In this document: piece after piece, positions 1-32,000 of the stretch | Layout of the letters: every line of letters begins with the position of its first letter | How positions within the stretch are numbered: the stretch's first letter is position 1 | Source of the DNA: Edaphobacter aggregans | GTDB taxonomy: Bacteria > Acidobacteriota > Terriglobia > Terriglobales > Acidobacteriaceae | Assembly: GCF_003945235.1 (NCBI RefSeq) | Contig: NZ_RSDW01000001.1 | Span: 5,100,001-5,132,000 of the forward strand | Length of the DNA: 32,000 bases | Reading direction: 5' to 3' | The notes under the pieces: generated by a model | The model's input: only the letters and a program-made list of their open reading frames with translations | The model's database searches: none | Told to the model about the DNA's origin: nothing | Translations under genes and position numbers: made by a program

Positions 1-1019
1 GAGTCGGGGACTTTGGCGATGTGGAGGTCGGTGATGAGGACGGTGTGGAAGTTCTTCTCGGCGAGGTCGTGGACCATCTGGGAGAAGTGGGGGAATTTTT
101 GGGTGTTGACGGTGAAGGGTCGATTCTTTTCCTGGAAGTCGATGTCGAGATAGAGGGCGTCGGCGGGAATGTGGTCGGCTCGGAGGCGATCGGCGATGCC
201 CCTTAGTTCGGTGTCGGTGTAGTAGCTATAGCGGGATTGCTGGAAGCCGAGTGTCCAGAGGGGAGGCAGCGGCGTGGGGCCGGTGAGCCATGCGTAAGTT
301 TCGACTACTTTTTTGGGGTCGGGGCCGTAGAGGAGGTAGTAGTCGACGGGGCCGTCGGGGGCGCTGAAGGTGTAGTCGTTGACGGACTGGTGGCCGAAGT
401 CGAAGAAGGTGCGGAAGGTGTTGTCGAAGAGGACGCCCAGGGCGCGGGCGGCGCGGTAGTCGATGAAGAAGGGGATGGATTTGTAGATGGGGTCGGTGGA
501 CTCCTGCCAGCCGAAGGAGTCGGTGTTCCACATGGTGAAGGACCGGCCTGCGCGATCGAGGGGGCCGGGCTTGTCGCCGAGACCGAAGAAGTGGGAGTCG
601 GGGGATTTTTGCTTGTCGATGACGAAGCTGTTGCCGCGCCACTCGATGGGGTGGGCGTCCTGCTGGAGGATGGTTCCGCTGAGGTCGGCGACGGTGAGGC
701 GGAGGTCGGGGGTGAAGGTGACGCGGAGGGCTTTGGTCTCGAAGCCAGTGGGGGAGGGCGTGACTGTGACGGTGGAGGTGCGGGCTTCGGGAAGGACCGC
801 CCAGGAAGCGTCTGCGGGGAGCTGGCCGGAGTGTCCGGCGCGGACGCGAAGGACGTCGTCGCGGAGGGCGGTGACCTGAAGGATGGTGGTGCCGGAGGTA
901 AGCTCGATTCCATTGGGGAGGGCTTTGAGCTGGGGCGCGCTGGCAGTTTGGGCCGGGGCGGTGAGGCAAATGCCAAGAAGGGCTGCAGGCAGCAGCGCGG
1001 GGAGCCGGACAACATTCAT
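1..1019 (-). CDS. Glycoside hydrolase family 31 alpha-glucosidase, N-terminal ~339 codons; the gene continues past the left edge
   Basis: My own translation of the minus strand from the ATG at 1019-1017 gives MNVVRLPALLPAALLGICLTAPAQTASAP, a Sec-type signal peptide. It continues ...SFTMWNTDSFGWQESTDPIYKSIPFF...PPLWTLGFQQSRYSYY...ADHIPADALYLDIDFQEKNRPFTV... and stays open to position 1. The MWNTD and LDIDF-type motifs are typical of GH31. The ORF is absent from the supplied track because it has no stop in the window. Confidence 0.8.
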   Translation of the reverse strand, partial: MNVVRLPALLPAALLGICLTAPAQTASAPQLKALPNGIELTSGTTILQVTALRDDVLRVRAGHSGQLPADASWAVLPEARTSTVTVTPSPTGFETKALRVTFTPDLRLTVADLSGTILQQDAHPIEWRGNSFVIDKQKSPDSHFFGLGDKPGPLDRAGRSFTMWNTDSFGWQESTDPIYKSIPFFIDYRAARALGVLFDNTFRTFFDFGHQSVNDYTFSAPDGPVDYYLLYGPDPKKVVETYAWLTGPTPLPPLWTLGFQQSRYSYYTDTELRGIADRLRADHIPADALYLDIDFQEKNRPFTVNTQKFPHFSQMVHDLAEKNFHTVLITDLHIAKVPD

Positions 1020-1150
1020 TGTGCAAGACAAACTCATTCGGCTGGGTCGTCGCAATGAACGGGCATACTTCTCTAGATCATTTTTGTATCAACTGATAAA
1101 TACCTTTTAAATGAATGAGAAAGAGATTGGCTTGAACTGGTGGCGAGGGA

Positions 1151-3319
1151 TTATTTGCCGTCGAGATCGATGGAATAGAGGTTGCCGGTGGAAGAACGGG
1201 AGCGCACCAGGGGGACGTTGTCGGGGGTTATGCCGCAGAAAAAGTAATCGGCAGTCTCGCCGGTGCGGAAACTGGCGAGGTCGGCTACCTGCTGGAGCTG
1301 GCCGCTGGGGACGTCGACCCGGTAGATGGGCTGGGTGGGCGACATGAAGGCGTGGATGTAGATGGCTTTGCTGTCGGCGCTCCAGACGGGGTCGGCTACG
1401 GAGGTTTCGGCGAGGAGGCGCCAGGTGCGGGTGGCGACGTCGTAGAGCATAAGCCGGCGCTGGTCGAGGGAGATGGCGGCGATGTAACGGCCGTCGGGGG
1501 ACCAGCGGGGAGAGAAGAGACCCTCGGAACCGGGGACGGGCGTGATGCTGTGGGTGTGGAGGTTGAGTATCTGGATGGCGCGGGAGCCGCTCTCTTTGCC
1601 CATGAGATCGGGGACTCGGCCGAAGACAAGGGATTGGCCGTCGGCGGACCAGTCGGGGTCGCCGGCGTTGCGGTTTTCAGGATGAAGGGGCTGGGGGCTG
1701 CCGCCGTCCGCGGGGACGGAGTAAAGCTGCCAGGCTTGGCCAGGCTCGCGGGCCATGATGGCGAGCTGCTGGCCGTCGGGTGACCAATGGGCGAGGAAGA
1801 CCTGCATGGAGTCGGGAGTGAGCTGAAGCTCCTCTTCGCCGTTGACGCGGGCCCGCCAGAGACGGCCCTTGGCGTCGGTCCATGTGACCCATTGCTGGTC
1901 GCGGGAGAAGTTGACGCGGTTGGCCTGCGAAAGAAATGTGTTTAAGGGAATAAATTCGCGTTTATCGGTGGCGTAACGGAGGAGCTCCGATTTGTTGTCG
2001 AGGCCTAAAAAGAAGATGCGGTGACCGGTACGGGCGGCGATGGGAGCCTCGTAGCGGAGTGGGCCGTTGGTAATGCGGGTGGGGCCGGAGATGTCTTTCC
2101 CGCGAAGCTGCCAGAGGTCTTCGTTGCCGTCGCGGGCGGACTGGAAGAGGAAGTACTTGCCGTCTGGGGTCCAGGTGCCGCAGCACTCGGAGGCTGGGTT
2201 ACTCCATCCACTGAGAATGGGGCGCGGAGTGTGGGTGCCGGCGGGGAGTTCCCAGAGGGACATGGTATGTGCGAGGGGATCGATGATGGTGAAACGGAGG
2301 AGGCGGCCGTCAGGCGACCAGCGCAACCAGAAGGCGCGCCCGGGGACAGTGGCGATGCTGCTGGAGACCCCATCCTTTAAATAGGTTACGAAGAGTTCGT
2401 TGCCCGCGGCGTAGAGGATTCCATTGCCATCAGGCATCCAGGTGGCGTCGTGGGCCAGGATGTTGGCAACGCGAAGGGCGCTGCCGCCACCGACGGGAAC
2501 AACCCAGAGGGGCTGCTCGGACTCGGGGGAGAGGTGGTTGCGGAGCAGGAGTTTTGAGCCGTCGGGGGAGAGGTCGCCGAGGGATGGTGCGGCGATTTCG
2601 CCGGGAATTTCGAGGGGGAGCGCTTCTCCGTTGGCGATGGAGACCTGGGACAGAGAGGAGCGGCCATTTTCGATGACGGAGGAGAAGATGCGAAAGCCAT
2701 CGGTGGCAGTTGCGGGGAGACTCTCCATGGCGGGGGCGCCGGGGGAGATGCGGCCGCTATAGGTGATCTGCGAGATGCGAAGGGGGGAACGAGGGCCGGA
2801 GCTTCCGAGAAACACGCCGAGGGCTACCCCGGCGGCGGCAGCGGCAGCGGCAATGTAGCCGGCATGGATTTGTTTTCCGGGTCGGATCTGTGGAACCGGA
2901 TGGTTTTCGGGCAATTCTGATGGTTGACCGTGTGGAATTGTTGCGGCAACTGGTGGCGTTTGCGTGGTAGGGGAGGCGATGGGATAGCTGACCGGGGTAA
3001 TGAAACGGTATCCCCGGCGGGCAAGTGTTTCGATAAAGCGCGGGTTCTCGGCTGAGTCGCCAAGGGCTTCGCGGATCTTGTTAATGGCTGTGCCGAGGGA
3101 GTGGTCGAAGTCAACGATGGTGTCTTTGCCCCAGAGGCGGAGTTGCAGGTCCTCTCGGGTGACGATCTCACCGGGGTGTTCGAGAAGGGCGGCCAGGACC
3201 TTGAAGGGCTGGCTCTGGATCTTGATGCGTTTGCCTGCCTTCCAGAGTTCGCCACTCTGTAGGTCGACTTCGAAGAGTCCAAACGTTACGCGGGATGGAC
3301 TCTCGATGAGTGGAGACAT
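1151..3319 (-). CDS. Membrane-anchored transcriptional regulator: OmpR/CadC-type winged-helix DNA-binding domain, one TM segment, periplasmic TolB/PD40-like beta-propeller
   Basis: 722-aa ORF. The N-terminus FGLFEVDLQSGELWKAGKRIKIQSQPFKVLAALLEHPGEIVTREDLQLRLWG...RGYRF matches the trans_reg_C pattern. A hydrophobic segment YIAAAAAAAGVALGVFLG follows. About eight PD40-like blade motifs come after it (LSPDGSKLLL, WMPDGNGILY, WSPDGRLLRF, WTPDGKYFLF, WSPDGQQLAI, WSADGQSLVF, WSPDGRYIAA, WSADSKAIYI). Confidence 0.85.
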   Translation of the reverse strand: MSPLIESPSRVTFGLFEVDLQSGELWKAGKRIKIQSQPFKVLAALLEHPGEIVTREDLQLRLWGKDTIVDFDHSLGTAINKIREALGDSAENPRFIETLARRGYRFITPVSYPIASPTTQTPPVAATIPHGQPSELPENHPVPQIRPGKQIHAGYIAAAAAAAGVALGVFLGSSGPRSPLRISQITYSGRISPGAPAMESLPATATDGFRIFSSVIENGRSSLSQVSIANGEALPLEIPGEIAAPSLGDLSPDGSKLLLRNHLSPESEQPLWVVPVGGGSALRVANILAHDATWMPDGNGILYAAGNELFVTYLKDGVSSSIATVPGRAFWLRWSPDGRLLRFTIIDPLAHTMSLWELPAGTHTPRPILSGWSNPASECCGTWTPDGKYFLFQSARDGNEDLWQLRGKDISGPTRITNGPLRYEAPIAARTGHRIFFLGLDNKSELLRYATDKREFIPLNTFLSQANRVNFSRDQQWVTWTDAKGRLWRARVNGEEELQLTPDSMQVFLAHWSPDGQQLAIMAREPGQAWQLYSVPADGGSPQPLHPENRNAGDPDWSADGQSLVFGRVPDLMGKESGSRAIQILNLHTHSITPVPGSEGLFSPRWSPDGRYIAAISLDQRRLMLYDVATRTWRLLAETSVADPVWSADSKAIYIHAFMSPTQPIYRVDVPSGQLQQVADLASFRTGETADYFFCGITPDNVPLVRSRSSTGNLYSIDLDGK

Positions 3320-3478
3320 GAACCTTTTTTACCTCACTGGAGACCGATACAAACCTTTTAACTTTATACCCTTGCGTTATGCGGGTTGATGGTGGGGGCC
3401 ATGTCTATGAAAGTAAAAGGCTTGTCAGATGATGCAGAATTGAAGGGAAAAGGGAAGCGCGAGCATTGCGGTTATGTG

Positions 3479-3542
3479 CCTGAAAACGAAATGGTTCTCG
3501 GCGCAACAGAAAGTTGCAGCCTGACCGGACCGAAAACAGGAC
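3479..3542 (+). repeat. Variant copy of the palindromic intergenic element, 27 nt upstream of the TonB-receptor start
   Basis: The sequence is CCTGAAAACGAAATGGTTCTCGGCGCAACAGAAAGTTGCAGCCTGACCGGACCGAAAACAGGAC. Its left module matches CCTGAAAACGGCGTTTTCGGCAAC at 11002. The right part retains AAGTTGC...CCGAAAAC. Confidence 0.45.
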
Positions 3543-3569
3543 GGCGGGAAGGAACCATTTGGAGGCAGC

Positions 3570-6500
3570 ATGAAACGATATCTATGGTTGGGTTCTACGG
3601 CCAACCACTTCTTCTACCGAACACTTCTTTTGATCGGCCTGGCCCTTGGACTGACGGGGGCGATGGCGGCGCAGACGGACACCGGCCGCGTGACCGGATC
3701 TGTGGCCGATGCCACGGGCGCAATCCTTCCAGGGGCGGTGATTACGCTCAAGAATGTCGAAACGGGGGCGGTGCGGAATGTAACCTCGGGTTCGGACGGA
3801 AACTTTACGTTCACGGCAGTGACGCGCGGCAGCTACCAGATCGGAGTGTCTAAGACCGGGTTCCAGACGACTGAACAGAGTTTTGTGCTGCAAGTGTCGG
3901 AGGTGCAGAGGATCGAATTCCGGCTTCAGGTGGGCGGGTCGAACACGATAGTGGAGGTAACGGGTGCGGCGCCGATCATCGATATCTCTACTTCCGCGAC
4001 GGGCGCAGTGATTGAAGGGAAGCAGGTGACGGACCTTCCGCTGAACGGACGGAACTTTACCCAACTAGCGGCACTGGTGCCGGGTGTGGCGCGTGGTAGC
4101 TTCTCAAGCGATGCGAGCGGCAGAAATTCGAACGTCGAGACCTTCCGATACAGCGACAGTGGCGGAGCGGCGCTGAACGTGAATGGGCTGCGTCCGCAGT
4201 CGAACAATTTTCTGCTGGATGGAACGGACAATAATGAGTCGCTGGTGAACACGATTGTGTTCTTCGCTCCACCCGAGGCGATTCAGGAGTTTCGCGTGAC
4301 GACCAGCGTTGCCCCGGCGGAGTTCGGGCGAGCTGGTGGTGCGATCGTGAATACGTCGATTAAATCGGGCACGAACCAGATCCACGGATCGATGTTCGGA
4401 TACTTCCGCGATCAGATCTTCGATGCGAGTCCGAATTACTTCAGCCCGACCACTGCGGCACCCACCTTCCAACGGAAACAGTTTGGCGTTGCTGCGGGTG
4501 GTCCACTTTGGAAGAACCGTCTGTTCCTCTTCGGCGACTATCAGGCGCTTCGGCAGAAGAGGCCTCAGGATGCGGGTTTCCAGACGGTGCCGACGCAGCT
4601 AATGCGTACGGGAAACTTCAGCGAATTGCTTGCCCAGAACATAACGACGGGTTCACCAAGCAACTACACTTCTCAGACGGGATGCACGGGCACGGTTGTG
4701 ATTCCGGGAGCGATCTATGATCCAACGACGTGCCAGGCCTTTGCGGGCAACATCATTCCAACAGCACGGCAGAATCAGGCGGGCGTCAATTATCTGAACG
4801 CGTTCGATCTGCCGTCTCGTAGCGGCGTGATCAACAATTACTATACGGTGCGCAAGTCGATTCAGAACTTCAACGATTTTGATGTGCGCCTGGACTGGCA
4901 CGCGAGCTCGAAAGACAGCCTGTTTACACGCTACAGCTACGGCCAGGACAACCTCAACATCAACAGCCTGTTCACTAAGTTGCCTGCGGGCTTTGCTTCC
5001 GGCGCCAACACCAACCATCCGCGTGGCGTGGCTGCGGGATATACACGCATCTTCACAGCAAATATCGTCAACGAATTTCGGTTTGGCTATACGCGGCCGG
5101 AGTATGCGTATATCAATCCGTTTGAAGGCACGCCGGTCTCAGCGAATCTGGGTATTGTGAACGCGAACCGGAATGCGTTGCTGGGCGGAGGTGCGCTGAT
5201 TGGCGGAGGCAATACGCAGATTGCGTATACCGGTGACGGAGGACCCTACTCGGTGCCACAGAAGAGCTACCAGTTTGCCGATGCAGTGACCTTTGTCCAT
5301 GGTCGGCATACGTTCAAAACTGGAGCTAACATCATTCGACGTGAGGTGGACTTCTTCCAGGGCAATGACTCGAAGGGCTACTTCGTTCTTGGCGGCCTGA
5401 ACTATCCGGGGACGGGACGGTTTACCGGTTATGAGACATCGGAGATTCTCGCCGGCTTCAGCGATTACGAGATCGGTGCGGCAAGCACGTACTTCAAGAC
5501 GAGGAACTGGGAGACGGGCTACTTTGTCCAGGACGACTGGAAGGTGACGAGACGGTTGACGCTGAACCTCGGGGTTCGCTATGACTTATATACGTTCCCG
5601 TACGAGTTGAACAACAACCAGTCGAACTACGACATTGCATCGGGTACGCTGAAGGTAGCGGGGGTGAACGGTAACTCGCGCAGCCTGGTAAACACGGACA
5701 TGAACAATGTTGCCCCTCGGCTGGGTTTTGCCTATGACCTGTTTGGAGACGGAAAGACGTCGCTGCGCGGGGGATATGGCATCTTCTACTTTCTTGACCG
5801 CGGCGGAATTGGCAACCAGCTAAGCAATAACCCTGGATATAACGGTGTGAGCAGCTATACGGCGGCGAATGGCTACCGTATTACCTTCTCGGGCCAGGGA
5901 CCTATGAATAGCAATGACAACACATTGGCGACGGCCGCGCTGCCGCTGCCTCCGTTTGGACCAAGCTCGGTGGATCTGCTGAATCCGACAAATGTGAATG
6001 TGATCGCAGTCCCGCAGAACAATCAGACCAGCAATGTGCAGCAATGGAACCTACAATTGCAGCAGCAGCTTGATCGTGCGACGTCGGTAAACATTGCTTA
6101 CGTTGGCAACAAGAGCGACCACTTGATGACGTGGTTCAACCTGAACTCGCCGGTGCTGAACGGCACCGGTGCCGGGCTGTATCCGAACCGCAACAATATC
6201 CAGGAGGGTCTTGCGGGCGGAACGGCGAAGTATAACGGGCTGCAGATGTTTGTGAATCGGCAACTGGCAGCGGGGTTGCAGGCGACGGTGGCCTACACAT
6301 GGTCGCATGGGCTGGACGACTCAAACGGTGCGTTTACTACGGGAACGGCAGGGGCTGGTGCTCGCATCTTCATCGAGAACGGCGGCCCGAATCTTCGCGC
6401 CAACTACGGAAGCAGTGATCTGGACCAGCGGCATCTGTTTGTAGCCAGCACGATCTATCAACTGCCTCTGGGGCGCGGCAAGATGTTTGGAACGAACATG

Positions 6501-7040
6501 AACCGTGCGCTGGATGAGGTAGTTGGTGGATGGCAGTTGAATTCCATCGTTACGCTGGAGAGCGGGAATCCAATTGACATCAACACGAGCAGTGCGACCG
6601 GTGGTCTGGATAACCGTCCGGACTTGATCAGCTATCAGCGGGTTTCAAGGCAGATGGTTGGAGGGACGAGCAATGCAAACAACCTGACTTACTTTAGTGG
6701 GACGTTTGCGCTTCCTCCGATAAATGGGTCGGGTGTGTTCACGCGGCCCGGAAACCTGGCGCGTAATACGTTTGTCGGGCCGAGCTACCGGACCTGGGAT
6801 GTGGGCATGTTCAAGGGCTTCCACATCACTGAGCGGGTGAATGCGGAGTTCCGTGCACAAGCATATAACGTGCTGAATACGCCGCAGTTTTCGAATCCGG
6901 ATACGAATATTACGGATGGGCTGGCGATCAATAATGGAACGGAGTTCACCACCGGTAGCGGGAAGTCGTTTGGAACGATCAGCGCGACACGGTTGAATAC
7001 GCAGCGTCAACTGGAGCTGGCCGCGCACATCAACTTCTAA
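3570..7040 (+). CDS. TonB-dependent outer-membrane receptor with an N-terminal carboxypeptidase-regulatory-like domain
   Basis: 1156-aa ORF with a GGAGG RBS at 3561-3565, 4 nt before the ATG. The signal peptide is LLLIGLALGLTGAMAAQ. The CarboxypepD_reg signature is GRVTGSVADATGAILPGAVITLKNVETGAVRNVTSGSDGNFTFTAVTRGSYQIGVSKTGFQ. A plug-like LNGRNFTQLAALVPGV is present, followed by a long beta-rich barrel that ends in a terminal aromatic residue (...LELAAHINF). Confidence 0.9.
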   Translation: MKRYLWLGSTANHFFYRTLLLIGLALGLTGAMAAQTDTGRVTGSVADATGAILPGAVITLKNVETGAVRNVTSGSDGNFTFTAVTRGSYQIGVSKTGFQTTEQSFVLQVSEVQRIEFRLQVGGSNTIVEVTGAAPIIDISTSATGAVIEGKQVTDLPLNGRNFTQLAALVPGVARGSFSSDASGRNSNVETFRYSDSGGAALNVNGLRPQSNNFLLDGTDNNESLVNTIVFFAPPEAIQEFRVTTSVAPAEFGRAGGAIVNTSIKSGTNQIHGSMFGYFRDQIFDASPNYFSPTTAAPTFQRKQFGVAAGGPLWKNRLFLFGDYQALRQKRPQDAGFQTVPTQLMRTGNFSELLAQNITTGSPSNYTSQTGCTGTVVIPGAIYDPTTCQAFAGNIIPTARQNQAGVNYLNAFDLPSRSGVINNYYTVRKSIQNFNDFDVRLDWHASSKDSLFTRYSYGQDNLNINSLFTKLPAGFASGANTNHPRGVAAGYTRIFTANIVNEFRFGYTRPEYAYINPFEGTPVSANLGIVNANRNALLGGGALIGGGNTQIAYTGDGGPYSVPQKSYQFADAVTFVHGRHTFKTGANIIRREVDFFQGNDSKGYFVLGGLNYPGTGRFTGYETSEILAGFSDYEIGAASTYFKTRNWETGYFVQDDWKVTRRLTLNLGVRYDLYTFPYELNNNQSNYDIASGTLKVAGVNGNSRSLVNTDMNNVAPRLGFAYDLFGDGKTSLRGGYGIFYFLDRGGIGNQLSNNPGYNGVSSYTAANGYRITFSGQGPMNSNDNTLATAALPLPPFGPSSVDLLNPTNVNVIAVPQNNQTSNVQQWNLQLQQQLDRATSVNIAYVGNKSDHLMTWFNLNSPVLNGTGAGLYPNRNNIQEGLAGGTAKYNGLQMFVNRQLAAGLQATVAYTWSHGLDDSNGAFTTGTAGAGARIFIENGGPNLRANYGSSDLDQRHLFVASTIYQLPLGRGKMFGTNMNRALDEVVGGWQLNSIVTLESGNPIDINTSSATGGLDNRPDLISYQRVSRQMVGGTSNANNLTYFSGTFALPPINGSGVFTRPGNLARNTFVGPSYRTWDVGMFKGFHITERVNAEFRAQAYNVLNTPQFSNPDTNITDGLAINNGTEFTTGSGKSFGTISATRLNTQRQLELAAHINF

Positions 7041-7057
7041 CTGTTTGTATATTGTCT

Positions 7058-7097
7058 GCGGCGTCGCTTTCTAAAAAGAATGCGGCGCCGCTTTTTT
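7058..7097 (+). terminator. Rho-independent terminator after the TonB-dependent receptor gene
   Basis: GCGGCGTCGC (7058-7067) pairs with GCGGCGCCGC (7082-7091) as a 10-bp stem with one G-U pair. The loop is 14 nt and is followed by TTTTTT (7092-7097). The receptor stop codon ends at 7040. Confidence 0.7.
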
Positions 7098-7126
7098 CAG
7101 TGCTTTCTTTTGAAGGGGAGTCTGCT

Positions 7127-8986
7127 GTGATTCGTTGTTCGCGTTGGCTGATGTGCGGTGTGTTTGGAGCGGCGCTGGTTTGTGGTTTGGGCGAGGCAGT
7201 AGCTCAGGCTCCGCGGATGACGAAGGTCGATCCGCCGAACTGGTGGGCCGAGATGCCGAAGGCGATGCTGCTGGTGCAGGGTGAGAATTTGTCGGGTGCA
7301 CGGTTTCATGTCAGCGACGCGCGGGTGCGGGTGGAGAAGACGAAGATCTCTGCGAATGGCCACTGGGCGCAGCTGTGGCTGAGCGCTTCGCCGGTGAAGG
7401 CGGAGACGGTGACGATAACGGCGCAGGCGAATGGGGGGACGACTACGCTGCCGTTTACCTTTGCGGCTCGGCGGAAGAGTGATGATGGGTTTGCTGGGTT
7501 CTCGTCGAAGGATGTGATGTATCTGATCATGACGGATCGCTTTGCGGATGGCGATGCGACAAATAATGGTGTGGGCTATGATCGCGCGAAGCCTCGAGGA
7601 TGGCATGGGGGCGATCTGCGGGGGATTGCGCAGCAGCTTGATTATCTGCAGGACCTTGGTGTAACGACGGTGTGGATTACGCCGGTGTATCAGAACCACG
7701 AGGACCAAAGCTATCACGGGTATGGCGCGACCGATATGTATGCGGTCGATGAACACTTTGGCACGCTGGAGGATTTCAAAGCGCTGGCTGCTGCGTTGCA
7801 TAAGCGCGGGATGAAGCTGGTGCTGGATACGGTCCCGAATCATGTGGGGCCGGCGCATGTGTGGGTGGAAGATTCGCCTGAGCCTGACTGGTTTCATGGA
7901 ACGAAGGGGAATCATCGTGAGGCGCAGGGGGACTTCAAGCCGCTGACGGACCCGCATGCTCCGTGGCTGACGCAGAGAGATGTGACGGAGGGATGGTTTG
8001 CGAATGTGCTGCCGGATTTGAATCAGGAGAATAGGGCGGTGGCGCAGTACCTGACGCAGAATGCGGTGTGGTGGATTGAGCAGGCGGGACTGGATGGCTT
8101 GCGGCTCGATACGTTTCCATATGTGGGGAGAGAGTTTTGGAAGGGATTTCATGCGGAGATACATGGGCTGTATCCGCGGGTGACTACGGTGGGTGAGGTT
8201 TTCAATACGGATGCAACGATTACTTCGGCGTTTGCCGGAGGCGTGACGCGGAATGGAGTGGATACGGGACTGGATACGCCGTTTGATTACCCGGGCTACT
8301 TTGGCTTGCGTGATGTGCTGCTGCATGGTGCGCCGATGTCGAAGCTGGCGGAGGTGTGGCGGTTGGATGCGCTCTATCCGCATCCGGAAAGGCTGGTGCC
8401 GTTTGAAGGGAATCATGACACGCCGCGGTTTCTGAGTGAGGCCGGAGCTACGCCGGCGAAGCTGAAGCTGGCGTTTGCGATTCTTGCGACGATGCGCGGG
8501 ATGCCGCAGATTTATTCGGGAGATGAGATTGCCATGAGGGGTGAAGAGGATCCGGATAATCGACGGGATTTTCCTGGAGGCTTTGTCGGCGGCGCAGAGA
8601 ATGCGTTCGTGAATGGATCAAGGACAGCTGAGCAGAGAGAGATGCATGACTGGGTGAAGGGGCTGCTCGATCTGCGGCGTGCCCATGATGTGTTGCAAAC
8701 CGGAGAGCAACAGGTGTTACAGACGGGTGTCGACACGATGGTATATGTGCGGGGAAGGAATCTTCGGTGGGGTTGCGCGTCCGGCGATGGAGAGGGTCGC
8801 GTATTGGTGGTGGTTAACAAGGGGGATAAGGCGGAGATGCTGGATCTGCCGATGAGTCATACAGCTATTGCAGAGTGCCGTAAGACAAGTGCTTTCTGGG
8901 GAGCGGAGGGCGCGGTGGAGATCAAGGGGGACATGCTGCATGTCGTTGTTTCGCCTGGTTCGGTTGAGATCATCGGTGTGAATTAG
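7127..8986 (+). CDS. Secreted GH13 alpha-amylase-family enzyme (cyclomaltodextrinase/neopullulanase-like)
   Basis: GH13 conserved regions are present: DRFADGD, GGDLRGIAQQLDYLQDLGVTTVWITPV, LVLDTVPNHVG, GLDGLRLDTFPYV (nucleophile Asp), GEVF (acid/base Glu) and FEGNHDTPRF. I moved the start to the GTG at 7127, which has a GGGGAG RBS at 7115-7120 and gives the signal peptide VIRCSRWLMCGVFGAALVCGLGEAVAQA. The track start at 7052 lies inside the upstream terminator. Confidence 0.88.
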   Translation: MIRCSRWLMCGVFGAALVCGLGEAVAQAPRMTKVDPPNWWAEMPKAMLLVQGENLSGARFHVSDARVRVEKTKISANGHWAQLWLSASPVKAETVTITAQANGGTTTLPFTFAARRKSDDGFAGFSSKDVMYLIMTDRFADGDATNNGVGYDRAKPRGWHGGDLRGIAQQLDYLQDLGVTTVWITPVYQNHEDQSYHGYGATDMYAVDEHFGTLEDFKALAAALHKRGMKLVLDTVPNHVGPAHVWVEDSPEPDWFHGTKGNHREAQGDFKPLTDPHAPWLTQRDVTEGWFANVLPDLNQENRAVAQYLTQNAVWWIEQAGLDGLRLDTFPYVGREFWKGFHAEIHGLYPRVTTVGEVFNTDATITSAFAGGVTRNGVDTGLDTPFDYPGYFGLRDVLLHGAPMSKLAEVWRLDALYPHPERLVPFEGNHDTPRFLSEAGATPAKLKLAFAILATMRGMPQIYSGDEIAMRGEEDPDNRRDFPGGFVGGAENAFVNGSRTAEQREMHDWVKGLLDLRRAHDVLQTGEQQVLQTGVDTMVYVRGRNLRWGCASGDGEGRVLVVVNKGDKAEMLDLPMSHTAIAECRKTSAFWGAEGAVEIKGDMLHVVVSPGSVEIIGVN

Positions 8987-9015
8987 GTGCTCCCCGATTG
9001 CATTAGCATGTAAGA

Positions 9016-9054
9016 GCTTTCGTAGAGAATTTTGATAGCTACGAGAGCCTTTTT
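9016..9054 (+). terminator. Rho-independent terminator after the GH13 gene
   Basis: GCTTTCGTAG (9016-9025) pairs with CTACGAGAGC (9039-9048) as a 10-bp stem with one G-U pair. The loop is 13 nt and is followed by TTTTT (9050-9054). It lies 30 nt after the stop at 8986. Confidence 0.65.
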
Positions 9055-9342
9055 CCAGCACCGCATCGCCGTATACATCTCCTCGTCCGAGGATATCGCC
9101 ATGGAAAACGGGGGCACATAGGCGGTCTCCGGCGCTCCTGAGTTTGCGACTCCTCGCCCGAGACAAACAGCCCTAGTCCCTCATGCAGCCGGCGTCGTGA
9201 GCGCGCCGGCTTCCAACGACCGCACCTTGCAGAAGTGAAATCATATGGCGGCGACCGCGATCTCAGCATTATGCCAAGTGGGACAAACTTCAGCCCAACT
9301 CACATAAGGACTACCGAAGGTGTCAGTAGCCGATGGGGATGA

Positions 9343-9372
9343 CGAACATTCCGAAAACCCGACTTTTTCGGG
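9343..9372 (+). repeat. Palindromic intergenic element, core module
   Basis: The sequence is CGAACATTCCGAAAACCCGACTTTTTCGGG. It matches the 29-nt core and contains the CCGAAAA/TTTTCGG hairpin. Confidence 0.6.
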
Positions 9373-9519
9373 CATACGAGATAGCTTCCGGATAGCCGGT
9401 GATACGGCAACACAGTGCTCGTAGCGTGGTTTTGATCAGCTATCGCCGGTTTAGATAAACCGATAAGCATCTGAACGAAGCGGATATAATTCGGCACATA
9501 CGGTGGGTGCTCGTAATTG

Positions 9520-9909
9520 ATGAGTGATGATCTGGGCAATCCGGGAGAACCTGTGTCAGAGGTTGACCCGGATGACCTGAAGGCTTTCTGGCAGGAGACA
9601 CGTAACCTTCAAGCAAGACATCCCGGTCAGAATGTTGGTATGGGTCTTCACGTGATGAAAGCCACCTTCAAGCCGGGCGCGAACCTACCAGCGGTCTGGT
9701 ATCGCTCGGGCATGATTCAGATACTCAACCAAGTCGCGCAAGAGCAGTTGGCTCCTTGGGTCAAGGATGAAGAGGTTTCGGATGCTGTCTTCCGAACGAT
9801 GGCGACGATTCCGATGGAATGGGTCGGACACACTGACCGAGACGGCTTGCCCTTCGATGTGGAAGAGTTCTTCCGCCAATTGAGGGAAGACGGTGTGCAG
9901 AATGGCTGA
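9520..9909 (+). CDS. Hypothetical protein (acidic, no signal peptide)
   Basis: The ORF starts at the ATG at 9520, immediately after the track's TTG at 9517. I recognise no family. The composition looks protein-like (EEVSDAVFRTMATIPMEWVGHTDRDGLPFDVEEFFRQL). Confidence 0.45.
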   Translation: MSDDLGNPGEPVSEVDPDDLKAFWQETRNLQARHPGQNVGMGLHVMKATFKPGANLPAVWYRSGMIQILNQVAQEQLAPWVKDEEVSDAVFRTMATIPMEWVGHTDRDGLPFDVEEFFRQLREDGVQNG

Positions 9910-9934
9910 CATCGCCAAGCATGGAAGGGAGCGA

Positions 9935-10375
9935 ATGATGCTAAAGATCGCAATAGCTTGTCTCCTGCTTACGTTGAGTTCCGAAGCTCAAATAACTGAA
10001 TCCTGTAGGGTGATTCATGGTCGTGCACGCCGGTATTGTGGCGATGGCCAACTTCGCATCTGGCACATCGGAACACATCACGACTTCGAGCCGGACCGAT
10101 CCTCCTGGCAGAGGGTTGAAGGATGGCTTGAGGCTGGAGCGAAACCAACTGGTGCTTGCCAAGATAACGCCGATCTTTTTGCCGACTTTCTGATTTGTCC
10201 AACAGAACCCTATAAGAAAGGGGCGGTGCAGAAAGCAAAGGTGAAAGGCGCCTACCATCGGCGTTATGAGGCAGGCTCTGCTACGGCATTTGTCTTGACA
10301 CTGCATCATCTATTTCCTAGGGTTCCGGATGGTCGGCAACTCGAAAACAACCGAGCCGACGACGATCCGACTTGA
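9935..10375 (+). CDS. Hypothetical secreted protein
   Basis: The ATG at 9935 follows a GGAAGGGA RBS at 9923-9930. The signal peptide is MMLKIAIACLLLTLSSEAQ. I recognise no family. Confidence 0.5.
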   Translation: MMLKIAIACLLLTLSSEAQITESCRVIHGRARRYCGDGQLRIWHIGTHHDFEPDRSSWQRVEGWLEAGAKPTGACQDNADLFADFLICPTEPYKKGAVQKAKVKGAYHRRYEAGSATAFVLTLHHLFPRVPDGRQLENNRADDDPT

Positions 10376-10394
10376 CCTAGTTCCCCCAAACGGG

Positions 10395-10442
10395 ATCAGC
10401 GGCAACTTCGCGACGAACTTGCCGATAACCAGACTTTGCGCG
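10395..10442 (+). repeat. Palindromic intergenic element (partial left arm plus core)
   Basis: The sequence is ATCAGCGGCAACTTCGCGACGAACTTGCCGATAACCAGACTTTGCGCG. It begins 20 nt after the stop at 10375. Confidence 0.65.
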
Positions 10443-10548
10443 AGTTTGTATTGCTGAATCAGCAGAGCCATGGTTTGAAAACGGCACTGCGAGTGGAAAC
10501 GGTTTTAAATTTTCAAGCTCACCGTTTCCCCCGAGGTAAACTGCCCCC

Positions 10549-10962
10549 ATGCGATTTTATGCACAAGCCCGTTTGGCCAGAATTTCGCTGCCTTTGTTGA
10601 ACCTTGTAGCCTGTGCCTGTCAAATTCAATCCACGGTTCGCCACCCATCCACGGACCATACGTTGATGGCCATATTTTGGGGCTTGATTACCTTCCTCAA
10701 TGCGATCGCCTTTTGGGGCACGTATTGGAAGGTCACGCCACAAGGCCTACTTGAAAGCCGAGCAATGTTTTTGCGCCGCGCAATCCCCTACGACATCATT
10801 CAGGATGTCAGCCCGGATGATTCACCTCGTGGAAAACAGGACAATAGTCGGATTCGAGTTTCCATCCTTCTGGGCAAGCCGCTACTAGTCCGTCCGGACG
10901 AGTACGAGCGCTTCGTCTCTGCGTTGGAGCAGCACCTTGATCCTGTCCTGATACACGTCTAA
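10549..10962 (+). CDS. Hypothetical small membrane protein; start uncertain (alternative ATG at 10666)
   Basis: A TM-like segment MAIFWGLITFLNAIAFWGTYW is followed by a beta-rich domain of about 75 aa ending in a helix (PDEYERFVSALEQHL). Any resemblance to a bacterial PH-like fold is inference only. Confidence 0.45.
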   Translation: MRFYAQARLARISLPLLNLVACACQIQSTVRHPSTDHTLMAIFWGLITFLNAIAFWGTYWKVTPQGLLESRAMFLRRAIPYDIIQDVSPDDSPRGKQDNSRIRVSILLGKPLLVRPDEYERFVSALEQHLDPVLIHV

Positions 10963-11001
10963 GACGTAGAGTCAACAAACGCTCGCTTGACCGAGTTGTT
11001 C

Positions 11002-11070
11002 CCTGAAAACGGCGTTTTCGGCAACTACAGCGTGTCGGCCCCGAACTTTCCGATAACGTGACTTTGTAGG
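11002..11070 (+). repeat. Palindromic intergenic element, full bipartite copy
   Basis: The sequence is CCTGAAAACGGCGTTTTCGGCAACTACAGCGTGTCGGCCCCGAACTTTCCGATAACGTGACTTTGTAGG. It begins 39 nt after the stop at 10962 and ends 34 nt before the next ORF. Confidence 0.7.
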
Positions 11071-11104
11071 AAGGTACCTTTCAGATACGAAAATAGATAA
11101 ACTG

Positions 11105-11752
11105 ATGCTCGGGGATAGAACGATTTGCAGGAGCGGCGTGTTGGGCATGTGGCTAGACGGTAGTGGAGAGCGGCTCAATCAAGAGGAGTTTGAAGTTGAG
11201 GTCACTAATCAATCGGTGAGCGTCCGGCTGACTACATCGAGAAAATCTCCGCACGGAAGGTTCTATTGGGCTGCCTTCTTCGTGGCGCTCTGGATAGCGG
11301 GGCTTTGCCTGCTTGTCTTTGCCAATGGGAAGCACGGTGAACCGGGCATGTGGCATGACTTCGCGACAAACCCGCTCAACTCCTCAGGTTTCATCGCCCC
11401 CCTGCTCATACTCCTCTGCTGTTCGGCTTTATTAGTGCTCATCAGCTGGCGTTATGTCGTGATGGCGTACCCCTCGAACGAAACCTTTTACTGTGACCGG
11501 TCAACGCTGACAATCTCGAAAGTGCGCTGGCTAGACATCCACAATAAGGATTGGCGGACTCGATCCTATCCTCTCCGGCAGATCACAGGGTTGAAGTATC
11601 GATCCGTTGCTACAGCAAAGGGAGGTGCTGTCTATGGCCTTCGTTTCGAAGTAGAAGGCCGGTCAGAGCGCGTCCTTCCGGGTCTAGGAACTCATGACGC
11701 TGGCAAGATTCTGAAAGCCGTCAAATCGTTTGGAGCAAATGTAAACGAATAG
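11105..11752 (+). CDS. Hypothetical two-TM membrane protein with a C-terminal soluble domain; start uncertain
   Basis: The TM segments are FYWAAFFVALWIAGLCLLVF and FIAPLLILLCCSALLVLISW. A beta-rich domain of about 90 aa follows and ends in a helix (HDAGKILKAVKSFG). An AGGAG at about 11128-11132 could serve a GTG or ATG start slightly downstream of 11105. Confidence 0.5.
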   Translation: MLGDRTICRSGVLGMWLDGSGERLNQEEFEVEVTNQSVSVRLTTSRKSPHGRFYWAAFFVALWIAGLCLLVFANGKHGEPGMWHDFATNPLNSSGFIAPLLILLCCSALLVLISWRYVVMAYPSNETFYCDRSTLTISKVRWLDIHNKDWRTRSYPLRQITGLKYRSVATAKGGAVYGLRFEVEGRSERVLPGLGTHDAGKILKAVKSFGANVNE

Positions 11753-11780
11753 CCACAGTCTCAACCCCAAATGAGTCATT

Positions 11781-11801
11781 CCTGAAAAACGGGGTGGTCT
11801 C
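11781..11801 (+). repeat. Degenerate left module of the intergenic element
   Basis: CCTGAAAAACGGGGTGGTCTC resembles CCTGAAAACGGCGTTTTCGGC at 11002. It begins 28 nt after the stop at 11752. Confidence 0.4.
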
Positions 11802-11993
11802 AATGGGTCGACGCAACACTCAGCTCAGACCCACATTCATTGAAAACAAAAGCTAAATGCGCTGGCTAGGGCTAGATCAGCCGGAGCCTTACCCTGGCTA
11901 GGTTTGGCCACATCAGCCAAACAGATCGATTCTTCAGAGTAAGCATTTGTGGATCAGCTGATTAAATAGTGTTGCATTGACCGGTTGAGCTGG

Positions 11994-12045
11994 CAGGGGT
12001 TAGCGGAAACAACAACCGAAGTTGCCGAAAATGCGACTTTCGGGG
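11994..12045 (+). repeat. Palindromic intergenic element (degenerate left arm plus core)
   Basis: The sequence is CAGGGGTTAGCGGAAACAACAACCGAAGTTGCCGAAAATGCGACTTTCGGGG. It shares an identical 27-mer, TTGCCGAAAATGCGACTTTCGGGGAAC, with the copy near 28105. Confidence 0.7.
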
Positions 12046-12172
12046 AACAGTGACACGAAAAAAACAGCCCGAATAAACTTGCGCTCACATAACATCGGTT
12101 CTGGCTTCAGAGTCGCAAAAGCGAAGCCAGTCTTCTGTGGAAAGCGTTTCATCCATCCGGAATGAGGTCTGC

Positions 12173-15100
12173 ATGTCTTCGAAGGTAATCCTCGCTCGCT
12201 TTGTAGCCCTAGCTATACCCCTCGTGCTCCTCTCGGTCGCAGCATTATCGTCAGCTCAGTCGACCCCGGCTTTCGCTACCGTCGACGGCACTGTAACAAA
12301 CAATGGAGTTCAAGGCGCAGTTCGCTTGGAGCACGTGCCCTTACAACCCTCCGTTGGTGAAGATGGCTTCTCTTCCAAAGTCGCCGAGGATGGAACTTTT
12401 CACCTGGTAGACATTCCTCCTGGTACCTACCGCCTCCTTGCCGATGCCGAAAACCAGCTTCATGGCGTTTACGGCGCAGCAGATCTTTATCAGTCCGGCA
12501 CCCTTATCCAGATTCACCCAGGTGAACACCTTCGGGGCTTAGCCATTCGGCTGCTGCCTGACCCTCCCGCCATCTGTGGACAAGTTCTCGATGCGGCCGG
12601 CCGGCCGACGCTCGCCACTGTCGAAGCCTATGGTGTAAACGCCGATTTCGGCTCGGTGACTCGGCTAGAGAGCCCCACGCAGCTTACGAACGCCGATGGC
12701 CGCTTCCGTTTTCCTAACCTCTTCAATCAGGGACATTTCTTCCTGCGCGCCAATGGAACTTGGTATCCCTCTGCCGTCAGCTTTAGTGGAGCACGCCTGC
12801 TTGAGCCTGCACGAGCCGCGACAGGCGGACACTGCGTCGAAATCCGTCTCCAGCCTGACCGCTGCAAAGGTGTCCCACTTGCCGCGCACTTTGTCGATGC
12901 TCTAAAGTTTCCCATCTTCGAGTACGAGATTGCACTCTACGAAATCAATCCGTCCGGCCAGTTATTCGATTCGCAGGTCGTTCAGATCAACCAAGCCGAC
13001 GGGGTACATTTGGAGAATGTCTGTCCCGACCGATACATCGCGTCAATGCGCGACCGATGGGCAAAGCCGCAGCTCTTTGTTTCGCCGATCTTCACCGTTC
13101 AACCACCGGGTGGCTCGGTGGACCTGCACGAGAGCTCTCAGCCTGACCTGGGAAAGATTGTTGCCGCAGAGCTCAATCAGCCGCCCCTTGCCTCTGCAGA
13201 GCTTACCATCACTCTTGAAGGGTTGACCACGAAAGAGGGCTGTTCATCAGGAGTGATACAGCAAGCCAGTCTGTTTCGCGAGGGCGATCGGAACGCTGCG
13301 TTTGCGACAGCTGACAAGGACGGCCTCTTCCGTTGGAAGAATCTCCTCTCAGGCAACTATCGCATTGAGTACGGCTTCTGGGCTCACAACGCGGTCAACC
13401 TCAAAACCTTCTCCGTGGATGGCAAGGACGCCGATCCGACAGATTTCTACATTTCCCCCGGACGGGCCGTACAAGTTCATGTCGTGCTCAGCAACTTGCC
13501 CGCAAAGCATCCAAGCGCTCTTCCACTTCGTAACGCGTCTTCGCACGACCTACCTGCTGGCTTCCACCCGCCGGCGTCCCTCGTCGGCAAGGTCGAAGGA
13601 GAGCATGCGATGGACAGTGCTGCTGTTCTGCACTCCATTCGCTTCAACTCCGCCCGGTCCTCCGAATACCGCAGCCCCGTCGCTTCAGACGGCAACTTTC
13701 GGTTCGACCGCATCGACCCAGGTCTTTACACGCTTTGGGTAGAAAGCCCCGGCAACCCGGTTTCGGTCTACGGAGCCGAGGGCGTAGGGCTAGAAGGAAC
13801 TCCCCTCGTCTTCACCGCCGGGCAGCAAATCAAAAATCTGAAGGTCAACCTTTTTCCGACTCCTGGTATCTGCGGCCGAGTGGTAGATCTTGAAGGCAAT
13901 CCACGTATCGGCGTCCAGATAGGCTTTCAGGGGTTTCTGTCTCAATCCGCGCAAAATCAAACGGAGCGCACAGCTACTACCGACGAGAGCGGACGCTTTG
14001 ATCTGAAGTCGCCCGCGGTGCCTCCTGATCTCGAACTTTGGGAACAGGAACGGGGCACACGCACCTTTTATCCGTGGCAGCCGAACTATCGGCCCCTCTC
14101 GATCACTGCGAAGTCAGGCGATGACTCATACAATTCCCGTTGCCCTTACACGTTGCAGATGGCCTCTCCGGCTGAAGGCAATGGCGGCGGAATCACCATA
14201 GCAGGAACTGTCGCAGGCACTTACAGCCCGGCGAAGGGAGAGCACCTTTGGGCGATTCTCAGCCCCGTCAGCAACCGGCTCGCACCGAAGCCAGTCAAGA
14301 TAGACATCAAGGATATGAGCTTTGCCTTCTCAGCCATCACTCCAGGCGAGTACATCCTCACGTTGATAGATGGTCTCGGCAATGCCATGATGTCGTGCTC
14401 GGCGGTTTGCTACGGAGAAACCACCTACATCCGTGACTCGCAGAAAGTAACGGTTACCGCGTCTCCACAGAGCAACTTGACCCTCCAACTACGACCGCTG
14501 CCGCAAGTGATCGGTGAATTGACAATCGATGGAAAACCGCCGGTACCCGGCCCACAAACCCATTGGAAAGACTGGACGGCATGGTTGGTTAGCTCCCGAC
14601 ACGGCCAACCGCCAGACAGCGCCAAACTCGACGAACGAGGGCACTTTTCGCTTCCTGCTCTCGGAACCGAGTCTCATTCCTTTCTCTTCAACTATTTTTG
14701 GCCTGACTATGCCGTTAGAAAGATCACTATCGACGGAAACGAAGTGAGCCCGGACGACATCCGTTTGACCTATGGCCAAGTTGCTCATATGGTTGTCGAC
14801 GTCACCACGGTGACGAGTCAGGGAAGCGTTCACAGCTCACCCTCAAACCCGCCGGTCGACTCCTTCCGCGATCTTTGCGCGAATTTCGTCGGGGCACCTG
14901 CCTATTCTGCTCTCCTCATCCCTGATCCCATCTCGTCTCCCAATCCGCAATTTCCGATAAAGCAGGGCAGGGAGACGGGGACTTTGTATACGGCATCGTT
15001 CCATGGAATCCTGCCCGGGCATTATCGTGTGCTCGCATTCGAGAATCTTCTTTTCACAAATGAGTTTCGGAGAAGAGCCGGTCAGGCGTTGCTGGAGAAT

Positions 15101-15259
15101 CCAGATTTGGTGCAAGCGTTAGCTGTGTTCGGGAAGCCGGTAGAAGTAGTCGCCGGGAAGCCCTTCGACTTCGAGGCACCCCTCATCACCGAAAAACTTC
15201 AGGGGCTGCTGGCTCAGTTCGGTATTCCGGTACCGACCTACTCAACGTTCCTTCGCTGA
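12173..15259 (+). CDS. Large secreted protein built from repeated carboxypeptidase-regulatory-like (Ig-like beta-sandwich) domains
   Basis: The ATG at 12173 follows a GAGG RBS at 12164-12167. The signal peptide is MSSKVILARFVALAIPLVLLSVAALSSAQS. At least six DGxF...G.Y-type motifs recur: DGTFHLVDIPPGTYRL, ADGRFRFPNL, KDGLFRWKNLLSGNYRIEY, SDGNFRFDRIDPGLYTLWV, ESGRFDLKS and ERGHFSLPAL. I see no plug or barrel region. Confidence 0.8.
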   Translation: MSSKVILARFVALAIPLVLLSVAALSSAQSTPAFATVDGTVTNNGVQGAVRLEHVPLQPSVGEDGFSSKVAEDGTFHLVDIPPGTYRLLADAENQLHGVYGAADLYQSGTLIQIHPGEHLRGLAIRLLPDPPAICGQVLDAAGRPTLATVEAYGVNADFGSVTRLESPTQLTNADGRFRFPNLFNQGHFFLRANGTWYPSAVSFSGARLLEPARAATGGHCVEIRLQPDRCKGVPLAAHFVDALKFPIFEYEIALYEINPSGQLFDSQVVQINQADGVHLENVCPDRYIASMRDRWAKPQLFVSPIFTVQPPGGSVDLHESSQPDLGKIVAAELNQPPLASAELTITLEGLTTKEGCSSGVIQQASLFREGDRNAAFATADKDGLFRWKNLLSGNYRIEYGFWAHNAVNLKTFSVDGKDADPTDFYISPGRAVQVHVVLSNLPAKHPSALPLRNASSHDLPAGFHPPASLVGKVEGEHAMDSAAVLHSIRFNSARSSEYRSPVASDGNFRFDRIDPGLYTLWVESPGNPVSVYGAEGVGLEGTPLVFTAGQQIKNLKVNLFPTPGICGRVVDLEGNPRIGVQIGFQGFLSQSAQNQTERTATTDESGRFDLKSPAVPPDLELWEQERGTRTFYPWQPNYRPLSITAKSGDDSYNSRCPYTLQMASPAEGNGGGITIAGTVAGTYSPAKGEHLWAILSPVSNRLAPKPVKIDIKDMSFAFSAITPGEYILTLIDGLGNAMMSCSAVCYGETTYIRDSQKVTVTASPQSNLTLQLRPLPQVIGELTIDGKPPVPGPQTHWKDWTAWLVSSRHGQPPDSAKLDERGHFSLPALGTESHSFLFNYFWPDYAVRKITIDGNEVSPDDIRLTYGQVAHMVVDVTTVTSQGSVHSSPSNPPVDSFRDLCANFVGAPAYSALLIPDPISSPNPQFPIKQGRETGTLYTASFHGILPGHYRVLAFENLLFTNEFRRRAGQALLENPDLVQALAVFGKPVEVVAGKPFDFEAPLITEKLQGLLAQFGIPVPTYSTFLR

Positions 15260-15280
15260 TAAATTCTGCTTAGATCAAGG

Positions 15281-15329
15281 ACGGTACCGGAAACTTGAAA
15301 CGAACTTGCCGAAAACCCGACTTTGCAGG
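15281..15329 (+). repeat. Palindromic intergenic element (degenerate left arm plus core)
   Basis: The sequence is ACGGTACCGGAAACTTGAAACGAACTTGCCGAAAACCCGACTTTGCAGG. It begins 22 nt after the stop at 15259. Its core equals the 30893 copy apart from one T. Confidence 0.7.
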
Positions 15330-15418
15330 CAATTCGACCTCTACGCCTCGGAGAGCCGTATAATTCGAGCGAATCGGCGCAGTAAAACGAGATTCGAGTT
15401 AAGGAGAGAGCAAGTACG

Positions 15419-16363
15419 ATGGTCGCGATCCATAGGCTTCGAAGACTGACGTCCCTGCCAATCCTCTTGTTCTACCTTGCCGCGCCCTGCCGCGCTCAAA
15501 ATGCAGCTGCGAAGCTTCTCACTGGTAACTGGAATCTAACCCCAACCGTCGATCCTTCCCAACCCACATCGCAGCCGGTGGCAACCGAGTATGGCGGGCT
15601 ATCCCTCACCCTCGGTGTCGATGGAAATATGATCTACGGGGAAGGCCTGCTCTTAGTTAACTGTCCGAAGGACAGGAAGGGATTCGACGCTTTCTTCGGC
15701 GGACAAGTATCGCCGGACGGAACCTTCACCCTTACAAATGCCGCCGTCGCACGTGATCTCCCCGGTGGTGTGGTCGTCATCCACGGCAGACTGCCCGCCG
15801 CCGGAACGGCAGAGTGGCAAGGCCAGTTTTCCAGCATTTGGAATGGCACTAATGGAAGTTGCCTCCCGGCGGAGGGAGAAGTTGTGGCGAAGCAGTTCCC
15901 GCCCCTCAAAGGAACTTTCTCGGGAGCGATTCACGCAGACGACGGCACTGAGTCCGATGTGACGATGGAGGTGGATCAAGGAGAACTGCTTCCGACGAAT
16001 TATCCAGCAGGGGTCCCTCTGTTCTTACATTATTGCGTTCCGCTCAAGGCCACCATGTCAGTGAAGAATGCATTCGGGCCCTTATGGGGAATATTCACGA
16101 CAGGAGACAACATATATCCGAATCAATGCAGCCGGATGGCCGGAAGTTCTTTCCGACTGGAATTCACGACGACTGACGGCGCCAAACTCGATGTGTTCGG
16201 CAACATCCACAACAGTCATTTTCCCCAAATTGATCGCATGGATATCACCATTCACTATTTCCCCAAAGATTTCGCCGCACGCGGGTTGAGTCCAGTCCTT
16301 GCAACAGGACGACTCTCACAAAGTAAGCAAGACACTCGGGGTGCCCCCGCGTCATCTCCGTAA
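15419..16363 (+). CDS. Hypothetical secreted protein
   Basis: An AAGGAGAG RBS at 15401-15408 precedes the ATG. The signal peptide is RRLTSLPILLFYLAAPCRAQ. I recognise no family. Confidence 0.6.
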   Translation: MVAIHRLRRLTSLPILLFYLAAPCRAQNAAAKLLTGNWNLTPTVDPSQPTSQPVATEYGGLSLTLGVDGNMIYGEGLLLVNCPKDRKGFDAFFGGQVSPDGTFTLTNAAVARDLPGGVVVIHGRLPAAGTAEWQGQFSSIWNGTNGSCLPAEGEVVAKQFPPLKGTFSGAIHADDGTESDVTMEVDQGELLPTNYPAGVPLFLHYCVPLKATMSVKNAFGPLWGIFTTGDNIYPNQCSRMAGSSFRLEFTTTDGAKLDVFGNIHNSHFPQIDRMDITIHYFPKDFAARGLSPVLATGRLSQSKQDTRGAPASSP

Positions 16364-16552
16364 ATCGTCTCTAAGCCCTTCGCCCCCAAGAATCCGTGTC
16401 CATCTTGTCCAAACGACCCCAACCGCTTGTGGAGTCGAGCTCAACTGCCAACTCGCATTTTGCCCCAACGGGCATCCGGCTGAGAATCTTGCGCGTCATT
16501 TTGACGTTGTCAACCTGTGACGGTGGGCGATACTTAATGGTTTGATGAAGTA

Positions 16553-18172
16553 ATGGTAAAAGATCGACAGCATACGTCGGGAACCAGTTGGCATCGACCG
16601 TCCATAACGGTCATAGACAACAGCCTTCTTTTGATATTGAAATTGTACGGCGTTGTTGCGTTCGCCGCGCTTGCGCTGGTGCCGCGGCACTTCCTACCTG
16701 CCGAGGATGCAGTAATCCTGTTTCAATACAGCCGCAATCTTGCTGAGCACGGCGAAATCACATTTTTGGCAGGCGGCCCCCACGTAGAAGGAGCTACCGA
16801 TTTCGGATGGATGTTACTGAACGCATTGGCGATTCGATGTGGAATTCCGCCGTTTTGGTTTTGTGCGATAGCCAACGTCTTCTCTCTCTTGATGCTGGCT
16901 GTGCTCTTGCTTCGGCTTGCCAATAAACGGCTGTCGCTCTCGTGCATCTTTGCAATTGCAGGTTCGGCTGCCCTGTTCCCTCAAATCTTTGCTGCAGCAT
17001 CTGGCTTCGCCGTGTTACCGGATGCACTACTACTTACGACGATCGTTTTCTTTGCGATGAGACAGAAAGTTGCCCTCGCATCAATCAGTGCACTAGTGTT
17101 CTGTCTTTTTCGACCTGACGGAGTCGTGTTTGCCATTCCGCTGCTCATCTGCCTGGTACTCGAGCAGGAGGAACGAGGAAAAAGTATCTCTGTGATCAGT
17201 GCGCTATTTTTTGTGCCAGGCTTGATCTATTTTTTCTGGCGATGGCACTACTTTGGCGAAATGTTCCCCCTTCCATTTTTGGTAAAGTCAGATACAAATC
17301 GCTGGTTCGGTCTTTTTGTTGTTCACTCGATAAGAACGAGCCTTCCTTTTTTGGTTTTTGTTGCGATCGTTCTCGCACCGCTAAAGCTCGCAAGAAACGT
17401 GCAAAAGTCTTGGCTCGCGGTCGTGCTGATTGCAGTACCAACCCTGTTTTACTGGACAATGCGCCTTGATCAGAATGTCGGCTCGCGTTTTTTCTATTAT
17501 CTGCCGCTCTCAGCCGCAATCATGATTGCAGTGAATTGGGATTCCCTGCAAGCAAATCGTGTGCTTGTTTTTAGAACAGCCCTCGTTTCATGGCTGCTTC
17601 TTTTTGCCATGCCTCTGTACCGTGAGCTCCGCACCTTTCGTGACGAACAATTTCAATCGGTGAAGGAGATAGCTGAGGCCCTGAGACATATGCCGCAGCA
17701 TGGAACGCTTATCACTTCGGAAGCTGGCTTCTTACCGTATTTCTCCGGTTGGACAACATACGATGCGTGGGGCTTGAATACCCCGGAGTTTGCACATCGA
17801 TTCTTTCGCAGTTCTGATGTGAAGCGCCTCGGTGCCGACCTGATCGTACTACACCCGGATCGACCGGAGAGTTGCGTCGTCCTGCCCGATTGGGAACCTA
17901 ACTACGTCGATCGGACATGGCCTCATCTGACGCGAAACTTGGTCGAGGGTGCAGATGAGACTCAATATGAGCTCTGGCTTACATCGTACGGTTCGGAATT
18001 CTATCGTCAACGCAAGCAGTGGAACTACGGTGAGGGAGACCGCGAATGCTGGTTTGTGCGGAAGAACTCACCGCTATATGCCCAGATTACGCGAATTCTG
18101 CAAGAACATCAGGGTATCGCGCCTGCAGAGGCACTTCTGTTGGAAAAGGTCCACGGGAAGGCGAAGCGCTAA
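16553..18172 (+). CDS. Polytopic membrane protein, possible GT-C-fold glycosyltransferase
   Basis: 539 aa, with roughly 11 hydrophobic segments followed by a soluble C-terminal domain of about 170 aa. The first loop, LPAEDAVILFQYSRNLAEHGEITFLAGGPHVEGATDFGWMLL, resembles the acidic loop-1 motif of GT-C enzymes. That comparison is from memory and has not been verified. Confidence 0.65.
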   Translation: MVKDRQHTSGTSWHRPSITVIDNSLLLILKLYGVVAFAALALVPRHFLPAEDAVILFQYSRNLAEHGEITFLAGGPHVEGATDFGWMLLNALAIRCGIPPFWFCAIANVFSLLMLAVLLLRLANKRLSLSCIFAIAGSAALFPQIFAAASGFAVLPDALLLTTIVFFAMRQKVALASISALVFCLFRPDGVVFAIPLLICLVLEQEERGKSISVISALFFVPGLIYFFWRWHYFGEMFPLPFLVKSDTNRWFGLFVVHSIRTSLPFLVFVAIVLAPLKLARNVQKSWLAVVLIAVPTLFYWTMRLDQNVGSRFFYYLPLSAAIMIAVNWDSLQANRVLVFRTALVSWLLLFAMPLYRELRTFRDEQFQSVKEIAEALRHMPQHGTLITSEAGFLPYFSGWTTYDAWGLNTPEFAHRFFRSSDVKRLGADLIVLHPDRPESCVVLPDWEPNYVDRTWPHLTRNLVEGADETQYELWLTSYGSEFYRQRKQWNYGEGDRECWFVRKNSPLYAQITRILQEHQGIAPAEALLLEKVHGKAKR

Positions 18173-18364
18173 TTTCCTAATAACTAAAAGTTCAAAGTCA
18201 ATGGTTGCTTCCCCAGGCATTTCTTGTGCTCATGACTTAAAGACAACAGAGCGGTTAACTGCAAAAATCAATAAGCGGTTGCGGTTTGGGGCACACTGAA
18301 ATAAGACAACTTCCCATGTGGGGACAGAATCTTCCGCTCCTAAGAGCGAGAGCAACCTAGGTCA

Positions 18365-19930
18365 ATGAATCTTAACCGTCATTGCCTAGAGAAGAGTATC
18401 TTTAGCATGTTAACAAACGTTTGGAGACACGCAGCGGGCGTTTCAAAAACCGGTCTGGGCCTGGCCCTCGTAGCCTGCTTGGTTGTGTTCATCGTATCGA
18501 CATATCGTTGGCCTCTCATCGGTGATGCTACTTTGCTGCACTACGTCATTTTCCTAATGAAGCATGGGATGGCCCCATATCGAGACATCATTGATATGAA
18601 TATGCCGGGAACATACTTGATCCAGGAAGCGGTCGTAAATATCGCTGGCGACGGCTCTCTTTCATGGCGTTTATTCGATTTCTTCCTTCTAGCGAGTGCC
18701 ATGACGGCAATGATCGTGATAGCGCTACCTTATGGCTGGTTTGCTGGCTTCTTTGCCGGCGCATTGTTTGCCTTAATTCATGGTGTAGATGGAGTGCCAC
18801 ATTCTGGACAGCGAGATTTTGTTATGTCCGTTCTTCTGCTTAACGCATACGCAGCTCTGTTTTGTGCCACTAGACGTAATTGGGCATGGTGCGCCGGGCT
18901 CTTCGGCGTATTCATCGGAACTGCGGCAACGGTCAAACCCACGGTTGCACCATTGGGACTCCTTCTGATGGCGCTGCTCGTATACAAACGTATACGTGAA
19001 GATAAACCTGCGATTTCGTTGTTTTTATCTGGGATCGCCGGTATGGCTGTTACCGTTTTGCCGTCCGTTCTTTTCATCCAGCGCTATCATGCGTGGGTAG
19101 CATTCATGGAGGTACTAAGTCAGCTTCTTCCATATGATGCGACTCTTGGCAGAAAGCCGATAAGCTATCTCTTGCAACACTCCCTCTCCCCAATACTGCC
19201 GATTGCGATATTGTGGTTTCTTGCCGTCATAGTGGCATGGAGACGACTGGGGTGGGAAAAGGTCGCGCTGCTCATCGGGGCGGGCGTTAGCCTGGCCTCT
19301 TATATCATCCAAGGCAAGGGATATGTTTATCACCGTTATCCGTTGATAGCGATAATTTTGATCCTATCGAGCATACAGTTTTCTGAAGCCTTCAAGGAAG
19401 GCGTATTTGTGAGAGGCGTGGCTGTGGCTGGTCTTGTCTACGGTTCTTTCGTGCTTGCCCCGATTTCCGCATTTAAGATCGTGCATTATGAGTGGTGGAA
19501 GGACGACTTCCAAGCTAATCTTCGTCATGATCTTGATGCACTTGGAGGCCCCGCTCTTTCCGGCAACGTGCAGTGCATCGATATGTCAGCAGGGTGCATC
19601 AAGACCCTTGATCGTATGCGCTTGGTTCAGGCGACCGGATTCCTGTACGAGTACTATCTTCTTTCTCCGAACCAAAATCCATATGTCCTCAAAGAGCGCT
19701 CGAGTTTTATGCGGCTACTGCTACAGAATCCACCTAAGGTGCTTGTCGTCACCGATCAAGACTACCTCTTTGGTGATCACGGTTTTGAGAAGATTCGGCG
19801 CTGGCCGGCCTTTGATCGTTTTCTGATGGATCATTACTCTTTGTATAAGCTGCAACCACCTCTGCCCTTCGTGAAATGGGAACCGCGCGAGAGTCCTCAA
19901 TATGGATACGAGATCTTTGTTCTCAAATAA
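18365..19930 (+). CDS. Polytopic membrane protein, ArnT/PMT-like GT-C-fold glycosyltransferase (tentative)
   Basis: 521 aa, with roughly 11-12 hydrophobic segments followed by a C-terminal domain of about 140 aa. The first loop, RWPLIGDATLLHYVIFLMKHGMAPYRDIIDMNMPGTYL, resembles the D-x-x-x-Y...PY.D...PP loop of GT39/GT83 enzymes. An alternative start exists at the second Met, 14 codons into the ORF. Confidence 0.65.
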   Translation: MNLNRHCLEKSIFSMLTNVWRHAAGVSKTGLGLALVACLVVFIVSTYRWPLIGDATLLHYVIFLMKHGMAPYRDIIDMNMPGTYLIQEAVVNIAGDGSLSWRLFDFFLLASAMTAMIVIALPYGWFAGFFAGALFALIHGVDGVPHSGQRDFVMSVLLLNAYAALFCATRRNWAWCAGLFGVFIGTAATVKPTVAPLGLLLMALLVYKRIREDKPAISLFLSGIAGMAVTVLPSVLFIQRYHAWVAFMEVLSQLLPYDATLGRKPISYLLQHSLSPILPIAILWFLAVIVAWRRLGWEKVALLIGAGVSLASYIIQGKGYVYHRYPLIAIILILSSIQFSEAFKEGVFVRGVAVAGLVYGSFVLAPISAFKIVHYEWWKDDFQANLRHDLDALGGPALSGNVQCIDMSAGCIKTLDRMRLVQATGFLYEYYLLSPNQNPYVLKERSSFMRLLLQNPPKVLVVTDQDYLFGDHGFEKIRRWPAFDRFLMDHYSLYKLQPPLPFVKWEPRESPQYGYEIFVLK

Positions 19931-20087
19931 GATTCGAGAAAACTTCCTTCGCGGGTACAAGCCTGGACAGCAGCTTATTACGTGCAACATGGTCTAGTCT
20001 TCGAATGGTTCAGGCTGATTGCTTGAGTCACTGCTGAGTCGGCGAATGCTCCATAAAAAATATTTGAGGTAGTCGTTTAGCCACCGC

Positions 20088-20137
20088 TGTTGTTTTTCTA
20101 ATTAAGTGGCGCACTATTTGCTAATTATTTGGCACAC
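20088..20137 (+). repeat. Left terminal inverted repeat, made of two tandem ~25-bp subrepeats
   Basis: The sequence is TGTTGTTTTTCTAATTAAGTGGCGCAC followed by TATTTGCTAATTATTTGGCACAC. Both subrepeats share TTTKCTAATTA..TGGCRCAC, which I take to be reiterated transposase-binding sites. Confidence 0.8.
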
Positions 20138-20163
20138 AGAGCGCTAGCTCAGTTCAGCATCCA

Positions 20164-21135
20164 TCAAGCTTGGCCAATCACCAGATTGTCACGAGCCGTT
20201 TCGACAACATCCACCGACAAGGTCTCGAGGCCATTGATTGCAAGTACGCGTTCCATTTGGGTGAGCAAGCGAACGAGCAGGCGGAAGTTGCCACGGGTGA
20301 GTCGAATGACCGCGGCGATGACCTCCGGTGCTGGACATGAGGCAGGTAGATGTATGCCGACTGGGGCCCATCGTTGCTCGAGCAGCACCTGAATATCAGC
20401 ATCGCTAAGCGCTCTAAACTCGTGAACAAAGCCGATTCGCGAGAAGAGTTGCGGGTATCGAGCGACACGTTTCTCGATACCGGGCATGCCTATGAGGACC
20501 ATTCCGAGGCCGCTTTGATCGAAGATGGAGCGTAACTGCTCCAAACTGTTCATTGCCAGACGGTCCGCTTCATCGACGACAATTAGTGTCGTGGGGTCCT
20601 GGATCGCTTCGAGCCTGGCCTCGTATTCGTGGAGTGTGTCGTAGTAGGTTGGCTTAAGTGGCAGGGGTTGGTTGGGTCGGTAATCGGGATCCTCCCGATG
20701 CTTCACCCGCCAAGCCTCGTCGCGATTGCGAAGAACATCAAGCGTTGCTCTTTGTTCGACCCGAGTCGCTCGCTTGGCGACGCTGCAGAGAACACCACGA
20801 GCGCGATTTACGTGATGCTCAATTCGAGACGGCGTATTGACGACTTCAGGGGTGAAGAACACTGTGTCGATAGGCTTGGCGTCGGAAGCCTCTGCGTTCC
20901 AGCGGTCTAAAGGCACGATCTTCTGAATGCGACTATGGTGAATGGCAGATAGTGTTTTTCCGACGCCCGGGGGACCGTAGCACAGACCGATGTAGCGGTC
21001 TCGCCGGCACGCCTCACAAAACTCCACGAATCGTTTGTACTCAAGCGTCTCCACAAAAACTGGGACTTCGCTACTCGTTGAAGTAGCGTTTGAGCTTGGA
21101 GCGCTTGGATTCGACTGGTGTGACCATGCTTGCAT
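20164..21135 (-). CDS. tniB: TniB-like AAA+ ATPase (transposition helper)
   Basis: Walker A is GLCYGPPGVGKTLSA and Walker B is LIVVDEADRL. The motif LRSIFDQSGLGMVLIGMPGIEKRVARYPQLFSRIGF is typical of TniB/AAA_22 proteins. I set the start at the ATG at 21135, which has a GAGAGGA RBS 5 nt upstream. The track's TTG at 21183 is less likely. The gene overlaps the end of tniA by 65 nt. Confidence 0.8.
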   Translation of the reverse strand: MQAWSHQSNPSAPSSNATSTSSEVPVFVETLEYKRFVEFCEACRRDRYIGLCYGPPGVGKTLSAIHHSRIQKIVPLDRWNAEASDAKPIDTVFFTPEVVNTPSRIEHHVNRARGVLCSVAKRATRVEQRATLDVLRNRDEAWRVKHREDPDYRPNQPLPLKPTYYDTLHEYEARLEAIQDPTTLIVVDEADRLAMNSLEQLRSIFDQSGLGMVLIGMPGIEKRVARYPQLFSRIGFVHEFRALSDADIQVLLEQRWAPVGIHLPASCPAPEVIAAVIRLTRGNFRLLVRLLTQMERVLAINGLETLSVDVVETARDNLVIGQA

Positions 21136-22531
21136 GGACGTCCTCTCTTTGCATGCCTCTTCTGAATTCCAGCAAAGTGTCAACTGTCTTCAGTCGATCC
21201 CTAACGATGGTTCGCAGTTGCTCCCGGCGACGTTTGCGAGCGTTCACGATGTCTCGAAGCGGTACTGTTTGGCCGGCCAAATCGGCCGAGATGGCTCGGC
21301 ATAGGAAGCGGTCACGGTAGAAGACGCGGATCTCGCCCATGTCCCTGGGGTCAAAGCGAATCGTGACATCTTCCCCGACGTAGGCCGCCAGTGTTAACGA
21401 CAGGTAGCGGAAGTTATGAAAGTGAATGCCATCAGTTCGGACTTTGCGCGTACGGACCTCGTGGATGAGCAGGAGGTCCAGTCGTTCTATGCTGTCTGGC
21501 ATGCGCGGCAAGAAGCCACCCTGTTCCCATCGCTCTTTGGGGGACGGGTTGCCTTCTGAGCTTGGCCTCCGGTGGTAAACCTCCAGTAGGAACGTGTGGA
21601 ACTGTTTCTCGAAAGAGTCGAGCGTAAGCGTAGGCTTTCGTCCGCTCCTTGTGGTGTAGCCATCCAGGTCGCACAAAAACATCTCGTTTACCGTGCGAAA
21701 GAATCGCTCGATGCGGCCTCGACCCTGAGGCTGCCCTGGCGTGGAGAATACAAGCTGGATCTTCAGGTCCGCCGCCACCTGCTCAAGATGTTTTGAGCGG
21801 AAGTCGGAACCGTTGTCGGTGTACAGATGGTCTGGAATGCCACAGATTTCCCAATGGGGATCACCTTTACGCCAGATACCCTGACGCAGCGCCAAGGTTG
21901 TGCGAAGGGAAGAAGGCGGCTCGAATCCGAGATAATACCCCGCCACGGCTCGGCTGTAGTCATCGATGACGATGGTCAGCCAGGGCTTCCCCACGGAACC
22001 ATCGTCGCGCAGCAGCTTGATGTCGAGTTGCGCGTGATCGACCTGCCATATCGAGTTCGGCCTGAACGCTTCTCTCCGGTGAACCAGATCGAAGCCCTCG
22101 CTGTATACCCTGTTGCCTCGGTGCGCCAGCATAACCAACCCAGCTGGGAGGGTCTGTACGATTCGCCGAACAACTGCATAGCTCGGTTTGCTCTCTTTAA
22201 GAGTCTCTGCTATCGCGCTTGCCTGCCGGTGGATAGAACTCATCGGGAGTGGTGGTCGTTCAAGCGCGAGACCCTCGATCGCCTTTACCAACGTTGTCGA
22301 CGCTAGCCTTCGTCCTCCCTGATCACTCCGGCTCCGACGGGCCAAGGCAGCCAGCCCATCCTTGCGATATCCATTCGCCCAACGCAATGCTGTTCGATAG
22401 GGAATCGACGCTTCAGAAGCCACAGTACGCAGCGGACGCGCCTCTTCCAGGTGTGGCCGGAGCAGTTGGAGGCGTTGGAGGGCAATCTCACGCGACGCTT
22501 GCGGTATGGCGGAAAGCTCGTCCACACGCAA
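21071..22531 (-). CDS. tniA: TniA-like DDE (rve-type) transposase with a Mu-transposase-like C-terminal domain
   Basis: There is an N-terminal HTH region. The DDE triad contexts are SIWQVDHAQLD, LYTDNGSDFRS and GRGRIERFFRTVN. The C-terminal VRTDGIHFHNFRY...VTIRFDPRDMGEIRVFY resembles Mu_transpos_C. The start is TTG at 22531 or GTG at 22525, directly abutting the right inverted repeat. Confidence 0.85.
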   Translation of the reverse strand: MRVDELSAIPQASREIALQRLQLLRPHLEEARPLRTVASEASIPYRTALRWANGYRKDGLAALARRSRSDQGGRRLASTTLVKAIEGLALERPPLPMSSIHRQASAIAETLKESKPSYAVVRRIVQTLPAGLVMLAHRGNRVYSEGFDLVHRREAFRPNSIWQVDHAQLDIKLLRDDGSVGKPWLTIVIDDYSRAVAGYYLGFEPPSSLRTTLALRQGIWRKGDPHWEICGIPDHLYTDNGSDFRSKHLEQVAADLKIQLVFSTPGQPQGRGRIERFFRTVNEMFLCDLDGYTTRSGRKPTLTLDSFEKQFHTFLLEVYHRRPSSEGNPSPKERWEQGGFLPRMPDSIERLDLLLIHEVRTRKVRTDGIHFHNFRYLSLTLAAYVGEDVTIRFDPRDMGEIRVFYRDRFLCRAISADLAGQTVPLRDIVNARKRRREQLRTIVRDRLKTVDTLLEFRRGMQREDVHASMVTPVESKRSKLKRYFNE

Positions 22532-22533
22532 AA

Positions 22534-22583
22534 GTGTGCCAGATAATTAGCAAAATGTATGCCAAATAATTAGCAAAACGACA
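22534..22583 (-). repeat. Right terminal inverted repeat, made of two tandem subrepeats
   Basis: The top strand reads GTGTGCCAGATAATTAGCAAAAT followed by GTATGCCAAATAATTAGCAAAACGACA. Its reverse complement is TGTCGTTTTGCTAATTATTTGGCATACATTTTGCTAATTATCTGGCACAC. Confidence 0.8.
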
Positions 22584-22590
22584 GCTCATT

Positions 22591-23508
22591 TTGGCGCCTC
22601 CAGCACCCGACGGCAGGGAAGGGGAGCCCCTGGCCCTCACCCCGGCCCAGGCTTTGCTGCGCAAGATGGTGCTCGACACCGTCCCGTCGCCCCACTCCAA
22701 GCGCAACTACGGGAAAGCCCTCGACGATCTGTTCCAATTCTGTGCCAGCCGACCTCTCTCCCGGTCCTTATTAATGGAGTGGCGGGCGGGCATGGAGCCG
22801 CTCTCACCCTCCACTATAAATGTCCGGCTTTCGGCGGTGCGGAAGTTGGTGGGCGAGGCCAGGCGGAACAACATGATCGGATCGGAGGAGGCGGCCAGCC
22901 TGACCGACATCCCCAACATCCGTCAGAAGGGAACCCGGCTGGGGAACTGGCTGACCCGCGAACAGGCCAAGGAGCTGCTGGCCGTCCCCGACCGCTCGAC
23001 GCTCAAGGGCAAACGCGACTACGTCATCCTGGCGCTTCTTGTGGGCTGCGCCCTGAGACGGAACGAACTGGCCGAGCTTGACGTCGCGACCATCCAACAA
23101 AGGGAGGGGCGCTGGGTCCTGGCCGACCTGGAGGGCAAAGGCCGCCGCATCCGCACCGTTGCTGTCCCGATCTGGGTCAAGCAAGGCATCAACGCGTGGA
23201 TGACCGCGGCCGGCATCGAAGACGGACGGCTGTTGCGGTCGGTTTCGAAGAGCGGGAAGGTCAATCGCGACACCTTGAGCGACTGGGCGGTCTGGTCGGT
23301 AGTTGAACAGTCATCCAAGCAAATCGGGATCGAGCGCTTCGGCGCCCACGACCTGCGCCGTACCTGCGCCAAGCTCTGCCGGAAGAACGGCGGGGACCTG
23401 GAGCAGATCAAATTTTTGCTGGGGCACTCCTCGATTCAGACCACCGAACGCTATCTGGGCTCCGAACAGGATATTGAGATCGCGGTGAACGACAACCTAG
23501 GGCTGTAA
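22591..23508 (+). CDS. Tyrosine recombinase / phage-type site-specific integrase
   Basis: The catalytic contexts are LLVGCALRRNELAEL (Arg), GKGRRIRTVAVP (Lys), HDLRRTCAKL (His-x-x-Arg) and LLGHSSIQTTERYL (His, Tyr). The N-terminal SAM-like core-binding region is SPHSKRNYGKALDDLFQFC...STINVRLSAVRKL. The start is uncertain: the track's TTG at 22591 lies 8 nt from the transposon end, and the first ATG is at 22666. G+C is visibly higher than in both flanks. Confidence 0.85.
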   Translation: MAPPAPDGREGEPLALTPAQALLRKMVLDTVPSPHSKRNYGKALDDLFQFCASRPLSRSLLMEWRAGMEPLSPSTINVRLSAVRKLVGEARRNNMIGSEEAASLTDIPNIRQKGTRLGNWLTREQAKELLAVPDRSTLKGKRDYVILALLVGCALRRNELAELDVATIQQREGRWVLADLEGKGRRIRTVAVPIWVKQGINAWMTAAGIEDGRLLRSVSKSGKVNRDTLSDWAVWSVVEQSSKQIGIERFGAHDLRRTCAKLCRKNGGDLEQIKFLLGHSSIQTTERYLGSEQDIEIAVNDNLGL

Positions 23509-23649
23509 CATTACCTTGCTTTCTCGAAGACAGCGAAGCAGGAGCGTGTGCAGTGGGTTCCCAGCCCGTAGGCTCTTTGCAGCTTGGAGCTCGACTGTTA
23601 TAAGGTAGATAAGCTACTGTCTCAAGGATGTTTTCTCTAGAGGTTCTAC

Positions 23650-23862
23650 ATGACAGTGATGGAGCAGACGATCAAATCTTTGGTTCTCGATAAAGTTCGG
23701 CAAGCGCCACTTCGTCCAACGGAACTTGTTAGAGAACTTAGCGACGACGCATATCCGAGGGAAGTCGAGAACGCCTTATCGGGGCTTCTGGATGAAGGAA
23801 CTGTTGTCTTCGGCTCGGACCGAAGGCTCAGCGTGGCTAAGACGTTTACGGTCGCCGTGTAA
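23650..23862 (+). CDS. Small (70 aa) winged-helix-like protein
   Basis: An AGAGG RBS lies 7 nt before the ATG at 23650. LRPTELVRELSDDAYPREVENALSGLLDEGTVVFGSDRRLSV looks like helix-turn-helix followed by a wing; this is inference. The stop TAA at 23860-23862 is 1 nt before an in-frame TTG of the next gene. Confidence 0.45.
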   Translation: MTVMEQTIKSLVLDKVRQAPLRPTELVRELSDDAYPREVENALSGLLDEGTVVFGSDRRLSVAKTFTVAV

Positions 23863-23863
23863 T

Positions 23864-25252
23864 TTGCATTCCAGAACAACACTTTACCAACGTCTTCATA
23901 AAGAACCTGGTCCACACGAAGGTGATGATCGATCACCATTCGAAGAGGACCGGGATATAGTTCTGTACTCCTCAGCATTCAAACGACTACTTAGCGTCAC
24001 TCAGGTCGCTTCGGCGTCGGCTGGTTATCTGTTTCATACGCGTCTCACTCATAGCCTTCAAGTCGCTCAAGTTGGCCAGCGACTTGCAGAGAAGTTGCTG
24101 AAGAAGCAGCCTGAGCTGGCACAAGAGCTCGGAGGACTCGATGCTAGCATCGTAGAAACGGCTTGCCTGGCTCATGACATTGGTCATCCACCATTTGGGC
24201 ATTTGGCAGAAGACGCTCTTGACGAAAAAGCACGGAGTTTTGGGGGCTTTGAAGGGAATGCCCAAAGCTTTCGGATCGTTACTCAATTGGGTATTCGATC
24301 CTTAAACTATCGCGGATTGAACCTGACCGTTGGAAGTTTGCGGGGCCTTCTTAAATACCCTTGGCTATACGCTGACAGACCGTCGGACCCAAATCACGCG
24401 ACTGGCAAAAAGCCGAAATGGGGGGCCTATGACTGCGATCGAGATGCATTCGTAAATGTTTGGGGACTCGATGGCAGTGATCGAGTTGTTCGGCGCGCCC
24501 CGGAAGCAGAGCTGATGGACTGGGCCGATGATGTCACCTACTCAGTTCACGATGTAGAGGACTTTTTTCGTGCGGGCCTAATTCCGCTGCATTTGCTCAA
24601 GTCATATGGCGTATCGAAGGGCAGGGAACCAAAGAACCCTCTGCGAAGAGAACGGAAGGAGAGGGAGAGGTTCTTTGAATACATAGTTCAGAATGAGCGT
24701 AAAGACAAAATCCTGACAGGGTTATCGGTTGAAGAGATTGCAGAGATTTTCGATGATCTCTTGATCTACGCCGCCTTCGCTTTTGAACAGCCATACGAGG
24801 GTACCCGAGAGGATCACGCTCATTTAAGGACATTCACAAGTCGGCTGATCAGTCGCTTCATAAACGAATTGCAGTTGCGGGCGCCAGACGGGGATGGTGG
24901 GTCTACCGTCACGAAAGCTGTGCTGGCGCAGCAAGAGCTCGCCATACTGAAACAACTTACGTGGTTTTACGTGATCGAAGCACCGGCACTAGCAATGCAA
25001 CATCAGGCTCAAGATAAGATAATCCGAAAATTAGCGGATATTTTTCTCCAAGAGGCTCACCAAGAAAAGCCCAGCGGTGTCTTGCCTATTTACTATCGGG
25101 AGCTTTTTCGAATGCCCGATATGACCGACACAGAAAAGAGTAGAGCTGCGATTGATCTAATCGCCGGCATGACAGAAAGTCAAGCGACGGCCGTATATCA
25201 GAGAATCGAAGGGATATCCCTCAGTTCGGGTATAGACAAAATTTTAGTTTGA
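23864..25252 (+). CDS. Dgt-family HD-domain dNTP (dGTP) triphosphohydrolase-like protein
   Basis: The motifs are SPFEEDRDIVLYSSAFKRLLSVTQV, HTRLTHSLQVAQVGQRL, ACLAHDIGHPPFGH and ELMDWADDVTYSVHDVEDFFRAGLI. I placed the start at the TTG at 23864, which could be translationally coupled to the upstream ORF. The alternative ATG at 23792 would overlap that ORF by 71 nt. The track start at 23726 is unlikely. Confidence 0.85.
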   Translation: MHSRTTLYQRLHKEPGPHEGDDRSPFEEDRDIVLYSSAFKRLLSVTQVASASAGYLFHTRLTHSLQVAQVGQRLAEKLLKKQPELAQELGGLDASIVETACLAHDIGHPPFGHLAEDALDEKARSFGGFEGNAQSFRIVTQLGIRSLNYRGLNLTVGSLRGLLKYPWLYADRPSDPNHATGKKPKWGAYDCDRDAFVNVWGLDGSDRVVRRAPEAELMDWADDVTYSVHDVEDFFRAGLIPLHLLKSYGVSKGREPKNPLRRERKERERFFEYIVQNERKDKILTGLSVEEIAEIFDDLLIYAAFAFEQPYEGTREDHAHLRTFTSRLISRFINELQLRAPDGDGGSTVTKAVLAQQELAILKQLTWFYVIEAPALAMQHQAQDKIIRKLADIFLQEAHQEKPSGVLPIYYRELFRMPDMTDTEKSRAAIDLIAGMTESQATAVYQRIEGISLSSGIDKILV

Positions 25253-25265
25253 TCAATTGTAGAGA

Positions 25266-25294
25266 GGTAAGTATCTGTTAAATATAGACTTACC
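25266..25294 (+). terminator. Hairpin after the dGTPase gene (no T-tract; weak terminator candidate)
   Basis: GGTAAGT (25266-25272) pairs with ACTTACC (25288-25294), with a 15-nt loop. It lies 14 nt after the stop at 25252. Confidence 0.3.
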
Positions 25295-25408
25295 ATCACG
25301 TCAACCAACGTGCATTGGGAATGCAGGGCAATTTTCTCATTTTAAATTTGTGAATCACATTGGATCTACCTAGGATCAAAAGGAAAGAGATAATACTCCC
25401 AGGCGGTG

Positions 25409-25437
25409 TTGACATTGGTGAGAGCAGCCTCATAATG
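25409..25437 (+). promoter_or_regulatory. Sigma-70-like promoter candidate for the 67-aa / ClpP-like gene pair
   Basis: TTGACA (25409-25414), a 17-nt spacer, then ATAATG (25432-25437). It sits in an A+T-rich 280-bp gap about 95 nt upstream of the ATG at 25533, which has an AGGAG RBS at 25523-25527. Confidence 0.4.
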
Positions 25438-25532
25438 TAAACACTCGTTTGGTTAGTCTTTTGCAGAGCTTGTAAACGGTAAGGCGCGCAAACCTTCACG
25501 CTGAGATAAGCGTCCAAGAAATAGGAGTTCAT

Positions 25533-25736
25533 ATGTCAGCAGTTGCCAAAGTTCTTCGCGAGCAGTCGGATGATCTGGACACCGCGCTTGAATCTATCTC
25601 GGAACGGTGGCATGGAAATTTATCTGCTTATCTCGACGCGTTGGCTCGCGCGAAGGAAGCCGCTGAGGCTTCTCGTGAAGAACAAGGCGGCGTCCGGACG
25701 GCTGCGACGATCACTCGGGGTCTCAATAGCCGATAG
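25533..25736 (+). CDS. Small (67 aa) helical hypothetical protein
   Basis: It has a good RBS and ATG. The sequence is charged and helix-like (LREQSDDLDTALESISERWHGNLSAYLDALARAKEAAEASREEQ). The stop TAG at 25734-25736 is 2 nt before the next ATG, which suggests coupling. Confidence 0.5.
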   Translation: MSAVAKVLREQSDDLDTALESISERWHGNLSAYLDALARAKEAAEASREEQGGVRTAATITRGLNSR

Positions 25737-25738
25737 AT

Positions 25739-26935
25739 ATGGCCACGAAGATCGCAGCGTACAGAGAGAATCCTAATAGAGCGATCTTCATAACGGGTGA
25801 GATCAACCAGGCCATGGTCGATCGTCTGACCCCTCAAATTATTCAGCTGCAGAGGGCCGATAATGAGCCGATCACCGTCTATATCGACAGCCCGGGTGGT
25901 AGCACCTATCACGCGGGACTCTTGCTTCAGCTACTCAAGAACAGAGACCAAGATGGGTTGTCCGTTAGGATCATAACAGTCGTGACCGGACTTGCGGCTA
26001 GCGCGGCAGCCGATATCTTAGCGGCTGGCGACTACGCCATTGCGTATAGACACGCGATTATTCATTTCCACGGAGTTAGAACCAGCCGCGGCGATGCGAT
26101 TACACATGAGTCTGCATCCTCTTTAGCCGAAGCACTACGCCAGACTAATGAAAGCTACGCATTGGAACTTGCCCAAGAAGTTCTGGGAAGATTCATGTTC
26201 ATCTACATGCAGCTTTCAAGTGAGTTTGAGAGCGTTCGTGAGGAAAAGCATGCTGCATCAGACGTCGAGTGCCTCGCCGAATCTATAACCGCCAAACTAG
26301 GAGGCATTTCCAGCCTGTTAACTTTGGCTGTCGACAAACATAAGCAACTCTGCGATTTGTTAGAGCATTACTCTCAAGAGCTCGAAGCTCAAGTTGAAAC
26401 GTTTTCGCGGCCGGCTCTCAAAGAAGCTTTCCTTCTCAAATTTTTGATTCATTGGGAACTCGGGAGGAATCAAGAACAAGACTGGCGTTTCCGATCTGAC
26501 GGCCTAAACGCGATCAGAGAGGATTTTGTTTTGTTGGCTGATTATGAGGATGGAACTCACATGTCCAATTTGGATCAGTTAACCAAGCGCTGGGGAGTAT
26601 TTCTTTTGGATGGCGCTCAGCGGCTCGTATACGATGGCCTTCCAACCGTTGATAGACCCAACTATATTCATCAGCAAACGAAAGATCGGTTTCGACATGT
26701 CTGGCATTTCCTTGTATCGGTGTGTCGAGCGCTCCAACAGGGCGAAAATCGTCTTACTGCAACCAACGCCTATTGGTTGGGATTAATAGATGAAGTTCCC
26801 GGAACTAAGCTTGCGACGATACGGGAAATGCTTGAGAACCGGAATGACATAGTAGCTGAACCATCACCATCTTCGGGAAATCAGAAAAAACCAACGAAGG
26901 TTGCCAAGAAGAAAAGTATCAAAACTGAGCTATAA
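25739..26935 (+). CDS. ClpP-fold (S14/S49-like) serine peptidase with a large helical insertion and a lysine-rich tail
   Basis: The N-terminal AIFITGEINQAMVDRLTPQIIQLQRADNEPITVYIDSPGGSTYHAGLLL...VVTGLAASAAADILAAGDYAIAYRHAIIHFHGV follows the ClpP pattern (I.L.G.I..., YINSPGG, G.AAS, IH). Candidate catalytic Ser and His are retained. A ClpP-like C-terminal motif, LTATNAYWLGLIDEV, reappears only about 200 aa later. Confidence 0.75.
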   Translation: MATKIAAYRENPNRAIFITGEINQAMVDRLTPQIIQLQRADNEPITVYIDSPGGSTYHAGLLLQLLKNRDQDGLSVRIITVVTGLAASAAADILAAGDYAIAYRHAIIHFHGVRTSRGDAITHESASSLAEALRQTNESYALELAQEVLGRFMFIYMQLSSEFESVREEKHAASDVECLAESITAKLGGISSLLTLAVDKHKQLCDLLEHYSQELEAQVETFSRPALKEAFLLKFLIHWELGRNQEQDWRFRSDGLNAIREDFVLLADYEDGTHMSNLDQLTKRWGVFLLDGAQRLVYDGLPTVDRPNYIHQQTKDRFRHVWHFLVSVCRALQQGENRLTATNAYWLGLIDEVPGTKLATIREMLENRNDIVAEPSPSSGNQKKPTKVAKKKSIKTEL

Positions 26936-27399
26936 GAAGCGACTTACAAGCAGGAGAAACTTTCAATGCGGGTCCATCGGACGCATGACCCTCGAGTAAT
27001 CTCATCGGATGGATCTGTGAAATCAGAGAAAGCTGAACATCGACGTTTTAGAGGCTCTGCGGAGAAGTAATTCTTGCTTAGTCGTGCAGAAGCGTCACAC
27101 CGACATTTCGAACCTGAAAATGCGGTTTCCAGCAGTTATTACAGGTGGTCTCGTAAAGCTCTCGCTTCAGCTAAATTGATCTTGGCGCGACGGAGGCTTG
27201 CTGGGCATACGACAGATATCACCACAAAAACTACGACAAATAATTCCTCAAATCACAATCTTGGAGATCGGGTGCTCGGCTATCCCGATCCAGGCGCGAA
27301 GGCAGTCGCAGTCTGGTTGCGTGCAGCCACCGAAGCGCTCTTCGCACACTAAGCCCTCAAATCTGATCAGGGCAGAATTCTTCGATGGAGCGTACACTA

Positions 27400-27442
27400 G
27401 GCAGCAAACAGCTCGAAGTTGCCGATAACCCGAGTTTCAAGG
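27400..27442 (+). repeat. Palindromic intergenic element (core with degenerate left arm)
   Basis: The sequence is GGCAGCAAACAGCTCGAAGTTGCCGATAACCCGAGTTTCAAGG. Confidence 0.6.
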
Positions 27443-27575
27443 CTGTATCAACGCATCCGAAAGATACCTGACTCGTCGAGTTTCATCTGAACTAAAAGTG
27501 CATTCGCGCTTCGTTCGCCCGAATGTTTTAACGCGGACTTGAACGAGCTCTCTTCGCGTCCGCGATCTTGCGCGT

Positions 27576-27842
27576 TTAGACGTCGTTCGAATGCTGTTCA
27601 TCATCCACCAGAAACCCCCGCATCCACCGAGGAACTCCCCGGTAGTAGGTGTATTCGCCCGAAACGCGATGATTGCGAAACATCTCAACGATGGAGAAAA
27701 CAGAGGCAATGATCCCGAAAAGGATGCACGCAAAGAGCCAGGCGGTGTCCAACCATCGATAGCGAGCGCTGAGGGCAGCAGATGCGAGAAACAGCGTCCA
27801 AAAGACTATGCCGAAAATGGTCGTTCGTCTATAACGCCTCAT
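27576..27842 (-). CDS. Hypothetical small two-TM membrane protein (88 aa)
   Basis: The TM segments are TTIFGIVFWTLFLASAALSA and AWLFACILFGIIASVFSIVEMF. The composition is more protein-like than the overlapping plus-strand ORF. There is no clear RBS. Confidence 0.4.
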   Translation of the reverse strand: MRRYRRTTIFGIVFWTLFLASAALSARYRWLDTAWLFACILFGIIASVFSIVEMFRNHRVSGEYTYYRGVPRWMRGFLVDDEQHSNDV

Positions 27843-28050
27843 TGGAAGCCTACTGAGTCAAGGCTAGTAGCTCCTGATTTGCCTGGTGGAAGCGCAACAA
27901 AATGCTCCCTAGACCCTGATCACACCGTTCATCGGGAGTATACCGCTTTCGGGGTTATGGCGACGCTGACGAGCAGTGGGCCGCGCTCCGGAGCAGAACC
28001 CGATCCTCTAAACACCCAACGCGATGTTTAGATAGTCTGTCTATCCGAGC

Positions 28051-28133
28051 GGCGGGAAAGCAGGGTTATCGGCAACTTAGCCCGTCCGAAGCGACCTAAT
28101 CGCCCGAACTTGCCGAAAATGCGACTTTCGGGG
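28051..28133 (+). repeat. Palindromic intergenic element, long bipartite copy
   Basis: The sequence is GGCGGGAAAGCAGGGTTATCGGCAACTTAGCCCGTCCGAAGCGACCTAATCGCCCGAACTTGCCGAAAATGCGACTTTCGGG. GTTATCGGCAAC and TTGCCGAAAA form the inverted arms. Confidence 0.7.
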
Positions 28134-28295
28134 AACTTCGTCCGCGGGAGCCAGCGCGCAAAAAAAGATTAGTAAACAGACGAGTGTTTCTTGGTACTAG
28201 TTCTGTTCAACTGGACAGCTGATGGATGAGTGCATTGCCTTGTTATCGCCATTTAGGCTTCGATATTCCTATTCGAGGCCAAGTATCCCCTGAAA

Positions 28296-30731
28296 TCATT
28301 CACACCGCAGTGCGGTCATAGGATCGACAGCCAAAGCCCTGCGCGCGGGCGCGAGGCAGGCCATCACTGCAACAAAGACCAGAAGAATCGAAACGCTCAA
28401 CACCATCAACGGATGATGGTCGGTGTGTCCCACCCAGGCGGACATAATCCGATTCAGGCTGAGGCTCAAGACAAGTCCGGCAGCGATGCCAAGGCCAACG
28501 CTAACGCTCGCCGACGCCATCACGGTTTTGAGAACATGAGAACGCCCCGCACCCAGAGCAATGCGAATACCCACTTCATTGGTGCGTTGGACGACGGAGT
28601 ACGAAACTACACTGTACAGGCCGACCGCAGACAGAACGAGAGCCAGAATAGAGAATCCGGCAAAGAGAGCGGAGATCAACCTTCCTCTTGCCCATTCTGG
28701 CTCATCCTTAATTAGTGTTTCAAGGTCGGCGATCGTGCTAAACGTCTGCTGGTCGGGATTGACCGCTGCGATCTGCCTGCGGATGCTGTTCAGAATGGAT
28801 TCGGGCGGCACGCGGCTGCGTACAAGAATTTGTCCGCTCATCCACAGTTGGGTGCTGAACGGTACAAAGACAGCTGGACGAACTGGTCGGGCAAGGCCGT
28901 TGTTCCGGAGATCGGCTATGACGCCAATAACCTGCATCCAGTCATTTGAGCCTGGAGCGGCCAGGACGTTGGGCGGCCTGCTGATTAGGAGCGGGAGCTT
29001 GAGGGAATGGCCGACGACGTCGCCGTTCGGGTAGTAGTCCTTGGCAAAAGACTGATTGACCAGGACTAAGGAGGCGGCGCGAGCGACCTCGGCGGTGGTC
29101 CACAGGCGTCCCTCGATGAGGGGCGTCTGCAAGGTTCGGAAATAATCGGGATCAACGAGATTGATTCGAGCCGTCTGCGCTTCGGATGGCGAGGGTTTGC
29201 CGAGCAATTCGAACCGCTGATCCCAGCCGCTGTTAGGGGGCGTTGCGCCCGTTTCGATGGACGCAGAGACGACGTCGGGCAACACCGCGATACTGGCGCG
29301 CAGCTGCTCGAAGTAGCTGGCCCTCGCTTGCCAGGTCGTATAGGTGTTGTCATGCAGGGGAATGCCAACCGCCACGACATTGCGAGGATTGTAGCCGAGC
29401 GGCACGCGCATGATGTGCACGAAGCGGTCAATGGCCGCACCTGCGGTGGTCAACAGAAGCATCGTAAGCGCAATTTGTGTAGCGACTAGGGTGCCATGCA
29501 GTCGCCGGCCATGCACGCTACCGGCCGTTCTACTTGTGCTGGACTGCATAACTTGAATGATTTCCGGTCTTGCCATCTGCAAAGCGGGAGCTAGTCCGAA
29601 GAATACCGATGTGAGTAAGGCCAGCGCTCCACTGAAAACCAGCACCGGTGTGCTGATGCGAATGGCCACATCCGGGGGAAACAAGTGGGAGGGCAGCCAC
29701 GCGACGATTAGGGCCAACAGCCAATGGGCCAGGAATATTCCGAGAGCCGTCCCGGTGAGAGCCAATAGAAGCGACTCAGTGAGCAACTGCCGCACAATCC
29801 GAAGGCTGCTGGCGCCCACCGCCGATCGCACAGCAAACTCATGCTGTCGCGCCGCGCCGCGCGCGAGCAACAGGATAGAGACATTACTGCAGCCGATCGC
29901 CAGCAACATGCCGACCGCGGCAAAAAGGAGGTAAAGCGTGGAACCCATATTGCGCGTGGTCTCGTCCGTGAGCGTACGGATGTCGACCCTGAATTTTGCG
30001 GGATACTCACGTTGTTGTTCTTTCGAGAATTGATTGAGGAGCGGTTCCAATTGGGCATCCGCGGCGTCGAGGCTAATTCCTGGTCGCAGTTTGGCGACAA
30101 CACCGCCACCACGGGCGTCGCCAATTTCCTGTGGCAGATACACGTCCGCTCCCCAGCCCCACGTGAAGTTGGGACGGGTGACGCCAATGATGGTGTACTG
30201 CTTGTGATCGATCTCGAGCATCTTGCCGACGATGGTCGGATCGCCATTGAAATGGCGCTGCCAGAACCGGTAATGGAGCATCACGACAGGTTGCGGCTCC
30301 ACTCCGTCCGGGGAGTCGGATGGGCCGAGGTTGCGGCCAAGTAGCGGCGGCACGCCTAGCGTTGGGAAGGTTTCGCCGATCCCGAAGAACGCAATAACGC
30401 CTTCGGGAAAATCGCGTCCGGTAACGACGAGGGCGCGCGCGCTCCAGGTGGCGAGACCTGTAAAGGTGTGTACCTTGCGCAGTTCCCGCAACTGGGATCC
30501 CGAGAACCAGACATCAGAGATATTGCCGCGCGGATCCGTGATGCTCAGGTTGGTCAGTCGGTCGACATCGGCATATGGAAACGGATGCATCAGCACGCCG
30601 TTAATCACGCTGAATACGGAGACGGTTGCGCCGATACCCAGGGCTAGAGAGATAATTGCCGTCAGAGCGAACTTTGGATTTTTAACGAGCTGCCGCAGTG
30701 AGTAACGGAAATCCTGAAGAACCGTCAGCAT
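28296..30731 (-). CDS. ADOP-type (duplicated orphan) MacB/FtsX-family ABC transporter permease
   Basis: I set the start at the ATG at 30731. This gives MLTVLQDFRYSLRQLVKNPKFALTAIISLALGIGATVSVFSVINGVLMHPFPYADVDRL, the characteristic N-terminus of acidobacterial duplicated permeases. The protein has two large periplasmic domains and two four-TM FtsX-like modules. The 22 codons upstream in the track ORF are probably not translated. Confidence 0.85.
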   Translation of the reverse strand: MLTVLQDFRYSLRQLVKNPKFALTAIISLALGIGATVSVFSVINGVLMHPFPYADVDRLTNLSITDPRGNISDVWFSGSQLRELRKVHTFTGLATWSARALVVTGRDFPEGVIAFFGIGETFPTLGVPPLLGRNLGPSDSPDGVEPQPVVMLHYRFWQRHFNGDPTIVGKMLEIDHKQYTIIGVTRPNFTWGWGADVYLPQEIGDARGGGVVAKLRPGISLDAADAQLEPLLNQFSKEQQREYPAKFRVDIRTLTDETTRNMGSTLYLLFAAVGMLLAIGCSNVSILLLARGAARQHEFAVRSAVGASSLRIVRQLLTESLLLALTGTALGIFLAHWLLALIVAWLPSHLFPPDVAIRISTPVLVFSGALALLTSVFFGLAPALQMARPEIIQVMQSSTSRTAGSVHGRRLHGTLVATQIALTMLLLTTAGAAIDRFVHIMRVPLGYNPRNVVAVGIPLHDNTYTTWQARASYFEQLRASIAVLPDVVSASIETGATPPNSGWDQRFELLGKPSPSEAQTARINLVDPDYFRTLQTPLIEGRLWTTAEVARAASLVLVNQSFAKDYYPNGDVVGHSLKLPLLISRPPNVLAAPGSNDWMQVIGVIADLRNNGLARPVRPAVFVPFSTQLWMSGQILVRSRVPPESILNSIRRQIAAVNPDQQTFSTIADLETLIKDEPEWARGRLISALFAGFSILALVLSAVGLYSVVSYSVVQRTNEVGIRIALGAGRSHVLKTVMASASVSVGLGIAAGLVLSLSLNRIMSAWVGHTDHHPLMVLSVSILLVFVAVMACLAPARRALAVDPMTALRCE

Positions 30732-30860
30732 ACTCGACCCTCGCGGCGTGATGCCAACCATGATCGCATGCGATTGCTGCTCCGACCAGTTCTCCACCCA
30801 TTCAAGTATCGATTGGCGCGAAATCTCCGAAGCTGTAGCGCGATATACAGGAGTTCATCT

Positions 30861-30920
30861 GCCGAAAAACGGTGTTATCGGCAACTTCGAGTCGAACTTG
30901 CCGAAAACCCGACTTGCAGG
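30861..30920 (+). repeat. Palindromic intergenic element, best-preserved full copy
   Basis: The sequence is GCCGAAAAACGGTGTTATCGGCAACTTCGAGTCGAACTTGCCGAAAACCCGACTTGCAGG. It lies in the divergent gap between the permease (minus strand) and the 31080 ORF (plus strand). Confidence 0.75.
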
Positions 30921-31079
30921 CACTACATTGCACAGACGGCAACCTAAACAACACGAAGGGGCGTGGTTATCGACTGTCCTCAACTGGGTGTTGAGGCACT
31001 CTGATAAGAGTGCTGAAAAAAGCCGAAGGGTCAAGTCGAACGCCGTTATAATTCGTCCAAACGGACGGAGGCTATAGGA

Positions 31080-31745
31080 ATGCGTCGTCTAGCTGCTCTC
31101 ATCGCTCTTATCTTCGCCATCCCTTCCACCGCGATCTTCGCACAAACCCGCGTAATGAATATGACGGCTATTCGGAATCGACCATTTACAGCAACCGAAA
31201 GTCACACCGGGCCGAACTTTATTGGAGCTGTCACGCAAAAGATAGCCCGCAACTCAGAGGGAAGTCTGTATTACCAGGCCCCGGAGGGAACGATTTACAT
31301 CTTCGATGTCACTAGCAAGACCAGGACGACATTATTTGTAACTTCCAGGCGCTATCGTGTTGATGCGATGCCTCAGCTTGCTGCAGGGGTGGTGTCAGAG
31401 GAACAAGTTGCGCGGATGGCGGCGCGTGTCGATCAGGCGCGGCCTGTGCATGTTGAACAAAACGGAATTATTCAGGATGGCCACTCGATTGGCACAAAGA
31501 ATATTCAAGGCTTTGTAGCATTTGGGCATCTCACAACATTCAAAGGGACCGATGAAAAAGCAAATATCACAGACAGGACAGAAGAGGTTTGGGAGTCGCC
31601 GCTCGTCGGTGTGATCAATGCCAAAACCGAGGATCACGTCGGTGGCGAAAACTCGACGATGATCCGTGGAAATTTTCAGATGACCGAGCCCGATCCAGCC
31701 CTCTTCCAAATACCAGCCGGCTACCTTCCTGAAAAAGGGACTTAA
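31080..31745 (+). CDS. Hypothetical secreted protein
   Basis: A GGAGG RBS at 31067-31071 precedes the ATG. The signal peptide is MRRLAALIALIFAIPSTAIFAQ. I recognise no family. Confidence 0.55.
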   Translation: MRRLAALIALIFAIPSTAIFAQTRVMNMTAIRNRPFTATESHTGPNFIGAVTQKIARNSEGSLYYQAPEGTIYIFDVTSKTRTTLFVTSRRYRVDAMPQLAAGVVSEEQVARMAARVDQARPVHVEQNGIIQDGHSIGTKNIQGFVAFGHLTTFKGTDEKANITDRTEEVWESPLVGVINAKTEDHVGGENSTMIRGNFQMTEPDPALFQIPAGYLPEKGT

Positions 31746-31751
31746 ACTGCA

Positions 31752-31991
31752 CTACACTTTCCGAACGAAGTGTTCTTGGAAAAGCGCTTGCGCCTTCTGG
31801 GCCCCCGACTCCGTCATTCTCACGGACTTTGCTGCGTTCTGAGGATCGGAAATGTACCCTCTCTTGTAAAGGCGATCCATAGCGTTCCAGTCATGTCCTT
31901 TCCAGGCTCGTATACCCATACCTTCCGTGAAAGTGGTCAGGTGTAGGAGCGCGAGAACCATTTCGTCAACCTTGTCTTCGTCATATTCCAT
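31752..31991 (-). CDS. Small conserved hypothetical protein (79 aa); resembles the family I recall as DUF6429
   Basis: It is a complete ORF. VDEMVLALLHLTTFTEGMGIRAWKGHDWNAMDRLYKRGYISDPQNAAKSVRMTESG matches a small-protein pattern I recall (AWKG.DW...drL...G.I.dp..kaKSV.lTe.G). The family name needs HMM confirmation. Confidence 0.5.
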   Translation of the reverse strand: MEYDEDKVDEMVLALLHLTTFTEGMGIRAWKGHDWNAMDRLYKRGYISDPQNAAKSVRMTESGAQKAQALFQEHFVRKV

Positions 31992-32000
31992 ACAGACCTC

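Follow-up and report, generated by a model that had tools for sequence, protein, structure and literature searches.

Recurrent 36-bp palindromes of Acidobacteriaceae as probable DNA sites of an Xer-like tyrosine recombinase

Results

A co-oriented array of palindromic units

The window, by which we mean the whole 32-kb stretch of DNA analysed here, carries a core unit (U) in eight plus-strand copies, five of which have a left module (L), one of these being interrupted by a 200-nt MITE. Together they form a single co-oriented array in a variable region, broken by a low-GC island, and all are orphan sites. The first is a diverged U (CGAACATTCCGAAAACCCGACTTTTTCGGG, 9343..9378; profile match 9351-9367, 15.7 bits) followed by a third module, M3 (GATAGCTTCCGGATAGCCGGTGATACGG, 9372-9412), and the U+M3 composite is found in 14 other loci. 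A degenerate L (10380-10410, a weak profile match of 6.6 bits) and U (10414-10447, 32.9 bits) make up 10380..10447, and the homology of the related locus L002 to the window begins exactly at 10414, the edge of this U. The full pair at 10997..11073 (L 10997-11028, 32.3 bits; a 12-nt spacer; U 11041-11073, 22.3 bits) is kept downstream of a 137-aa gene in L002, L121 and L122. At 11776..12049 lies the pair split by the MITE, comprising the left half of L (11776-11794, 12.1 bits), the MITE of about 200 nt (11795-11994), the right half of L (11995-12016, GGGGTTAGCGGAAACAACAAC) and U (12016-12049, 38.1 bits). A partial L remnant read from the sequence (GGTACCGGAAACTTGAAA) precedes U 15301-15335 (40.9 bits) within 15283..15335. 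The solo U at 27414..27444 (25.9 bits) is the junction of two homology blocks, the upstream one common to L092 and the downstream one to L044. Two further units close the array: an L remnant (28051-28079, 14.6 bits), a 25-nt spacer and U (28104-28139, 42.2 bits) between convergent genes at 28051..28139, and a full pair in a divergent intergenic region at 30859..30920, in which L (30859-30889, 28.7 bits) is directly followed by U (30892-30920, 30.9 bits).

Most of what the original prediction said of these copies is borne out. A plus-strand 29-mer core occurs at 10414, 11042, 12017, 15301, 27414, 28105 and 30893 with 0-2 mismatches, where shuffled sequence is expected to give 0, and the copy placed at 9343 is genuine but more diverged, having the same trailing module as in other genomes. 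The copies at 12017 and 28105 do share an identical 27-mer (starting at 12022 and 28110), and those at 15301 and 30893 differ solely by the loss of one T. The left modules fared less evenly: a profile built from 58 of them matched at 10997-11028 (32 bits), 30859-30889 (29 bits), 28063-28078 (15 bits) and 11776-11795 (12 bits, left half only), and neither the U nor the L profile gave a match at E<=10 to the variants claimed at 3479 and 27113 or to the inverted degenerate copy claimed at 16449-16480.

Structure, spread and orientation of the units

A single 36-bp imperfect palindrome, with inverted arms of 15 bp and an asymmetric centre of 6 bp, occurs in two subtypes, U and L. The consensus of U is CGAACTTGCCGAAAA-CCCGAC-TTTGCGGGAACTTCG and that of L CGAAGTTCCCGAAAA-ACGGGG-TTTTCGGAAACTTCG, which is approximately U in inverted form but differs in the centre; the left module had been described as a near reverse complement of the core, and so it is. 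Sequence variation in both lies mostly in the centre, and U starts with CGAAC, preceded by a variable position -1. By its profile L is a distinct conserved subtype rather than a decayed U, and about 70% of U units have no L partner. Recurring between genes as both solo units and inverted pairs, the element has the REP/BIME-like anatomy first ascribed to it, and it is a sequence-specific element set apart from random palindromes. Its layout is the same as that of the lox/FRT/dif-type core sites of tyrosine recombinases, in which two inverted arms of ~11-15 bp flank an asymmetric centre of 6-8 bp (here 15-6-15).

The element is present in more than 120 loci, nearly all from Acidobacteriaceae (Edaphobacter, Granulicella, Tunturiibacter, KBS 89 and KBS 146), and a search of a plasmid collection returned no match. 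Units differ at 9.95 of their 36 positions within a locus and at 9.86 between genomes. As units of one locus are no more alike than units of different genomes, a shared consensus is being kept, and we rule out an origin of the arrays by local duplication of flanking DNA.

Neighbouring units share a strand in 72 pairs and lie on opposite strands in 6, and the segments between them mostly consist of one small ORF in either direction. The original prediction tied orientation to the direction of adjacent genes and had the units always on the plus strand, which holds within the window and fails as a rule relative to genes in other loci: confident gene calls give 17 units in >U> context, 20 in <U<, 22 in >U< and 12 in <U>, and in L107 three units are antisense to Pfam-confirmed genes. 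What does hold as a rule is that nearby units point the same way, irrespective of gene direction. Five '<- ->' flips of orientation were seen, three of which enclose Phage_integrase genes. Replication direction was also rejected as the determinant, the GC-skew intercept against unit strand being 0.003 +/- 0.012 and the coding-strand share 49% in what are noisy 8-kb blocks; unit orientation switches within 32-64 kb on single contigs.

The units as a possible RNA or transcription signal

The window on its own would be in keeping with an RNA or transcription signal acting on neighbouring genes, be it the four-segment attenuator with alternative pairings originally proposed, a terminator, a promoter or the operator of a regulator. 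Its units lie 13-46 nt past stop codons and 32-160 nt ahead of the next start, with the gene co-directional, and the L+U pair at 30855-30930 folds well as single-stranded DNA (-16.4 kcal/mol, z -3.9). However, the fold of U by itself is weak (-5 kcal/mol, z -1.95), two of the three full window pairs that were folded do no better than shuffles, and in other loci orientation is random relative to genes, with convergent, divergent and tandem gaps all occupied. Mutual information within U shows neighbour effects only and no long-range covariation; positions that would pair between L and U vary independently, and the conserved mismatches are never compensated. There is no T-tract at the units, and a scan for sigma-70 promoters and intrinsic terminators found nothing there. 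ECF and sigma-54 promoters were rejected on spacings read from the sequence, an AAC-CGAC gap of 12 nt and a GG-to-GC offset of 19 as against the 12 of sigma-54 fitting neither. Finally, no catalogued RNA family was matched: Rfam models, Acido-1 and Acido-Lenti-1 included, gave no match over the window at their gathering thresholds, and none over 9200-15500 at E<=5. We consider a signal of this kind highly improbable.

Inverted units frame the gene of an Xer-like recombinase

In related genomes inverted copies of the unit frame a gene encoding a 318-aa Xer-like tyrosine recombinase with the Phage_integrase fold, a protein with more than 7,700 relatives in clusters of up to 270 near-identical members. 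Framing was found in eight of ten independent loci of close relatives (L051, L102, L130, L210, L211/212, L213/214, L216 and L217/218), each with different neighbours, with an rc(U) or L-type copy lying 55-150 nt before the ATG and a U 5-40 nt past the stop codon. Loci are homologous to each other up to the outer edges of the two framing units and no further, and no target-site duplication is visible at these edges. Neither a recombination product nor an empty site nor a circular form was seen; the empty site was sought by way of the VWFA-like neighbour of the gene in L210, an uninformative comparison as both flanks differ in relatives. Of the 21 loci with at least three units 5 hold a homologue of the recombinase, compared with 0 of 95 other loci. 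Most unit arrays have no recombinase within 8 kb; arrays adjoin it in L213 and L130, and in L213 the gene is preceded by eight co-oriented units with the same 7-nt centre variant as the recombinase-proximal site. A conserved hairpin encloses the Shine-Dalgarno sequence and ATG of the recombinase.

Among more distant relatives an L-like motif is found at a fixed distance of -62 to -72 in 14 of 70, and diverged bracketing repeats of their own are present in L139, L142 and L189. Of the best 80 metagenomic relatives (61-68% identity) most are without a unit by the U profile, and bracketing repeats rise above shuffles in only 5 of 67. The sites are linked to the recombinase both physically and evolutionarily, by the framing and by diverged sites in diverged lineages. 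A RAYT/IS200-type gene elsewhere in the genome had been proposed as something to look for; the associated enzyme appears instead to be this Xer-like recombinase. Because inverted copies frame its gene in related genomes, the palindrome is most likely the DNA site of the enzyme rather than an RNA signal. Alternatively, recombinase and repeats could both merely be enriched in accessory-genome islands.

The nearest characterised relatives of the recombinase are XerA, XerC and XerD. It scores 92-114 bits with the XerC model (equivalog cut-off 335) and 80-104 bits with that of XerD (cut-off 330), and the integron-integrase model (TIGR02249 / NF011946) reaches 38.7-44.8 bits, over the C-terminal part only, against a cut-off of 265.

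The window has a tyrosine recombinase gene of its own (22591..23508, plus strand; Pfam Phage_integrase, with NCBIfam Xer-like models below their cut-offs), whose product has homologues in multi-unit loci. We rejected it as the cognate enzyme of the window units: it is only 44% identical to the unit-framed family, its 5' side was cut by an inserted IS, and no unit is found past its stop codon in the downstream sequence. The arrays upstream and downstream in the window have the same orientation, unlike the mirror pattern of L051, L102, L130 and L213.

Relation to REP elements and to miniature mobile elements

The first comparison to be made is with the REP/BIME elements and REPtrons of Proteobacteria, which like our element are short, imperfect intergenic palindromes of high copy number, arranged as solo units, inverted pairs and mosaics with companion modules, and in which the gene of the enzyme likewise lies between two copies in inverted orientation. 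Both a MITE and an insertion sequence of the IS110 family insert inside the palindrome, and REPs are known as favoured targets of such elements (PMC11208160). This likeness, together with convergent contexts being commoner than divergent ones (22 vs 12) and the TIRYTs, class 3 TnpA(Y1) and high-copy hairpins reported from Acidobacteria (PMC3733652, PMC6006769; the supplements of the latter hold no Acidobacteria sequences), would suit palindromes that owe their formation and spread to an HUH Y1 transposase (RAYT, TIRYT or class 3 TnpA) with its gene at another place in the genome. The link to the recombinase would then be secondary, and the palindromes would act as stabilisers of mRNA 3' ends or as gyrase or IHF sites. 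The gene framed by inverted units, the hallmark of a REPtron, however, encodes a Phage_integrase-fold recombinase here and an HUH Y1 transposase (RAYT) there. The element has none of the GTAG, CGTC and CnGA feet (as defined in PMC3733652 and PMC6006769), and its 15-6-15 core geometry, strong local co-orientation and a consensus kept across genera set it apart from REPs. A tblastn search of ~1 Mb of unit-bearing loci with IS200 TnpA and YafM queries, which has low sensitivity, turned up no significant match to a Y1 transposase. We regard spread by an HUH enzyme as quite unlikely.

A selfish origin, to which we give a somewhat better but still low probability, would make the L+U pairs internally deleted, non-autonomous derivatives of an rc(U)-recombinase-U unit and the solo U their decayed halves, with no mobility of host genes. 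The arms of L+U do match the ends of the recombinase unit in arrangement, a 6-30-nt spacer replacing the gene, and the clusters of up to 270 near-identical recombinases suggest active multiplication. Clusters of units are found in variable, IS-bearing regions, and the arrays would on this account reflect a preference for insertion into permissive island DNA. What such an origin leaves unexplained is the 72:6 co-orientation and the presence of a unit in nearly every array gap, whatever the gene direction. Furthermore, no target-site duplications are visible and no empty sites were found, L is not the decayed U that would be expected, and the consensus is kept equally well within and between genera, which looks more like selection than recent bursts.

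Discussion

We propose, as moderately probable, that the element is a DNA-level, REP-like family of sites served by a tyrosine recombinase, an arrangement analogous to a REPtron without the HUH enzyme. The recombinase would bind the arms and cut at the edges of the centre, and it or its ancestor may have scattered orphan solo U sites, as well as miniature L+U pairs, across intergenic DNA. As the centre is asymmetric the sites have a direction, and a circle integrating into an existing site would yield directly repeated sites, which would explain the co-oriented arrays that separate single genes whatever the gene direction. Where the recombinase gene lies between inverted sites, the segment could undergo inversion.

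A further and more tentative step, possible but unproven and in our estimation doubtful, is that the sites make up an integron-like cassette system without IntI or attC, in which hundreds of directional 36-bp sites would let the Xer-like recombinase take up, excise and shuffle segments of one gene each. Such shuffling would build the co-oriented arrays of small secreted and membrane-protein genes found in the window and in related genomes. Synteny breaks lie within 40 nt of a unit in 135 of 532 cases against 3.9% by chance, a count inflated by the IS110 and MITE copies inside units and for that reason not used as evidence for cassettes.

The likeness to integrons and CALINs lies in co-oriented arrays of imperfect palindromes that separate single, mostly small genes of unknown function, in the tyrosine recombinase at the edge of some arrays (L213 and L130), in the resemblance of the paired L+U to an attC of two inverted 'simple sites' with slightly different centres, and in IS110/IS1111-type elements that target both kinds of site. 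In contrast to integrons, the genes here run in either direction, units lie on both sides of the recombinase, the recombinase scores far below the integron-integrase cut-off, the majority of sites are single 36-bp units, a length insufficient for a folded attC, and neither consensus has the RYYYAAC and GTTRRRY boxes. Identity with attC was indeed rejected, the consensus of the Acidobacteria attC model (GCCUAAC-AacuC-GUUgAAGCg) being canonical and unrelated to the element.

With the Xer/dif system and the pdif modules of Acinetobacter plasmids the element shares a short palindrome with a 6-bp centre and the bounding of gene modules by such sites. The recombinase, however, is far below the XerC and XerD cut-offs, its gene is framed by its own sites, and a genome appears to have many sites rather than one dif. 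The sites of pdif modules alternate in orientation whereas the arrays described here are co-oriented. Invertons and shufflons also place a recombinase gene between two inverted sites, but the sites here are dispersed in their hundreds, most of them as direct repeats within arrays, and no segment was seen in both orientations.

Until now dispersed palindromic repeats have been associated with HUH enzymes (RAYT) and cassette arrays with integron integrases; here the same logic would apply to a different class of enzyme. The hosts belong to one of the most abundant families of soil bacteria, and soil metagenomes contain thousands of members of the recombinase family. Were the sites active, they would provide a mechanism by which the accessory genes of Acidobacteria come to vary so notably, a natural example of REP-like families arising around tyrosine recombinases and a new, compact pair of recombinase and 36-bp site for genome engineering.

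The units are also of relevance for annotation and assembly, as synteny breakpoints and landing pads of IS110 elements and MITEs. Among the loci examined, eight copies of the MITE lie inside L or U units of other genomes, with identities of 80-96% (89-96% in six).

Anatomy and distribution of the repeat

The repeat is best regarded as a REP-like family of recombinase-type sites, each 36 bp long, that occurs in the Acidobacteriaceae and is tied to an Xer-like tyrosine recombinase. Alignment of the copies gives two 36-bp subtypes, a right unit, U (CGAACTTGCCGAAAA-CCCGAC-TTTGCGGGAACTTCG), and a left unit, L (CGAAGTTCCCGAAAA-ACGGGG-TTTTCGGAAACTTCG), each an imperfect palindrome in which 15-bp arms flank a 6-bp asymmetric centre. 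L resembles an inverted U carrying a different centre and, among the matches listed, is located 3-30 nt upstream of about 30% of U units. Single-stranded folding is favourable for L (-10.7 kcal/mol) and weak for U (-5 kcal/mol, z -1.95).

In the window, a 29-mer consensus has seven plus-strand matches with 0-2 mismatches (10414, 11042, 12017, 15301, 27414, 28105 and 30893), where shuffled sequence gives an expectation of zero, and the diverged copy at 9343 is recovered by a profile made from related copies. All eight cores of the original prediction are thereby accounted for, and reading of the sequence agrees with the identical 27-mer common to 12022 and 28110 and with the one-T difference between 15301 and 30893. 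The proposed left modules hold in part: a separate L profile supports those at 10997, 30859 and 28063, with a half-module at 11776; it lends weak support to one at 10380 and none to the proposed variants at 3479 and 27113 or to the putative inverted copy at 16449. The element also extends to other genomes, one 23-nt pattern scan of species-representative genomes giving at least 120 loci which, among the matches listed, are almost all from Acidobacteriaceae (Edaphobacter, Granulicella, Tunturiibacter, strains KBS 89 and KBS 146, and many MAGs), with three chance matches outside the family (Marinilabilia, Ignavibacteria). Units of one locus differ at 9.95 positions per 36 nt, vs 9.86 across genera, so the arrays are not local duplications, the origin that would have undone the original reading, and a single consensus is maintained family-wide.

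Orientation of the units and the RNA reading

Co-direction with the adjacent genes had been taken as a rule from the window. Among confident gene calls in the matches listed, the contexts are >U> 17, <U< 20, >U< 22 and <U> 12 (arrowheads for the genes); at locus L107 three units are antisense to genes confirmed by Pfam, and in a run of small genes at L213 nearly all gaps hold one unit each, be they convergent, divergent or tandem. Orientation relative to genes is thus random once other genomes are included, and the co-direction in the window is a local coincidence. Neither coding strand (49%) nor GC skew (intercept 0.003 +/- 0.012) predicts the unit strand, the skew of 8-kb blocks being very noisy (SD 0.12), which limits inference on the replication strand. 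Positions 1-4000 of the window have an unusually strong positive plus-strand skew, 0.34 then 0.23 in 2-kb windows, over minus-strand genes. The rule that does emerge concerns neighbours: two adjacent strong units of an 8-kb locus share a strand in 72 cases and have opposite strands in 6, among the matches listed. Most of the 300-1100-nt intervals between units contain a single ORF of 100-290 aa in either direction, many of these ORFs with a signal peptide or membrane helices.

The RNA-level role originally suggested, and likewise a transcription signal, is ruled against by these gene-orientation data together with Rfam, covariation and a promoter/T-tract scan. Rfam gives no match at gathering scores and none at E<=5 across the densest part, correlated positions within U are neighbours only, and variation at the would-be paired positions of L is independent of that in U (T:A 27, A:A 16, A:T 9, T:T 8), the C:C mismatch being compensated in no case. 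The units scanned contain neither a T-tract nor a sigma-70 match. "REP/BIME-like" was a fair first description; the inferences on orientation and RNA drawn with it were wrong.

A tyrosine recombinase framed by the units

The window carries a tyrosine recombinase gene (22591-23508) with homologues, among the matches listed, in 5 of the 21 loci with at least three units vs none of the 95 others. At E<1e-60, over 7,700 relatives match the intact recombinase of locus L051 (318 aa), and their annotation goes no further than "integrase" or "XerD". Its sequence marks the L051-type protein as a recombinase of the simple Xer-like kind, with XerA and XerD as its nearest solved structures and scores of 114 bits on the XerC model (cut-off 335) and 45 bits on that of the integron integrase (cut-off 265). 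In all close relatives with enough flank (loci L051, L102, L130, L199, L210, L211/212, L213/214, L216 and L217/218), a reverse-complemented U, rc(U), or an L-type unit ends 55-150 nt before the ATG, and U begins 5-40 nt past the stop codon in 8 of 10 independent loci. The neighbouring genes are different in each locus, and similarity between loci is lost exactly at the outer edges of both units, where no target-site duplication is visible. An L-like motif, AAACGGGNTTCG, occurs at a fixed -62 to -72 in 14 of 70 more distant relatives, and the recombinase genes of three distant lineages lie between diverged repeats of their own (e.g. AGTCGCGTAACCGGTAACT), recognisably homologous to rc(U). Five '<- ->' flips in pattern-selected loci enclose Phage_integrase genes in three cases and IS110 in one. 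The window paralogue is 44% identical to the unit-framed family and has its 5′ side cut by an IS, and the sequence downstream of it has no unit at the gene's end.

A hairpin just before the recombinase ORF encloses the Shine-Dalgarno sequence and ATG (e.g. ATTGATCGGTGGCACGGAGGCCACCGGTCATG; L210, 9970-10003) and keeps this placement across most of L130-L218, a conservation which suggests translational control of the recombinase. At L123 (1-3800), three adjoining Phage_integrase genes, two of them tandem, lie upstream of a gene homologous to the 137-aa one of the window and are possibly a "recombinases in trio" element.

A model for the units as recombination sites

We read U and L as cognate sites of the Xer-like recombinase, as the enzyme gene is framed by inverted copies and the 15-6-15 geometry is like that of recombinase core sites; the linkage is observed, and we infer activity. 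Site direction would be set by the asymmetric centre, and a circular segment integrating into an existing site would generate direct repeats, which would explain co-oriented arrays around single genes, whatever the gene direction. Circle integration at directional sites would also explain the orientation mirrored at the recombinase in L051, L102, L130 and L213. The eight upstream units of L213 have the same 7-nt centre variant as the site next to the recombinase, a hint of an integron-like arrangement. An integron-like cassette platform run by the recombinase and its sites is unproven and we consider it rather unlikely, though it would be much more interesting than a REP-like site family, if true. 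A recombinase within 8 kb is lacking for most arrays, and one empty-site comparison, in which both flanks differ in the relatives, revealed neither a recombination product nor an empty site. The window shows an array of orphan sites. Its genes have an Acidobacteriaceae character and include CarboxypepD_reg TonB-type outer-membrane proteins, a MacB/FtsX permease and Trans_reg_C+PD40.

The dispersed palindromes and an enzyme gene between two inverted copies are also the defining picture of the REPtron, whose enzyme is an HUH Y1 transposase, whereas the enzyme here is a Phage_integrase-fold tyrosine recombinase. A canonical REP is unlikely, the unit having no GTAG foot and no RAYT being found by tblastn of about 1 Mb of unit-bearing loci, a low-sensitivity search with approximate IS200 TnpA and YafM queries. 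The published attC model of Acidobacteria is canonical GCCUAAC...GUU and unrelated to the unit, the recombinase has no IntI signature of an integron integrase, and Xer/dif proper is contradicted by scores far under cut-offs and many sites per genome. In full-text literature searches, neither the repeat itself nor, for Acidobacteria, a tyrosine recombinase bracketed by copies of a dispersed repeat family was found described. TIRYT and class 3 Y1 transposases have been reported in Acidobacteria with other hairpins (PMC3733652, PMC6006769).

Insertions into the units and companion modules

The supposed left-module variant at 11781 belongs to an L that a MITE of about 200 nt (11795-11994) has split, and is the left half of that L. 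The MITE's terminal inverted repeats, GGTCTCAATGGGTCGACGCAACACT / AGTGTTGCATCGACCGGTTGAG, are about 25 nt long. Other Acidobacteriaceae MAGs have eight copies of the MITE (two each in L035 and L038, one each in L109, L112, L108 and L130), which are 80-96% identical, six at 89-96% and the diverged L108 copy at 80%, and all are inserted within L or U, adjoining the centre. An IS110-family element of about 1.45 kb (DEDD_Tnp_IS110 + Transposase_20), assigned by Pfam and by NCBIfam "IS110 family RNA-guided transposase" (214 bits, cut-off 140), is inserted in L, like the MITE, and occurs in many loci, including L005 (~1339-2725; junctions ...CTCCCGCAAA / IS / ACGGGGTTTCGGCAAC...), L008, L014, L031, L041, L048, L059, L079, L096 and L037 (5538-6530). 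REPs are known IS110 targets (PMC11208160), and the target loops of the IS110 bridge RNA should, we predict, match the unit centre. A second IS110 lineage occurs in L216, L093, L012 and L058.

A third module, e.g. GATAGTTTCCGGATAGCCGGTGATACGG (consensus ~ACGGGATAGTTTCCGGATAGCCGGTGATACGG), directly follows U at 9372-9412 of the window and recurs in at least 14 other loci (L004, L008, L013, L023, L052, L058, L065, L075, L079, L083, L087 and others); such recurrent companions of U make up a BIME-like mosaic. Its reverse complement lies upstream of some recombinase genes, e.g. in L137. A further recurrent module, GAGTGCATTGCC(C/T)TGTT(G/A)TCGCCA, is at ~28225-28258 of the window, 90 nt past the U at 28105, and abuts the 5′ edge of U in other genomes (L029, L046, L055, L068, L071, L078, L085 and L109).

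Other features of the window

From ~15400 to 27400 the unit array is interrupted by low GC (0.49-0.51 vs 0.55-0.62 elsewhere). This stretch, possibly an acquired island or defence locus, encodes three large proteins without family matches (314, 539 and 521 aa), an HD + HD_assoc phosphohydrolase (23726-25252) and a ClpP-like protein of 398 aa (25739-26935). A 2.5-kb IS-like transposon (20086-22585) has 52-nt inverted ends that are 83% complementary; encoded on its minus strand are an rve + Mu-transposase-C protein (21071-22531) and an AAA_22 ATPase (20164-21183). It lies 5 nt ahead of the tyrosine recombinase ORF, whose 5′ end the insertion probably truncates. The 137-aa bPH_4-domain gene has a different neighbourhood in each genome examined, and a TATAAACTGC-like box (window 10533-10548; also L002 and L121-L124) is conserved in all homologues, ending ~4 nt before the ATG, which suggests a leaderless or very-short-leader transcript.

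Follow-up and report, generated by a model that had tools for sequence, protein, structure and literature searches.

Dgt-family dGTPases are known from stand-alone antiphage defense systems such as Sp-dGTPase (represented by the NF041026 model), and distant homologues of Sp-dGTPase were found near defense genes in only 10% of cases (Tal et al., 10.1101/2021.04.26.441389). In Clover, a dGTPase, CloA, is restrained until infection by the nucleotidyltransferase CloB (PMC12265719). A different kind of enzyme, the serine protease ClpP (S14), carries at residues ~130 to 176 the handle that joins its two heptameric rings. To our knowledge, no toxin of a toxin-antitoxin family has a ClpP fold, and none was found in a literature search. 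Here, we describe a locus of Edaphobacter aggregans, contained in a 32,000-nucleotide stretch of its chromosome (the window), where a Dgt-family enzyme and a ClpP-fold protease are found side by side, each preceded by a small gene. The region probably holds two modules of two genes each, which move horizontally and independently of one another and became neighbors by chance in an accessory patch of the chromosome.

Layout and composition of the locus

Four plus-strand open reading frames (ORFs) form two tightly coupled pairs, and both the ORFs and the two junctions were found exactly where a previous sequence-only reading of the window had placed them. In pair 1, the stop codon TAA (23860-23862) is followed after 1 nt by a TTG start (23864-23866), and in pair 2, TAG (25734-25736) is followed after 2 nt by ATG (25739-25741). 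The features of the region, with the evidence for each, are as follows:

20086-22585, minus strand: TniA/TniB insertion element, self-contained (terminal inverted repeats and Pfam)
22591-23508, plus strand: tyrosine recombinase, 305 aa (Pfam Phage_integrase and Phage_int_SAM_1)
23650-23862, plus strand: winged-helix protein of pair 1, 70 aa (AlphaFold2, Foldseek and synteny)
23864-25252, plus strand: Dgt-family dNTP triphosphohydrolase of pair 1, 462 aa from the TTG start (Pfam, TIGR01353 and PADLOC)
25409-25436, plus strand: sigma-70-like promoter candidate of pair 2 (consensus match only)
25533-25736, plus strand: helical protein of pair 2, 67 aa (profile and synteny)
25739-26935, plus strand: ClpP-fold serine protease of pair 2, 398 aa (Pfam, profile and AlphaFold2)

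As had been proposed, the four-gene stretch (23650-26935) has a lower G+C content (0.489) than the window (0.549) or its first part (0.567 for positions 1-16500); a segment at 16553-19930 is equally low (0.497). The two pairs are similar to each other (0.499 and 0.494) and are parted by an AT-rich spacer of 280 nt (G+C of 0.411) that contains a promoter-like site. This candidate had been written as TTGACA-N17-ATAATG; the site does exist, and in another register it reads TTGACA-16-CATAAT, matching 11 of the 12 consensus positions. It is the sole such site in 23400-27500, and the match does not in itself imply function. Each of the two small ORFs recurs in dozens of unrelated contigs, conserved in sequence and in synteny, so that the observation goes beyond chance.

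The TniA/TniB element is delimited by inverted repeats of 52 nt (20086-20137 and 22534-22585) that are 83% complementary and contain sub-repeats of 23 nt; on the right, the element stops 5 nt short of the start codon of the tyrosine recombinase. The proximity of a transposon, used before as an argument for a mobile system, turned out to be weak, since the repeats enclose just tniA and tniB (an rve/Mu-transpos_C gene and an AAA_22 gene). The G+C content of this insertion sequence is 0.559. The element is a neighbor and is part of neither module.

The dGTPase and its winged-helix partner

The Dgt-type assignment of the larger protein of pair 1 was borne out by the Pfam domains HD and HD_assoc, by the TIGR01353 model (262 bits, above the cutoff of 152) and by the PADLOC dGTPase model PDLC02374 (313.6 bits). 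The score against the curated antiphage_dGTPase model NF041026 was 242 bits, below its cutoff of 400. The histidines and aspartates of the HD motif are invariant among 24 relatives, and the nearest solved structures are Dgt-like proteins. The dNTP triphosphohydrolase structures 9p8s to 9p8v, which we take to be CloA, appeared as distant matches (E values of 1e-21 to 1e-23). NCBI places the start of the gene at ATG 23792, giving a protein of 486 aa that overlaps the 70-aa ORF; homologues have 440 to 462 aa, including one of 462 aa with 77% identity and 100% query coverage.

The AlphaFold2 model of the 70-aa protein (pLDDT of 82.6) has the topology H1-strand-H2-H3-hairpin, and its top Foldseek matches, weak in terms of E value (~0.03), are all winged-helix domains (Fur, DtxR, Rpa2-WH with a TMq of 0.77 and Zalpha), in agreement with the fold that had been suggested. 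No family was found for it in Pfam, NCBIfam or PADLOC. In 24 of the 26 loci whose dGTPase has 38% identity or more to this one, a homologue of the 70-aa gene immediately precedes it; below that value, this holds for none of 47 loci. Within this clade the partners have 60 to 75 aa and are translationally coupled, and the synteny is retained even where their identity falls to 31%. The 70-aa winged-helix protein is thus a dedicated partner of the dGTPase, and module 1 is a distinct Dgt-family clade that travels with it.

The genomic surroundings of this pair vary. In locus L179, an integrase 54% identical to the one in the window precedes the winged-helix gene and the dGTPase in the same order, and the contrast in composition between the integrase (G+C of 0.635 and GC3 of 0.82) and the four genes (~0.49) recurs there. 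The recombinase (Phage_integrase match of 82.5 bits) has no homologue in 80 loci of the ClpP-like gene, so that the association with an integrase that had been attributed to the whole region is real for pair 1 alone and does not extend to pair 2. A qualitative survey of 19 loci found, next to pair 1, resolvases, recombinases, Type IIG/ISP restriction-modification genes, AbiU, PDC-S11, AIPR, a GajB-like helicase and M78 plus HTH pairs; in L082, a Type ISP restriction-modification system, an integrase and a resolvase are all nearby, and in L081, IS21 and recombinases. In other genomes, too, the G+C content of the pair is below that of its flanks.

Taken together, the most likely reading of pair 1 is the known nucleotide-depletion defense by dGTPases in a regulated form, and we lean toward a role of module 1 in defense. 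Immunity of the type described by Tal et al. would involve hydrolysis of dGTP or dNTPs by the enzyme, which would starve phage DNA synthesis, with the winged-helix protein holding the dGTPase in check. The latter might repress the operon or, in the manner of an antitoxin, might inhibit the enzyme through direct binding. A housekeeping role in regulating the dNTP pool, with a small winged-helix transcription factor providing auto-repression and no part in immunity, appears rather unlikely. Such a role would fit the abundance of Dgt-family enzymes, most distant homologues of which are not defense associated, the score below the antiphage_dGTPase cutoff and the pair in Tunturiibacter, which has ordinary housekeeping genes on its upstream side. 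It is harder to reconcile with the differing and often mobile contexts of close relatives (the window, L179, L081 and L082), with the depressed G+C content and with the presence of AbiU, AIPR, PDC-S11 and restriction-modification genes among the neighbors.

The ClpP-fold protease and its small partner

The 398-aa protein matches the ClpP profile in two pieces, residues 12 to 113 and 342 to 367, and Pfam Clp_protease covers residues 13 to 111 alone. The AlphaFold2 model (pLDDT of 92 and pTM of 0.88) shows a core at residues 1 to 120, a long helix from 123 to 169, further helices up to 333 and the core again at 336 to 346, so that ~228 helical residues stand in place of the ClpP handle. The split match and the model together uphold the insertion-bearing ClpP fold that had been proposed from the sequence. 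Foldseek against PDB and BFVD matched ~139 core columns and nothing else; neither Pfam nor PDB nor BFVD had a match to the helical insert. Among the 116 sequences compared, Ser88 and His111 do not vary, and all have Glu or Asp at position 336 (Glu in 104 of them as the third residue of the triad). The family comprises 443 clusters at 50% identity (E value of ≤1e-30).

A profile built from the small ORFs upstream of ClpP-like genes matched, in 71 of 81 loci, an ORF ending between 120 nt inside and 150 nt before the start of the ClpP-like gene, and had no match elsewhere in those 81 loci. It also matched in 9 of 10 additional loci, for a total of ~80 of 91. The family motif is A-V/I-x-R-V/I-Y-x-x-Y-G-x-D-L-x-A-F-F, represented here by ALESISERWHGNLSAYL. 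These small proteins, of 60 to 100 aa, are helical and coupled to the protease, and a 4-nt overlap of the two genes is common among loci. The 67-aa protein is a dedicated partner of the ClpP-like protease. No third conserved gene was found near the pair. Of the database checks that had been suggested, PADLOC and Pfam recognized the dGTPase; pair 2 had no match in PADLOC, and the 67-aa protein, like the 70-aa one, belongs to no Pfam family.

The site occupied by pair 2 differs by lineage: after rpoBC, after glmS, after clpC, beside a PIN-MazE pair or in two phage-like regions, in the annotated one of which it is distant from the head genes. In four chromosomal loci, its G+C content is 5 to 13 points under that of the flanks, and in the two phage-like ones, 2 to 5 points. 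In 31 diverse loci, the four nearest neighbors are mostly metabolic or housekeeping genes, with a handful of defense type. Most of the ~90 loci are in plain chromosomal DNA.

A non-conflict proteolysis module, in which a specialized cytoplasmic protease would serve stress or regulatory proteolysis together with its own adaptor or chaperone or on a dedicated substrate, is possible without being probable. The mostly housekeeping neighbors, the intact catalytic triad and the absence of a PADLOC match are consistent with it, as is the adjacency of clpC in one lineage and of clpP in one locus. However, the former is a matter of synteny confined to a single lineage, and the different site in each lineage, the G+C content under that of the chromosomal flanks, the rarity of the family and the occurrence as an isolated accessory pair in two phage-like regions argue against an ordinary cellular function.

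Our best guess for pair 2 is a partner-gated protease of toxin-antitoxin type, although a conflict or toxin-antitoxin-like role of module 2 is tentative and, on the whole, doubtful. The product is a cytoplasmic Ser-His-Glu protease of ClpP fold with the handle replaced by the ~228-aa helical domain. The 67-aa protein may bind and gate it as an inhibitor, an adaptor or a first substrate, and the pair might be sufficient by itself as a conflict module or one resembling a toxin-antitoxin system.

A prophage remnant, which had been considered as an alternative and would here consist of a ClpP-type head-maturation protease and a scaffold-like partner, is very improbable. In its favor are weak matches to head-maturation proteases (phrog_94 in PHROG, E value of 8.6e-16; NF045542, 42.5 bits), two full-length matches in viral contigs and one locus in a phage-like region. 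Nevertheless, these profile matches cover the generic ClpP core alone and do not exceed the matches to cellular ClpP, the NF045542 score is far under the cutoff of 120, the two full-length matches are the only ones in 2.9 million viral contigs, the loci are mostly plain chromosomal DNA and the architecture is absent from BFVD proteins. In the phage contig L089, a CI-type repressor gene is found ~1.6 kb upstream of the pair and the terminase 5.5 kb downstream of it, which places the pair outside the portal-to-capsid interval, and no locus has the ClpP-like gene in a cluster of portal or capsid genes.

Independence of the two pairs and comparison with known systems

The distribution of the pairs bears directly on whether they work together. 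In a tblastn search of 80 genome loci, the 8 kb around the ClpP-like gene (8 to 10 kb for the dGTPase) never contained a dGTPase or the 70-aa protein, and neither turned up in ~10 more loci of the ClpP-like gene that came from viral contigs or from look-ups of gene context. Conversely, none of 84 dGTPase loci had the ClpP-like gene or the 67-aa partner. Consequently, from the expectation that both a dGTPase and the 67-aa gene would recur beside the 398-aa protein, only the latter part stands. The closest relatives of the ClpP-like gene (67 to 68% identity) are found directly after rpoBC, and a 78%-identical dGTPase is located among IS21, recombinase and integrase genes where the ClpP-like gene is absent. 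As the relatives of each pair are found in different places and the pairs do not co-occur, the reading as one system fails. A single four-gene defense system, in which the dGTPase would deplete nucleotides while the ClpP-like protease and the two small proteins sense or regulate, is suggested by the common orientation, adjacency, similar G+C content and adjoining integrase, but given this distribution, the other neighbors of close relatives, the conservation of each pair alone down to 31 to 38% identity and the spacer with its own promoter-like site, it is extremely improbable and close to refuted.

Considered as separate modules, the two pairs can be compared with different known systems. The 398-aa protein shares with ClpP (S14) the alpha/beta core, the oxyanion-region motif IDSPGG, the nucleophile motif G-x-A-A-S, the histidine and the C-terminal motif (LGLIDEV versus YGLID). 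It differs in the helical insert at the handle and in the third triad residue, which is mostly Glu, falls far below the cutoffs of all the ClpP equivalog models and has an obligatory small partner gene instead of a conserved linkage to a Clp ATPase. The core fold and the weak profile matches are also common to phage head-maturation proteases (NF045542 and phrog_94), but the ClpP-like gene is in no head-gene cluster at any locus and the insert is absent from BFVD. As in type II toxin-antitoxin operons, the gene of a larger enzyme follows a small gene to which it is translationally coupled or with which it overlaps, and the pair is self-contained, is found at variable sites with a G+C content below that of the flanks and sometimes adjoins other toxin-antitoxin pairs; this likeness is one of general gene architecture.

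Pair 1 belongs to the same enzyme family as the stand-alone defensive dGTPases (Sp-dGTPase; 10.1101/2021.04.26.441389), and its relatives are likewise found in mobile and defense-type neighborhoods. Those are single-gene systems, without the obligatory upstream winged-helix partner, whereas the enzyme described here, predicted from its sequence, forms a separate clade under the NF041026 cutoff. The partner in Clover is a nucleotidyltransferase, and the 70-aa winged-helix protein has no such domain; we therefore do not expect signaling by a nucleotide second messenger. Both consist of two genes that encode a Dgt-like dNTPase and a dedicated partner, and Clover provides a precedent for the restraint of such an enzyme (PMC12265719).

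Two conserved pairs at one locus

Four open reading frames (ORFs) follow one another on the forward strand, in two pairs:

23650-23862, +, 70-aa ORF, winged-helix partner (pair 1)
23864-25252, +, 462-aa ORF with a TTG start, predicted Dgt-family dNTP triphosphohydrolase (pair 1)
25533-25736, +, 67-aa ORF, small helical partner (pair 2)
25739-26935, +, 398-aa ORF, putative ClpP-fold protease (pair 2)

The sequence-only reading had joined all four into a single candidate defence or stress system. Its ORF coordinates and both junctions (TAA, one nucleotide and TTG at 23860-23866 in pair 1; TAG, two nucleotides and ATG at 25734-25741 in pair 2) were reproduced here, as was the lower G+C content of the module (0.489 for 23650-26935 versus 0.549 for the window). 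The two large proteins are 100% identical to NCBI entries from Edaphobacter aggregans. The single system did not stand, since the pairs were never found together elsewhere. A tblastn search of 80 genome loci carrying the ClpP-like gene detected no dGTPase, 70-aa protein or related integrase within 8 kb, and neither a ClpP-like nor a 67-aa gene was present at 84 loci with relatives of the dGTPase (among the matches listed); pairs 1 and 2 did not occur together at the further loci surveyed either. ClpP-like genes 67 to 68% identical to that of the window are located directly 3' of rpoB-rpoC, and dGTPases 78% identical either follow right after an integrase or are surrounded by IS21, recombinase and integrase genes, without a ClpP-like gene. 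These are two independent conserved pairs, not one four-gene system, so that the earlier interpretation holds for the parts and their folds but not for the system that they were thought to form. That these genes are neighbours in a single genome, next to an integrase and an insertion sequence, did not make them a shared system.

In the window the pairs are separated by a 280-nt spacer with 41% G+C that holds a promoter-like site. This candidate promoter, already suspected ahead of pair 2, reads TTGACA-16-CATAAT (25409-25436), with 11 of the 12 consensus positions matched; no other site of this kind is present in 23400-27500. Scans for tRNA genes and Rfam families gave no match in the window.

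To the left of pair 1 are a tyrosine recombinase (integrase; 22591-23508, +), with G+C (0.635) and GC3 (0.82) values far above those of the four-gene module, and a TniA/TniB element (20086-22585, -). The latter is a self-contained element of 2.5 kb, in which 52-nt terminal inverted repeats (20086-20137 and 22534-22585) enclose only the TniA-like gene (rve and Mu-transpos_C domains) and the TniB-like gene (AAA_22). The repeats are built of 23-nt sub-repeats (22530-22552 and 22553-22575), and no obvious target-site duplication was found, as the five flanking bases differ (CCACC versus TCATT). All four genes lie outside these inverted repeats, and we therefore rejected them as cargo of the element. 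Its right end is only 5 nt 5' of the integrase start codon, so the element may have displaced the integrase promoter.

Several other features of the surroundings were recorded. The region 16553-19930 is equally G+C-poor (0.497), and low G+C is thus not peculiar to the four-gene module; it contains two large ORFs (539 and 521 aa) without Pfam matches, probably multi-pass membrane proteins judging by eye from their hydrophobicity. To the right of the four genes there are 1.36 kb with small ORFs only, followed by a duplicated MacB/FtsX-type permease. There, a 23-nt inverted repeat (27416-27438 and 28056-28078, 87% complementary) flanks an 88-aa ORF (27576-27842, -) that has no Pfam match and, being hydrophobic by eye, probably has two transmembrane segments. 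The right edge of the window encodes a 79-aa DUF6429 protein (31752-31991, -; E value of 2e-29). At 1-3500 and 6500-9000 there is a very strong GC skew (0.25 to 0.40 in 1-kb windows), and these regions have overlapping long ORFs on opposite strands, for example 226-1026 (-) and 237-1058 (+), or 7052-8986 (+) and 7097-8416 (-).

A dGTPase clade with a winged-helix partner

The 462-aa protein is predicted to be a Dgt-family dNTP triphosphohydrolase, in agreement with the first assignment. It contains the Pfam domains HD (42 bits) and HD_assoc (46.7 bits) and passes the cut-off of TIGR01353 (262.4 bits versus 152.35), and 24 relatives all retain H63, H104, D105, H108, H113, D222/D223 and H229/D230. 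It does not reach the cut-off of the NCBIfam model NF041026 (antiphage_dGTPase; 242 bits versus 400), while the PADLOC dGTPase model, which is broader than NF041026, gave 313.6 bits. NCBI annotates a longer product of 486 aa from an ATG at 23792, overlapping the 70-aa ORF by 71 nt (23792-23862). TTG is the better start call, because homologues have 440 to 462 aa and a 462-aa homologue (77% identity) spans the whole query. The exact 70-aa protein is missing from the protein collection, where 91%-identical relatives are present; together with the overlapping 486-aa call, this indicates that automated annotation probably hides the partner gene here.

The 70-aa protein has no match among the families of Pfam, NCBIfam, PHROGs and PADLOC, and a Pfam scan of ten winged-helix partners at E <= 1 gave only scattered sub-threshold matches. 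Nevertheless, the elements of its AlphaFold model (pLDDT of 82.6) follow one another as in a canonical winged helix (H1-strand-H2-H3-hairpin), and the top Foldseek matches were all winged-helix domains (Fur, DtxR, Rpa2-WH with a TMq of 0.77, and Zalpha), with weak E values (ca. 0.03) that are to be expected for such a tiny domain. Model and matches thus bear out the fold originally proposed.

Only five relatives were retrieved when the 70-aa protein was used in a word-index search, and the partner family was therefore built from the loci. The metagenome dGTPases used represent a sample of the clade, the closest among the matches listed being 51% identical. Among the loci listed, 26 have an enzyme at least 38% identical to that of the window; in 24 of these the resulting profile located the partner immediately 5' of the dGTPase gene, and in a 25th at the opposite side of that gene, while it was found at 0 of 47 listed loci with more distant dGTPases. 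This contrast indicates that the partner marks a discrete dGTPase clade; it is retained down to 31% identity. Variations in arrangement include two tandem partner copies upstream of the dGTPase (loci L101, 1766-2355, and L104, 5376-5923) and a partner on the opposite strand, beyond the dGTPase (L103, 6192-6407).

In a raw tally over the 19 loci surveyed, the neighbours of this clade included IS21 elements, serine and tyrosine recombinases and integrases, an adjoining Type ISP/IIG restriction-modification enzyme, AbiU, PDC-S11, an AIPR gene, a GajB-like helicase, and M78 peptidase and HTH pairs. At L179, an integrase 54% identical to that of the window likewise stands immediately 5' of the partner and the dGTPase and is oriented in the same way. 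The G+C contrast of the window recurs there (0.64 for the integrase at 6764-7570 versus 0.50 to 0.54 for the cargo), and the G+C of pair 1 is below that of its flanks in other genomes too. The GC3 of the integrases is 0.77 to 0.82 across the window (22591-23508) and L179 (6764-7570). These contexts fit a mobile, defence-type module. Caution is needed, since the neighbour survey consists of raw counts and the Tunturiibacter pair 1 has housekeeping genes on one flank.

An insert-bearing, probable ClpP-fold protease and its small partner

The Pfam Clp_protease domain covers only residues 13-111 of the 398-aa protein (54.6 bits). A profile of 116 homologues aligned to solved ClpP structures in two pieces, residues 12-113 (the ClpP core) and 342-367 (the ClpP C-terminal segment), with GEN-x-LTA-x-DAYWLGLIDEV of the second piece aligned to ClpP RDKILTAEDALSYGLIDQVI. 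Hence, about 228 residues replace the handle region of about 47 residues. In the confident AlphaFold model (pLDDT of 92, pTM of 0.88), the core is followed by a helix of 47 residues and a helical bundle that extends to residue 333; the chain then returns to the core and ends in a disordered tail. Foldseek matched it to the PDB with a target-normalised TM-score of ca. 0.63 over 139 columns, and against both the PDB and the viral models of BFVD only these ca. 139 ClpP-core columns aligned, leaving the insert unmatched. Split profile and model therefore agree with the insertion-bearing ClpP fold initially described. A Pfam scan of six insert domains and four small partners at E <= 1 gave only scattered sub-threshold matches.

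Ser88 and His111 are present in 116/116 sequences, and position 336 is acidic throughout (Glu in 104, Asp in 12). Ser88-His111-Glu/Asp336 is thus a plausible catalytic triad, and the conservation suggests that the protein is likely an active serine protease. None of the ClpP equivalog or subfamily models scored above its cut-off (the best was NF009205, with 52 bits versus 228; TIGR00493 gave 32 bits versus 308.6), and PADLOC returned no match. An exhaustive profile search of 1.84 billion representatives (E <= 1e-30) recovered 443 clusters at 50% identity; the family is small but well defined, and its length stays constant at ca. 380 to 400 aa.

A profile of the small upstream partner matched an ORF ending beside the start of the ClpP-like gene in 71 of 81 loci and in 9 of 10 additional ones, and nothing else in ca. 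1 Mb of flanks. The junction varies from a 38-nt overlap to a gap of ca. 46 nt, with a 4-nt overlap being common, and all-against-all clustering of flanking ORFs revealed no third conserved gene.

Most of the 80 ClpP-like loci are from Acidobacteriota and Verrucomicrobiota; Binatia, Omnitrophota and deltaproteobacterium are each the label of a single locus. Insertion sites vary by lineage (after rpoBC, after glmS, after clpC or beside a PIN-MazE pair), and the G+C content is 5 to 13 points lower than that of the flanks at four chromosomal loci and 2 to 5 points lower at two phage-like loci. In two phage-like regions pair 2 occurs as an isolated pair. One, the temperate-phage contig L089 (3331-13878), has a CI-type repressor gene ca. 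1.6 kb 5' of the pair and the terminase 5.5 kb 3' of it; in the other, L178, its neighbours are HNH, methylase and small uncharacterised genes. Variable sites, low G+C and this isolated presence indicate that pair 2 is an accessory, mobile pair. In L089, SH3 and DUF3862 proteins are encoded between the repressor and pair 2, and a GH46-like enzyme and the large terminase downstream, a moron-like placement. Pair 2 is also repeatedly found directly 3' of highly conserved genes with no adjoining transposase (glmS, rpoC and clpC; L085, 7696-11218; L175/L176, ca. 9400-11200; L087, 7200-11215), sites that resemble the attachment sites of some mobile elements.

Proposed roles and comparison with known systems

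The catalytic residues of both enzymes are intact. For pair 1, we slightly favour dNTP depletion as the role: the dNTPase would drain dNTPs and so block phage DNA synthesis, and the winged-helix protein might act as the operon repressor or as a direct inhibitor relieved by infection. A dNTPase of the Dgt clade that has its own winged-helix partner is a novel form of a known enzyme type, and current annotation lumps this clade with ordinary Dgt.

For pair 2, a role in cellular proteolysis is a tenable if tentative explanation. At 31 diverse loci, genes of metabolism or housekeeping make up most of the four nearest neighbours, with no defence-island signal and few defence-type genes (one Type I specificity subunit, SspH, a DRT-like reverse transcriptase and M78 peptidases); the pair is also, as its sites indicate, accessory and mobile. 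A conflict or toxin-antitoxin-like role is only slightly less likely. In general terms, pair 2 may constitute a cytoplasmic protease, with the insert and the small partner controlling its access or assembly. A little less likely again is a bolder reading, in which pair 2 would be an undescribed two-gene conflict module (toxin-antitoxin or abortive-infection type) of Acidobacteriota, Verrucomicrobiota and some temperate phages, its small partner gating a self-contained protease unleashed by infection or partner loss, and, separately, the winged-helix partner of pair 1 would mark a regulated and so far undescribed subtype of nucleotide-depletion immunity by dGTPases.

A prophage remnant had been kept as an alternative; for pair 2, an origin in a prophage head module was rejected. 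The family does share the ClpP fold and occurs in phages, but there are only two full-length matches in 2.9 million viral contigs, the phage head-maturation protease model NF045542 scores 42.5 bits versus a cut-off of 120, the L089 placement is between repressor and terminase, and in no locus examined does pair 2 lie between portal and major-capsid genes. A functional link to ClpC was discarded because the clpC-adjacent loci all come from one lineage, with ClpC 94 to 95% identical.

Tal et al. (10.1101/2021.04.26.441389) found the defence association of dGTPases within at least 45% identity to Sp-dGTPase, and more distant homologues rarely near defence genes, a second reason for caution with a defensive pair 1. 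Clover (PMC12265719) shows that a Dgt-like effector may rely on a partner of its own to restrain it, and a 2026 survey described dGTPase domains fused to many immune modules; a winged-helix partner is described in neither. Clover's CloB is a Pol-beta-type nucleotidyltransferase, whereas the partner in pair 1 is a 70-aa winged helix, and a nucleotidyltransferase domain is absent from all four proteins of the two pairs. If defensive, pair 1 would represent a third mode of controlling a toxic dNTPase, beside stand-alone enzymes and the nucleotide signal of Clover.

Literature searches on ClpP-like proteases in defence or toxin-antitoxin systems, and on SDH_sah, returned nothing relevant. One two-gene defence system consists of a hypothetical protein and an S49 protease. 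As in type II toxin-antitoxin systems, pair 2 couples a small gene to a larger enzyme gene, and the two are conserved as a unit. With ClpP the 398-aa protein shares the alpha/beta core, the Ser nucleophile and the His, but the third triad residue, Asp in ClpP, is mostly Glu in this family (104/116), and the ClpP handle, a short helix E plus strand that builds the tetradecamer, is replaced by the 47-residue helix and the bundle. Pair 2 is a ClpP core without the element of the two-ring chamber, to which a large helical domain and an obligatory partner have been added. This uncharacterised protease pair deserves separate study, and its substrate, once known, would widen the knowledge of the ClpP fold, immune-related or not.
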